From: Psammoneis japonica
Lineage: Eukaryota
DNA length: 64,000 bases
Direction of reading: 5' to 3'
NCBI GenBank assembly: GCA_008632985.1
Contig: QPGO01000003.1
Span: forward strand, 558,001-622,000
The position numbers were made by a program, and so were the translations under genes. Every line of letters starts with the position of its first letter. The stretch's first letter is position 1. The notes under the pieces were generated by a model. That model saw nothing but the letters and a program-made list of their open reading frames with translations. It was not told the origin of the DNA and did no database searches. Shown one piece after another: positions 1 to 64,000 of the stretch.

Positions 1-1420
1 AGTGTTGTTTTCTGTAGAAATCTGCCGTCTGACCCGCAGCACTCGCGCAGAACTTGTGCGAGTCGCTGCGGCAAATCCACGGAATTCAAATTGCAACGGC
101 GCCGTTTCAAAAACGCGACCAAAGTGCAGTGACCCATGAAATCAAAATGTGCCGGTACGTGCATGACGAGGAGCAGCAACTCTTCATTTCTTCTCCAAAT
201 GACGATTCACCTCTTGCTTTGGACGATCCAACGACGAGGCTCTCTCGCTGATTTGTGGGAGGCTTCCAAACAAGATGCACCTTGAATCGGCATCGAGAAT
301 GCATGGCATTCGGGGATTTGCCAATGGGCTGCAAACATTCGTGTGCACTTCCACGGCGCAAGTTCCACATGTTCAAAACTTCTCTGATTCCAGTGAGGCG
401 ACTCAAGAAATCTCTTCCATCTCGGTCTGTGGATCGTTTTCCTCCGATGAAGCGCAAATGGTGGCATCGCCGAAAGCATGGCATGTCAGAGGGGTGGCAC
501 TTCAACCAACGGTTGAGTTGGTCGATTGTAGTTTGAACAAGAATCGTCGCTTCTTCTCGCACACAATTTAAAGAAAACCCCGTTCACAAACGTGACACAG
601 ACGGAACAAGACGATTTGAGGCTGTCATTTGCAATGCAATTCTCTCTTTTGCCTTGGTGCTTCCTCCACTGATTGTGCTTCGTGTCACTTTTGTGCACAA
701 CAGTGGCTTTTGAACTCCGACCGGACAGCACCGCAGCAACAAAATGCTTTTTCCGCCATGCAGAAAAGAATCGCCAAACACATCAGAGCCATCATTGCTC
801 AGATGCCAAGACAACCACCCTCTCTCCATGCAATGTGGGTTAGAAATTGCCTCATCACAAAAGATTCACAACTGCGAACTATTCACATTCTCGTCAGCAG
901 GGTTTTTCACTCCCTGCTCGAATTGATGCAATGCGGTTTTCATGTTTCAGCGAGCCAATGGATGCAACACAGCTGCTGCAAAGCCAGCCAGCAAAAGGAC
1001 CACACATCCACGCAAGAGATTTGACAAAAGCGCGTGACGTTTGTTGTTTCAATGCACTTTTTCGCAGCACACGTTTCACTTTGAATGCTTTTCCATGACG
1101 TTGCTTCTTTCCATGAACAGCAACCTATGGTTCAAGGGATTGTCTGCACAATGACATGCTCCAGCGGTCGTTTTGTTGCCCTGTGCCGCCAGCGATGGTG
1201 GCACCATTGTGTTGCGCTTTCCAACAGACTCCAAGATAAGACATGTCCTTGTGTCTTGTGTCTTGTGCGTTCCGCTGTTCTGGGGGAAGTCTCCAGCCAG
1301 CTGCTGGCTGAAAAAAGTCTGCTCGTCAGTGCGTTTGGGGGTTTTGCAAGTACAATTTTTACGTGCGCTAAAGAAAACGAGTCTGTCCAGCGTTCACCAA
1401 AACCCCTTAACGCACAGATC
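1..1420. repeat. TpA-depleted degenerate repeat/TE-derived block (unclassified, runs off the window edge)
   Basis: Only 8 TA dinucleotides counted in nt 1-1320 while CG is still common. Overlapping Cys/His-rich spurious ORFs; no recognisable domain. Confidence 0.6.
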
Positions 1421-2050
1421 GACAGACTCTTTCAGTACAAATCCTACATAAAATTCTTCAGCCAGCAGCTGGCTGGAGACTTCCCCCAGTTCCCTGTTCC
1501 TCGTCTCGAAAGGCGGGTGTTCGGCAACCACGAACACCGAATTTTCAAAAAAAAAGATTGCCTCGCCTGCTCGCCGCCCGCCCGTTGACAGGCACCATCG
1601 TGACCGCCATTTTTTGTTCCCGGTTTCTACTTCTAGTAGGGCCCTACTGCTCTAGAGTAGAGAGTAGCTACTGTACTACTCTAGAGACTGTCTAGAGAGG
1701 TGCTGTTTACCCTAACCAGAAAGCTGCAGCAAAGAAAGGGGGGTAATCCTTGTTGAAAGTGATGATCATTGTCGAACAGGGAAAGAGACGCTGTTCTTCT
1801 CACAAGGAATCGTCAAACAATTATTAATTGAAATTCCGTTGCCGGATCGTCCAAACCATTCTGAATCAAACGCATAGGATGCACCTCTGAGCGTGACAAG
1901 CCAATCGAACGTTTTTGAAAATTGATCCTTGACAGAAAGGGTCGAGACATGAAAAAGATTCGTGTACACTCAATGGAAACACACTGAATTTTTTAAGAAC
2001 TCGGGTTATGGTGCAAAAAGCAACAGAGCATGAAAGCAAACATTTGCTCG

Positions 2051-3359
2051 CTACAGAAGCATGTTCAAAACGATGGGCACTCCCACTGTGAATATAAGCC
2101 AAGTCGACCACAAGCAGAAAGCTGCATATGCAGCGGAAGGCTCTTGCTCCTTTTCAAGGTAATAGACTACAATCTCACTGGTGGTTGGGAAACAATTGCA
2201 GGAGCTATTGTATGCGTTCTGCCCTCCAAAGGAATACACAGCCTTTTCGAACCCAACGGCGGCAAACCGAAAGCGATGACGCTCCAGAGTACCCACAGTA
2301 TGCCACGTTTCCGATTCAAACTCTTCCACTTCATCCACAAGGACCGATTGCTCCTCTGGAGGAAAAGCAGAGCTGTTGGTGCAGAAATCAGCCGGTCTTG
2401 TTTCACCTCCCAAGACGATTATCACTCCATTTGCAAACGATACACTTGCGCCGTCTCCACGTGCAGCCTTTAGGGGTTCCACGCTCTCCCACGTGTTTTG
2501 CTGGGTCCCATCTCCATCCACAGAATACCGCTCGACGGTGGACAGCGGTTTACAAAAGCCATTGGCATCAGTAAATCCACCAATCGTATACCAATACTGC
2601 AGCCCATCATCAAATGCAGACATGGCATCCCCACGAGCCGTGGCCATGGACGGGACTTGTTCAAAGTTAATTGTGCCGTTGGTTATAGTTTGATTGGAGT
2701 CAAAGCGAACACAGGTGGGGACAGCTGTATAATTCAACAGGTAACCGCCAGCAAAGTATGCATATTGATCAGTTCCGATTCCATCCAAGTCCGAGACTTC
2801 ATAATATGGCGGAAGCACTCCCACGGTCGACCACGTGCCTGTTGAAATATCATAAACCTTATTCAAAGAAACATAGCCCGTATCATGTGAGATGTGAGAA
2901 CATTTATTTCAAAAGTGACGTTTGTAACAACACATTCAATCATAACAATATAATATTGATACTTGCATCAATCTCGCTAATGATATTGTCATCTAAATCG
3001 CGGCCACCCGCGAGCCATAGCTTGTCTCCCACAATCGCTGCAGCGTGGCGATAACGACCACGTACAAGATCTGGCAAATCCACAAACGTTTCTGTTTTTG
3101 GATCAAACGAAAAAAGAGAATCTGAGAGAGACGTGCAAACAAACTGTCCCAGCGTTTCATTCAATGTATCGGCGCTGTTGCATCCACCGGCAATGTAAAC
3201 AAGCCCATCACTGCTTCCGACTGTGGCTGTGTGATCGGAAAGCCCTGTTGGGAGTCTGACGTCCAGAATCTTCCATTCAAGCGTCTCATCGACATCATGT
3301 GCATTACATGAGAGGACAAGTAGTACTGCAGCGGCAAGGCAAGTAGTAGCAATCCTCAT
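2051..3359 (-). CDS. Secreted/membrane-anchored Kelch-repeat beta-propeller protein (exons 3359-2967 and 2857-2051)
   Basis: N-terminal signal peptide; Kelch motifs (VYIAGG, RGRYRHAA..LWLAGG, YFAGG, YTIGG, IVLGG, YSFGG); C-terminal hydrophobic tail. The in-frame join gives ISEID|VYDISTGTWS across a GC-AG intron at 2858-2966. Confidence 0.85.
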
Positions 3360-3763
3360 TGTGCTTTGCGTTCAACGCGATGTGAGACGCTTTGAGAACG
3401 AAAAGATATCTCTCTAGACCTATCAATCTGGATCGGATTTTGCAAATTGTGTGGTCTGGAGTCTGGCCTCTATCAGGTCGTCTTTCGTTCCACTCTTTTT
3501 CGTTTTGTGGCCGTCATTTCCCATTTCTGCAGTTCCCATCCTTGTCCCCCATCGGTTACTACGAGTACTGCAGTATCACGGCAATAAAGAAACGACTTGC
3601 CCCGAGCATTGTTCATGCGAAAAAAGGGGCTACCGATACTGCTACTTGTACTAGAAAAAAAGGACGGCGGGACGAAACATTGACATGACGTTATGTTGTT
3701 AGCAAAACCTACTTGCAGTCACCAAACAAAAGAGCCACAACAAGCCATACAGAAACAGAAATT

Positions 3764-3802
3764 GTTCTTTGATTTAATGGGTGGATTTGATAAAATCCGG
3801 TT
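3764..3802 (-). promoter_or_regulatory. Histone mRNA 3' stem-loop and downstream element (H4)
   Basis: Minus strand reads AACC-GGATTT-TATC-AAATCC-ACCCATTA-AATCAAAGAAC: 6-bp stem, 4-nt loop. Confidence 0.85.
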
Positions 3803-3853
3803 GAAAGTGTGCTCATAAAAAGCACACGCTCGGTACAGTAGGAAGCGCGTCGT

Positions 3854-4964
<1,111 letters not shown>

Positions 4965-5014
4965 GCAGCCTTGTGCGTATCGAGTTTTAGACTTGAGTCT
5001 GACTTGATTATACA

Positions 5015-5053
5015 AACCGGATTTTATCAAATCCACCCTTCTAATCAAAGAAC
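5015..5053 (+). promoter_or_regulatory. Histone mRNA 3' stem-loop and downstream element (H3)
   Basis: AACC-GGATTT-TATC-AAATCC-ACCCTTCT-AATCAAAGAAC; hairpin identical to the H4 copy. Confidence 0.85.
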
Positions 5054-5696
5054 ACACTCACGTATGAGCTTTGCCGCCACAGCTCATCTAACTTTGCTTT
5101 GTACGGTTTGTCTATTGATGAAAAATTTCTAGCAGAGATTACATTGAATATTACGTATAGCGTATTGTACGCTTTTTATTGTAGTCGTCTGCTCTACCAG
5201 GTAAAGCATTTAGACAGCATTCTCATTCACTTCTCTAGCTAGAGGGTTAGCTACCGGTATGCTACAGCTTCGTTCACACTGCCGCCTTGGCACTGCTTCT
5301 TCTCTGGTTTGCGCTGCTCAATGCGGAACAAGCACACTGCTCGTACCGTAGTTGATACCGGTACAGTACCGCACCACCCCCGGCGACTGCCAGTAGCTGC
5401 CTGCATGCACGGGCGGACCTCCTGACAGATAGAATGTATGGGAACTGATAAGGCACAACTAATAATTCTACAGCCGCCGATGCAAGCCAGTCGCATTGTC
5501 AATCAGTTCCTACCGAACGGTATGGGTAGCCATGCCTCTCTACTCTAGAGCCTACAGTAGCTAGAGCTTTAGAGAGGATAGGAGCGATGAGTCCTTTGAT
5601 CTTTTCCTGCTTCGTCGCTGCTCGCTCGCTCTCAACTCCTGCTCGTCGGAGATCTGGTGTGAGTGTGTCAGCCTGATTGTCTTTCTGGTGTCCATC

Positions 5697-5949
5697 TTCA
5701 TCGTGAGACCCCACAAATACGGAGGGACCCTCCTGTAGAGCTCTACGCGAATTTTTGTATGTGGTACTGAAACATGTAGCCTACATACGCAAAACTGGTA
5801 CAGTTTCTACGACAAAAATCCGAAAAAACGCCTAGTTCGCGAGATAGCTCTGGTACAAAACCTACGTGAACAGTCCCCATACATTCACGTAGAACTCTAC
5901 ACATTTCCGGGTTGCGGGTCCCTCCGTATTTGTGGGGTCCCACGATGAA
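5697..5949. mobile_element. MITE-like foldback element upstream of PDAT
   Basis: 34-bp terminal inverted repeats at 5697-5730 and 5916-5949 (1 mismatch), plus an inner inverted repeat at about 5734-5752 and 5883-5901. Confidence 0.7.
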
Positions 5950-6077
5950 TCTTGTTCGTCTGTTGAGTGACGTGTTGCGATTTCAGATTTTTTCAAAGAT
6001 ACGGCAACCGTATCCTTTCAGACCTTTTCAGACTTCGCTTCTTTTGTTCTTTTGACACTTCTTGACAGTAGTACACC

Positions 6078-8032
6078 ATGGCGTCCAAGACAGCTGGTGG
6101 CAAAGCGCCTGACAAGAAGAAGAGCAACGACTCATCGAATGGTAGTGGAATTGGCAAGACCTTGACACGTCTCGCCGTGTTTGTTGGCATCCTGGCCGTT
6201 ACGTTCCAAATCATTCCCAAAACCGGTCTTGTCGAGACCGACGGACAATCATCCGATTGGTCCAGTTTTGATTGGGAATCCTTCTTTTCCAACATTCAAG
6301 AAAAGCATGTATCCGTCAAGGATTGGACGGAACGACCGGGTGCCAAACTTGCGGCTCTCGGTGCCTCGGCCAAACATCCCATTGTGATTATTCCAGGCTT
6401 CACCACGTCGGGTCTCGAAGTATGGGGCAGTGAAGAATGTGGACGCAAGTACTTTCGAACACGCTTTTGGGGAACCATGGATCAAGCAAAAGCGTTGTTG
6501 GCGGATAAGGATTGTTGGCGTCGACACATGACTCTTGACCCGTACACGGGAGGTGATCCGTCTCCGCACATTCGTTTGCGTCCCACAGAAGGAATGGTGG
6601 CTGGTGATTACTTTATGGCTCCGTATTGGGTGAGTGTATGGATGATTTTAAGAAACAAAAAGAAAGCGTTGTTCTCCTTGTCCTCACGATATTTCTGTTC
6701 ACACACTTGCAACTCAAACTCACTTGATAGGTATGGGGAAAGTTGATTGAAAACTTTAACGATGTTGGATATGATCCTTCCAACATGGCAATGATGCCGT
6801 ATGATTGGCGCTTGGCATTTGCACTCGTTCAAGAGCGGGATGGGTACTTTACCAAGGTCAAGCATCAAGTTGAAGCCTTTCATGGACGACACGGGAAAAA
6901 GGTGGTAATCATGGGACATTCCATGGGTGGACTTGTGATTCATTACTTTTTTGCATGGGTCACGACACCGACAGAGCAAGGAGGAGGCGGAGGTGGAGAG
7001 GATTGGGTCGAGAAGCATGTGGAATCCTATGTCAATATTGCGGGTGCGCTCTTGGGAGTTCCCAAGGCTGTTTCGGCTTTAATGTCGGGTGAAATGAAGG
7101 AAACATCCATGTTGGGAGTGGTTGGTGAAATTGCGGAAGAAATTTTTGGCCGAAAGCTTCGAAAGGACATGGTTGCCACGTGGGGTGCACTTTGGGCAAT
7201 GTTACCCAAGGGTGGTGAAGTCGTTTGGAATACAGTAGCCCATGGACAAGAATCGCTTCCCATGATTACATTGACGGATCCAAACACGGATATTACAAAC
7301 AAGCAACTCGAGGACGTGTCTCAAGATGAACGAGTCCGAAAACGATTGATGGAGTTTGCTTCGCAAGGAAACCACACGGCGCCCGATGTGGTGGATATGC
7401 TTTTGACTTGGGGGGCTGGATATGGGCCCGATACTTCCGCTGCCAAACTTCACAAATTCAAAAGGGAAGCAGAAGAAATTACGAAGGAACACTGGCACGA
7501 TGTGACTGTCACGCCTCTTCCTCATGCCCCATCCACCACCATTTACTGCTTGTATGGCGTCGGTGCTGACACTGAAGAGGCCTACTATTACAAGACAAGC
7601 TGGAACAACCAAGGAGGCGATGATGAGGGAAAATGCAGCAACAACAAGTGTGACCCTCCATTTCTTATCAATGCCAGTGTATTCAATCCCGAAATTAAGG
7701 TTGCGTATGGTGTACGATCCGGTGATGGAGACGGGTCCGTGCCACTCGTGTCTCTGGGGTACCCCTGCGTCGGCGGGTGGGCCACCGAGAAGTTGAATCC
7801 AAGTGGCACCAAGGTTGTGACCCGAGAATACAAGGACAAGAGTGTATTTCAGGTGGACGATCCTTTGCGTGGTGGAGCAGAGTCTGCGATACATGTCGAC
7901 ATTTTGGGGAATAGAAATATGATTGAAGACATTGTCAGGATTGCAACTGGACATGGAATCGAAAAGGTGGAGCAACGTGTGATTAGCAAGATTGAAGAAA
8001 TTGCGAAAAAGATTGACGAGAAGTTGGTCTAG
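6078..8032 (+). CDS. PDAT: Phospholipid:diacylglycerol acyltransferase (LCAT/PDAT family), intron 6630-6730
   Basis: N-terminal TM helix; HPIVIIPG; spliced YW|VWGKLIEN; PYDWRL; lipase motif GHSMG; GDGDGSVP; HVDILG. Confidence 0.92.
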
Positions 8033-8254
8033 AAACTTGTGGAGCGACGTTCTGGTGCTTGGACTTTGTCTATGTTGCGTGCTCTCCTACCGCTGACACA
8101 CGTCCATATCCTACTTTAACATTTTCATGGATCGTATTGCAAAAGCTTTTCTAATCATCAAATCAGTCTACAGTAGGCGTTACTTACGAGCATGTTTTTT
8201 TATCAGCGTGTGCATCGCTGGAGAGGTTCGCGATGCGGCGGTTAGCACCATACT

Positions 8255-11200
8255 CTACGACTGCAGAAAATCATGGAACGGATGATGGCAAAACTCTTCT
8301 TCGCCACCCAAAGGGTCGTGTCGGTCAGTCACTGTCGCCTGAGTTTGCCCATCGAAACAGCTGGGACCCGAATATCCTGCAACTTTCATAGCTGCAAGCA
8401 GAATAGTCTTTTCCGCCGTTGCTCGACGCTGTCCATTGCTACAATCATGTACATCGTCAGATATGACTTGCTCCCGAACATCTTCTAACGTCGAAATATC
8501 TTCTCTTGAGCTGTCTCGTGGCTGACGCGCATTAATCTCCTGACTACTTCTCGTTGCGAGCATGGACTGCGCTTCCAACATTGTCTTCATTTCACTTGCA
8601 GTCCATGGCACCTCCCCCAATAATGGATCTAATAAAGTACGGCATGACGAGTGCTGTCTTGATCGCCCTGTCCCGTTAGAGGCGACGGCAAACATGTCCT
8701 TAACATCGCCGTCACTTGTGGCTGGATTCGTGATGCGGGCCTTCTTGGCAGCGGTTTGATTGTGGCAGTCTAAGTCCACCCCAACGTGTTTCCTTTTCTT
8801 CAAAGGAATCCTTTTTTCATCGTTCGTCCATCGCGGTTTTGCCGTCTCGATATTCACAGCGTCCGTCTCTAGACTCCTGTGGGGAAAATTATTGCGGACG
8901 GTCGTTACGTGATCCACAGGTTGGATTTCCATATTTGTTGGCAGGCTTTTTGTCTCCTTTGCCGCCAAGCGAAATTGGCGCGGTTGCTTACTGTTCCAAC
9001 GATGAAAGACATCCCTGGCTGACCTTCCAGGCAACAATGTAGCGATTGCGGTCCAACTATTTCCTAATTCCTCTCTCGCATGCATTAGAGCGTCGTCTTC
9101 CTCTTCAGTCCATGGAACATTCTTCTTCAGCGACGGATCCAAAACATATTCCCATTGCTCCTTCACACGCGCCGTTGGCCTTCCTGGAGACACTGCAGTA
9201 ACAGCCGAGAAACTCATGCCTCGCTCCGCAGCTTTTGATGAAATAATGTCGTCTTCTTCAGATGAGAACTGGCCACTCTTAAGACCCGGCGGCCGGAGAT
9301 GCTAGTAGAGGTGGTTTGTGGGCATCAAATGTTTGAGACGGATACGCGACAACGGGGTGTTATCCAGGAAAATGGACTTACTCTGTTCCACCGTTGCTGA
9401 CATTGCTTGGGTGATCGTGCAAACTTGAAGTACTTTTCGGATATTACTTTCCAACACGACCCTTCCGCCTCCACCGCTGTCATCAGAACGTTGTCTTCGT
9501 CATCAGTCCAAGACCCTTTCTTCAACAAAAGGTCGTTGTCATAGTTCCAGCGGCGTTCCACATGTTCCGTTTGTCTTCCCGGTAGAAAATTGGCCATGTG
9601 GGAGGATTTCATGCCCAGCTCCGCCAAGGATCGAACTTCTTCAGTTGTCCAGAGAATAGTCTTCCCACACGGTCGTAGGGCCTAGAATGCAAACCCCAGT
9701 TAGAAAGCAAATGTTGAGCGACAAAGAAAGAGAGGACGTGGCTTCGTCAGCAAATAGGAAATCTAGAGACTTACCCGATACCACCGCCTCTGACACTGCT
9801 TGTCTGTACGCACACCAGCAAAGTACTTTTTGGGTATAACTGACCAGTTCAGCCCTTCTATCTCCACAGCAAAGCGGAGACGCTCGTCTTCTTCTGCTGT
9901 CCAACGCTTGTTGCGAGTGTGATTGCTACATGAAGACTCGACTGGCTGAAGTTCCGTGCTTGATTCATCGTCATCATCGGTCTGTTTAGCCTGTATCGCG
10001 GCAAGGGCACTTTAAAAGTGAGTAAACGGGCGCAGAACTAGATGAAAAGGCATGTTTAATCTGTCGAATGATTTCACCTCGTGTTCCGCAAGTACAGGAC
10101 TTGTTACATCACGCAATCGTTTCGCTTCCGAAAATGTATCCAGCTCGGCGGCAACTGTCGCCAAAGAGGCGAGGCTCGTTTCACTCTTTACGCTCTCAGG
10201 ACTGGCAGTGAGATCGATAACATTTGCGTTGTCTACAGTGTGTTGCGATGCTTCCCGTGTTGATTGAGTCTGCTTTCCGCCACCCGGGCTGACAGTGAGA
10301 TCGATGACGTTTGCTTCGTCTACAGGGAGTAGCGATTCTTCTCGCTGTAGGCTACCGCCTGTCTGTAACGAGCAACCCCCTCGTTGATACAGTCCGCGGG
10401 CCTTCTTGGCGGCCGTTTCTTGGATGACATAATCGGAGTTCACACCAGCATGCTTCCTTTTCCTCACAAAAATCTTTTGTTCAACATTTGTCAATCGCAA
10501 CTCTGCCATCTCCGAGTGCATCGGGCACGACTCTACTGGATTCCCGTCGTCGACTGCGAGTGACATAGCCTCATAAGTAGTGTCTACCTCATCTTGTGCA
10601 TCTGCTATGTGTACCGACTTTGGCTTTTGACAGGCATTCAACGGGTCCACATTTTCGGAATCCTCAAAGCAGTCGCTTGTCTTATCTACATCGGTAGGTT
10701 CGGCGACTACATCTCTGCGAGAGCTTCGATTAACAGCATACTGGTAGCACGACTGACGCTTGATTTGTTCTTCGGATCTTCCCGGCAACCGCTTAGCAAT
10801 CTCTTTCCAGTCTTTGCCACATTCTTTCTCCGCCTTCAATAGAATATCTCTTTCCTCATCAGTCCAGTGAAGACTTTTTCTCTCGTTGTCGACCGCAGAC
10901 GAGGCCAGTGGCTTTCGAACTTTGCTTGTTTGTGGTCGAAGCCAGTGCTTCGAGACGCCTGTGCTCCAATTCTTGTCCAGTTTCATGTGAAGGCGCTGCT
11001 TCGCAAGTCCCGATTTCCTCCCCGGCGGTTGTTTGGCAACATCAGGGAATTTCATGCCTTGATCCATCTCCTCAAGAATCGTCTCGTTTTCCTCGGCATG
11101 CCGACTGCTGCATCTCAACCCGTGTTTGACAACCTGAGAAATGAGCATGCAATCGCAACATTAGCTTGAGCAACAAGGAGAACGATTTTCCGCGAAAAGA

Positions 11201-11481
11201 AAAAGCAAAGAGAACAGAAAACTTACGCTTTTCCATCCATTGTAGCACTGACCAGCGGTTCGCTGCCCGCCAAAGTATTTTTCGGATGTTGCGGTCCATT
11301 TCGTTCCTTCCCGCTTTACCGCATTCTGGAGAAGCTTGTCTTCCGAGCCTGTCCATGTCTTGGCATGACGCGCGACAGTCTGAGTGCTTGCAGTGTTCCG
11401 GCGTTTTCTCATGTTGTTCTCGGACCTCCCCTGTGATTCTCTGGCATTTCGGCTCCATTCGTTTCCAAATTTCGCACTCAT
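8255..11481 (-). CDS. Multi-repeat Myb/SANT DNA-binding protein (introns 11134-11226, 9991-10077, 9682-9774, 9302-9381)
   Basis: About 8 Myb repeats (WTGSEDKLL, WTDEERDIL, WTAEEDERL, WTTEEVRSL, WTDDEDNVL, FSSEEDDII, WTEEEDDAL; LPGRS motifs). The four GT-AG introns join in frame. Start codon uncertain. Confidence 0.75.
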
Positions 11482-11779
11482 TGTGGACGTCAACACCTTG
11501 ACAACGTCGACAAAACCTCGCCAGCGACAATGCCTTACAATTAAACGCAGAGACCAAGCAACCGACAGTCTTCTTTGTCAATGGATTGTGACGAGAAAGA
11601 TCCGAAGGAGCAAAATCCGGCAAAAAAATCGAAACGGTCGATTTCGCGGGAAGCCGTTTGTCGACGCTGTAGAAATCTACGCTGTCACCACAGTACTGTC
11701 GTTGAAAGTGTACGAGTTTCTACGCCAAATTCGGAACCGACCTCATTTTTGTGTTTCAAATTTTTTGAAAAAATTTTGA

Positions 11780-14700
11780 ACTGACTTGCTGGGGCGGGCG
11801 AGACTTGGTCTTGCTTTTCTCAGGCAACCAATCACTGTTCTCTTCTGCCATTGTCCATGCGGGTAGAACCATCCCTGCCAATAAGAACTAGCACTCACCT
11901 GGCAGATGTTTTTTGCCACCATGCTGCGAGTGAGTGACTTGTCAACCCACGCCACACCCCAAAGGCAGCAGCAGGAAAGCCAAGTGTCTGCCACCAGCCC
12001 CGCTGGCCAGCACAAAGAAATGGCACTGGGCCAGCCGTGCATGTTTTGCTCTTCAGAGCTTGATTCATCAGAGCCCACAAAACTGCAGGGTGTGCTGGAC
12101 CATTGACTCTGTCACCAAGCGTGCACTTGCTGTTCCAATGATGGCGGTCTGCTCTGCGATGCTCTCTGAGACTGCATCATGGGCTCACTCCACCCAGATG
12201 TGTTCTGTCAACCAACTCAATTTCAAGCAGTGTGCTGACAGAAAGCGCATGTCAAACCCACAGCAGCTGATGGATTGACATGACTTAAACTGAAACAAGC
12301 TGCACTTGCAGGAGGATGTGCCCAAGAAACTGCACCTCACAGCCAAACAAAAGAAGCGGGGGCACACGCACAGCCGGCAGCCCCAAGTGCACAGTCTCCA
12401 GTGAAGCACACTCAATGACAGTTGTCAGTCAGCTGCACACATGCAACCAGTGAAATGAAGAGAGAAAAACTGGACTTGAAATGCTTTGAGAAGCCCCCAC
12501 ATTGTCCCATCTTGCAGCAGCTTGCAAATCTCCAGCTGGCAAGCGAGCTGGTGCGTGGCATTTTTCTGGCAATGCAAGCAAGTGATTGCAAAGAAGCAAC
12601 ATGTCAATTGGAAATTTGCTGGACCTGGTGCACAACAATGAGAACAGACCTTCCTTGATTCATTTTCATGCAGCGCTGTGACTTTCTTGGCTGAGAGCAA
12701 AAGAGTTGGGCAAAGCAGAGCACACAGATGGAACCCGGATGCTGAATTGCTGTGACCACGACCAGAGCCAGAATTTTTTACTTTGATAAAATCATGGCCA
12801 CTGATGACATGCTCTGTTGTCATTGTTGCTGTTCGACAAGACGCTTGCTCTGCTCGACACTGCTTGTGCTCTGAACAACAGAAGCCAAGAGGTTTGTGTC
12901 CTGCGTGTCACATTCCTTGTCGCGTGTTTTCCACGGGCTCAGGAAGCATCGGCACTGACACCATTTTTTTCTCTTCAGCTCCCATCACAATGCAACCCAG
13001 CACACCTCACTTGAAGATGGGCATCTCCACTGCCATTGACAGGAGCTCGTCACCACTGGCGTGTCTGCTGGCTTTGGCGCTCATCTTCCTGTCGGAGTGA
13101 TGACGGATGAATCATCCACACCCTTGCCCAACTGCTGGCAAGATCCCCAGATGATTCGCTGCAAAATGGCAGTGTCTGACTGCACCCTTGCAACTGCCAT
13201 GAAAAAGAGGAATGTGTGAAATCAATGCCTGCCTGTTGAAGCAAAATGCTTGTCTCTTCCAAAATGTCGAGTGGGTTTGAATGCTCTGCCTCCTTTTTTT
13301 AACTTTGTCTCTTGCTGCAAGTTTTTCAACTTTCTCACAAGCTTCTTTCTCTGTTTCACAAGCTTCCTTGACTGCTGCAAATTTTTCCTTGACTTTCTCA
13401 TGAACTTTCTTTTCTGCTTCCAGCATTTCTTGAGAGCTGCAAGATGCGCTCTTTGTTCTTGTGCATCAGTGGCAGACTTCTCGTCTTGTTGGATGTTGCT
13501 GGAAGGAGGCGACTCCTCATCAACATGTTTTCATTGCTGTGGCTGCCTTGGGCACGTTTCGCTCATGTCCAGAGTGACTTCTGTGGCAGAAAGTGAATGC
13601 AACAGTGCAGGAGTGTGTTGTGATAAATTGGCAAAAACAAAAGAAAGAGCGCAAGACTCAAGGAATGGCCGAAGCATCTGGTTGCCAGCATGCTCCATTG
13701 TCTTGGGGTTTGTGTTGCCACAATCTCCATTTGAAGTTTCAGTGTGCATTGTTGAATCTGTTGCAGCTGACAGAGGCGGCAAAAATCCCCAGCTCCAAAT
13801 TGTTTGAATGCCTGGTTGACAATGCAGCAGTGTGAGATGAAGCTTGGAAGTCACTTTGTGCTGGGCACGTTGTGGCGACATTTGTCACAATCTAAATTGA
13901 GGTTGTGGTCATCTTTTGCTTTGTTGGGGGTCATGTGACAGGGCTTCTGGTCAGGAAGAGTTCGGCAACCAGACACGATCAAGAGCCAATCCTGCGGCAT
14001 GTGATGGGGGCCACTCTGTTGGAGCTGGAACGTGGTGTCAATTGTCTCAGGTCCCTGCTGTTTCTCATTCAAGATCTTTCCATCATCATTCCAATGGAGT
14101 GCTCACAGGTGACTGGCGGCCTCAGTGTGCAATCTTGTGACAGCATGACCGCTGATGTCATGCAACGCTGGTGTGGCTCATCAGCGAGCAAAGTGCTGTT
14201 TGGGTCAACTGTCCCCCACATTTCAACAAGTTGATTCTCAGGGCATCATCCAAAGCAGAGACTTGTCTGTCATGCATGTTGCTTTGCTGTCTCAGAGTCC
14301 ACATCCTCCAGAGGACCCTCATTGTTGTCCTTCAATGCAGCAGGATGAAAATGGTTGAAGCCACTGCGCCTGCAGTTGCCAGAAGATTTGGGCAGTGAAC
14401 AAGAATTCTGAGGTGGGTGATGGCAGGATGCAGTGCACTTCCCTCATGTTGTTGCTCTTGACACTGCCCCTTCCATGTGGCCTCCTTTTGTTGGCACAAG
14501 AAAGGCGACAATGGCGGCACCTCTTTTGGCCAGCAGCATCAACACGCTCTTCATGCTCTGTCTGCACTCTTCTTTGTCATGGAAGATGCAAGAGTGCAGT
14601 CAAACACCATCACAATGGTTCCTCTGAGGATCTTGCTTGTGGTTGGGAGAGAGGGCGTGGATGATTCGTCCATCATCACTCCCACAGGAAGAGGAGCGCC

Positions 14701-15235
14701 AAAGCTGGCAGACGCGCCAGTGGCGACGGGCTCCTGTTGATGGCAACGGAGATGCCATCTTTGAGTGAGATGTGTTGGGTTGTGCCATGATGGGAGCTGA
14801 AGAGAAAAAATGGTGTTGGTGCCGGTGCTTCCTGAGCCCGTGGAAAGTGCACGACAAGGAGTGTGGCTCACCCAGCGTGCAAATCTCTTGGCTTCCAATG
14901 TCCAGAGGCGCGCAAGTGGTGTCAGGGAGAGCAAGCATCTCATTGAACAGCCATCACAACAAAAGAGCATGTCACCAGCAGCCACAGTTTTGTCGTGGCA
15001 AAAAAATTCTGGCTCCGGAGGTGTCACAGCAATTCGGCCGCGCAGCGCGAAACAGGTTGCGTCCATGCAGCTCGGCAGCCAGCCAAGTCTGCACATCTGT
15101 CCACTCTGCATGATGGCGAAACACAAAACACCCGTCTTTCTCAAAAAGTTTTGCCGCACACAGACAGGCTCTGACAATTTTTTTGTGGCGGGAAATTCCA
15201 ATCGTTTTCCGTTGAGTCTTGTGAGACGTGCCACC
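11780..15235. repeat. TpA/CpG-depleted decayed repeat block containing an inverted ~480-bp duplicate
   Basis: Almost no TA; 12735-13215 aligns with the reverse complement of 14560-15035. Confidence 0.7.
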
Positions 15236-15428
15236 TTGATTTATGAATTACGAATATATAATAATATTCTCATTCAACGGCAAAATGGCTTTCAATCAAT
15301 GCGTACTGTACGTCACCACCCGCCACCAGACTGCACTGAGATGTTGTGAGACTGTTCCGCCGATCGCCAATTCATAAAATTTTCACGGTGTGTTTTGCTA
15401 TAGAGTTTTGCTCCTCAGAGAAACAGCA

Positions 15429-16691
15429 ATGAAGGAAGTCGTCTATCTCACTGGATCCACCGGCTTTGTTGGCCAAGCTATTGTCCGAGCATGCCATGAG
15501 GACGAATTGATCGAAAAAGTATACTGCCCCGTTCGAGACAAGAAGGGAAAAACCGGCTTGGAACGGTTCGATGCGTTGCTCGGCGGCTACAAGAAGAACA
15601 CCTTTATCAACATAAAAGATGATCTTCCTTCCGATGTGACTCGCGTCATATTAAACGCGTATGGTGTCAAGTTCTTTGTTTCCTTACAGAAGATTCTAAA
15701 GGACAATGTTGAACCGATGCTGTCAATTTTGGAGCAGTGCGAAAAGACTGGAGTGAAAGGTATTAGCATTGTTTCTACGGCCTATGTGCAACCCCCATTG
15801 CCGTATCAGCGTAGACAAGACAACAGAGTCCCTTTTTTGTTGAGAGATGTCACAACGCCGTCCAAATTCTACGAGGAAGTGGTTGCCGGCTCGGTACAGT
15901 GGCCGCAAGAACTAGATGAGCTGGGTGTTGATATCTCATCACACCACAAGATCAACACTTACGCCTTCTCAAAGCATCTGATGGAATGTCTGATTCACGA
16001 ACGATTCCCAAGACTCCCCATTTCCATTGTACGACCTTCCATTGTTGCTCCATGCCGGAACGGAGAGATTGGACAAGGAGTCAGAACCGGGCTCCTGGCA
16101 TTTGCCGATCTCGCACACCACCCAGTCGTTCGCTTTCCCCGCTCAGAAGGCCAGCTTAACGGCGTTTTTGTCGAAGATGTTGCTGCGGACATTGTTCGTG
16201 GAGCCTGCCACGAGGCTAGGCCGGCTGAAGAGGAAGACAAGGCTTACTATCATCCGGTCATTTCATCTACCTCCTCATCAGCGTTCACAGCGATGGAGCT
16301 CTTTCGTTTGATTGCTCCCAATGTCTCACGGTTCGAAGTCAAGAACGATGTTCACCGAGATGTCTTACGAGCCATTGAGCTTGTCATTATCAGGTTCGTC
16401 AAGGGCCAGCGTGCGGCAAGGTTGGTTGGCACAATCTACGAGAACTTTGACCATGTCATGTCTGAGACCTGGGACTTTGAGAAAGCCCACGAACCGGTGG
16501 CTGCTGGCGACGTGGTAAAATTCTCCAAGCTCTACTTTGAGAATGCCAAAATTAGTCAACGAGCCACAAGGACTTTGTCGACTCCAAGTCTTGCTCTTCT
16601 GTTGGTCCTTTTGGCAATCGCCGTGAGCGCTCCTTTTGTTATGTTATCTCCTGATATGTGGGGTCCCGGCAGCAGTCACATGCTCAGATAA
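15429..16691 (+). CDS. Fatty acyl-CoA reductase-like extended SDR (NAD_binding_4 / male-sterility type)
   Basis: VYLTGSTGFVG Rossmann motif, VSTAY, YAFSK (YxxxK), IVRPSIV, C-terminal TM helix. Intronless, normal TA content. Confidence 0.8.
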   Translation: MKEVVYLTGSTGFVGQAIVRACHEDELIEKVYCPVRDKKGKTGLERFDALLGGYKKNTFINIKDDLPSDVTRVILNAYGVKFFVSLQKILKDNVEPMLSILEQCEKTGVKGISIVSTAYVQPPLPYQRRQDNRVPFLLRDVTTPSKFYEEVVAGSVQWPQELDELGVDISSHHKINTYAFSKHLMECLIHERFPRLPISIVRPSIVAPCRNGEIGQGVRTGLLAFADLAHHPVVRFPRSEGQLNGVFVEDVAADIVRGACHEARPAEEEDKAYYHPVISSTSSSAFTAMELFRLIAPNVSRFEVKNDVHRDVLRAIELVIIRFVKGQRAARLVGTIYENFDHVMSETWDFEKAHEPVAAGDVVKFSKLYFENAKISQRATRTLSTPSLALLLVLLAIAVSAPFVMLSPDMWGPGSSHMLR

Positions 16692-19404
16692 ACCGTCTCA
16701 AGCGTTGCAGTGAGTTCACGAACATGTCCATCCCATCTACATTTGTAAATAGTAAAATCTTTTTTCATTTGCTGGATTCCGTTTCAAAACTTATTCTTAA
16801 CAGCAAAATGTTAGAAAGCATGGCCGGGATCATGGTGCCACCCACAGCAACACTGGATAAAGAAGCCTCAGAAAAAACATTCTTCACAAAAAATTTTGAG
16901 CACAGTCCGGCACCCTCAGGCTAGAGAAGGCATGCAAGGTTGCCAATCCGAGGCAAACACCAACTTGTGTTCTTTGTGCCACAGCACTCTGCCCTTGAAG
17001 CATTTTTTTTTTCCTCTTTGTTGACATCACAGTCGTGTGCAAAATGTGTGAGCAACTCATTGTTCATCATTGTTTGTGCCATCAGTCTGTTTCAACAAAC
17101 ATTTTCACTAGTTTGGAATGAGAGATCTTGGCACATTCCTGTGCAGCTTCATCTCCTTGAATTGAATTGGCTGTTCTCTCTCTTTGCACACCTGAAACAG
17201 GCCCAGAAGGGGTTCAGCGTGACTCCACAACACAGATCAACAAAAGTGGACCCAAACAACATTCCAGCATTTGGAGCCTGTCTCATGTGATTGGTGAAAG
17301 AGCACAAAACAATGCACTCCTGTGGCTCCATCATTGGAATGTTCTGGCAGATTGTGCACAGCTTTGAAGGGAAACACTTTTGAGCATCTGTCATGGCACA
17401 GCAATGACGGCAGTTGTCAATTTCTCTCAAAAGTGTGTGGGATGCACTCAAACTTTGTTGTGTGTGAAGTGCAAGTGGCAAAATGTAAAATGAACAAGAG
17501 GCCAGGCAGAGATGGATGGCTTCTCATTTGGCCAGAGATGCTCAACAAGCCACATCATTTTCCAAGCCCAGCCGGCATTCTTGTGCATGGTTCTTGCCAG
17601 CAGGCTGTGCCAAGGGGTTGACCTTGCCTCTCAAAGGGCTTCTGTGAAATGAACAGCTTGCCAACCTTGAACACAGCTCTCTTGCTCCAGCGACTGTTGC
17701 ATCATTGCTCATCACAAAACCATCATGGAGCCTGCTGATGGGTTCGCCACAAAATTGTGTCAACTTTGCTCCTTCACTTTTTGGCAACCACAGAAGCTGC
17801 CCCAGACAACAATTGCCACCTTGTCCAAATCTTCCACTGAATTGGAGTGCACTTCATGGATGTTGTTGAACAATCTCTTGGCACATGTGTCTGTGCCTTT
17901 GACCCTGCTGAGCCTGTCCAAGCCTTGACTTGGTTGCTTGACTTTGACAGCACATCCAAGAACAGGGGGTGTTGGCTTCAGGGCATCATCATGCCCTGGG
18001 GTTTGTGACAATGGCTGTTGCACTTTGTCTCCAAGTTCTTGTGGGACCCCCCAAAAATCTTCACATTCTTGAAAAAACATGGTGCCAAGCCACGCACAAC
18101 CACACCATCCTTTTTCCCAGTGCTTGCCTTCATGACTTGCAGGGGCAACAACTCTGATGCACCATGATGGTGGCAACTGCCACAGCTCCTTCAAAATTGA
18201 AGACAGGGTCAGCCATGAGATGGATCAAGACATTGAAAATGACATTGAAAAGAGACAAACTGCTGGCCTCTGCAGTCCAAGGTGGCAAGAAAAGTGCCCA
18301 CAGCTCCTCTTTGGTTCAGAGCACCTTGTTGCCTCCTTCCTTCTGTCTCCACCACATCCTTGTCACCTCATGCCTCTGTTTTGAGACACAGGTCTAACAA
18401 GCACTTGACTCTGCCAGCTGGCCCAGTTGTCTTCTTCTCCAGTTGTGTGTTCCATGTCACCTCACTCCATTGCCAACAACCTGCTCAGCCATCCAGCACT
18501 TGGTGGACCAAGTCAGGAAGAGGGCTCATCTTGGTCCAGATGCATCCAAGTGGTTGTTCCGGCAATCCATGTGCTGGGGGCAATTGGAGGAGCAGTGTGT
18601 GCCTTTCAGGTGGCAGGCAAGGCACCACATGGCACTGATGTTGGAGCACACCGGGGAGTGCAACCCCTTTCTGGGTGCAGCAGCACTTCACTTTGTGTGG
18701 GTGCACTCCAGGGTGGACAGTGGAGTTGTCTCCTGCCTCCCCAAGCTCTGCTTGGCAAAGTTGTCCAGCACTGGGTGTCATTCCCATCAAGTGTGGTGCC
18801 ATGGGGGGCACCACCAGCACTGGGCCCATGATGTGGTTGAGTGGCAGATGGCAAGCCACACTTCCATGAACTGCTGTTGCCTTGTGCTGTGATGCTGCCC
18901 CGGTGAAGGTCAGAGGCTGGTCAGTGTGCTCCTGATGGCAAAGCCAGTGCACCATCTCTGCTTGGATGCAGCAATGAATGTCCACAACAGATGAGGTGGA
19001 ATGTTGGCCCATTTTGGCCATGAGAGGTCCTCCTCAGCATGTGTGTCAAGGTCCATTTGCAATGCCCCCAAGTGACACAGCAAGGGGCAGTTGGGTCCCA
19101 GTGGTGCAGCTGCAATGACACACATGCCGCTCTTGTGTGAGCATCAGATGGCATCCAGCATGGTGGCTGCCTGCCTTGGCAGTGTCAGGTGCCTCAAGAG
19201 TGAGCATGTCTGCAAGGGCCGGGCAGCTCTTGCTGCCATGGATCTGGCAGCAGATGGCATTGGTGTGGGCATTTGCAAAGCTTGATCTCTGGCATGGCAA
19301 GTCCAAACAACAGCAGGCTCAGACCTTGGGTGATCAACCCACAGATCTGCTTGGACAGGGATTGTTGGCTGCTGGTGGGACAATGGGGTGCACTGGTGGT
19401 GGTG

Positions 19405-22400
19405 GCCTTCGATGCACGAGTCACACCATGGAGGCGCTTCGTTGCGTGATCACAAACAGTGATCCAACACATCTCGCCATTCAACCCAACATGGTCTTTG
19501 ATGCGCTCAGTGTTCTTGGAGTGGAGACCAGAAAAAGAAAAGTCTGTGGTGAGACCTTGGTGGGGTTGGGTGGCAGTCAAAGCAGCATTGGGTCCAGCAG
19601 GTTCCTTCATCTGTTTGGCCCGGACACATGTGGGGCAAGTGTCAAGGGGAGATGTGCCGTGTGCAAACTTGGGGACACCATCAACATGTTCGTGAGCGTG
19701 GCAAAGAAAGTGATCACTGGGGTGTCCAAGACGTTGATGCCACAAAAGGCATTCCGCGTCAGCCTTGAGGGATTGGATGGGAACATTCTTCTCGGCATGC
19801 TGCTCAAACGGGATGTCTTGATGTGCTCGGGGGATCAACTTCCTTTCCATGCAGAGAGCATCATGTTGGCGTTCACGACATGTTTCAATCATGCAGGCCG
19901 AGACCGCTTCACATTCATCCGCAAAGGAGGGGTCACTTGCCTTGAGGCACTCGATTGATGCGTTTGGCTCATCATGTGATTCTGGGAGAATGAGTGGGTG
20001 AGCACAACACTTGCCATTGATCAGTTTCCCATGAATGACAATGTCCTGACTCTTGCACAAACGATGCCGTGCAACAAACTTGCAAGCACCGAGATCATGG
20101 AACTTGAGGATGCAATCAACATTGCAGTCTGTGCGACGGGCACCATTCTGACGGAGCAGAAAGCACTCATCAACCAAGGTGGATTGGAGCTGTGGGTGGC
20201 AATGTGCACGAATCTCAACATGGCCATCGGGGTTCTCCGCAGGGATGCGAAGACATCCAAAGCCGACTGGGACAGCTTCATGTCCAAGAGCTGGATTAAC
20301 AGCAAGCGGGCATGGGGCGGAAGGAGCAAATGCTTGGCATCGATGCAGGAGATCACGATCTCCAGTGCAGGCAATGTTGGCACCAGTGTCAAGTTGAGCA
20401 CAGCGCTCATTCGGGGCAAACTTGACACCATTGACAGCGCAGGCAGTGTGGAGGAGATCTGGTGGATCCAATTCATCATCATGCAGTGAGCCAAGCGGGG
20501 CAATGCGGACAGAATTCACTGTGGCAAAACCGTCCTCAACAGCAATGTCGTCACAGGTAAGATCAATGAACTCGGCAAATTCACATTCCTCTAAATCTCT
20601 CCTCCCCTGTTCTAAAGAGTCGAGAACAGGATCAGTCTCCAATGTGCTGTCAGGGAGAATGGGATCATCATCAGGCAACTTGGTGGTGTCAGGAGAGACC
20701 TTCGAGTTGGGGGTGCAGTCCATGTCAGTCGTCGAAGAAAGAGGCAGCACAGTGGCAGATGACAAGACGGTGAGTCCCTCTTTCACAGTCATCCCGCTGA
20801 CATTGGTCTTGTCTCGGTGGGTGGAGAATGGGCTGCGTTGGAGATCCGAAACTAGCTGCGACGGCCCGACCGAAAATCCAGAGACTGGACACCAGCACTG
20901 GGCGGAGAATCAGATGGTCCGTGATGAGGCGGCAACAAACCTTGTGGTCCTTGAAATTCAGAGGCTCGCACAGCCGCTTCGCGCTTCAAGAATTGACAAA
21001 ACCGCACGTGGAAGCCCTTGATGTACGGGTTGTTGTTCAAGACAGGACACTCATGGAATGAGTGTTCTTCAGAACAAACAAGGCATGGTTTCTTGGAGGC
21101 CTCTGTGGGAGCAACCTTGAGTTTGTGCACCGAAGCGGAGCAAACATGATGAAGAAGACGATCTTCATCTGCAGAAGGTACGTCAAGGTCATTCAATTCA
21201 GCACAGAGGGAGTCAAAGGCATCCTCGGGGGAGTGATCGATGTCGGCAGCTTCTGGCAGCTCGTCCGCATCCTCTGCAATGGGAGGGACATCCGGGACAG
21301 TCAAGGAATTGACATCGGCAGTTGTGCGACGTGCATCCCCTGGGTGTCGATCCCATGTACGGTGTGGATTGCGAGGAGTCGTACGAGTTGCAAGAGATGG
21401 ACTGTCCGACTGACGAAGGAAGTCAGAAAGGGTCTCAACAATCTGTGCATCCGTGCACTTCTTGAGCACAGTGGGGGACTTCCTTTCGTCTCCAGCAGCA
21501 CGGGACAAGAACTTGGAGCATTTGGTGTTCTTGACAAAAACAGTCATCTCTCGAGAGTCATCCAACGTAGAGTCCGCATTAAAGACACAAGCACGCAGCT
21601 GTAGAAAATCCTTGAAACATGAGTGACAGTCCGTCAAGGACAGATTTCCTTGAATGGGGTAGGAATCTACCAACCCAGCAGCCTCGTCATCGAAAGCCGG
21701 GTGGTTCTCGCAGACAATTTGCTTGAGAGCCTTGTGGCCGTTGCCACAACATGAGGCAACAATCCGATGACACTTGCTGTTCTTGGGGAACATGTCCGAC
21801 TTGGAAAGGATCTTGGGAAGGGAACTTTGTGCTTCTTTACAATGAACATGCATTCGTTGGGGCAAGTCATCGTCTTTGCCATTGCCAATCTCAAAACCCT
21901 TCTCACCACCGTGGTCCTTGGTGAAGCACCACAAAGGATGCACGCAGTGTCCCGAGTCAAAGGAGTGACGTTGAAAATTTTGGTGCCATGCACGTGTCCC
22001 AGCAGGAGAATCGTCATGGCATGTTGGAGGTTCTCTGAATGGCATCTTCTGGTCGGGGGCCGAGCTCATGATAAACAGGGTGCCATCATTGAGAATGATG
22101 CGGTCAGACGCATCAACACAGTGGCGGAATCCATGGTCACAAGGGACCAGAGAGCTCTTCAGGGTGACGGCACCACTTTCTTTGCGGTCGTAGTGTGTGC
22201 AAACATCGGGAGGCAGGGTGTCAGGATTGAAGAGACACTTGGATGCTGTGGAAGTTGTAGGAGTTCCAGAGGTCTTGCCAGAGGCAGCAGAAGGCGGAGC
22301 GTGGCTCGACGCAAACTTGTCAAGGGCGGTGATCAAGTCATTCACACCAACTGTCACAGGTCCGGAACCAGTCGTAGATGATGGTGTGGGCTGTGGGTTC

Positions 22401-23287
22401 TGCAGGCAGGGTGTGATGGAGAACTCCTTTGAATCCTTGTAGTTCCACATCATGTTGGGGTCAATGTCAATGTGGTGTGCAGAGATGATGACGCATGTGA
22501 TTTGATCGTGGTTCCGGAGATTGGTCTTGATGATCAACAAGAGAGATGCGGGCATCATGTGGATCGCACGAGGCCTGGCAGAGTCAACAATTCTGAACGC
22601 AGCTTCATCCACAATCGTCTTGACAGGCTGCATGTCCGCAGGATGAACCGTGCAAGGTGGGAACGCCGTGTTGACAAGGTGATCTCGAAACACATCAACA
22701 AAATCTTTCTTCGGTTGAGCATGTTCTGGATTGTCAAAGAACGGGTCCAGATCAAATGTTGAATCCGCGTGTGTCTTGTTCAAGGTCGCATGGAAATGAG
22801 GTGTCGTTGCATGTTCTTGAAATTCACAACAGATCTCTGCAATGGACGTCGGAGCGGCCTTTGCAAGGTCGGGAGACGCCATGGTTTCACTTGGTGAGGG
22901 CATTTTTGGTCATGCACATGCAGAAATCTGGTGTGTTGCTACAATTGTGAAAAATGCCGGGAAAGTGAGAAAAAAATTGTTGTTGGAACAGATGATGAGG
23001 CTTGCTCGGTCGGCTCACAAAACAAACGAATCAAGGTGGAAAGCTTGGCGCAGAGTTTTGTGGCACAGCGCAGGGCCACAACCTGACAGAATGCCGAAGG
23101 TCAATGATGACAGAGGCATGAAAGACTCCCCAAGCACCAGGACTGTGATGACACGAGTGCCAGCAGATGAGAAAGTGAGAGGCAGATCTCAGAGAGATCT
23201 GCTCGTCTGTCCAAATGGTCCGGTCATCATCCGCGTGCAGTCTGTCCATCGCACGACAGGCAGACTGACAGGTGGCACAACTTGACA
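19405..23287 (-). mobile_element. Ty1/copia (CoDi-like) LTR retrotransposon, 3'-truncated: putative 5' LTR ~23037-23287, gag 20852-22903, protease/integrase ~19405-20792
   Basis: Gag zinc knuckle CLVCSEEHSFHEC; protease AQLDTGAN; pre-integrase LWHQRLGHPS...CPTC; integrase start DFSF. No RT or RNase H recognised downstream. LTR limits are tentative. Confidence 0.85.
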
Positions 23288-24599
23288 CTTTTACATTGAG
23301 CTTTTTTGCTTGGGCCGGGTGTCCAGCCCTCCCTGCAAACACAAGAAAACAGCAAAGGCACCCTTTGCAATGACAAGCACAGCAACTGAACTGTCCATGC
23401 CATCTCCTGTTCATCCTGGTTCTTCAGAAGAATGACCAAGGGAAATGTGAGACAACAATTTCCCATGGCAAATGATGGCAGCATGTTCAACATGCATGTG
23501 GGAACACAACAGGTTATGAGCAGTGCTTTGACACTTTGACTTCTTGAGGCCAGCAATGACGTCATCACATGTGCTGAGTTGTGTGTGTTCATGACAATTC
23601 CCACCCTGCAATGACCCTGATTTTTGAGATGCCTGGAACCATCAAGGGCGAGCTTTGAAATTTTTCAGCCATTTCCCTGCCAGGAAAAAGAGGGCACTTC
23701 TCTTTGTTTTTGAAAGCCCATTTTTCACTTGTGCACTCTGCAAACACCGTGGGATGAAAAATGACAAAAAAATCAAAAAGAATGGCCTGACAATTGTGCT
23801 GCAAACCAAAATGTGCAAAACCTTGCCCAAAGCAGTTTGGACTTTTTTGTGCAGCACATGATCAACAAAATGTAAGTGTGGCAGCTGCCCAGTGTGTGAG
23901 GCCCCACCTGGTGCTGGAAGGTGCCACAACTGCTGTGGGCATCATCATCTGGGGTGCAAACCAACTCCTTGTTGACTCTGGTGCTGCAAATGCCAGAGAC
24001 AAGGGATTTGCCCCCAACAAGGAGCTGAGTGGTGGTGGTGCACCCAGAGTCAATTGCAAGAATGTCCATGCACACACAATGCCAGCAACCAGTGCCACCA
24101 GCTCATTGCTGCAATGAATGTTCAGAGCCTGGTGGCTGGGAGAGAGTTGCAAACCTTCTTCAGACAGGTGCCCATGGGTGTGCAACAGCATTGCACAGTG
24201 CAATCAAAGGTGCAGTGAATGGCATCAGTTGGTGAGAAGCCAAAGCTGGCTGGGGCAAAGGGCCTCAAAGTTGGGATCTTGAGAGGCAGCTGAGTGAGCA
24301 CTCTGCAACTGCTGCAAAAGAAGCTGGAAGTCTGGTCAAGCTGTTGCTGCACAAACCCAAACATCCAGGTCAGTGGCTGACAATTGCAAACCCAAGTTTT
24401 GGGCAACAGAAACAAGACACAACCTTCAAGAGCACTCCCTGCACTTCTGGCCCATGCACTGCTCTCACAACAGCTGGGGGCTCCTTTTTTGTGTTTTGTG
24501 CTCAGGGTGCTGCTCTCTAATTTGCCAATGTTGTTCACAGAGCAGCCAAGAGCAGGCCAATGCAAGCACTGTCTCTTGAAGCAACACTTGAGCAAGTGG

Positions 24600-27500
24600 T
24601 GCCAGGAGCCAGAGCATCTGTTGTGTGCCTGCACCAAGAGCATCACACAACAACATCTTGTTGTGATGCTCTTGGCCCTTGCCAGAAACAAGTTTTTGCC
24701 TTTGACCTCTTGTGAAATCTGCCTTGACATCAAATGCCAAGTGACAGCTGGTCCCTTGACAACCTCTCTGGTTTGCTCCAGAGCACGTGCTTTTTTTCAA
24801 TCCACAATGATTGTTTGGCACCTGCCTCTGTTCACGCCAACAATGAAGGCATTGCCACTCCCCTTCATGCAACAACCTTTGCCATTGAAGTTGAACAGGA
24901 TGAGCACTGCACTGTGGGGAAAGCCTTGTCACATGCTTCCGACAAGCTTCCAACCAATGTGGTCATGGCAAAAACATGATGCCTTTCCCCCTTGGCCTTT
25001 TGCAATGTTCCTGTCAAAACCCAGGCTCAATGCAATGACACCACCTTTGTGGTTCCTCCATTGTGCACTTCTCCTGACATGATGTTCTGCTTCAAAAACA
25101 AGCTCAAGGCTTTGAAAGGAGTGCAAGAAATTTTTCTTCCCACCTTGGTCAACAGACGATGCAACATTCTGGTCAATCACACTGATTTCAGATCAGCCAG
25201 AGCTGCAATCTCCACATGCATTTTGAACTTAATCCCAAATCTCCTGAACAAATCCCAACCTTCTCCTCCCTTTCTGGATCACCCCCAAGAAGTTTCTGGT
25301 GTCCTTGAAGAACAATCGGACAAGAGCAAATCTGTCGTGTTGGCCAGCATCTGCAGTCTTGAATCCCTGACCTTTTTGGATGTTTCTCCCTTGACAGACA
25401 CCCAAGCTTCTGGTGCACATCATCCTCCTCCGCTGCCATCTCACCCTGGCAGAGGCTGTGCAGGGAGAGGCTCAGGTTGTGGTGCTCCCCAGGGCTCTTT
25501 GGTTCCTCCACAGATTTACACTCAGCTGTCCTCTTGTGCTTCATCAACTTTCGGCCATTCTGGATGTCCAGGCACAACTTCTCCCCAGTGTTCCTGTGCT
25601 CAAGCCACTCAGTCTGTCTTGAGCTTTTCTCTCACTTCAACACAAATGGCTGAGGTGCAACACACTTTGTCCAAGATGCAAGAGAAAAATGACAAGGCTT
25701 TAGAAGAGATCCGCCAATGGCACTCCCAGGACATGGAAGCATTGAACTCCATGTTTGCCAAACAACACACCCAAGACATGGCAGACTTGCAGTCACAGCA
25801 TTCCCAGCAACTGGCTGGTGTGCAGGCACAGATGGATCGCTCAGAGCTCCACCAGAAAACATCCAAACAACATGGAAATGCCAGATTGCTCTGGAGATCT
25901 TTGCAACAAGGAGAAGGATTTTTATGAAGGGGTTGGACTTTGCTGCCTCCACCCCACAAACAATCAGGCATCCTCTGGATGTCTCTCCATGTGCACGTTG
26001 TTGCTTGCTCTCACCCACATCTTTCACCACACATCTTGGTGCTGACAATTTGTTTCTCTTCCTGCATTCACTTTGATGCATTGCTCTAAGCCCCAGTCTT
26101 CTTCTCAGAGGAGCGCGGCCCACTCATGAGCATTGAAGTTTACTGCAACTGCTCTGCACAAGCCTGGCAGTCCATTTTAGATGGCAGACACTTCAACCCC
26201 CTGCAGAACGTCGCATTGATTTCTCTCACCTTTGAACAAATGAATTGATTGGTGATGATCTCAAACCAAAGCTTCCTCATCACACTGGACTGTGTGCCTT
26301 CAATGCCAACAGGTGTGAATTGGACAAAAGAGGTGGAGATGTTCTGGGCCATTGCCAGATTGCCAATGAGATTCAAGCTGATGCAGTTGGCATTTCTGAA
26401 GCATGCCTGGACACTGTTCAGCATGACGTTCTTTCACCTTGTTGGTCCACTGTTCAAAACATGCAAGTCATGGATGGAGCACATTCTCGTGCAGCTCAAC
26501 TGCTTTTGCAACTTGATGCAAGCCCAGAGGCACAGCTCTTTTCTTGGCAAACTCTATTTCTGCAAGATGTTGGAGTCAGGAATCAGACCCGCTGGGTTGC
26601 CAGTCCATCCAAGTCTTTGATGGATGCAATGGCTCACAAGTCATGTTTGTGTCGTGTTGTCATGTTTGTTCAAAGAACCAAAAGATTCCTGGTTGCACCA
26701 CTGCCTGTGCCCAGCAGGCATCATCATTGTGCCAACAAGGCCACCAAAACACAGATCCTTGGAAAGCTTTTTGCTTGGATTTATCTCGATTGCTCCAAGA
26801 TTTTCTCACAGGTCAGAATGGCAAGGTGATCCTCTTTGGAGATTTCAATGCTGACTTTGTGGTCAACACTGAATCTCTGGCATTGCTTTCACAAAGATTT
26901 AATTTGTCAGATGCACTCATCAAGAACCTGATGGGCAACATGGAATTTTCAACATGCACTTGAGGTTCAAAGTGATTAGACTGCACTCTTGCTGCCCCAG
27001 GCGCCCTGGCCACTGCTTGTTTCAGAGGCTGCGAGGCTTTTGGGTGTCATGTCACTTCTGATCACTGCACCTGCCACATGGATTTTGACACTTTGGCCCT
27101 TTTTGGAAACCCCGCTGTTGATCTCTTGAAAGCCAGTCATCAGGACATGCTGTCTTCCTTGAAACCCCAAGTGACAGCACACCTTGATGCCATTGGTCCA
27201 ATGCTTGCCAGCAGGGACATTCTGTCCAGATCAAGAGCACTTCTTGAACTCAACACTCCCAATCATGAGTTGGCAGAGCAATTGGATCAAGACCTTCTAC
27301 AATTTTCTTTGGCCGCTGCAAAGAAATGTCAAGCACACCGTGAACCAGAATGGTCCATCAAACTGGCACAGCTTTGATGCCGAGTTTGCATTTTGAGCAG
27401 AGTGATTTCCATGATGCGCACTCACATCAACCATGTCAGCCATGTTGGGAACATCCAAAATCAGATTGAGGGCTCATTTGTCATTCCTGAGACCTTTGCG

Positions 27501-30500
27501 AAATGTCAGGCTGCCCTTTGTTTGGCCCAGTCTGAATGCCAGAAGGTGGCTGCAGCTGGTGTCATGCACAGAGAATGGGAGATGGCAGAGAAAATGGCAG
27601 CCTTGGAGCTAGAAGGTGCAAAAGCTTCCAAGAGAAAAGCCACTGTCCTGTGCAACATGCGAAAAGCCAAAGAAATCAAGAAGCCATTCTGCAAGACAAA
27701 GTTCTGCAAGGCCAATTGCCACATGGGGACAAGCAGCACACAGGTGCCCTGCAACCCCTCTGTGAACCCCAAAGAGTGTGAAGAATGGGTTGCAATTGAT
27801 GCTCCCATTGATGTTGCCACTGCTCTTTGACTTTGCAATCAAAAACATTTGGGACAGGCCCACAGCACTCCCCCTGCTGTTCCCCCCTTGTTGGCAGATT
27901 TGGGTTGCGCAGGTGACACAATCTCTGCAGACCTCATTCTTGCTGGTGACTGTGACACAGATCAACTTGGTGAAGCTGCTTCTTGGTTTGTCCATCATCT
28001 CAAACGTTGCTCTCCAGTGTCTGTTTCTTCCTTCCTTGCTGCAGCAGACCTGGAAGGAAAATTAAAACCTGGACAGAGTCCACGTCCACCTCCATCAAGT
28101 CGGGTCTTCATTTGGGTCATTGGAAAGCCATGCATGCATCACACTCCCATTCTCAGGCCACTGCCCTGATGGTGACCCAACTGATGACTGCAAGCATTTG
28201 GATGCGGCACAACATGTCCTCACTCAAATGCGGTTGAAACTTTTAAACTGCGCTCTTTGGTGGGGATGCTCCTGCAACCAATGGAAAGATGTTGTTGATG
28301 TTGTGATCTTCAAGGAAGCTGGGAACAACAAGATCCACCAATTGTGTGTTGTCCACATCTACAAAGCTGACTTTCAGTTGATTTCTAGTGTCATGTGGCA
28401 TTCTCTCACACAGAACATGGAGCAACGCAAACTTTGCAATCCAGGGACATGCGGAACTTGTCCATTCTTGAATGCAAATGCTCCAGTGCACCTGGAGGAG
28501 CTGATGCTCGAATCAGCAGGGCATCCAGAAAAACTGCCATCCACAGCAACAATGATTGCACTTCTTGCTGCAACAGGAACATTCTGGCTCTGGCAGCTCT
28601 CAAGAGTTGCAGCAATGGCATGCCAAAAGCAGCAACCCAGACAGCAAACCAAACCCTGCAGCAGGCACGATGCTGGCTGAAGACTGCAATGAGATTGTCC
28701 AAATCATCATGCTCTCATTCTGCGCTGCTTCTCCAATTCATGGCACAGGCCAAGGTGGTGCGGCACAACTCCCCCTTTCATTGGAACCAAATCTGCAACA
28801 GCCTTTTCCAGATGTTCAACAAACATGCCCATGGCACAATTTTTGAGTTGCCCAACCATTTGGTGTCCATGAGAATTTGCAATTGCGGATGCATCAACAC
28901 AACACTTCGAAGCAGGTTGACAATTTCACTGCCTCCCTGCAACCTTTGGCATTGGACTTGGCCTTCAAAATGCAGGAGGACAACCAACTTTGGTGTGATC
29001 TGCTGAACACAGCTGGACATGAACTTGAACTCCCCAAATGCTCCTTTCACATCATCGAATGGCATTTCATCTATGATGGAGAGCCGCACCTGTGTGCATG
29101 CAATGACGAAGTTGGCATTGATGTCTCTTCCACAGATTGTTCCCACACACAATCCAGTGTTCAGCCATCTGCACACACCTCCCACAAGACCCTTGGACAC
29201 TGCAAGGCTCCTGTTGACACCCAGGAGACTCACTGCAAAGCACTCAAGACAAAGAGCAACAATGTCACACTGTTCCTGAGGTTGTGTCCTCTTGACAGGC
29301 ATGAGCAATGGACTCACTGCTTTGCTTGCTGTTTATCCAGCATGACTTGCAACCTTCTGAATGCACATTTTGCTCCAAAGGAACTGTCAGAGATTTAAAA
29401 GAAAGCCATGCGAGTTGTTTTTGCAAAATGTGGGTGCAGCCAAAACACCAAAAGGGATGTCCTTTATGGTCCTTGCTCATTGGGTGGCAGCAGCTTTGGG
29501 TCCTCAGACATTGAACAGGGTGTTGGTCAAGTTGTGCAATTCCTGTCTCATTGGCAAGGTGTTGGTCAGCCTTCTACATTGTCTTGTGTTGCTGTTTCTT
29601 GGGTCCAGTTTCATCTTGGCACTGGCACCAGTTTCCTGAAGGACACCCATTCCAAACTGCCTGACTCAGAGTCCAAGTGGTTTGTGTCTCTCCAAGCTTT
29701 CTTGTCCAGAATCAATGTGGGTTTCGAATTGGATGACTTTGGTGTGCTTCCTCTCCAATGGGACAATGGTCAATGTGTTGTGGACTTGGTCTTGGACTCT
29801 GGAGTTTTCTCCAACAGGGAGGTCTGATGGGTGAATTGTTGTCGCTTGCATCTCAATGTTCTCACAGTCTCTGACATTGCTTTGCCAGATGGCCATTTTC
29901 TTGACCAACAAAAGTTCATCGGCCAGCACTCCATCCTCAGCAGCACATCTAAGTTGAATCCAGTGGAGCAGGCCCTCCCGTCTTCTTGAGCATGGAAACA
30001 ATGGAAATTTTCTGTGGTTTGTTGTGCAGTGGTGACACCATGGAGTTGCACAACCCGTTGGGCTCTTGGGCAGTTCTTCCAATGAGATGCGAGTGCAATT
30101 CCCAGTGCACTGGCAAGCCTGCCACAGATCACTCACACATTCAATCTCCCAAGGGTTTTCAAAATTGTCCTCTCAGCCAAGGCATGCCAGTGAAATTGGT
30201 CCTCTCAATGTCATCCCAGACTTGTCTCCTTCAGCATCCCCAGTTGCGGTCGGCACCATTGAAGACAGCAGATGGCACATTCAATCTCGTGGCACCCCAT
30301 TTGATCTTTCCCCCACACTGCCTGTTCCATCAAATTTCCAAGATTGGTTGGTGTCTCTTCCCTCTTGGGAATCGTCCTTGTTTGCGGAAGTTTCTCTTCA
30401 CGCTTTGTTTGGAAATTGCTGAGTGCTTGTGCCTTCACCATGCTGCAGCAGCAAGTGACGGGTCTGTTGTTGGCTTTAATGCGGCTTTCAGGTGGACTCT

Positions 30501-31950
30501 AAATGTCAATGGCATCATGTTGGTGGACTGGGCCAGTCCAGTTTTTGGTTGCCGCCCTTCTTCACACCGCGCCAAAGCATGCACATGTGCTCTCCTTTCT
30601 TCAATTTGTCCTCAGAGTTGTGGAACATTGTCAAACAGCCTTCACTTTGGGCATGGCCTTGCACTGCAACAACTCAGCCATGGCAAGGAACATTCCAAAT
30701 TTACAGACCCCTCTCCCTGGTCCCAATGAAGACAACCCTTCCCAAGCTGTCAACTGCCACCACTGTTTTCACGTCACCAACACCATGTTGGTCAACTGGG
30801 ACACAGTGAATGAAATCTTTCACTTGGTTGCTGGCCCAGCTGAAGCACCAATGTGCACTCAAGTTGAAGTGCATTGGATCAAGGGACACCAGGACAACAA
30901 GTTTCTCTGTGACAGCTCATCTCTTCCTGCACAGATGAACATCCATGCTGACCAAATTGCTGGTCTGTGTCAAGGAAAATTTCCCGGCGATGCATCAATT
31001 GCTCCTTGCATGCCACACTGTTCAGCCAATCTCATTGTCTGGGGATCATTGGCACATTCCAATTTCAAGCCTGTTCTCCAATGTGAAGCTTTGAGTCCTG
31101 CCTTGGTGAAACACATGAAGGAGAAGCATCACTGGACCAGTGAGGTTTTCCAACTCATGGATTGGCCCGTTCATTCCAAACTTGTGTCTTGCAACATCCA
31201 CAGGTGAGCAAGCACTGTCAAGCTGGTTCAAGACTTGCTTCCTGCCAACAAGATTGTTCACAGGTGCAACACCATTCAACCCAATTGTTGCTTTTACTGT
31301 CAACACCCAATGGAGGACAGGGATCACATTCTCTGGTGCCCACACAATGAAGCATGGAGACCTTTCTTCAAGGATTGCGCAAGAAATGTGACAACATTCA
31401 CACATCTCCTCCCATGTGTGATTTCCTGATTGGTGCTTTGGAGTCATGGTTCAGCAAAAGTGTCATTTACGTGGATGAACTTCATCATGGCATGTTGGAA
31501 ACATTTCACATGCAAGAGCAGATTGGCTGGAGACACTGCTGTTCAATGGTCACTTTTCCTCCTGTTGGAATGAGGTGCACCTTGTTCACTTGAAGATGGT
31601 TGCAACTTTTGACTGCGATGCCTCTAGAGTTGACTGCTGGGCTGCAACTGTTGGCAGTTACATGTGGAACCAGTGGCGGGAATTGTGGGGCCAACATGAT
31701 GATGCAATCCATGGTCATGATTCAGAGTCCAGCAAATCAGTGCAGCATTGGGACACCAAGGCAGAGGTCAAGGCTGTGTGCTCTTGGTCTGGCAATCACT
31801 TGGCCAAGGACCAAGCAGAACTTTTTGATTCCATTGAGGAGCACCTCACTTGTTCTGTTCACAGGCTCCAAAACTGGTTGTTGGCTGTTGTTCAACCCAT
31901 GTTTAAATCCAGCATTTGCGAGGCAAAACATTTGGCATTGTGAGGAACAC
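24600..31950 (+). mobile_element. Non-LTR retrotransposon (LINE, Ambal-like with RNase H), decayed
   Basis: ORF1 remnant with coiled coil (24992-25927). APE endonuclease motifs (ADAVGISE, ILFGDFNAD, GSK*LDC, SDH); RT (IHGTGQG); RNase H (ASDGSV, SSHRA, HWIKGHQD, MNIHADQIA); C-terminal C..C......DHILWC. Many stops and frameshifts. Confidence 0.85.
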
Positions 31951-32299
31951 GCACAATTGCCAGTTGCTTTGGTGTGGCATCACCTGCTGGTGATGCTGTT
32001 TCAGGCTGATCGCCACATGCCCCTGCTGCACATCAGGTGTGCTGGGGGTGTGGGTTAGCTTGTTGCCAGAGTTGCAGGGCAGAAGCACAGCAGCACCTTA
32101 AAAACAGATTTCAGGTTTTGTTTTGGGACACCATGTCTTCCAACATGGTGGCCAGATCCCTGCACTGTGCACAAAATTTGCACATGATGTTCCTCTCATC
32201 CATGAGAGGGTTCTCCCACACACTTGTTGCACTGCCTGGCTCATTGAGCACATTTTGGGTGTTCCACACAGCTGCCAAGGACTGCAAGGAACAAAGGGA

Positions 32300-35200
32300 A
32301 AGAGAAGGCTGATGAGTGGGGCTTCATGCATGTTGGCTGGCTGGCCAGAAGGGACCCACTCCTGCTGGAACCAAAAAAACTAGATCTGCTGCCTTGCACA
32401 GCTGTTTCTGCCACTTGGGGGTCATCAATCTTGAGTGCAGAAAGATGTGGAAGGAGATCTGATGTTTGATGTGAGCCATTCAGACAAGTTTCTCTAATGC
32501 CACCCCATTGCTGCCATGGGTGGTGGTGCCCACTGCCAGGTCCCTGACTTGAACTCTGGCATCTCAATGGCCTCAAATTTGGGGCAATCCCATCCGGCAA
32601 TGTCACGACCCTTCTGAAGCCAATTGAAGGGGGGTGAGGAGTTTGGGGCCAGGTGAGCCTGCCCACAAACAAATCCACCAAAATAATTTGGGAGTGGCTG
32701 CAAGTCATTGCTCCAAGGTGCAAAGGCATGAAAGAAAGCATCTTTGCTCCAACACTTGTGACACCTTCAGAAAGGACCCCACAAGACACTCCATCAGGCA
32801 GTCCCTTCTTGGGCTGTCATGCGGCCTCCTGAGACGTGTGCAAGGTGAAAAACAAAGCCACATTTGGCCTCAAAATTTTGCAGGCAAACAACCTGTTCAC
32901 AGAAGCATTGGGCTGGATGAAGTGCCCTTGCACACTGCAACTTCTAAGATGGAATTGTCAGTGACAAAATGCAGAGTGGCTCCTTTCAACTCTCCCTTGT
33001 CCCCAAGCTTCTCAATGGCATCAACAGTGTCAGACAACTCACTCCAATTTGATGAGTTCTCCAACTTGTCTTCACCCCACATGCCCACATGGAAGAGGAC
33101 AGATGCATCTTGGGGTCTCAACAGAAAGCAAGGACTGGGATGCATGCCCATGAACAAACAGGTCCATTGCTCCTCCAGCCTGGGAACACGTTCCTTCCCA
33201 TCACCGGATGCTTCTTTTGGACCTTCTCTGCCATTCAAGAAATCTCAGGTGCAGCAACCCAGATGTGTTGACGTCTCCAGTTCCAAGGTGGCACCCCTTT
33301 GACAAAGATGGGGGCTCCATTCCTGGCACAAAGCTGCTGTTCCTTGTTGGCCCAATGCCATGCCAGAAAAGAAGGGAGGGCCCAAGGTCCCAGTTCCACC
33401 ATGTGCTCCCCAAAACCTTTTTCACCACCCCCTGTTGATGGCCTTTGCCACTCCCGTGACTGCAGATTCAGCAAGGTGACCCATTGTGTGCCACACTGAC
33501 ACCTGAGACACATCAAAAACAAATGCAAAGCACAAAGCCTCCACCACTGCAAAGCCAGAGAGCACAGAGCTGGCAAGATGTTCCCAAAAGAAGGGAACAA
33601 AAGAGCAACACACTTGTCCTAAAGCCAGCATGGAGGCACTGCCTCATCATCCTTTGCCACCTTGGCAACAACCAAAGACACATCAATCCACAAGTGTGGT
33701 GGGTGCTGCTGGAGGGTGGGCAACCAGGTGCCCAAGCAAGTTGAAAAGGCACCAGACACTGGGGCAGCCACGGGTGCTGGCACTCCCACCAAGGAGGCTG
33801 GAGCTGGACCCTCTGAATTGGTGACAGAGATGACCGCCTCCACCGGGATTGACAAGATGTGCAATGGGACCGCAATGGCCCCATGTGACCCTTGTGCTCC
33901 AATGCCTCCAAAATGTGACCCAAGCAGAATTGCAACAGGAAATCCCATGCAGCAAGAATTTCATTCAGAGAAAGAGCACAGGAAACCCATCCAGCAGGAG
34001 ACCAACAAGACTGGTGCCTTGCCAGGTGGGCAAGATTCCACAGATGCAAAAGATCACTCTCAACACAAGCCTCACTCAGAAGCCACTCCTGCTGCTGCTG
34101 AAGCACCAACCAATTTACAATCAACAATGTGCCCAACAGACTGGTGCAAGCCCCTTGCAAACAGAGGCACCGGGGTGTGCTGCCAGAACACCAAGGTCCA
34201 AAAAGAGGCAACCCCACCAACTTTAGCATGTGACACTCCAAAATGTTGAAGATGCCCCAGATCCCCTCAGGCCACATGGGACACAAAGGGTGCAACTGCC
34301 CAAACAACTCAAGAAAAGAGGCCAGACCTGACACCAAAGCAACCTCCACCATTGTGATGGTCTGGTGCATGGCTGGCCATGAAATCTGGCTTGATTCAGT
34401 CCTGGGTTGAGACAAGAAGGTTTTGAGAACCGGCTTGCTGCATGGATGTGAGTCAGACTCATCTAAAAACAAATGGATGGATGGATGGCCACTCTGGCTG
34501 CCAGTCACAAGAAGAGAAGCCATGCAGGGGGGAGGGGGCAAAGCAACAACCAGAGAAGAGCATGTGAAAGAGAAGGGTTGTTGTCCCTGAATGACATGCC
34601 TTGGGTCAGGGAGGCCATCAAATGACAAATCTGACTCAAGCTCCAACTCTGAGTCACCAACCAACCCGTTTGACAGTCACTTCTTCTTGCTCTCCAGAAG
34701 TGTCTTGATCCATTTGGACATTTCCTTGAGCTTGTTCTGAAACTTGGCAAGCTCCACATGGGCTGCATCACCCCTGGCCTGAGCCAACTTTGCTTTGGAA
34801 CTTGCACATTTCCAGCTTTCTCAGTTGGCTTTTTGACCAATGCCTGGAGGTCAGCAACCACCTCAAACCCCAAATTTGTTGCCAAAAATTTAACATGCTT
34901 CAATGCCACAGATGGGTGGCCAGCAAAACCATGAGTGGTGCACTCCACCATGACATCTTGAGCACAAGAACTGCCCACAAGATCTTGCTGCCTGCATCAT
35001 CAGGGTTGTTCCCTTTGACAGTGATGGCAAATGCTCCCAAGTGGGCCTTGTGAACATCCTCAAAGACCCAGTGAGCTGATGTTGTGGTGAGAAACTAAGA
35101 TGTTTTGTCCAAGAACTTGCTCAACATCTTGAGAGACTGGCAAGTTGAGTCCACAAACTGAGTCAACGCATGCAGAAAAGTTGCTGTGACTTTGACAAGG

Positions 35201-37000
35201 CATCCCCAACTGCCTGGCTCTCCAAGCATTGGCCAATGTCCTCCACAATGTCTGATTGCAGCAATCAAATCTTTGACAAAATGCTTTGTGCCCATGTCTC
35301 CAGATGACCAGTGATCGCAAGCAGGGTGCTGTCCAGTGGGATGGATGCAACCCCATGGCTTTGGTCAATCTCACTGTCCCAGAATCCAGAGTGCATGTGC
35401 AGCATGCGGCATTGAAAACTGGCCAAAGTGCAAGCATCCTCCTCCATGTCTGTGTTCATGCTCATCCACTTTGACCACTGAGACAAGAAATTGTGGAGAG
35501 CCACAGGTTTGATGCCTTTGACACAATCCACTGAGAGTGCCACATCAGCCAAGCACCCATGAGCCACGGAAGGGAATGCTGCACCATCAAAGCCTGGCAA
35601 TCAGTGTGCAATGACATTTCCACCCCCAAAAACTTGATTGCCATCTTGTCCAAATTAGAGCAAAGCTCACTGGCACTTTGATCAAGTTGAGCCCACCAGG
35701 CATCCACAGAGGAGGTGCTTGTTTCCGGCATCCCAAAACTCAAAACCAGTGCCCCCCCATGCTGCTCCTGACATTTTTCTCACACTCAAAATTGCAGCAA
35801 AACCACCAGCCTGGCTTTGGAGGGCTTGCAGCCTGGCATTGAATGTGCTCACAAGACAATTTGAATGATTTGTCCAGTCTGCCCTCACATGCCTGAGCTT
35901 TGCCTGCACTTCCCTTGACATTGAAGTTAGATCTGATCCCACAAGCATTGGCATCAACATTTGCCAAGGTTCCCCAAGAAACAGTTGGCACCTCCAAGGT
36001 TTGTTTGAACCCAGCAGGTGGACAAGAGCCCAGAGTGGCATCCACTTGATCCAGCTTGTGGCCAAGCAACTGCACCATGGCATCAGCAGACTGGATTTGG
36101 GACTTGGTCTCAATGCCTGGCTCAACCGCCACCATGCCCAAATCATGAAGCCCATCCTCTGCCAACTGGTCGACTCAAGCCAAAGCAGATGGGCTCTTGT
36201 TTGCTGGTGGGAACTGGGCTGGGGCAGTGGCAATTGCTTTCTGACACACACTGAAAACCAGGTGAATGCTCTCCCTTCTCTTGGGAGTGCCAACTCAGCA
36301 TCCTTGATGTGAGCAGGTGTCTTGAAGTTGGCCGCTTCCTTGCAATCCCACAACAATGCTCCAAACTCATCCTCTGTGAGACAGTCGTCACCATTGATTC
36401 TTGTCTCACCAACACCTCCACTGACAAAAACCCACCATCCAAGATTGGTTGGCTGAACCCAGTGTTGGGCGTCTTGAGGACAGGCCCACGCTGCTGTCAC
36501 TGGACAATGATGGCAATTATCCCCTTTGTGCTTCACCTTGCATTCTCTCACCTTTGAGACAAAACACAGCACCTCCTCCCTTGATTCCAAGGCACCACAA
36601 TGTGTTGGTCCCTTCCAGCCAGGTGATGCAACAATGAGGCACATGCCATGACAAAGGAGATGCACCTTTGCCCTCCACCATTGCTGCACCTTGGGCAGCC
36701 ACTCCTCATCCAAAGAGCCAAAAAATCCAACCTGCGGAACTTGGGCTGGAGGCTGGCCACATGAAACTTGGCCTCTTGCAAATGGCTGATCAACAGCCGG
36801 TTGGGGGGGGGGGGCATGAATTCTCCCATTTCTTTGTCAACATCAGCCTGAGAATCACCATGACCACCAAGACCCGACTCAACATTTGAGCCAGACAATC
36901 CAGATTTAGCCCCTCCTGACCCCCCTGAAGCTCTGCCCATGGAGGGCAAGCCTGAGGAGAGGATGATGCAGGAGAGCTGGACAAGAATGGGCCACATTTA
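32300..37000 (-). mobile_element. DIRS/Ngaro-like retroelement relic
   Basis: RNase H-like SSNWSELSDTV...LHFVTDNSILEVAVCKGTSSS (32897-33238) resembles DIRS-type RNase H. Upstream ORF fragments are decayed; boundaries approximate. Confidence 0.55.
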
Positions 37001-38199
37001 ACTCCAGTTGAATGGCCAAATTGAAGAATGCATCATTGTCAATGCCACTGGAGGCAAAGAAACCCAGCATGACAGAGGAGAGGAGAGCAAAAAGAAAAAG
37101 AGTGCTTTTCCAAGCTGCAGTGTGATCCAGTCACAGCGACCAGTTTTCCTGTTCCAACAAAGCTGGAAAAGTGAGAGAAAGTAAAAACCAAAGTTTGACC
37201 AGTCACAGTCAAAGAAACAACCATGAACGGTCTTCTTGGATCAGAGGTGCCCTCCTCTGAAATGGAGCCAAAACTGAAACCAATGCTCAAACAAGGGGTG
37301 CACACATGCCAGAGGCATGACATCTCCATCTAAACTTGGGTGCAAAGAGGTTGGAAAAATGCAGCAACAAACTTCATCATGCTGCAAACTGCTGAACAAT
37401 TGTGCAATTCATGTGCCCAAAGGGTGACTCTTGTTGCTTTGGGCACAAAATTCAAGCTTTGTTCATGCAGAGACTGTAGAAAATGCACCACTGGCATTTG
37501 AGAATGTCCAATGATTTGTGCAGATCATGCAGCACAGCACCACAGAGGTCATTTCATGCAACTGCAATGAGATTTTCAATGCCATGTGCTGTGTAGAATG
37601 GACATCTGCGTGAAGGAAGAATGTTGCTTTGGGCAATGATGTTCAACCTTCATGCACGTGAATTTTGCAATTGTTCAGCAATTCACAGCAAGTTGAGTGA
37701 GAGGGTTCAGAGAAGCAATTGGGTGACTCTTGCATGAGCAAAGTCATTGCAAACTCAATGTAACACACATCCTTGGAATCCCAATGACACAAGGATGTTG
37801 TGTTGATGAAGATGTGTTTGTGAAATCCAATGGTTGAAAAGAGTGTGGGAGTTTTCATCATGATTGCACGCAAGTCATTTCCATTGATTTGTGCAGCAAC
37901 ACTTGCACATTTTCTCAGAATGTGCATTCTGTGAAAGGGACCTGGAATCTGCACATTTCCAATTTACCTGTCTCATGTCATGCTGCAGGCCCTGGCTGCC
38001 AGTGCAGCATCCCCCACAGCTTGCTTGCTGTTGCTGTCTTTCTTGTTTGTTTGCAGCAAGTGGCAGAACTTGGAACCATGATTGTGATGATGGGTTGGAT
38101 GGAATGGCTTTGCCAGGCAAATGTGAAAGCCTTGTCATCTGGAAAATGTGTTTGCTCTTGTTCAGGATTCACACTCTCTTGTTGAGAATCCTGTGTTCT

Positions 38200-38530
38200 T
38201 CTCAATTTCTTGACAACTGTCAACAACACCCCCACGGCAATTGTTGGAACCTTCCAAGCAGGATTCAATGCATGATGGAATTTACACTTGTTCTGCACAC
38301 ATTCTTGACAATTTTACATTCCCACACATTTCAACATTTCCTGTGTTCTTAACAACTGCTTGTCAATCATGCACAATTGACAATTGTTTCAACTTTCCAA
38401 GCAGGATTTAATGCTCAATGGATTTTTTTACACTTGTTCTGCACAAATTCTTGACAATTCCATGTTCCTGCGCATTTCAACATTAATTCTGCATCTGTCC
38501 ACAATTAAACTGACCTTCCAAGCAGGAAAT
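38200..38530. repeat. Degenerate tandem repeat, ~125-140 bp unit, 2-3 copies
   Basis: TTCCAAGCAGGA recurs near 38252, 38394 and 38516; TACACTTGTTCTGCACA.ATTCTTGACAATT occurs twice. Confidence 0.7.
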
Positions 38531-39589
38531 GACAGTCAATGAAACTTTTCATTTGCTCCTGTTTCATTCTTAACAACTGCATTTTTGAAACACCATCCTT
38601 GCATTGTTCATTTGAGACAACAATGGTTTCTAAATGTTTTGTTAATTTGTTTGTACATTGGCTCTGTGGTGTTTGTTTTCTGCTGCACAGACAGCTCCAT
38701 TTTGTTGTTTCCATTCTGGATGCCTGACAATGTCCCCTTTATCCCATTCTTGGCAATCTCCTGCATTCACCAATCCCTGTTGTCCTTTGCAGTTCCCACG
38801 CCACCTGTGTGATGATTCCGTCCCTGTTTCTCCTCCCTTGCCACCACTCTTGCTCTCTCCATGAGCATCCACATTGGACAATGACACAGTTCTCCAATGG
38901 CCAATGTTGCATTCCTTCTGTTTGGCCGGCCTGTGGTGTTGCCTGCAAATGGAGAAAGATTTCTGCAAATGATCAGTTTTTGCACATTTTCCCTGCAATC
39001 TTGGCTCACTTGCTGCTTTGGCTCACCTTGTTGCACATCCCCACTGCCTGTCTTCTGTTGCTGCTTGGTCTTCCGGTGCTGCTCAGGTTGCTTGTCTTGA
39101 TGTCTGTTTGCAAAGGTGTGTGCAAGTGTCAGTTGTTTAGATTGTGCATCCTGCCTTCATGCATTTGCCACTTGTTTTGTCATTCTCACCTTTGTGTCTT
39201 GCTTTTAATTCTGTCCCAGCCACCATGCCATGCCTGTCACCATCTCTCTCATGGCTTTTTGCCTTGACTTTTCATTTTCTGTGTCTTGTGAGGGAGGGAC
39301 AATTCGTGTTTTTGGCCAAACTGCAAGCCTCCCCATCCGTTGATTCCTGTCAGCATCTTTTTTTCAGCAACCATTTTGTTTTAAAATTCAATCTTTCCGT
39401 CACAATGCAAAGTTTTGAAAATTTTGAAAGAACCTCAATGAATCATTTGTTCATCAATGTCCATCATTTGTTCAACAAGTGTCAACTTGTCACATTGAAC
39501 TGTTCTTGTCAAGATTGAAAATTTCACATTTTTGCCATCTCCGCACCTTCACTCTCCTGTTTTCTTTCCATTCGGCATTCTCATTGAGA

Positions 39590-42450
39590 CCATGGCACCA
39601 AGAAAAAGGAAGCATGCAAACTCACCAGCTGCTGGTCACAACACTGGCAGTTGCACCAGTGTCACCGGTGGCTGTGGCAGAGGTTGTGGCAGAGGTGCTG
39701 CTCACTCAGCTTGAACACCAGGCCAACCTCCTTCCACCAGACCACCAAGGCAAGGCTCCAGAGTCAGCCCTCATTGTCAACAAGGCTCTCCATCCACCAC
39801 TGCTCCACTGGCTGCCAACCCTGCAGCTGCTGCCACCAATGCAGCCTCCACCAACAAAGAAGTCAACTCCTTTGATGATGCACCTGAGAACTGTTCCCCT
39901 CTCATTCAAAAAGAGGATGCTGAATTTCTTGATCAGCATGATGAAGTCCCTTCTTGCAAGAGACTCAGAATCTGCTCAAAGTCTCTGAGTGTCATGCCAT
40001 TTGTGGCATCAACCCCAACCAAATGTCTGGCAAAGATTGCAGGATGTGGCTTTTGTTTTGCTGGCAGATGCATGGCCTGCACAAGAACCAAAACAAAAAG
40101 ATGTACAAGAAACTGCAGAAGAAGCACAGAGACCATGGTGCAAGAATTGCCGCAGCCAACAAGACCACATCACATCTCCAGAAAGCTCAGAAACAGACCC
40201 TCCATGCAAGCCAAATGACAAATTTGGAGACCAACCTTGTGAAGAAGGTGGGAAACTTGAAGGTTGGTTGTTCTCTTCTCTTCTCTCCAGGTTTTCCATC
40301 AAAACAAGAGATCGGCAACACCATGAATTGTCGCTCACTCCTGGATGCCAGTGTCAACTCAGAATGTCCCTTTGCCTTGATGGTTTGGGAACATGTCTTC
40401 CCAAAAGATCCAAAGAATGACAAGGACTGGTCCTCAGACAACAAATTCAACAAACCTGAAGTTCATCAAAAGTTTTGGGAGAAGGTGGGCCCACTGGCCC
40501 TCAACTCATGAATCAAGAATGAAACACCTTTGCTTCCCACCTCCGCCCAAATCAAACACATTCCACCACCCAAGGCCGGCATTGCCTTGTTTCATGCAGT
40601 CCTGGACAGTGTTTTTGAGAAATTTTGCAGAGTCTGCAGTTCCAATCACGGCAATCCAGGTGATGCAAACTCTCTTCCCCTCTGTTTTGACTTTTCTCTC
40701 TGTCTCTCACGATGGCTCTGTGGTTCATTTGTCTCTCACAGGTCAGCGCACTCCTGTTGACTTGTTCAATGCCCCTCCTGCCGGAATTGAACAACTGCCA
40801 AGGAAAACAGAGCCATTGCGCACGGCTGCAATGCAGCCTGTCTCCATGTCACCTGTCACTTTGGGAGATTGGCCCCGTCTCTGTGGGTGAATTTTTTTTG
40901 CCTCTGGCTGTGGTTGTGTGTCTCTGTCATGTTTGAACACCATTTGAACACCACAATCAGAGCTGCCAAAAAGTTGCTGATTTTTACACCAAGAACAATG
41001 GGCTGGCTGTGACCCACTGTGTGAAGCCCGCCTCTGCCTGAGTGAGCAACCCAATGTTTGATGAATGTCTCCATGTGCTGTGACCACTGCATGTTCAAAA
41101 GCACACTTGGCTTGGAGATGACCAATCATCAACCGCGGCCCTGTCCAACAGAGTGGCTCTTCTCACAATCATGTGCCTGATTGTGTTCTTGATGAAAATG
41201 TGATCCCTGGGAAAATGCTGGTTGTGTGTGCATGGAGCAAAGGGAGTGGTTGGCAGTGGCGTCACTCTCCCTGATTGTGACTCTGTGTGTCAGCAACAGA
41301 ACTCAGCTGCTGCAGTTGATCCAAGATGCTGGAATGGGAGTTGCAGTGACAAGCCATGTCATTGTGGCCTTTCACATTGCCGATTGTCATGCACAATCAA
41401 AAGTGGAGGTGAGCCAAGCCAAGAGATGGCAGGACAAAATTGGGAAACCACTCTTTTGCTTGGACAGTTGAAGCAACTCAGTGAATGTCTCGCGCAGAGT
41501 GCTGTGATGAAACTTGATGTGCATCTCCTGTCCAAGCTTTGACTGACAATTGGCGGTGCACTTGTTGCTTGTCTTTGGGTGCGGCGGCACCATTCCCAGT
41601 GCTGACCAAAGGGAGTGGCTGCAACAACACTCATTGTTAAAATTTCCCAAAGTCATGAGAACATGTTGTGCTTGCAAACAACCAATGTTGTCACAAATGG
41701 CAGAATCATCAAACAGCACAGCTGGGCAAACACAACATGACCCAGATGGGCAGCCATTGCCAAGTTGAGCAAGCAAAGATTTGAGATCATGCTTGGCTTG
41801 CTTCCACCAGTCACCAGTGTTGAGAGGGTCACAAATGTGCTCATTCGTTTGGGGGCAGTGCTTCTTGTTGAAATCCGCTGACAAGACTGGATGACCTGGG
41901 GATCTGAAAAACCCTTCTCACACAATGAAGAAAGGAAAAACGGCACACATGCATTGGGGGAAAATTGGGACCCACATCCCATGTTCACTGTGGAGCAAAT
42001 GGGCTCTAGTCCAACAAAATCAAAATGCTTGGCTTTCATGCACTGCAAGGCTGTGGAGCAGGACAGAGACTTGTGCTCACAGTCACTCTCCTTGGCACGT
42101 TTAGCCTGGGAAAGAAAAGCCTCATGCAAACCATGGGAAAGACAATGCTTCTTCATCATCACAACCAACTCTTCCTCCACTGGATGAAGCTTCTTGGTGG
42201 CATTGGTTTCTCAAATGCAGGGAGGTTGCAACAGTTGAGCTTCTTCCATCTCCTCCAACTCAAGTGCATCAAGCAAAACAGTGCAGTGCTTCATCGTCAT
42301 TGTCATTGTCAGGGAGAGAAGAGGATGACATGGATTGTTGTGCTGAGAGCATGTCAAACTCCTCCTTGAGGAGAAGAACGTCATCATAAAAAATGTGCTC
42401 ACCTCTTAGAGCTGGGGCAAGACACCCAGCACTGAGTTTGTCAGGCTCTG
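39590..42450 (-). mobile_element. Plavaka-like DNA transposon relic (transposase on minus ~40900-42200; convergent basic ORF remnant on plus from 39591)
   Basis: LNTGDWWKQ...PAVLFDDSAICDNIGCLQAQHVLMTLGNF...WSALGMVPP resembles the Plavaka transposase core. Opposite-strand remnant reads MAPRKRK...GCGRGCGRG. Confidence 0.6.
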
Positions 42451-43699
42451 GCGTGGCAGGAAAATTGGTGGAGGCATTGTTAAAGGAACATTCCAACAGC
42501 AATTTGGTGGAGGAGGGGTCACCATGAGTGGAGGGTTGATGCTCATGATCACTGCCATTGGAAAAGAGGGAGGACAGATCGCAGCCATCAATGGACAGAG
42601 ACAACAATCCTGTGGTGCTTGAATTGAGAGATTGATTGGAAGGCAATGATGAATCCAATGAGGGTGAGGCACCATTGTCACTCAGAGAGCAATGGGGGAA
42701 GGAAGGTGCATCATCAACGCCACAATGAAAGAAGGAAGAGCACTGGGGATGCCTCTGAAAATGTCATTGGAGATCACACTGATCATTGTTGTCAGACATC
42801 TGACTGGGACAGAGTGGATTGTGACAGGGGTGTGCCATTGTCTTTGGTGGAGTTTGTGTTGGCATGCAGCTTGTGGTGTGTGCAGGGAAAAAAAGGACAG
42901 ATGTGGCACAAACAAAGCAAGACAGAGAAGGGAACCAGCTGACAATGGGAAAGAGAAGAGTTGAAATGCATGCAAACTTAACAAGTTTGCAAATGCACAT
43001 GCTAAATGGAGATGGGTTCCAGTCCCAGGTGGGACTCCGTGTGACATTGGGCCCACAGAATTCTGCGTGCGAGCTCCCCAGTAAATCTGTCAAGCAATGC
43101 AAATGCAAATGGAGGTCCCACCTGGCAGAGCTGGAACACGTCTGGAGAATGGGCAGCTCAAAACAAGAACAACCAACTAATGAGCATTGGTGCACATGCA
43201 CCAAGAAGATCAGTGCAAAATTTAGGCAAACATGTGGAATTTTTTTACAACTGACAATCATCACTCTGGTCAAGCATGGAAACATGTCACAGACAATTTC
43301 TCAAACCCGATCTGGATGGCTGTCCAGGAATGCACAGAACGGAGTTGCTCACTTTTCAAAAATGCAGCTCACGTGCTGATCTGCACAAAGCAGACATGTG
43401 CAAAGTGTGCAAGAACAAAATGTGGTGGGGCTGTTGATTTTTGCTTTTTGTGGAGCACACTTGGAGTTTTCTCATTTGATCACATTGATGAAGCACTGGA
43501 TGAGCACACAACAAGAGATTGTGATGAATGGCTGGATTTTCAATCTTCGTGGAGGATCATTGTGGGAATTCTTGGCACAGCAAAGCATGGAAGGGCATTT
43601 TTCCCTGGATTTGCAGTGCCCTGTGTCCTGTTGAACTTGTGTGCACCATGACATCAGCGGGGGTTGATGCATTTTTTGTGTGCAAGAACCACAGCAATG

Positions 43700-46400
43700 T
43701 CAATGTGCCTGACACATGAGGACAAACTTCCCATGTTGTTGTTGCAATGAATGTGAAAATGTTTTGTTGTGTTCAGCCCACAAAGTCTTGTGCTGTTTTG
43801 ATGCAAGGAGAAAGGTGCTGGAAGCTGGATTTTTGTGAGAGTGTGACCCCATGGTGGGCATGCGCAGCACCACTGGCCAAAAGAGAAGGAGGGGGCAAGG
43901 GGCCCAGCTGGCATGGGCTGCTGCGACACTCTTGCAGCTTCTTGGCAGGTGCAAGGACATTGCTTGGTGCATTTGGATGGAAGACAAAATTGCTGCCTGC
44001 AAGCATTTCTTGAGCAAAGCTGCCACATGTGGTGGGCTCAGCTCAGAGGTGCAAGTGGAGCCACTGGCCAAATGGCCAGATCAAACTGGTTCTAATGCAG
44101 GCACAGAGCAGGGCCACAACATCATGCAGAGGCACCTGGCAGCAATGCCAGAGGTTGTGAAACTCAAATTTGCCAGGCTGAGTGTGGCAACAGAGTCACA
44201 AAGAAGGCTGGTGATGTTGTGCATGATGCCAGGCATTGTTGCTGAAATTCATGATTTTTTGGGGTGTCAGAAGGACCCTGTGGGGGAGCAGAGGAGTTCA
44301 ACTGAATGAACGGGGGCAAAAGCGGGACAGATGTTTGGGTTGCTGGACAGCTCTGTGCCAATGACTTCTCTCTATGAACTGCACTTTTCTGTGTGGTGAA
44401 GGTGAGCATGGCAAATGCAGATGTCCAAGCAGCATCAGCCTGTGGTGAGCTGCACATGCTGGCCAGGTAAAAAGGTGTTGTGCCAGACAGTGTGATGTGA
44501 ACAATGTGCAGCACAGCACATTGCTCTGCACAATGCTGCCCATCAGCTGAGTGTGGATCAGCACTCAGCATGAGCAGTGGGCCCCCATTGTGGCAGGTCA
44601 CCAATCAGCTGGCAGTGTTGAGTGGGAGCTGCACACACAACAAAGTTGGCACAGCAGCTTCTGGTGTGCACTGGCACCCAGTGGGGTGCCACACTGTTGC
44701 AGCCCAGGCAAGGGGTCGTGCGGAGGTTGGTGCAAATGAGGAAGAAGCCATTGGCTTCATAACTGGCAGCATCATGACAGCTGGTCAGAGTTGCCTTGAG
44801 CAGGACCAGTTCTTAAATCCAGGCAGGTTTTTTGTCTGACAATGCACAGAGCACAGGTTGCAAAAGTTGTGAACTCAGTGTGCATCAACAGTGAGTTGAA
44901 CCCAGGAATCAGGGGCAGTGTGTTGGAGGGTTTTTGAAGCTCAGGGGACAGGCCTCATGTGCTCTTCTGTGCACTGCAATTGCTCTTCCATGCACTGCAA
45001 TGGCTGGACTCTGTGCAGTTCTCTAAGCTGGCTTTCACAATCTGCAATGACAGCACCATGTTTGCAAAAATGTGTGGGCAGCGGGTGCAGTGTTGAGTGC
45101 AAACATCATTTGCACCAGGCATGAAAAGTGGTGTCATGGACTGGGTGTTGACAATCTGGCCCAAAGCTTCTTTTTGTGTGGACCATGTGGCGCCACACTT
45201 GCAGAGCTCCTTCTCAATGAAAATGGGCTCCTTGCAGGCTTCATCACAAGGATTGAGCGAACAAAAAAAGCCGTTGATGGCAAACATGACAACTCAGCAC
45301 ACATTGTGACATGGGCCTGATGTGACTTCTTGCACTGCACCAATGAAGTCATCAACACACAGATTTCTGTTCATTGCAGATGGCACTGCCTGTGCAGACA
45401 AAGGTGCAGGTCAGACACAGTGCACATCAGGGCAGTGAAACAGAAGCATCTGCTGGGATGACTGCAGTGTGTGTTGAACACTGACCAGTGAGCAAGTGCT
45501 CCAGTGGCTGTGTGGCTGTGTGCTTGACAATGACAGACCAAACCCCCTTTGGCCATGTCAGCTGCTGTGCTTGACAGTGTGACCCAAAAGATTTGGGCTC
45601 TCTCTGGTGTGAACTGTGCTCAGCAGAAGCAGCCAGCCCAGCCAATCTTTGTGAAACAGACCCAGCCTTTTGATGATGGGTCAGCAAGCAGCAGTCATGC
45701 AGTGGAGCAGGATGAGCTCAAACACCCACCTGGCCAAATTGCATTGATTCCACATTGTGCCATTGGGTTGTGCTGATGGATTCACACCATGGAATGTGGG
45801 CCCAAGGACAGGGTCAGGGGACCACCCATGCTGCCGCAGGACAATGCAGGCAGGGCTCAGCTGCAAGTTTGGCACATTTTGCACTTCCATGTGCAGCACC
45901 GCTGCCCAGAAACCATTGGCCAGTGTCCAGCCATGTGGTCTTGTGGGAATTTGATGGGCTCAATGGCAGACTTGCAGATGGCCAGCTGCTGTGTGCTGAG
46001 ACTGGCTCTCAGGAGGGCTCCCCACTCTTCTCTAAAACTGCGCAGCCAGATGAAAGAACAAGAAGCAGCTGAGACCTTTGTGGTGCAAAATGTCGGCATC
46101 TTTTGCAGTGCATTTGCTCACTGAAAGGGTGCTCACAATCACTTTAGAGACAACAACTGTGTGCCCGGCATGGCATGGTCATGTGTGCCTGCAAATTTTT
46201 TTTGTTTTCCTTGAAAGCACCATCTTCATCTGTGATCTTCAGCCATTTTGCACGCTTGGCAAAACTGAGCAACACAAACTCTGCAGCTCTGATGGACAGT
46301 TGCAGGTGCCGGAGGTGCCCCTGAAGAGGCGGCCCAAAAGGTGTTTGTTGTGGTGCCCCAGTGAATCATAAAATGAGCTCCAGCTCCAGGTGGGATCTCA
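43700..46400 (-). mobile_element. Second DIRS/Ngaro-like RT relic
   Basis: LANGFW (like DLADGFY), CVDDFIG (like YVDDFI, ~45340-45360), EPIFIEK..ATWSTQKEALGQIVNT (like EPIS.KK..WSTRK.ILGW.IDT). Boundaries approximate. Confidence 0.55.
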
Positions 46401-47833
46401 CAGTGGGGAGCTGTGGGATGTGACATTTTGCTTTTTTGGTGTCAGTGCAAATTTTTGCCCATTCCCAAGTGACTTTGGGTTTGTTTTGAGCTCATTTGCA
46501 GCACAGTTGTTGGGCAATCCATTTGGCAACTTTAAATTTTTTTAATGCAGCAGCTGCATTCTCTGATGTCTGCAGAATGCGGCCATTCTCCAGCAGATTT
46601 TCCAAGTTGCAAAGCATGAAGAGATGTGGCAGCACTGCAAAAGTGGTTGTTGTTGTTTGTTTTGATGTCTGCAAGAAAAAAACTGGTCTGTCAGTTGGAG
46701 CCCACCTGTCAGCTGACTTTTGCAGCACTCAAATTGCCGTGATGTTTTCAGAAAAGAAATGACAGAGATGCTCAAACTGACAAAACAGCATCAAGAGCAG
46801 ATCTTCCAGATGAGGCACAAACGTTAAAATGACTTGCATTTCCCGTGCTGCACTGCGTCATTTTGACCTGCCTTGAAACAGCCCTGAGCACACTTGTGCA
46901 CCTGTGTCTGGCTGTCAGACTTGGGCAAGAGTTTGTTGGTCTTCGGAGTCAGAGCAGTGAGTGCATGTGACACGTGAAATTTGGACAGAAGGACAACCAG
47001 ATGCATTTGTCAATTCTTTTGGCTGCGCATGTGACATTTGGTGAGTTCAATTTCGTGCATCAAAAAGTTGTTGACAATGCTGCAATGATCATCTTTGTGA
47101 GTTGCAAGCTCTGTTGAGTTGTCTTGGTCTTTTGAAGACAACAATTTATCTGCCATGTCACTGGCAAATAGCTGGAAGAACTTCTTCATGAACCGACTGT
47201 CGAACAACAATGCAGATCGCATGTTGGGCTCTCTGCAAGACATTCTGCATGAAACTCCCACAGAATCAAGCCATCAAATGCATCTCAAAGGAGACACAGT
47301 TATCCTTGGTGCATGCCAAGTGGCAGGGAACCCTGTTTTGCTCCACAACTGCACCATTGTTGGAGGTGCAAGACTCCAACTGCAACAGAGAGGATGCACG
47401 GCAAGTCTGAAAAGTTCAGCTCTGTTGTCTCACATTGCTGGGAAACCCCGGTCTGTCAGCAAAAAAAAAAACAAGGACAGTCCAGAAAAACAACCATTGT
47501 GCATGTTGTCAAAAGTTCGCAACAAGTGAACTCACTTGTTTTGCTGGGAGAGGACAATGGGACTCAGGAGAGTGTAGCCAACACACCTTGCCTGCAGGGA
47601 ACTGGTCATGGTGGAGTGGTGCAGCGACAAGTTCATGCGTCATAGGACTGTCCTGTGCTATGAAGAATCCATGTGGTCAAACAAAATGATTAGAATCTAA
47701 CGGAGAACACCTTCACTCAGAAAGTGACATGCAAAATACACTTAGATCAAATTGAAACAAGCCTTAGACACAAAGAAGAAAAGGATTATGGCTGATTCAG
47801 AACCTGGACTTGACAACCAATGCAAAACCCATC

Positions 47834-49393
47834 TTAACTTTGTTTTATCTTGCTGTCAGAATTCATGGAATGTGGACAAGTCGAATACTTCGACAACTTC
47901 TGCAATCTGCATTGAATCAACTCTTCCGTGGAATAAATTGCGTTGTACTTGTAACCAAATTCTCGACAAGCTTCACGCACAATCGGAGCAATGTGCGGCA
48001 AGAGGCGGTAATTCAAGACAGGAAAGAGGGTGTGCTCCACATGATAGGTAAGTGTACCAGTGCTGGAGCCATTGAGACTACCCCAAAGAAAAGGTTGAAG
48101 CCATTGATCCGCACGGCTCGGTTGCCACGTGTAGGTGGACTCGACATTATGACGGCCCCAATCTTTATCAATCTCAGCCTCAGGGAGATCAGGATATTCC
48201 CAGACGTGCTGAGCCCAAAAAACTTGCACGGGAAAGACGCCAAGGAGATTTCGAAAAATAGAAAGGGCCGCAAAGAGCCCAAAGCCAACTGCGCCGCTGC
48301 AAGGTAGCGCCAAGTAGCACCACGAAATCAGGGGAGCAACAAACACTCCAATGAACGCCGTCAAAAATCTACTGTACTCCCCATCACGAAGGAACTCTGT
48401 GAATAAGTAAAAGACACGGGGAAACATGAACAGCACACGAAGACCCTCCGAAAGAACTTCTAAAAGGGTATTCAGGATGACTTGAGAGACAAAGGTGGCT
48501 TGAAAACGATGAAACAACGCACGGTACCGTGTCTTGTCACACAATCGCTGCACACCAAGGCCCGACGCAAATGCAAAGCACTGGTCATGTTCCAGTTTAA
48601 CACCTTTGACATGATGGATGGCATTATGTTCTGAAAAGCCCCTTCCACCGTGCAGTTCGAACTGCGAAATATGGCGAGGTTGGTTGAGCATGGTGCGGCT
48701 ATTCTTCTCGCTGTTGGGCAATGAAAAGCTAGACAATGAGGCCACTCCGAGGCAAACACCAACTTGTTCTGCATACCACTGTGCTCCACTTTTTGGATCC
48801 CACAATTGACCGTGACCGTTGGCGTGCATTTCTCCAAACCCGCGCAATAATGTAAAACTGCTGGTGAGTACGTGAAAAACAGCCAAGAGCCAGAGCGGCG
48901 CTGTTTCATCTCTTTTCACCACCAGAAAGGTAAACGCAGTGCAGTACATAAGAAATAGGACTCCAAGATCCACACACCACATCACTTTAGCATAGAAGGG
49001 CCGTCGTTCCAGTTTCTCTTTTTTCAAGTGCGCCATAACCCGCTTGGAGGTAACATGCCAAAACTCTCCCATGTTGGGACTCGAAAAGGAGGAAGGATCA
49101 TCGACGTCACGCTTCAGCACTCCAATACGAAACTTCTCCAGTACGTTTCGGGCCTTTTCCGGTTCCCACAAGTGATTCTGGTAGAACAGAACTGTGGAAT
49201 CAGCACCTGCGGCATTCATGATCATGTGGCCTCCAGGATGTTCGTCGCGATATCCGGATAAGTCATAGACGACATTGTCAATTACGGTCCAAAAATCATT
49301 GTGCTTGTTGTGCATCTCCACATCTTGAATAGAGAAACGCATCATGGACGCCTCGTTCTTGTTGCTTTTTCCATTTGTGCTGGTATCGACCAT
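47834..49393 (-). CDS. Cytochrome b5-fused membrane fatty-acid desaturase-like protein
   Basis: b5 domain with HPGG; His boxes HANGH and HNAIHH; atypical third box HVEHTLFP; DWGRHNVEST; TM helices. Intronless. Confidence 0.88.
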   Translation of the reverse strand: MVDTSTNGKSNKNEASMMRFSIQDVEMHNKHNDFWTVIDNVVYDLSGYRDEHPGGHMIMNAAGADSTVLFYQNHLWEPEKARNVLEKFRIGVLKRDVDDPSSFSSPNMGEFWHVTSKRVMAHLKKEKLERRPFYAKVMWCVDLGVLFLMYCTAFTFLVVKRDETAPLWLLAVFHVLTSSFTLLRGFGEMHANGHGQLWDPKSGAQWYAEQVGVCLGVASLSSFSLPNSEKNSRTMLNQPRHISQFELHGGRGFSEHNAIHHVKGVKLEHDQCFAFASGLGVQRLCDKTRYRALFHRFQATFVSQVILNTLLEVLSEGLRVLFMFPRVFYLFTEFLRDGEYSRFLTAFIGVFVAPLISWCYLALPCSGAVGFGLFAALSIFRNLLGVFPVQVFWAQHVWEYPDLPEAEIDKDWGRHNVESTYTWQPSRADQWLQPFLWGSLNGSSTGTLTYHVEHTLFPVLNYRLLPHIAPIVREACREFGYKYNAIYSTEELIQCRLQKLSKYSTCPHSMNSDSKIKQS

Positions 49394-49735
49394 TATGATC
49401 TTACTTCTTACTTGTTTGTTTTGTTCGTACTGTACTAACAAAAAACTGAACGAACACCCTGCCTCGGGCCTCGGGCCTCGGATAACCGACCCCTCAACTC
49501 GCTCGGAACTCTCAGTCTTGGCATTTTTTACTCTATGTCCTGCTATGAAAATTTTTCATCACCGTTTCTTGTCCACGTTGACGAATACATTATTCATTCT
49601 TTTTTGAAATTTTCGTTTTTCCCTCCACACCGACCTTCAGTCATGCACAACAAGCAACCAGCAACACTCCTCGTTGCAAGATCGGCAACATCACAAAGTG
49701 GTTCTACAAGTATCATCCGAGTGACCTTTTGCGCC

Positions 49736-51220
49736 ATGGTGATAGCCGAATCAGCCGCCCCAAAGTTGCCTGGGACGGTTTATCCATCTGCATCTTACTG
49801 GCCACCATCTTTATCACCGGCTTCACCTTCGTCATCGGAGTGTTCCACTTCTTTTTCTTCGACGGAAGAGGAATTTTCGTTTGACGCCACATCGGGCCCA
49901 GGCGGTGAAATTGCCCCGTGTTCTCTCACGTGCCCTCTTATTCCGTTGCACACGTCCTATTTCGTCTTGTCGTGCTTGTTGCTATGGAGTTTCTATTTTA
50001 CCGGTCTGTGGCATGTCGCCATCTTTGTCTATACGACCACGTATTTTCTGATTCCCTGTCCCGATTGCGTCAACCGTGCTCCACGCATGTTGCTTCGAAC
50101 ATTGACCAAACGATATGAAGGCCTGCCTTTGCGCTTCAACATATCAGCGCTAGGTCATCTTTTATGGGGCATGCTTTTTAGAATGCCAGTCGAAGTGTTG
50201 TTATGGCATTTGGACGATCTCTTGTTTGATTACAAGCAGACTTCTGTGCAAGATCCAGTCTTTTTGGTGGGACAGCCGCGATCGGGCACCACGAAATTCC
50301 AAGATGTCTTGTGTGATGATCAAGATACCTTTTGTTCTCTTAAAATGTATGAAGTGCGATTCCCCTACTTGACAGTTCAGTATATGATTGACTTTATGGA
50401 CTGCATCGATAAGAAGTTCCTGGGAAGAAGCCTTTACAAACTGTTGGATTGGTCTGGCCTCCTGCAGGCCTTACCCTGTGGAGGAGAACGTACCAACATG
50501 AGACGTCTCCGATACGATATGGTGGATGAAGATGATTTGATGTTTTTGCATCATTGCATGGCTCACTTTGTGTTGATTGGTGTTTTTCCGGATGCCTCTC
50601 TTGTGGACTCGTTGGTGAACTTGCACGAATTGCCGAAACGGGGTCAGGAGCAGGTGATGGAATTTCACAAGCGTGCTGTTCAAAAAGTCTTGTACCGTCG
50701 TGGAAAGGGACGTCGGTATTTGGCAAAATGGGTCGGTTGTTGGGGTGGATTGATCCAAGAATCCGTCAAGACGTATCCTGGTGCTAAATACGTGACGATT
50801 GTACGCGACCCTCAAGAGCAGTTGCCCTCGTGGATGAAACTGCAAGGGCTGCTTGGTGAAGAAATTGGTGGAAACAATTTCATGTTGACATGCCCCAATG
50901 TTCGTCGTGCCGTTGTGAAACTGAATAGAGGGTGGCATTGCAATCAAATTGAATTTTGCAGGAACATGAGACAAAAGAAACAGTTGTATTCAATGAGATA
51001 CAACACCTTTGTGAAAGATATACCCGCGGGCATTCAAAGAGTCTATGACTTTTTGGGGGAAACCATTTCTCCCGAGTTCGCAATCGCCCTGAAAAGACAT
51101 GAGCAGAAGCAATCGTCGCATAAGAGGACTAACATTCGTCGCTCCGAAACGTTCATCACCGAAAGAGAGATTGAAATGGCCTTTCCCGACCTCTTCGAGG
51201 AAATTGAATTTGATTGCTAA
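49736..51220 (+). CDS. Membrane-associated sulfotransferase (Sulfotransfer_3 / Stf-like)
   Basis: 5'-PSB motif FLVGQPRSGTT, 3'-PB motif IVRDP, N-terminal TM helices; divergent from the desaturase. Start may be upstream. Confidence 0.85.
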   Translation: MVIAESAAPKLPGTVYPSASYWPPSLSPASPSSSECSTSFSSTEEEFSFDATSGPGGEIAPCSLTCPLIPLHTSYFVLSCLLLWSFYFTGLWHVAIFVYTTTYFLIPCPDCVNRAPRMLLRTLTKRYEGLPLRFNISALGHLLWGMLFRMPVEVLLWHLDDLLFDYKQTSVQDPVFLVGQPRSGTTKFQDVLCDDQDTFCSLKMYEVRFPYLTVQYMIDFMDCIDKKFLGRSLYKLLDWSGLLQALPCGGERTNMRRLRYDMVDEDDLMFLHHCMAHFVLIGVFPDASLVDSLVNLHELPKRGQEQVMEFHKRAVQKVLYRRGKGRRYLAKWVGCWGGLIQESVKTYPGAKYVTIVRDPQEQLPSWMKLQGLLGEEIGGNNFMLTCPNVRRAVVKLNRGWHCNQIEFCRNMRQKKQLYSMRYNTFVKDIPAGIQRVYDFLGETISPEFAIALKRHEQKQSSHKRTNIRRSETFITEREIEMAFPDLFEEIEFDC

Positions 51221-51344
51221 AGACTATAATGCAGTCTTGCGTGCCTTCAAGGATGCCTAGCATCATGCCACTGCATTGCTTAATCGAGAATAGTAGACGG
51301 GTTGTGCTCCGGACCCCTCCCTGCCTAGACTATGTCTGACGCCT

Positions 51345-53650
51345 CGCTTTTCTCTCTGCACATCAGACACCCTCCACACTGTGTGTGCATGTGAAGAGTG
51401 TGAAATGATGTGCTGCTGTGCGCAAGCAGGCATCGCACCACCATTGTTGGAATTTGCTGACCAATCTAAGTTGGTCTCGCTTGTCCCAAACTCACCACAT
51501 AGATTGCAAACACTGCTCTGTGCCAGTTGCCATGTTGTCCTGTGGTGCACAAGCTAAAAAGTGAGCATGAGACCCATCTTCATGGTGATTTGCAAACATG
51601 GATGCACCACATCACCAACAATCATCAGTGTTGCTTTCACTTCAATGTTGTCTGTCTGTGCTCTAAAAGCTGCATTGTGCTCCAATGTTCCAACATGCTG
51701 CTCCTTTGCATGAGCAATCAGTTGATTGGCCTTGTGTGCATCAGCCAAAGAAGGACAAGCAACAGCAGGATGCCACACCACCTGACACCATGATGACTGC
51801 TTTGTTGAGATCCAGCATGGCTCACTTCATCTGACTTTGCCAACAAATGACCATTGCTGTCATTGAACAAAGGACAGCCCTTCTCTGCATGCCCGACCTT
51901 GTTGCATTTCTAGCATGTGACTTGCTTCTTCTTGTGTTGCACAAAGCTTGTTTCCTTGAGTCTCTTGTTGGCTCTGCATGTGTCCAACACCTGTGGCGCC
52001 CCCTTCTTGGTCAATTGGGGTGGTTGTTGCCCCCCCCCCCCCCCCCAGTGTAAACTGCCAGTGTGGGTCCTTCAAGACATGTCAACATTCTTTTGCACCT
52101 TTTTCCATGAGCAGCACTGCCAACAAGTTGTTCCTCTTTTTCTTCTGGGTGTCCTCAGCATCCTTGCTGAGCCCATCTTCTTTCTTGGCAATTTCTTCTG
52201 AACTCTTTCTTCATCTTGACAATGCTCGTGAACTGATTGCAAAAATCTCAAAGTGCCTCACCTTTGTCCTGACAAATGAGTGTGAACAGCTTCCAAGCCT
52301 TGACAGCTTGAACACATGCAAGCAGATTCTCTCATGTTTGCATCAAACAACAAGGCCATCGACTTGAGAGTTTCTGGTGGTGCTGCCACACACCCCACTC
52401 CTTTGCAACCCTCACAAGCTCTGTCAATTCTTCAACCTTGTGATGGATGGCCTTTGCGCGCTGTCCCATCAGCCACAATTGCATTGAGTGCTTCTTGGCC
52501 TTTGGCATCTTGCAAATCACTTCCTGTTTCATGTGACAACAGCATGCTTTCCCCAGATTGCCTTGTTTTTCTCTGGCACACTTGTGCCTGATGGATGTTC
52601 TGGCTCCTCCTCTGATTTGTTCTCCTGCCTTGGAGATGCCAGCACCTGCATTTCTGGCCTGAACACTCCTCTTCCGACAAGATGCTTGCTTGTTTTCCTC
52701 GTGGTTCTCCATTTGTGTCCATCCGCCTGTTGGCCCAACTCAGCAATGGCATCATGCACCCACTTCTTTAAATCTTTTGTCCTTCCATGCTCAGTTGCAT
52801 CCTTGCCCATGTCAACGTTTCTCCTGACTGACACAACTTGTTTGCCATGCCCTCTTTCAGCAGAGGACCCCCCCAGCTTCCTGAGCACAGCAAGGTCCTC
52901 CAAAGAGATGGGCTGTTTCTTTGTTTGTTTCATCCAGCCAGCTTGTTTGCCACATCAACTGAACAAAAATTGTGCCTTTGAATTCTTGATGACTTCCCAG
53001 TCAGCCCTTTTTAGCTTCTGTGTTGGAGAATTTCATGCTTGCCGACCAGTCTGCGCTGGTCTTGTTTTGACCACTGAACTCGCTGCATGGATTGCAAACA
53101 CTGCTCTGTGCTGATTGCCATGCTTTCCTGGTGCAGAAGCAAAAAGTGAGCACAAGCAGACCTGCCTTCATGGTGACTCATGAATGTGGGCACACCACAT
53201 GACCAACAATCACACCAGCCAGCGTTGGCGGTGCTTGTTGTCTGTCTGTGCTGCTCGCAAAATGAGCCCATCCTCTGGATGCTCCAAGAACCAGCCATGG
53301 CTCTGACCTGTTTGTTTCCATGGTGGTTGTTGTGCAAAAAATGCGCAAATGACATGGCAAGCATGCTGATCTGAAATGCTGGAGCATGTGCACTCAATCC
53401 AGCAAAGTTTGTGTGGCAAGCAGCAGAGGATGGGCTCACAAGCTGTTGTTTGCAGCAAGAAAAGCCATTTGAGATGTCAGCACGGAAGCTGACAGGGGCA
53501 CTGCTGATGAAGCGAAATGAATGCTGATGCAGTGATGATGAGGACGAGGCAACATGTTGTGGATGAGAGCAAGCAGCAATGCAACCATCCGAACCTGATG
53601 GTCATGTTGTGGTGCGTCATGCATCTTTCTCTTTCTTTTTCCAGTTTTCA
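51345..53650. repeat. TpA/CpG-depleted decayed repeat block with an internal diverged direct repeat
   Basis: Near absence of TA; 51500-51700 is similar to 53088-53290. Confidence 0.7.
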
Positions 53651-53756
53651 CGTTAACGCGCGCATCGCACATTATTTGCATCATCAATCATTTCATCATC
53701 TCGAGTTCTTTTTCACAACTGCACCTGGCACCTGCCCCGGAGAGAACCGCAGCACC

Positions 53757-54278
53757 ATGTCTACCAATGAACCTAATAAAGACGCAACAACCTCGGCCGT
53801 GTCACCCTCGGAAGCATTGACGAATTGGTGAGAATCCATAAAAAGAATTCTAACTTGAATAGCGTGAGTGATGGGGTGCATATGTTGACTTTCGCAATCC
53901 AACACGTTGTGCTGTCCGTCCGTAATGCCAAAACCTACTGTAGCCTCTTGTCGCAATATCGATTTTGTGCCGGTGGAGTAGGTTTGGGAACTGCATATGG
54001 GATAAAATATTCCAAGGGCGCCATGCCATTGGTGGTGAGTACTCCAGAGAAACTGATGTAAATGCAAGCTCTTGCGTAACGTGTACAATGATTCTTAAGG
54101 TCAATGAACTGATTTTGACGTCGTCTTTTGTTGGAAAACCTCTCAACGTTGGATATCGGTTTATTCTCTTTCATAGGTTGGAGGAATCGCTGGAACGCTT
54201 TCTGACTTTGTCTATGGTTACACTGTTGCATGCGCTGAGGAGGCCCGTGCTTATGAGGAAGAGAAAGGGCTTCGATAG
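53757..54278 (+). CDS. Small 87-aa membrane protein, 3 exons (53757-53827, 53944-54034, 54177-54278)
   Basis: GT-AG introns join in frame to give MSTNEPNKDATTSAVSPSEALTNCLLSQYRFCAGGVGLGTAYGIKYSKGAMPLVVGGIAGTLSDFVYGYTVACAEEARAYEEEKGLR; two Gly-rich hydrophobic segments. Confidence 0.7.
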
Positions 54279-54333
54279 CGGTTTGTAAGTCTGTATAAAA
54301 TTATAACTAGCGAGAGAGCGGGACACTTTTGTT

Positions 54334-55335
54334 TTAGGAAAAGTTTCGAAAGGCTCCCTTTGCAAACTTTGCACCAGCATACTTTAAACTCTTTACAAAT
54401 CCCGCAGTGACAATGCCCTTTATGCTTTGATTTCGAGCCGCAGGAGCAACAATGGAAACCAACGCCGATGCCAAATGCTGTCGTGTCATTATTTCTGACT
54501 TGTTGTCGGAACGGAGTCGCCTTGGAAGCTTGTTCCACAGTGCCCTCTTTCCCGATATTGTCGCATCCCATTCAATCGTTTCTCCCGATAATGTGACCAA
54601 TCCTTGTTGTTGCAATCGTTTTAGCGGTTCCTTGTACAAGGCATGAAATCGATCGAGTTGTCCGGGAGAGTCAACCAGTTTTGCCACCTTGTCGGGATCC
54701 TCGCCTCCCACATTCATTCGAATGTCTCCAGCATACGAAATATTGGCAATTTGTTTATAGAGTTCTTTTCGTACGATGCTACCACCATCGGATAACAACA
54801 GGGACGCGGCAAGCGCAAACGGTAAATTGCAATTTTCTTGCAAATCTTGAATTTCATCGTCTTGTGTAATGACCAATGTCGGTTTGTGCATGCGCCCCGC
54901 TAAATACAAGTACTCCCATTCTCGTAAATCCAACTTTAGTTCTTGCGTTTGAACAACGCCGTACTTGATGAGACGATCATGTCTGGATGACGCGGGTGAC
55001 TGCACCAAGGCGTGAAAAAACACTCCCGCTCCATAATTTCGTTGCACGGCTGCACAAAAACTACCTCCCAACAGTCGACAAGGACCTGAATAATGATTTG
55101 GGTGTCGCCGTATATTTTCACTATGCCATTCTTTTGCGTCTTTTACAACCAAAATCAAATCCAACATGGGAGAAGGAGCCTCCTTTGTATCGTTGTTGGT
55201 ATTCAATAATTGTTGAGTAAAGACGCCCGAGCCGTAGCCAAACGAATGAACAATTCCCCTGGGAAACGACTCGACAATCTCTTGCAGCTCCGCATTATCA
55301 GCCAGCTGTCCTTTAGAATCATTTCTCATAGACAT
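54334..55335 (-). CDS. TAM41: Mitochondrial phosphatidate cytidylyltransferase Tam41/Mmp37
   Basis: FGYGSGVF, MLDLILVV, WHSENI..HPNHYS, IKYGVV, DL.EWEYLYLAGRMHKP, ISYAGDIRM. Confidence 0.93.
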   Translation of the reverse strand: MSMRNDSKGQLADNAELQEIVESFPRGIVHSFGYGSGVFTQQLLNTNNDTKEAPSPMLDLILVVKDAKEWHSENIRRHPNHYSGPCRLLGGSFCAAVQRNYGAGVFFHALVQSPASSRHDRLIKYGVVQTQELKLDLREWEYLYLAGRMHKPTLVITQDDEIQDLQENCNLPFALAASLLLSDGGSIVRKELYKQIANISYAGDIRMNVGGEDPDKVAKLVDSPGQLDRFHALYKEPLKRLQQQGLVTLSGETIEWDATISGKRALWNKLPRRLRSDNKSEIMTRQHLASALVSIVAPAARNQSIKGIVTAGFVKSLKYAGAKFAKGAFRNFS

Positions 55336-55755
55336 TATTTTTTGAATGGTGGTGGAATCAAAAAATCGTCGTTTTGGTGTGTCTGGACTGATGTCAATTG
55401 TTCAATACGCGATGAAATTGAGGAGTCTGCTCAAACGCAGCTGTAAAAAATGCGACAAGCCTCACTGACACATTTCGCCTTCAATCGCCATCGACCGCAC
55501 CTCCGATGATGACAAGCATGCACTATTTATTTTTTACGAAACACTTCCCACGTCCCTCTTCCATCTACCGGTATCATCTATCCCAGCCTTCAAGATTTCA
55601 AGACGCAATGCAGCATGCACACAAGAATAGTCTACAGGCAGTACCTCGTACCGCTTCACAGCTAGCTTGAACTTTTGAAGCACGGGATCTTTCGCTCGGC
55701 GACTACTACTGTACTCGTAGGGCCTAGGCCCTACGTACTCGCATGTGAATCCGTA

Positions 55756-56255
55756 CCGGAGGTATGTAAATAGTAGCGAAGTATTTTTGCTATTGAAAAA
55801 TCTCGACACCAAAAATACTTATCGAAAATCGGCTTTCGTCAGTCACTAAAACACACCCAGTTGCAGCGACTGACGAAAGCCTTTTTTCGATATCTTCAGT
55901 TGTAAGAGCTGTAGAGCAAGAGCAAAGTATAGAAACAAGGTGTCCCATAAGTAATTTATATAGTATACAATCCTGTATGAGATTTCGGAACTCCGGATTA
56001 AATGTCAAATTTATGATACGACTAATGTTTGTATATAAATACAAAAATCAATTAGAAAAAGGCGAATATAACCGTTATTTTTCCTTAAATAAATACCAAA
56101 TTTTCAACGACAAACATTCGCTTTCCGCTCACTCCGACCGATACAACATGCGTTTGACCTTGTTCAGCTCGTCGAGAGCTTTCCACCGATATATGGGTCT
56201 TGGGGTCTGCGAGGCGATCCTGAAAAAAAGTTCGCTACTATTCACATACCTCCGG
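55756..56255. mobile_element. 500-bp Tc1/mariner-type MITE with TA target-site duplication
   Basis: 25-bp TIRs CCGGAGGTATGTAAATAGTAGCGAA (55756-55780) and TTCGCTACTATTCACATACCTCCGG (56231-56255), 1 mismatch, flanked by TA on both sides. AT-rich non-coding interior. Confidence 0.85.
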
Positions 56256-56672
56256 TAAAGAAGATCGAATCATCCAAGATCGAATCCCGGGACTCAAATT
56301 TCGCTTACAGTACAGTTAGTTACGGTAGTACTGTATTGACTCATCTTTCTTTGTCATATTGAAAGTCGTGTGCGCGACCCAAGTAGAGTGAGTACTACAA
56401 CTCACCCATTTCATTAAGATATCGCGCGTGCGTGCGTGTCGGTATCTTTGCTGCCAACTGCCACTTTTTGAATTTCAATACATTTTTCCTCATTATCGTA
56501 GACAATCATTCATTTCAAATTGGTTTGGCCAATCAAGACACTTCTTTTTTTCAAATCAGCGGACAAAGCTACCTATGATTGGAGATGTGCGCTGTCATTT
56601 TTTTGTTTCCGCTGCAAAAGCAGACAAGATCTCACTCTACCTTAGACTATTTTCCCTGCCCAACACATAAAG

Positions 56673-58177
56673 ATGAGCAGGAGGAGAGCAGCAATTTTAT
56701 GCGCTTACTTTGTCACCTCAACGGTTGTGCTATTTCGCTCCCTTACGCTCATTTTGAATCGAGACTACGCAACAACAAATGATGTGACGGTTGAGCAGCC
56801 TTTGCTTAGAAGAATCATCAACAAGAACCGTGACACTACGCATCCGAGTGATATCCGTAAGAATGTGTCGCTCGAAGAACAAGAAGCGCGTTGGTACGAA
56901 TTTCAACAAGACTATCACAGACGATATCAACGTCAAGCTCCAGACACGCTCAAGCCATGGTTGAACTATGCTGTTGAAAAGCAATGCGAAACCACAAGGT
57001 TCTACGATACCATTCATCAGCACCTGGAATACTTTCGCAACTCGCCGTCACTCTCACTCGACAGGGTGGTTCCGGAAGCCACAAATTATACAAACTATTT
57101 TATCGCGTTTTCTCTCGAAAACAATACATTGACAGTGGAAAAGTGGGGAGGAGGCCATGGCGATCGTTTTGACAGAAAACAAGAAAAGACAGAGAGACTA
57201 TTGCGCTACTTGTTTGATCCTATTGTGGAGCACAAGCCACCGATTAAAACCAAGTTTGTCATTAATCTTCACGACAAGGGCAAGGCACCAATCGATGGAA
57301 AGTATCCAATCTTTTCCTGGGATCATCAGCTCAAGAATCCCAATCAAGGTTCCACGTATGAGAATCCGATCGATTGGTCTGACGAATTAAAACCCGAAAA
57401 GACCAATCGCGACCTCTTGATTCCGTACAAGGGCAACATTCACAGAAAAGGCACCAGCATTGCGGATGAACGGCCCGAGGGACCCCATTGGGACAATCGT
57501 GATGACCTTATCATATGGAGAGGTTCGCCAACGTCCAAGTGGGGTAGTGGCCCCAGGTTCCAAATGATTGAAACGTATGCTGGGAAGAGTGCTCATCCTA
57601 TTGCTCCGAACTCTTCTGTCATTGCTGATTTCGCTTTTGTTACGAACAACCCCCGTATTCTGGAACCGAAATATCGAGTCGCAGACCGGATTACGTACGA
57701 CGATATTCAAAAGCATAAGTATGTATTGGATGTGGATGGTGTTGGTGAGTTGAAGACACGTAATGATTTGTTTATCTTGATACAGTATTCTAAATTGTTG
57801 TAATTATTTTCTCATTACTTTCTCTCGCCTTTTCCAATTTCGCAGCTTTCACAGAACGCTTTCCCAAGCTCTTGTATTCGGGATGCCTCGTATTCAAGTC
57901 TACCGCCTATCAAGAATGGTTTTCCGAGCGGGTGGTTCCCTGGGTAGATTACATTCCTGTCAAGTACGACCAGAGCGACTTGGTGGAAAAGGTCGAATGG
58001 GCCCATGCTCATCCCGAGATTGCTGCGCGCATTACAAACCACGCGAGATCAAGAGTGGAAAAGCATCTGCGACAAGAAGATCAACACTGTTATACCTACA
58101 GACTGCTACTGGAGTATGCTGATCTCTTTCAACAACAACAACAAAGCAACAGCCCGATTTCACAAAGCGAATCTTAG
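56673..58177 (+). CDS. Glycosyltransferase family 90 (CAP10/POGLUT-like) type II membrane protein, intron 57745-57845
   Basis: N-terminal TM; IWRGSPT; spliced KHKYVLDVDGVAFTERFPKLL; YQEWFSERVVPWVDYIPV; CYTYRLLLEY. Confidence 0.88.
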
Positions 58178-58713
58178 CCTCAGTTGCCGTGCTGTAAGTC
58201 TATCTATCTTTTCTTTGATTTGCTTTATTTGCTTGCGCTTAAAAAATACAACAGCACGGCGACCCGTTTCAATCAATCTTAGAGATCTTTTAAGGGGGGT
58301 CATCCCCGCGTTTATCCTAAAATTACCGTTGCATTTGAATAAGGTTTTTTATAGTGTTTATTTTTGAATACAAGAATTATTCATAGTCACACCCGATCGC
58401 GCACGAAAACGAGAACCATCAGCACCGCGACCGAAGCACGACGATGATGACAATCATCGATATTTCTCAAAAACGTAGTTTGCCGTCTACCAACTTTTCA
58501 TGTATATACAATCTTTGTTACATAACAAACATAAAATAAATGAGAGTTGGTAGACGGACCACCTCCGTCACAGACTTATGGCTTGTTGTTTTCACCACGG
58601 TGAAGCACGGTGAAATTCAGGAAAAATCATGCAAAACACGAGCTATTCGGCCGAATTCGAGCTAAAAAAAGTAGCAACCGACCACCCTTTTAAATAAAAT
58701 ATACTCCATTGGT

Positions 58714-59835
58714 ATGATGGAAGGCATGGTAAGTTTGTGTCGTCTCGTCTCGTCTCTTCTCATTTCGAGTGTTGTATGCGGTGTGCCATAAGTGCTGCTG
58801 TTGTTCTAACTCCCATTGGCTGCCTTGCTGTGTGATCATTTGACAGCAAACACTCGGCAGTGGTTGCAGCAACGTCGCTGGCTTTTGGGATTCTGTCAAC
58901 GCACGCAGCTCAATCTCTGCTGCTGGTGTCGGTTTGCCGCCACCACCTCCGTCGCCGGACAAGCTTCCCCAGGGCTGGAGAGTGGCATACGACAGTACCC
59001 GTAACAAACCGTATTATTGCAACAACGCAACTGGGGAAGCAAGGTGGGACAAGCCCCCGCCTCCGACTGTGCCTCCGACTGTGCCTCCGACTGTGCCTCC
59101 GACTGCGCCTCTTCCTCCGTCCCAACAAGCCCCCACTCAAGGCTGGAGTGAGCACTGTGACACCACCAGTAACAGGATGTTCTATGTCAGTGCCATTGCG
59201 GGAGAAGCTAGCTGGGAAAGCCGCAACGTGTTGTCCAGCCTCCGCCTCCGGTTGTCCAGCCTCCGCCTCCGGTCCCTCATGTCCACGCTGCCCAAGATTG
59301 GAGGCAATGTTATGATCGCAACAGTGGCAAGCCGTATTGCTGCAATGAAGCCACGGGGAAAAGTAGTTGGACCAATCCCAGTCCAGTTCCGACCACAACT
59401 CCTCCACCGCAAGTGGTTCGACCAGCTCCGATGCCACCTGTGCCACCACAAGCACACCGTCCTGTGCCGCAGGCGCCGTTGCCGCCTACCTTGCCAGAAC
59501 AGCTTCCCCAAGGCTGGACGGAATGTGCTGATGCAGCCAGTGGCAAGCCCTTCTATCACAATTCTACAACAGGTGATGTGACATGGGAAAAGCCGCAGCG
59601 GGTGTTAGAGCATACAAATGCTCCTCCTCCAACTCCGACTTCTTTGCCTGCTCAATCAGCTTCCGCTCCGCTATCATCCCAGCAGACCAATGCGGAGGTG
59701 CCTTGCGTCTCTGCAACCCAAACAATGGTTGGGCATGTTACTCCCCAAGATGGAGCTTCGGTTACTTCAACCCCCTTGGATGTCTTGGCAGATTCAGCAG
59801 AATTGTCTTCCACTCCGTCAGACTCGCCCAAATAG
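58714..59835 (+). pseudogene. Proline-rich protein with four WW domains; 1-nt frameshift near 59218 (pseudogene or assembly error); intron 58729-58846
   Basis: WW motifs LPQGWRVAYD..PYYCN..W, GWSEHCD..FYVS..W, DWRQCYD..PYCCN..W, LPQGWTECAD..FYHN..WEKP. TGGGAAAGCCG lacks one A relative to TGGGAAAAGCCG in repeat 4. Confidence 0.7.
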
Positions 59836-60426
59836 TTAGTCGGAGGTACAAACAACTTACCGGTACAGCTCATTACCATCCCCACTTGTGAGTGCTCTGC
59901 GTATGGTAGTACTGTTGCACAAGTGCGTACTTCATTGAATTCTTCTACTTCGGCGTTTCGAGTCAAGCAAGTTTCTTTTTTAGTGGTGGCTAAAAATAGT
60001 CCGACACTTGTATTGTAAAATCTTTGACAGGCAATCGCTGTTGCTCTAGCTTCTATTTAGACAATTACTAGTAGTGGTAGCTAATAGCTACTAGTCGAGA
60101 GGAGAGCACCACTAAGTAGTAGCAGCTAATGGCTACTAGCTAGCTACTAGAGCAACTCTCTAGCTCTAGAGAGTAGAGTAGTGCCGATACAATGCACTAT
60201 ATTGCGCTAACACGAGATTTGTCTTCAAGTACTGCCAAAAAATTATTACTGGTCTTGGGGTTTAGGAATTTGTGTAGGTTCTCTACCATTTTTTGTTCAG
60301 TAGAAGCGTACGACTTGGCCAGTACTGATGAATAATACGCGCTCTATTCTACACTGCGCTATTCTACACCACACTACAACACGACAATCCAAATCTACAG
60401 CTAATACAAGTTCTACCTGTTACAAT

Positions 60427-61432
60427 CTAGACTTGGTAGCCGCAGTGGCGGTACGCGGACTCCACATCCGTGTGTGTGAATGCCCGCATGATGGCTGCGG
60501 CATGGTAGGCCACACGGTCCTGACCCCAGAAAAGGCGGTCGTCCAAACTAGCAGACAAAAGGCGTTGCACAAGATAGTTCCACAGTAGCTCAATTGGGTT
60601 CATCTCAGGGGCTCGGGGTGGGAGGAGCACCAGACCAACTCGAAAGTTGTCCCACAACCACATCATAAGGCTTCAAAAAGCCTGACACAATGGCCTTTTC
60701 AACAGCAATAGAAAAGTCCACAGAATCATTGGTATCTTGATTTAGACAGAAAAAGAATGGGTCGGTAGACTGGTCGACACCACAGAAGCCAACAATGTTG
60801 TAAACATTGCGGAAGTCAGAGTCCGTCGTAATGGATGGCGGAGATTTTTCATCAGTAAACTTGATACGCCGGTGGTCAAGTTGCATGATCAATCGAAGAT
60901 ATTCAATGGCTCTTTCAACATTGTCGGGTCTGAATTTATCAATTGGGACCAAGTTTGGTTTCCTCAAAGTAGCAGAATGTGGAAAGCCATAAAGCAACAC
61001 ACGAGATATTGTACTTTGTGATACAAGTGTTCCAGTACAACGAAAGAGTTCCGTCTGGTAGCTTCTTAGCGTCCGGGAAGGGTTCTCGCGATAAAGCGCG
61101 ATCAAGCAAACAGCGTCGTCCGAGTCGAGCGTCAGTGCTCCCGACCCCCTGTGTCTCAAAGGCTTTTGATAGTAAGGATCAATGAGCCCCTCTTCACTCT
61201 GAAGCTCCATAATAACCTTCTTGGCCCACTTGTCACTGACTTTCGCTACTCGTCCAAGCTCCGCCCACGACGGCTCCGATTCGTCCTCGTTGCGGTCACA
61301 CAGCTCCTCGTACTTCTCCACCAATTCTATCTTCTTTAGGATATCGTAGGGAACACCATTTCGATACACACCGCCGTTTACATTGTGGGATAGTCCCAAG
61401 GCGGCGACGGCATGCGAAGAAATACCGGCCAT
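60427..61432 (-). mobile_element. Tc1/IS630-like DDE transposase pseudogene
   Basis: HTH region, IKFTDEK, C-terminal LPPRAPEMNPIELLW. Frameshift near 60650 and an apparent internal deletion after FTDEKS. No TIRs found. Confidence 0.8.
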
Positions 61433-61904
61433 AGTGTTGTCGCCTTCAAAACAACACGAAAAACGAGCGCTTTATGCAGACAATGCAAGCGTCTCGCTAA
61501 CGAGTTTGAAAGTTTTGAAGTGATAATATTGACGTTGATATAAAGCGACAAACGATGAAAGCCTTTGATGGAGCGAAAAGAAGGCCGTATTATGACAAAA
61601 GACGGCAAATGACCGCCATGGAGGCAGAATTCGCCCTTTTTGCAACCGCGAAAAAAAATCTCGCGCGTGATGCGGGAGCTCTGCTCGAAAAAAGTCGCTC
61701 GAACGGTTGCGCGCGATAGATAAGAGATGCTTCACGGCTCGCGCGCTCAGGTAGTTCCTAGGCCCTAGGCCCTACTGTACAGTACGCCGCAACAGCCAAC
61801 ACAGCTTCAGCTGACAGCTTGCAAAAGAGAACAGCAGCAACAGGAAACTCCAAAACGATATTCTCTTATCCATTAGCTCATACAGTACCAGTTATACCAC
61901 CACC

Positions 61905-62552
61905 ATGACTGACAGTAATGGCATTGAAAGTGAACAACAGGATGGTGTTGAAGTTTCAGAAGGAAAACCGCTTCCAATTGCCACACGTGGACGGAAAGAA
62001 TCTGCCGGTGTCACGACTGGCGGACCCATTAAGAATCCAGGTCGCAAAGAGTCTCATGGCTTGACTGCAGCCTCAATGGCACCACCGACTCGTAAAAGGC
62101 AACCAGTACCACCACCAGCAGCAGCCGAAGTGGCGACCAAGGAAGAAGACCCGTCGACTACCAAATCCTCCTCCCCCGACGAAGGCAGCAAGTCTCTCGA
62201 GGTCCCCGCTCCTCGTGTTGTGCAAAATCCGTTTGGTGTCGAAGACATTAGCAACAAAATTATTCACGAAGGAATGCTCGGTATCAACTTGCTAACCAAA
62301 CGTTACTTTGTTTTGTATGGAAGCGGTACGGTGTACTTGTACAAGAGCGAGGCACAAAAGGAAAAAAGCAGCACGGCGGAGCAACTGACGAACCGACTCT
62401 TGACCATTACACCTGCAGCGCAGAAGAAAATAAAGGGACAGCATTGGGTCACCTTTCATTTTGACAATGGCTCGACGAAACATTACAAAACGTCAAGTGT
62501 GGAAGATCAACAACAATGGGTTGATGCTGGCAATCGAGTCAAGGCGTCTTGA
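61905..62552 (+). CDS. PH-domain protein with disordered N-terminus
   Basis: IIHEGML...KRYFVL...VYLYKSE...HYKTSSVEDQQQWVDA fits the PH pattern. Confidence 0.75.
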   Translation: MTDSNGIESEQQDGVEVSEGKPLPIATRGRKESAGVTTGGPIKNPGRKESHGLTAASMAPPTRKRQPVPPPAAAEVATKEEDPSTTKSSSPDEGSKSLEVPAPRVVQNPFGVEDISNKIIHEGMLGINLLTKRYFVLYGSGTVYLYKSEAQKEKSSTAEQLTNRLLTITPAAQKKIKGQHWVTFHFDNGSTKHYKTSSVEDQQQWVDAGNRVKAS

Positions 62553-64000
62553 GAGAAATGTGTGTGTGTGTGTGTAGAGACAACATATTAGTCTCGTTTT
62601 TTCCCCTTTGCAACATGGTTGCGCCGCTTTTATCCCTGCAACGAATTATTGTTTTTCATTCAAACTACTCCCTAGCTTGAGTCTTTCTTTTTTCTATGCT
62701 GATCCTTGAAGCAAAAATGAATTATCTTTTAGGGATCAGTGTTCACCGCCCGCCATCTACACGTTCTCAATCACACGTTCCTTTTCTTCCAAGATGGGTA
62801 CGAATAATCTGGAGACGCTCATCGTTTTGCAAAGGGACAAAGTATAGATTTCTTCTCGTTTTGCGTACAAGCAAATCTTGCCGAACGTGCTCTATTGTGC
62901 GATGATAAGCTCTCTGCTTTAGGCTTTAGATGCAAGCATGAGTCGAATCATATTATTTGAACGCCTCCTCAAGTCAAATTAGTACCACCTTTGCCATTGA
63001 GATCAGCGATTGTTCTGGTCACTCACACATCAAACTTCTTGAACCGGTGGATGCAAAACCTAAAGAGAATAAAAAGAAGTAAAACATTAGAAGCGAATTG
63101 CATGGCATTGATTTGAACAGGTGCGTCATACAGCCAAAACGCAATGAATGCACCGGCAGCAGAAAAATGCCTTTCGAAAAAGCACAGCCCTTATTGTCGA
63201 ATCATCGCATCCGCAAGTCCAATAAACGCTCGAATGAACCGGAGCTGACGAAACAACAATCGACAAGCATCAGCCAAGCGTCAAGCGTTGATTGTTGATT
63301 GAGCACAGCACACAACACCAGGCAGCGACCAAAGATGGCACATACCAAACACCACAAATACAGCATTTTGATACTGTACGTACAGTGCCGTACAATGGGA
63401 TGCAACAATACAGTATTACGTCCAACGTCCAGTCGATCGATTGAATTGTTGAGGATGTTTTTTTTGGGAGTGTGACATCAGAAGTCCAGATCTAGATCAC
63501 GGTGAATGCCGCGTTAAAAATCACTATGAGAGTTTGTGAGCTAGATTGTTATATTAATGTGCCAAGGAGCATACCGCGTAAGACTTCCGATACTGATGTA
63601 ATATTATTTAAGTCCCTGCCAAGTCCCTGCCAGTAGACACGCAAGGTGCGCCATACGATATTAAGAATATCAGGTCCAGTATGGAAATACTGTGGTTTCA
63701 CAATACGATTAAGTATTGCCCTCTAAAAAGTCTCACGAAATCCCCTTTACGTTTCCAGTCATTTTTATCCTGGTCGGACATCTTATGCTTTAACATTTTC
63801 CACATAATTGTTGAGTGCGTCGAAGAAAAAATTGGCAAATGTAACTTAATTTGCGATACTCATCGGTAAAAGCCATGGTACTATAGATTTATGCCGGATG
63901 AAGATGTGTCTTTTCTACGAAATATGTAGTACGGTCAGTATGAAGGAAAAAATTCTGATACCACAGAAGTCGTACTTAACGGCCCTTTAAGTGCCAATAT

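What the first reader, a model, noticed from the sequence alone, without database searches (positions are those of the whole stretch)
1..1420. TpA loss without CpG loss: the two decay processes are separable
Seen: only 8 TA in nt 1-1320, yet CG remains frequent (e.g. ACTCGCGCAG, CGGCGCCG, AACGCGACC). Inference: TA removal is not a by-product of CpG deamination and appears to act earlier or faster.
Basis: partly seen in the sequence, partly recalled or inferred. Interest (0 to 1): 0.75.

Follow-up and report, generated by a model that had tools for sequence, protein, structure and literature searches.

The report
TA erased before CG in diatom
In this diatom a TA-specific mutator rewrites TA to CA or TG several times faster than CG decays in the same silenced DNA, and here it has hit the transcribed leader of a duplicated host gene while leaving its CGs almost untouched.

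Summary
Observation confirmed: 8 TA in nt 1-1320 (86 expected), with CG o/e 0.87, the value that TA-to-CA/TG conversion alone would give. The stretch is single-copy in the assembly. It is the 5' exon of a tandem-duplicated Myb gene in a diatom, interrupted by a recent MITE. TA loss runs ahead of CG loss. In LTR copies under 1% transversions, 67 of 204 TA survive against 122 of 152 CG (about 5-fold). Between two alleles of the Myb gene, 21 of 34 listed differences are TA versus CA/TG and 1 is at CG. The two losses are nested, not independent: 0 of 96 CG-poor windows keep their TA. Hits are TA-only, prefer TAT/TAC over TAG over TAA, fall on both strands without coordination, and ignore distance to CG. 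It works like the TpA hypermutation reported in Bigelowiella natans (bioRxiv 2026); six searches found no diatom report. The enzyme is unknown; a DNA adenine deaminase is my best guess. This scan noted the TA loss before on other DNA of this genome.

The parts
1..1279 (-). TA-stripped, CG-intact tract; 5' part of the first exon (long leader, no open frame into the gene) of Myb paralog B, whose ATG lies about 110 nt upstream of the window
   Evidence: 8 TA, 68 CG; single copy by DNA search; record 13 of run X2 covers window -306..1203 on the minus strand and is joined to Myb B exons across CT..AC gaps; no Pfam, Atlas, homolog or Rfam hit
1280..1489 (.). MITE with 36-bp terminal inverted repeats (1280-1315 / 1454-1489); recent insertion that still holds 7 TA; probably on one allele only
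   Evidence: TIR 97%; about 40 places scored, two copies 99% identical; an X1 contig at about half depth joins across window 1204-1516
1490..1628 (.). continuation of the TA-stripped tract beyond the MITE
   Evidence: 0 TA, 14 CG in 139 nt
1629..1720 (.). TA-rich, CG-free repeated motif at which the tract ends; a similar motif lies at the other end of the tract about 3.5 kb upstream of the window
   Evidence: 13 TA, 0 CG in 92 nt; sequence; X1 joints between the two motifs
2051..2908 (-). neighbouring Kelch-repeat gene with ordinary TA; internal control
   Evidence: Pfam Kelch_1; TA o/e 0.5-0.8 over 2001-3000
19194..22909 (-). Copia-type retrotransposon with long frames: TA almost gone, CG partly kept (intermediate stage)
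   Evidence: gag_pre-integrs; TA 0.09, CG 0.61; 30 family matches with TA 0.02-0.27 and CG 0.27-0.74
24000..47000 (.). block with both TA and CG gone (end stage), read as old repeats
   Evidence: TA 0.06, CG 0.14, CA 1.79; no Pfam hit in the 7 longest frames tested there

Best explanation
Two different mutational processes act on the same silenced domains at different speeds. SHOWN: (1) a TA-specific process turns TA into TG or CA, site by site and on either strand, with 3'-base preference T>=C>G>>A after the mutated A. It removes about two thirds of TA before transversions reach 1%. (2) CG decays to TG/CA about 4-5 times more slowly in young copies and keeps falling with age. Nt 1-1279 are an early-stage product: the leader of a duplicated Myb gene that has lost about 80-85% of its TA and no measurable CG. 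The two alleles of that gene were hit independently and unequally. INFERRED: (a) the CG loss is deamination of 5-methylcytosine laid on transposons by DNMT5-type enzymes; (b) the TA loss is enzymatic A-to-inosine deamination of DNA by a TadA/ADAT-family enzyme brought to silenced chromatin; (c) it serves genome defence and has spread here into a host duplicate. My odds: two processes with TA first 0.85; adenine deaminase as the agent about 0.5.
For: Six LTR pairs, identical at insertion: 68 TA|CA-or-TG, 33 CA|TG, 38 CG|CA-or-TG, with 21 TA and 72 CG shared, and 25 transversions in 2362 columns. The pair nearest the finding shows 16 TA, 5 double and 1 CG difference. Against the least-mutated copy, TA kept / CG kept by transversion class: 67/204 vs 122/152; 16/92 vs 46/72; 4/58 vs 16/50; 5/81 vs 13/66; TA survival is below CG survival in 18 of 19 copies. 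T>C per base is 148/454 in TA against 12/533, 6/429 and 11/590 in TC, TG and TT; C>T is 32/340 in CG against 2/232, 4/426 and 5/429 elsewhere. MITE family: 43 of 179 TA and 19 of 210 CG changed. Windows: 147 of 379 have TA<0.2, 21 of these keep CG>=0.7, and 0 of 96 CG<0.4 windows have TA>=0.4. Alleles of Myb B: of 34 listed rows, 21 are TA vs CA/TG, 6 form three CA|TG doubles, 1 is CG, 6 are other. Residual TA by 4-mer fits a product of two strand terms (A 0.70, G 0.35, C 0.11, T 0.055) better than an equilibrium model. No strand coordination: 54 of 104 neighbours alike, null 52-53. An unguided engineered TadA leaves scattered A-to-G changes at TA genome-wide (PMC13225742, passages). Diatom transposons are CG-methylated by DNMT5a (PMC9998398, passages).
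Against: No enzyme is identified; ADAT2- and TadA-like frames are present but are housekeeping genes, so their presence proves nothing. Sequence alone cannot tell whether the A or the opposite T is the modified base. Methylation was not measured. Myb B does show a mild CG excess loss against Myb A (23 of 89 vs 11 of 70), so the gene body is not wholly free of CG decay. LTR copies scored against one reference copy share ancestry and are not independent (the pair counts are). Only 40 of 166 variant rows were shown, chosen by support, and none lies inside nt 1-1203. There the evidence is 63 unlisted differences in one X2 record, at least about 33 of them C>T or G>A by subtraction, while the X1 contig over most of that stretch differs at only 6 places. 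The assembly is not one pure haplotype (one TA site is in X1 but not in X2). X1 and X2 are one sample and may be the source of the assembly.
Confidence: 0.72

Rival explanations
1. Same pattern, different chemistry: thymine in RTA is modified (for example oxidised towards 5-formyluracil) and mispairs with G, giving T>C. The TAY preference is the same thing as RTA read from the other strand.
For: The data are symmetric between A and T as the target. Mutagenic thymine oxidation products and thymine modification in dinoflagellate repeats are recalled from memory, not from a call.
Against: No Tet_JBP match in the genome, but the control did not ring either, so that search is uninformative. The TA motif matches a known adenine-deaminase footprint.
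Confidence: 0.2
2. Separation in space, not time, at this locus: the TA mutator covers a wider domain than CG methylation, so the Myb leader is edited but never methylated and would not lose CG however long one waits.
For: The TA:CG contrast is far larger between the Myb alleles (21 plus 3 doubles to 1 in listed rows, with 144 CG available) than in LTRs (about 5-fold). The gene is transcribed. CG-kept windows often lie at block edges.
Against: Within one LTR family the same sequence passes from TA-lost/CG-kept to both lost as transversions rise. Myb B has a mild CG excess loss against Myb A. This rival is compatible with the best explanation for transposons.
Confidence: 0.35
3. By-product of CpG deamination: T:G mismatches from 5mC trigger long-patch repair by an error-prone polymerase (Pol eta type), which restores CG but mutates nearby A:T pairs.
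For: TA loss and CG loss share domains; correct repair would keep CG, so CG retention is expected under this model.
Against: AA>AG (TT>CT) is 11 of 590 against 148 of 454 for TA, and TAA is the most resistant context, unlike the WA motif recalled for Pol eta. Neighbouring hits are not strand-coordinated. Surviving TA are no further from CG than CA/TG are (p 0.29), and per-site loss does not depend on distance to CG (rho -0.06).
Confidence: 0.07
4. No process: intrinsically low TA in a conserved coding sequence, or a sequencing artefact of modified bases.
For: Several frames over 100 codons overlap the segment.
Against: Loss of TA removes TAA/TAG stops, so long frames are expected. No Pfam hit for 5 of 5 frames, no usable Atlas hit for 1, no homolog for 1. 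DNA contigs carry both alleles at about half depth, linked to non-TA differences, and the spliced run also carries derived CA/TG states.
Confidence: 0.02

Closest known systems
TpA hypermutation of integrated viral DNA in Bigelowiella natans (Mettrop et al., bioRxiv 10.64898/2026.01.13.699255; abstract, introduction, results, discussion and conclusion read; term search)
   Same: T>C / A>G transitions only at TpA, giving CpA/TpG; confined to domains; long-term TpA depletion with CpA+TpG excess; transposon-type sequences among the targets; ADAT-type deaminase proposed but not shown.
   Different: That paper concerns a rhizarian alga and never mentions diatoms or CpG (0 occurrences). Here the host is a diatom, about 39% of sampled windows are affected (147 of 379), depletion is near complete, the order against CG decay is measured, a 3'-base preference and lack of strand coordination are measured, and a transcribed host-gene duplicate is hit on both alleles. 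No de novo rate is available here.
CpG decay of methylated transposons (5mC deamination; DNMT5a-dependent CG methylation of diatom transposons, PMC9998398, passages)
   Same: CG>TG/CA about 10 times other C>T changes in young LTR copies, rising with age.
   Different: It accounts only for the slower, second loss; it is not measurable in nt 1-1278 and cannot remove TA.
Repeat-induced point mutation (RIP) of ascomycetes
   Same: Dinucleotide-specific transition hypermutation of repeats that spills into neighbouring or duplicated genes. Several cytosine-methyltransferase frames occur in this genome.
   Different: Opposite polarity (RIP makes TA from CA). Being repeated is not enough here: LTRs and MITEs next to genes keep their TA, and the single-copy leader is hit.
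Off-target footprint of engineered TadA (ABE8e; PMC13225742, passages)
   Same: Scattered A-to-G / T-to-C changes at TA sites in genomic DNA.
   Different: Engineered enzyme, genome-wide rather than domain-limited; a resemblance of motif only.

Membership tests
B. natans-type TpA hypermutation | transitions confined to TpA, giving CpA/TpG | tested here: met
   148/454 in TA against 1.4-2.3% in other T contexts; LTR pairs; alleles
B. natans-type TpA hypermutation | clustered domains of TpA depletion with CpA+TpG excess | tested here: met
B. natans-type TpA hypermutation | targets foreign or mobile DNA | tested here: inconclusive
   retrotransposons and MITEs are hit, but so is a host Myb duplicate; viral inserts were not looked for
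B. natans-type TpA hypermutation | de novo rate about 1000-fold above background, active in only some lines | not testable with these tools
   needs mutation-accumulation lines; unequal alleles are only a hint
B. natans-type TpA hypermutation | ADAT2-type deaminase as the agent (proposed, not shown, in the preprint) | tested here: inconclusive
   9 deaminase-family matches; of 5 read, one is ADAT2-like and one TadA-like by motif (labels from recall)
RIP | C>T at CpA, producing TpA excess | tested here: not met
   CA>TA 5 of 429; TA is depleted
RIP | duplication alone triggers mutation of both copies | tested here: not met
   gene-adjacent LTRs keep 18-26 TA while partners keep 4-8; MITEs in genic flanks mostly keep 5-8 TA
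RIP | needs a RID/DNMT4 enzyme and a sexual stage | not testable with these tools
   DNA-methylase frames are present; not placed on a tree
5mC-driven CpG decay | CG>TG/CA far above other C>T | tested here: met
   in LTR copies 32/340 against about 1%; not seen in nt 1-1278 itself
5mC-driven CpG decay | 5-methylcytosine at the decaying sites | not testable with these tools
   no methylation data
Pol eta-type A:T mutagenesis | WA motif (both TA and AA) in strand-coordinated clusters (motif recalled) | tested here: not met
   AA>AG 11/590; 54/104 neighbours alike vs null 52-53
ADAR editing fixed by reverse transcription | sense-strand A>G with UAG preference (PMC10661471, passages), retroelements only | tested here: not met
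   63 CA to 53 TG after insertion, TAG less favoured than TAT/TAC; MITEs and a host gene are hit

The most novel reading that the evidence does not exclude
Diatoms run a chromatin-guided DNA adenine editor as the first and fastest arm of genome defence, acting ahead of and independently of CG methylation decay. It is active now, works allele by allele, reaches into host-gene duplicates where it destroys splice sites and stop codons, and is shared with rhizarians as an ancient SAR system: the A-to-G counterpart of fungal RIP.
Probability: 0.35. Interest if true: 0.9.

Novelty: new variant of a known kind. Interest (0 to 1): 0.72.

Why it matters
It gives a second lineage, and a near-saturated example, for a TA-specific mutator reported once, in a 2026 preprint. 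It adds what that report lacked: the order against CG decay, a 4-base motif (TAT/TAC > TAG >> TAA) that can be matched to candidate enzymes, and a heterozygous host locus where the process can be followed. In practice it distorts annotation and dating. Loss of TAA/TAG creates long spurious frames, and LTR pairs that look 9% diverged carry under 1% transversions, so LTR ages from raw identity are inflated several-fold. A natural A-to-G DNA editor would also be of interest for base editing.

Tried and rejected
Homology of the leader to the leader of Myb A: global score 73.8 against a shuffled maximum of 71.3, not significant. tblastx and blastn of nt 1-1278 against the loci then held and the rest of the window: one marginal tblastx hit at E 0.01, no blastn hit. 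Protein searches of leader frames: 0 of 5 in Pfam, no usable Atlas hit for 1, no homolog for 1; three of the five frames were tested only in Pfam. Rfam on 1-1800: 0. Exact look-up of 3 window proteins: 0 of 3 found. Tet_JBP search: no match, but the control did not ring. A suspected catalytically altered DNA methylase (L143) has an intact PC motif. MITE as the seed of the domain: rejected, since it keeps 7 TA while both flanks are stripped. Processive single-strand editing: not supported. No run is on record as RNA ('no RNA holder listed'); X2 is read as RNA-derived only from its CT..AC joints. The genome sample stayed at 38 stretches of 10 kb on large contigs, so small contigs are not represented. 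A P. tricornutum mutation-accumulation paper (PMC6604790, passages) reports a GC-to-AT bias and does not mention TpA.

Full report
OBSERVATION. The count is exact: 8 TA in nt 1-1320 against 85.9 expected, with 68 CG (o/e 0.87) and raised CA and TG. Against the genic baseline of this genome (TA o/e 0.58 +/- 0.12 and CG 1.00 +/- 0.13 in 197 windows with TA>=0.4) the deficit has P = 6e-14. A simulation that only converts TA to CA/TG gives CG o/e 0.87 +/- 0.11, so the segment shows no measurable CG loss. The tract extends from about 3 kb upstream of the window to nt 1628.

WHAT THE SEGMENT IS. The genome is eukaryotic, and all four named organisms among the 120 listed hits of a window protein are diatoms (names recognised as diatoms from recall). 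Nt 1-1278 are single-copy in the assembly. They lie directly 5' of a Myb gene on the minus strand (Myb B), a tandem paralog 76% identical over 1230 nt to Myb A about 4.7 kb further upstream. Run X2 is labelled 'DNA?' but holds spliced forms with CT..AC ends; one record covers window -306..1203 and is joined to the next Myb B exons. A stop lies just before the first ATG, and the frames in the segment have no family or homolog, so I read it as a long leader. Nt 1280-1489 are a MITE. It keeps 7 TA and is 99% identical to two other copies, so it probably came after most of the TA loss. An X1 contig at about half depth skips window 1204-1516, which suggests that it sits on one allele.

TA IS CONVERTED, NOT INTRINSICALLY RARE. 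Of 34 TA in Myb A, 8 are kept in B and 19 read CA or TG; of 13 TA in B, 8 are kept in A. X1 shows two alleles of Myb B at about half depth each, and X2 carries the other letters. Of the 34 listed rows in the gene, 18 have TA where the assembly has CA/TG, 3 the reverse, 6 form three CA|TG doubles, 1 is a CG site and 6 are other. The assembly holds 27 TA and 144 CG in that stretch. One change turns the 3' splice AG of an intron into GG on the X2 allele; X2 records cover that intron, whereas its counterpart in Myb A is spliced. Limits: 40 of 166 rows were shown; none lies in nt 1-1203, where one X2 record has 63 unlisted differences (at least about 33 C>T or G>A by subtraction from the totals) while the X1 contig over most of it differs at 6 places. 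Both runs come from one sample, possibly the source of the assembly, and contigs drop rare variants, so allele-biased expression is only suggested.

ORDER OF THE TWO LOSSES. An LTR element 8-15 kb upstream has LTRs that differ at 16 TA sites, 5 double sites and 1 CG site, with 17 CG shared and 3 transversions. Over six LTR pairs the counts are 68 TA|CA-or-TG, 33 CA|TG, 38 CG|CA-or-TG, 21 TA shared, 72 CG shared. Scored against the least-mutated real copy (20 of 30 fetched loci used; the ten weakest matches left out), TA and CG kept are 67/204 and 122/152 below 1% transversions, 16/92 and 46/72 at 1-2.5%, 4/58 and 16/50 at 2.5-5%, 5/81 and 13/66 above 5%. The log-loss ratio is about 5 in the youngest class and falls as TA saturates. 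These copies share ancestry, so the pair counts are the cleaner test. MITE copies agree (43/179 TA, 19/210 CG). In 30 matches to a Copia segment TA o/e never exceeds 0.27 while CG spans 0.27-0.74. In 379 of 380 one-kb windows from 38 stretches (one dropped for N), 147 have TA<0.2, 21 of those keep CG>=0.7, and none of 96 windows with CG<0.4 has TA>=0.4. The path is L-shaped: TA first, CG later, in the same domains. LTR ends that face genes keep their TA (18-26 against 4-8 in their partners), so chromatin domain rather than copy number sets the target.

SIGNATURE. T>C per base is 33% in TA and 1.4-2.3% in TC, TG, TT; C>T is 9.4% in CG and about 1% elsewhere. Residual TA in end-stage DNA depends on the base after the A on each strand: TTAA 0.49, CTAG 0.13, GTAC 0.012, ATAT 0.003 of normal. 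The six mixed contexts fit the product of the strand terms, for example A-and-C 0.086 observed, 0.077 predicted, 0.023 under an equilibrium model. Post-insertion hits are 63 CA to 53 TG and are not strand-coordinated (54 of 104, p 0.38-0.43). Surviving TA are not further from CG, and per-site loss does not track distance to CG. CG decay has another context order, TCGA lowest and GCGC highest, partly confounded by neighbouring TA conversions.

MECHANISM. Shown: two signatures, two rates, one compartment. Inferred: CG loss is 5mC deamination, since diatom transposons are CG-methylated through DNMT5a (PMC9998398, passages). TA loss is most simply A-to-inosine deamination of DNA by a TadA/ADAT-type enzyme acting one site at a time. 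An engineered TadA leaves this footprint (PMC13225742, passages), and the B. natans authors propose the same. The genome has such genes, but they are housekeeping. A modified thymine would give identical sequence data and stays open. Collateral repair of 5mC mismatches is not excluded by CG retention alone, but fails three tests here. At this locus a wider editing domain without methylation could explain the intact CG as well as youth does.

COMPARISON AND NOVELTY. It works like the TpA hypermutation of Bigelowiella natans (bioRxiv 10.64898/2026.01.13.699255; parts 1-3 of 5 read; supplements not seen, and its Table S2 bears on the motif comparison). That text has no occurrence of 'diatom' or 'CpG'. 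Two defining features are met, the rate cannot be tested and the enzyme is unknown in both, so membership is likely but unproven. It is not RIP. Six literature searches (listings only) returned no report in diatoms; the library lacks most subscription journals. This scan has noted the TA loss on other pieces of this genome. A word search for allele-level notes and a look-up near this place returned nothing.

VERDICT. New variant of a kind reported once. Interest 0.72.

Noticed in passing
window 1629-1720 and L031 6430-6520: A TA-rich, CG-free repeated motif lies at both ends of the TA-stripped Myb B tract and keeps its TA; it could be a boundary or promoter element. X1 depth there reaches about 530, so it is a dispersed repeat.
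   Followed up: partly
L147, L148, L149, L153 (contigs C301, C297): Copies of a cytosine-methyltransferase gene are themselves TA-stripped with CG kept (TA 0.07-0.11, CG 0.66-0.74), some with stops; related copies elsewhere have normal TA, one next to a weak chromodomain hit.
   Followed up: partly
L155 1-990 (-): A deaminase-family domain continues in frame into a region that looks like a 2-oxoglutarate dioxygenase (label from recall, not checked).
   Followed up: no
L103 5996 (about 1 kb upstream of the window): A TA-to-TG change removes a 3' splice AG of Myb B on the X2 allele; the last exon of Myb B is frame-broken in the assembly.
   Followed up: partly
window 8255-11719 (-): Two more Myb paralogs; the upstream part of the second (11001-12000) is TA-poor with CG kept (TA 0.16-0.31, CG about 1), next to the element at 12-15 kb.
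   Followed up: no
window 12741-15038: Element with about 480-nt inverted arms, 77% alike, in a block with TA nearly absent.
   Followed up: partly
L035-L047: LTR pairs are 82-92% identical but most carry 0-3 transversions in about 400 nt, so dating by raw LTR identity would overstate their age.
   Followed up: yes
L002/L003, L100/L101, L050/L051 and C41/C317: Near-identical pairs on different contigs suggest that both haplotypes are assembled in places; such pairs could give phased allele comparisons.
   Followed up: no
window 3763-5054, 5697-5949, 55754-56257: Three more short elements with terminal inverted repeats in genic DNA, with ordinary TA and CG.
   Followed up: no

Follow-up and report, generated by a model that had tools for sequence, protein, structure and literature searches.

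Probable region-limited TpA-to-TpG/CpA transition in defunct repeat DNA of a diatom-like nuclear genome

Three blocks within a 64,000-nucleotide stretch of DNA (the window, analysed over its whole length) have lost nearly all of their TpA and most of their CpG, and are enriched in TpG and CpA. The pattern is probably the product of two processes, CpG decay and a faster transition specific to TpA, which between them altered inactive repeat DNA in the nuclear genome of a diatom-like organism. Comparison of sequences establishes the signature, its direction, its specificity for TpA, its regional limits and its independence from CpG decay.

The preliminary description of this DNA had called the process undescribed, which no longer holds, since Mettrop et al. 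(bioRxiv 10.64898/2026.01.13.699255) report A:T->G:C hypermutation restricted to TpA in NCLDV and virophage sequences integrated in the genome of Bigelowiella natans. An ADAT2-type deaminase was proposed there; of the 231 mutations in mutation-accumulation lines, 230 were A>G or T>C in two viral regions, the GC-biased mutations were all on TpA, and mutations arose in 11 of 15 lines at 6e-7 per site per generation. In the full-text literature searched, TpA loss in diatom repeats was not reported, and the Bigelowiella preprint was the only match. Given that the window comes from a diatom-like organism, it would, by analogy, represent a second, unrelated lineage with the same kind of process.

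Depleted blocks end close to host genes

Across 16930-47640, the span in which the depletion had first been placed, dinucleotide counts gave 127 TA against 1982 expected and 381 CG against 1857 expected, together with 3352 TG (1898 expected) and 3431 CA (1940 expected); the TA deficit of 1855 and the CG deficit of 1476 sum to 3331, and the TG+CA excess was 2945. Depletion in this span is real, but at 100-bp resolution it belongs to a set of three blocks, of which the proposed span covers only the largest: a main block at ~16800-47600 (observed/expected ratios, o/e, of 0.02-0.13 for TA and 0.07-0.69 for CG in 2-kb windows), a second at ~11800-15200 (TA o/e 0.02-0.14) and a third at ~51400-53600 (TA 0-2 and CG 0-3 per 100 bp). 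The three blocks, 36,403 bp in total, contained 147 of 2344 expected TA (0.063) and 486 of 2207 expected CG (0.22), with TG at 1.77 times and CA at 1.76 times expectation, whereas the window outside the blocks (26,347 bp, with 1-1250 excluded) had TA at 0.60 and CG at 0.98. The earlier observation that the blocks nearly lack TA and are rich in TG/CA while neighbouring genes look normal thus stands (0.063 versus 0.60), and CG at 0.22 inside versus 0.98 outside is what 5mC-type CpG decay predicts. CpG was depleted in the same three blocks as TpA, the exception being a TpA-poor, CpG-normal stretch at 1-1250 that is cut by the window edge. Fungal RIP changes CpA to TpA, creates TA and lowers GC; here, by contrast, TA was destroyed, CA and TG were enriched 1.76-1.77 fold and GC was little changed (0.49 in the blocks versus 0.47).

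Composition switched at the block edges within 100-200 bp of neighbouring genes or ORF ends. A host gene at 15378-16688 (+ strand; NAD_binding_4, fatty acyl reductase-like, Pfam E 4e-22) lies between the second and the main block and keeps a normal composition, with TA at 1-7 and CG at 3-10 per 100 bp, and the change falls within ~200 bp of both ends of its ORF. The main block is bounded by a host gene for a cytochrome b5-fused desaturase at 47837-49555 (- strand; Pfam Cyt-b5 and FA_desaturase), toward which TA was back to 3-5 per 100 bp from ~47600. UV or other diffuse damage was rejected on account of these sharp edges at genes. Low TA at 10900-11500 was also considered as hypermutation and rejected, CG and TG+CA being normal there, and probably reflects gene composition.

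A copia remnant stripped of tyrosine codons

An ORF of 571 aa at 19197-20909 (- strand) encodes a copia-type protease, pre-integrase and N-terminal integrase region (Pfam gag_pre-integrs, E 5e-8) and has 532 homologues by HMMER; it carries a protease motif and a pre-integrase/integrase zinc-finger region, aligns over 164-504 of the ORF, and has as its closest named relative a Cylindrotheca fusiformis EukProt protein (41% identity). A tblastn search with 150 copia homologues covered only 19266-20837, homology stopping inside the integrase, and by this homology the segment is the remnant of a Ty1/copia LTR retrotransposon truncated inside integrase. Reverse transcriptase (RT), RNase H and a second LTR were absent from the window by tblastn and self-comparison. 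Upstream of the pol fragment, translation and composition indicated a gag-like ORF of 685 aa at 20855-22909 (- strand) with 4 Tyr (0.6%), for which a Pfam search gave no family; by eye it has a Cys/His knuckle-like motif near its C-terminus, and it is multi-copy by read depth. On the 5' side of the element, 22749-23282 is a very high-copy segment (summed contig depth 6422 versus ~57 in single-copy flanks) and a possible LTR, although a second copy was not found within the window. The gag-like ORF, protease motif and N-terminal part of integrase are those of a diatom Ty1/copia element, but unlike a complete element this one breaks off in integrase, lacks the downstream domains and second LTR within the window, and has lost every Tyr codon of its pol ORF.

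The Tyr counts noted at the outset were confirmed, with 0 in the 571-aa stop-to-stop ORF and 4 in the gag-like ORF, as against 2.8-3.9% Tyr in five host ORFs. At the Tyr-dominant columns of an alignment of the 150 copia homologues, Tyr was kept in 0 of 10, the window reading TGC or TGT at 5, CAT at 4 and TTT at 1; in 9 of the 10 the window codon is one TA transition away from Tyr and encodes Cys or His, in agreement with the proposed change of TAY to TGY/CAY. A host PDAT ORF kept Tyr in 11 of 12 such columns, and other conserved residues of the copia ORF were retained (for example G 18/18, P 18/19 and F 5/5). Homologue Arg was paired with window Cys in 11% and with Gln in 6% of aligned pairs, in line with CpG decay. 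With Tyr missing from all 10 Tyr-dominant columns, the protease-integrase cannot have kept its native sequence, which argues against native TA-free composition of the element. Going by homology, only 19266-20837 is demonstrably transposon, and the polarity of change inside the window comes from this one truncated element and its 10 Tyr columns.

TpA-specific change in some copies of a related family

Substitutions in a related copia family of 41 copies, taken from metagenome contigs of other organisms and possibly chimeric, were polarised by majority consensus, a step open to bias from subfamily structure. On this basis A>G had occurred at 36% and T>C at 45% of the TpA sites of the consensus in copy L052, as against 2.6-10.4% in other contexts; the values were 41% (A>G) and 37% (T>C) in copy L029, compared with 1.4% and 0% in the least affected copy. 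The share of changed TpA thus varied from 0-1.4% to 36-45% among these copies, which are relatives and not part of the window's genome, and sequence comparison indicates that only some of them were hit. A missing TpA-specific excess of A->G had been named as grounds for abandoning the idea; the excess was found in this family (36-45% versus 3-10% elsewhere). Biased gene conversion was rejected because A>G outside TpA reached only 3-7% in the related family. Pairwise comparison of L010 with L052 gave 62 changes from TA to TG/CA and 3 in reverse, while CG changes were symmetric (27 versus 21); together with the Tyr columns, this supports the region-limited TpA->TpG/CpA process, opposite in direction to fungal RIP, that had been proposed. 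C>T change at CpG ranged from 4 to 35% across copies and was 11% in both L052 and L029. TA o/e was below 0.45 in 7 of 80 related loci, and metagenome contigs under several name prefixes showed graded versions of the same TpA-loss signature.

No dedicated system would be needed if a spontaneous or damage-driven TpA lesion went unrepaired in compact heterochromatin. To our knowledge no enzyme is known for the TpA process, and sharp edges at genes would also be consistent with repair that differs from one chromatin state to another. We regard this explanation as improbable, however, given the extreme specificity of the change, the pace of TA loss relative to the decay of methylated CpG, and the spread of copies of one family from about 0 to 45% when their CpG decay is much alike; the mutation of only 11 of 15 B. 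natans lines, as reported in the preprint, likewise points to an activity that can be switched.

Flanking preference and separation from CpG decay

Among the surviving TAs of the main block, 50% had T on the 5' side and 46% had A on the 3' side, and in the related family TA->TG was seen at 35%, 30%, 21% and 10% of sites followed by T, C, G and A, respectively. On these sequence counts the process prefers TA followed by T or C, with TAA and TTA largely spared, a preference drawn from 7 related copies and 127 survivors, some of which may be new TAs.

Two places separate TA loss from CpG decay, namely the copia part, where TA stood at 0.095 and CG at 0.62, and 1-1250, where TA was 8 of 82 expected (0.097) and CG 66 of 73 (0.90), with TG at 1.45 and CA at 1.55. 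Such comparisons establish that, as far as composition records it, TA loss is faster than CpG decay and separable from it. Ordinary CpG loss accounts for ~44% of the combined TA+CG deficit. CpG decay, which explains only the CpG part of the signature, has therefore probably contributed a similar share of the excess in TG/CA. TA loss without CpG loss at 1-1250 also means that the link to methylation is not firm.

Transposable elements (TEs) in Phaeodactylum are methylated by DNMT5a (PMC9998398). Decay of methylated CpG in diatom TEs would account for the CpG component of the signature and for its occurrence in TE-like DNA and not in genes. Such decay, however, cannot remove TA, and the faster loss of TA is separable from it at 1-1250, in the copia part and among the family copies.

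Changes on both strands of chromosomal DNA

TG and CA were almost equally frequent in the three blocks (4006 versus 4027); the TpA changes of L052 comprised 27 TA->TG and 35 TA->CA, and the copia Tyr columns gave 5 Cys and 4 His, plus the one TTT. The second block contains diverged inverted repeat arms at 12741-13214 and 14565-15038 (77% identical), in which 74 of 95 substitutions were transitions and the two arms disagree, one with TG and the other with CA, at 16 of 81 TG/CA sites; the third block contains diverged direct repeats at 51454-51624 and 53039-53212 (75% identical), with transitions at 27 of 36 substitutions. These patterns indicate that the process acts in situ on the chromosome and favours neither strand.

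We give very little credence to the idea that retrotransposon RNA was edited at UpA in the manner of ADAR and that the edited copies were then reverse-transcribed and inserted. The sole identifiable element is a retrotransposon, and deaminase-type clustered transitions on selfish sequences are also the mark of ADAR and APOBEC; according to the discussion section of the Bigelowiella preprint, ADARs act on dsRNA derived from repeats and favour U (or T) 5' to the A that they edit (10.64898/2026.01.13.699255). Such editing predicts TA->TG on the coding strand only, contrary to the near-equal TG and CA counts in the blocks and in L052, and the changes in the repeat arms arose after duplication within the locus. 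The 3' preference of ADAR is unlike the observed preference for T and C over G. More generally, ADAR and APOBEC act on RNA or single-stranded intermediates and leave a one-strand bias, in contrast to the change of both strands in place seen here, and APOBEC changes C, not A or T.

Contigs of the public run X1 (~57x) matched TA-free stretches of the window, one over 3009 bp (4 differences) and another over 2492 bp (6 differences), although X1 may be the window's own assembly sample and hence is not necessarily independent. X1 and the window differed at 266 places, 40 of them listed; 35 listed events included, at single-copy loci, 5 adjacent CA<>TG doubles and 7 TA<>TG/CA differences, and none of the 40 fell in 15303-17002. 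Differences at fixed single-copy loci also speak against insertion of edited RNA copies. Contig depth indicated that much of the read-covered depleted DNA is single copy at 90% likeness, and the label 'repeat-targeted' given to the process was therefore not sustained.

A base-calling artefact had been named as a possible undoing of the proposal, and heavily modified DNA can give systematic miscalls on some platforms. As k-mer contigs at ~57x reproduce the TA-free sequence, an assembly artefact is unlikely, and the graded signature in metagenome contigs of several name prefixes points the same way. Even with the doubt about the independence of X1, the combined alternative, in which modified bases were miscalled in sequencing or assembly or the element is TA-free by nature, is therefore very unlikely.

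Candidate agent and relation to known systems

Under the preferred two-process reading, methylated CpG in the blocks would decay to TpG/CpA, and a separate, much faster TpA-specific transition would turn TA into TG or CA, stopping within 100-200 bp of neighbouring genes. The agent may be an enzyme brought to silenced chromatin that would make inosine at TpA, then copied as G; the most likely candidate, which we put forward tentatively, is a DNA adenine deaminase of the ADAT2/TadA kind. Mobile or foreign DNA would in this way be irreversibly inactivated through lost Tyr codons and TA-containing signals.

TA being self-complementary, A>G on one strand is indistinguishable from T>C on the other, and the present data do not separate them. 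The same signature and targeting could thus follow from attack on thymine, either through a modified T of TpA (for example 5-hydroxymethyluracil made by TET/JBP) that is miscopied as C, or through T:G-to-C:G mismatch correction in methylated DNA that fixes replication errors at TpA. Such a route is rather unlikely but carries some weight: in dinoflagellates TpA is a site of 5hmU enrichment, it has been suggested that very-short-patch repair depletes E. coli of CTAG, and three of the four TA-poor stretches are CpG-depleted too, as expected of methylated DNA. Hyperactive T:G-to-C:G correction should, however, protect CpG, which stands at 0.22 in the blocks, and replication errors alone may not reach the rate reported for B. 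natans.

As in Bigelowiella, change is limited to TA->TG/CA, with long-term loss of TpA and gain of CpA/TpG, is confined to DNA adjoining normal genes that is non-host there and putatively so here, and did not strike all lines (there) or all copies (here, in relatives of the element); TE-type Pfam families are also enriched among TpA-poor CDS in Bigelowiella, which we count as a likeness. By contrast, the host here is diatom-like and not a chlorarachniophyte, a copia retrotransposon is the one target that could be identified, depletion has gone almost to saturation (0.06 versus a Rho of 0.45 in a Bigelowiella NCLDV region), CpG is lost in three of four TA-poor stretches and a preference can be seen for the 3' neighbour; the terms CpG, context and diatom are absent from the preprint text searched. 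Bigelowiella mutations, moreover, were observed experimentally, whereas the process described here was read from sequence comparison.

Fungal RIP depends on repeat homology, is premeiotic in timing and has the enzyme RID. It shares with the present case the irreversible inactivation of selfish DNA, context-specific transitions and a sharp contrast to genes, but its targets are duplicated, unlike much of the depleted DNA here. Possible, though doubtful, is a broader reading in which a chromatin-guided enzyme, acting on adenine or thymine at TpA in double-stranded chromosomal DNA, is common to diatoms and chlorarachniophytes and serves genome defence by disarming transposons and integrated viruses for good; it would then be a natural A:T-to-G:C 'base editor', the mirror image of RIP, widespread in the SAR supergroup.

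If true, A:T->G:C change aimed at one dinucleotide in selected parts of the chromosomes would add a new kind of genome defence to those of eukaryotes and might supply DNA adenine editors. The activity has so far rested on one preprint and one alga; with a signature far more complete here and environmental relatives besides, the process would not be a single-lineage curiosity, its target range would take in retrotransposons as well as viral insertions, and it would be separable from cytosine methylation decay. Some diatoms are transformable, and the process could therefore be studied where genetics exists.

Annotation of the remaining block DNA

Loss of TAA and TAG stops fills such regions with long false ORFs, and hypermutated transposons would escape domain-based annotation. 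Pfam searches covered 197 stop-to-stop ORFs in 11.1-54.1 kb with a length of 90 aa or more (from 212 listed, 15 over host genes omitted); apart from gag_pre-integrs in the copia ORF, only weak sub-threshold matches were obtained within the blocks, with no family in 23-47 kb, in read-through frames of 25.2-31.0 kb or in six read-through frames of 1-1300. Rfam, tRNA and tandem-repeat scans of the window gave nothing relevant, and a transition-blind self-comparison in purine/pyrimidine code found no repeats beyond the two blastn pairs. By Pfam, tblastn and self-comparison, the other ~27 kb of the main block had no recognisable ancestor. The five motifs quoted in the preliminary description are all present at or near the places given for them, but with no Pfam family in 23-47 kb the LINE and RT ('CVDD') readings, like the other TE labels outside the copia segment, are unconfirmed. 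A GDFN...SDH-like endonuclease pattern was seen by eye in translation near 26.8-27.1 kb.

Composition and identity of the depleted DNA

Sliding-window analysis of the whole window revealed three blocks in which TpA was nearly absent, CpG was strongly reduced, and TpG and CpA were almost doubled, with the genes separating them being of normal composition. At 100-bp resolution the blocks extended over ~11800-15200, ~16800-47600 (the main block) and ~51400-53600, and composition switched within 100-200 bp of where the flanking ORFs end. Across 16930-47640, 127 TA were observed (1982 expected), together with 381 CG (1857 expected), 3352 TG (1898 expected) and 3431 CA (1940 expected), so that the summed deficits of TA (1855) and CG (1476) came close to the TG plus CA excess (2945). 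The pooled blocks (36,403 bp) had observed/expected (o/e) ratios of 0.063 for TA, 0.22 for CG, 1.77 for TG and 1.76 for CA, compared to 0.60 for TA and 0.98 for CG in the remainder of the window, which confirmed the TA loss noticed in the preliminary description; its tyrosine counts were likewise right (0 in a 571-aa ORF and 4 in a 685-aa ORF), and the tyrosine content of five host ORFs was 2.8-3.9%.

TA was also low at 10900-11500 (0-3 per 100 bp), across the last of three consecutive minus-strand Myb-domain ORFs (8255-9301, 10012-11160 and 11164-11577); CG and TG+CA are normal there, which disfavours hypermutation, and the low TA is probably a matter of gene composition. In the depleted blocks, numerous ORFs span 150-390 aa and have a high content of Trp, Gln and Cys (e.g., 4.7-6.2% Trp; 33516-36836, minus strand); TGA is the sole stop codon left there because TAA and TAG are gone. 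These ORFs are probably false, and gene finders would go astray on them.

Only one transposon was identifiable in the depleted DNA, a copia-type ORF at 19197-20909(-) with a gag_pre-integrs domain (Pfam), 532 homologues (HMMER) and a closest named relative from the diatom Cylindrotheca fusiformis. The homologues aligned from the protease motif through the N-terminal part of integrase, and tblastn with 150 of them covered 19266-20837 only; the element therefore ends inside integrase, without reverse transcriptase (RT) or RNase H. Upstream lies a gag-like ORF at 20855..22909(-), and read depth in X1, a public sequencing run, showed 19-23.3 kb to be multi-copy. Adjoining the gag-like ORF, 22749-23282 reached a summed X1 contig depth of ~6400 against ~57 in the flanks (~110x), hence roughly a hundred copies; this segment may be the LTR of the element, and no partner copy was found within the window. 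In the remaining depleted DNA we found no Pfam family and, within the window, no further internal repeats even after purine/pyrimidine recoding, which left the LINE and RT labels of the preliminary description unconfirmed.

In DNA of normal composition, a 288-aa ORF at 60605-61471(-) gave sub-threshold matches to transposase helix-turn-helix families (HTH_Tnp_Tc3_2, E 0.0016); if transposon-derived, it has been spared TA loss. Short in-frame tandem repeats with periods of 12 and 21 were present at 59059-59273, within a WW-domain ORF (58844-59581, plus strand).

Direction and specificity of the change

In the alignment of 150 copia homologues, tyrosine was the commonest residue in ten columns, at which the window ORF carried Cys (TGC/TGT) in five, His (CAT) in four, Phe in one and Tyr in none; for nine of the ten codons, one substitution (TA->TG or TA->CA) is all that separates them from a codon for Tyr. 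Residues conserved at other positions were kept (e.g., G 18/18, P 18/19, A 9/9, F 5/5), and in a control, the host PDAT-like ORF, Tyr was retained in 11 of 12 Tyr-commonest columns. Among the best 120 matches of this host ORF, all named ones were diatoms (including Ditylum, Pseudo-nitzschia, Nitzschia, Fistulifera and Thalassiosira) at 43-48% identity, and unnamed environmental proteins reached 71-76%; the host genes are long ORFs without interruption. The source is accordingly a diatom or close to the diatoms, has no proteins of its own in the set searched, and is distinct from Bigelowiella natans. In the copia ORF, homologue Arg was often opposite Cys or Gln, and homologue Thr opposite Met, as CpG decay predicts.

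A scan of metagenome contigs yielded 80 loci whose products are related to the copia protein. TA o/e was 0.45-0.86 in 73 of them, whereas the other seven had values of 0.15-0.43 accompanied by elevated TG and CA. For 41 loci of one family (76-93% identical across ~2.2 kb), each copy was compared to the family majority, a reference for counting only. Hypermutation struck only a subset of these copies: in L052, A>G and T>C at TpA reached 36% and 45% (other contexts 2.6-10.4%; CpG C>T 11%), and in L029 41% and 37% (3.8-10.4%; 11%), compared to 1.4% and 0% in the least affected copy (CpG C>T 12%). The context-specific spectrum envisaged in the preliminary description thus revealed a TpA-specific excess, albeit in relatives from other organisms' metagenome contigs, in which chimerism is possible. 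Direct comparison of copies was strongly directional: the 89 TA of L010, another family copy, corresponded in L052 to 14 TA, 27 TG, 35 CA and 13 others, with only 3 sites in the reverse direction, whereas CpG changes were symmetric (27 vs 21). Four further pairs showed this asymmetry for TA as well (103 vs 13, 61 vs 6, 62 vs 10 and 20 vs 6). In one metagenome contig (L019, 1-3711), TA o/e was 0.00-0.20 in the first 2.8 kb and 0.77 in the last 0.9 kb, and the switch, within the copia coding region, reflects either an abrupt edge of hypermutation or a chimeric assembly of two copies.

The 127 TAs surviving in the main block were preceded by T in 50% and followed by A in 46% of cases (5' A only 5%, 3' T only 9%), a skew absent from its TG and CA sites. 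Among seven copies of the metagenome family with hypermutation, TA->TG frequencies were 35%, 30%, 21% and 10% with a 3' T, C, G and A, respectively, and TA->CA, scored in the complementary context, gave 43%, 36%, 17% and 25%. Expressed as adenine changes, TAT and TAC were preferred over TAG and TAA, which is a lead rather than a measurement, as the seven copies are related to each other and part of the survivors may be new TAs.

Action in place and on both strands

TG and CA were equally enriched in the blocks (4006 vs 4027), and both L052 (27 and 35) and the Tyr columns (5 and 4) likewise yielded the two products in similar numbers, which argues against editing of sense RNA followed by reverse transcription as the source of the changes. 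Divergence within two repeat pairs in the window consisted chiefly of transitions, and the arms of the inverted repeat (12741-13214 and 14565-15038) had TG in one and CA in the other at 16 of 81 TG/CA sites, as expected from independent hits on ancestral TA or CG after duplication. At fixed single-copy loci, X1 and the window differed at 266 places; the 40 listed represent 35 events, comprising 5 adjacent CA<>TG doubles, 7 TA<>TG/CA, 9 CG<>TG/CA and 14 others, with none in the gene island 15303-17002 (~1.7 kb). The TpA change is thus recent, hits both strands and takes place in situ.

A sequencing or assembly artefact is unlikely to account for the signature. X1 contained 78% of sampled words from 14001-24000, and its contigs, at a depth of ~57 over single-copy parts, closely reproduced the TA-free sequence, departing from it at 4 places along the 3009 bp of 16436-19444 and at 6 along the 2492 bp of 23206-25697, although this agreement is not fully independent, since X1 is possibly the sample behind the assembly and its library type is unrecorded. 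Graded forms of the signature also recurred in metagenome contigs with several different name prefixes. At 15302, immediately 5' of the NAD_binding_4 ORF, X1 further had a 6-base insertion relative to the window, and in the depleted blocks it carried several insertions of one base; X1 and the window are therefore not identical.

Relation to CpG decay

In the parts that look youngest, TA had been eroded further than CpG: TA and CG o/e were 0.095 and 0.62 in the copia part (19200-22900) and 0.097 and 0.90 at 1-1250, compared to 0.02-0.11 and 0.07-0.22 where the main block is older. CpG depletion accompanied TA loss in three of the four TA-poor stretches, the exception being 1-1250, cut by the window edge and TG/CA-rich (TA 8 vs 82 expected; CG 66 vs 73), where no Pfam family was found; the TpA process may have reached this stretch recently, ahead of any CpG loss. 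In the metagenome family, TA hypermutation varied greatly by copy, and CpG decay (C>T 4% to 35% across the 41 copies) was no stronger in the most hypermutated ones. The two losses, being uncoupled across stretches and copies, therefore represent separate processes, with the TpA process being the faster. Diatom transposable elements are known to carry CpG methylation (PMC9998398), which explains the CpG component.

Mechanism and precedent

The Tyr columns, the TpA-specific family spectrum and the strand symmetry support the mutational reading in the preliminary description, the process being a TpA-specific, strand-symmetric, region-limited, in-place transition faster than CpG decay. We tentatively favour adenine deamination to inosine, which would be carried out by an enzyme recruited to silenced DNA. 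A thymine-directed route would yield an identical signature and is the less probable alternative, and hyperactive T:G-to-C:G repair is unlikely because CpG is unprotected in the same blocks. A defence role for the TpA process would be conceivable.

Our search of the full-text literature found no report of TpA loss in diatoms and one directly relevant paper, a 2026 preprint on Bigelowiella natans (bioRxiv 10.64898/2026.01.13.699255), which overturns the earlier view of the process as undescribed. According to the available part of its text, 231 of 302 nuclear mutations in mutation-accumulation lines fell in two integrated viral regions. A>G and T>C made up 230 of these 231, and every GC-biased one was at TpA; the rate was ~6e-7 per site per generation, and only 11 of the 15 lines acquired any. 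TpA-poor, CpA+TpG-rich clusters and transposon-type Pfam domains occurred elsewhere in that genome, and its authors proposed an ADAT2-like adenine deaminase; the terms CpG, context and diatom do not appear in that part. Relative to B. natans as described there, the window represents a process of the same kind in another lineage, unrelated to the first, and its signature is far closer to completion. It also differs in that a retrotransposon is among the targets, CpG decay occurs alongside, and certain 3' bases seem to be favoured.
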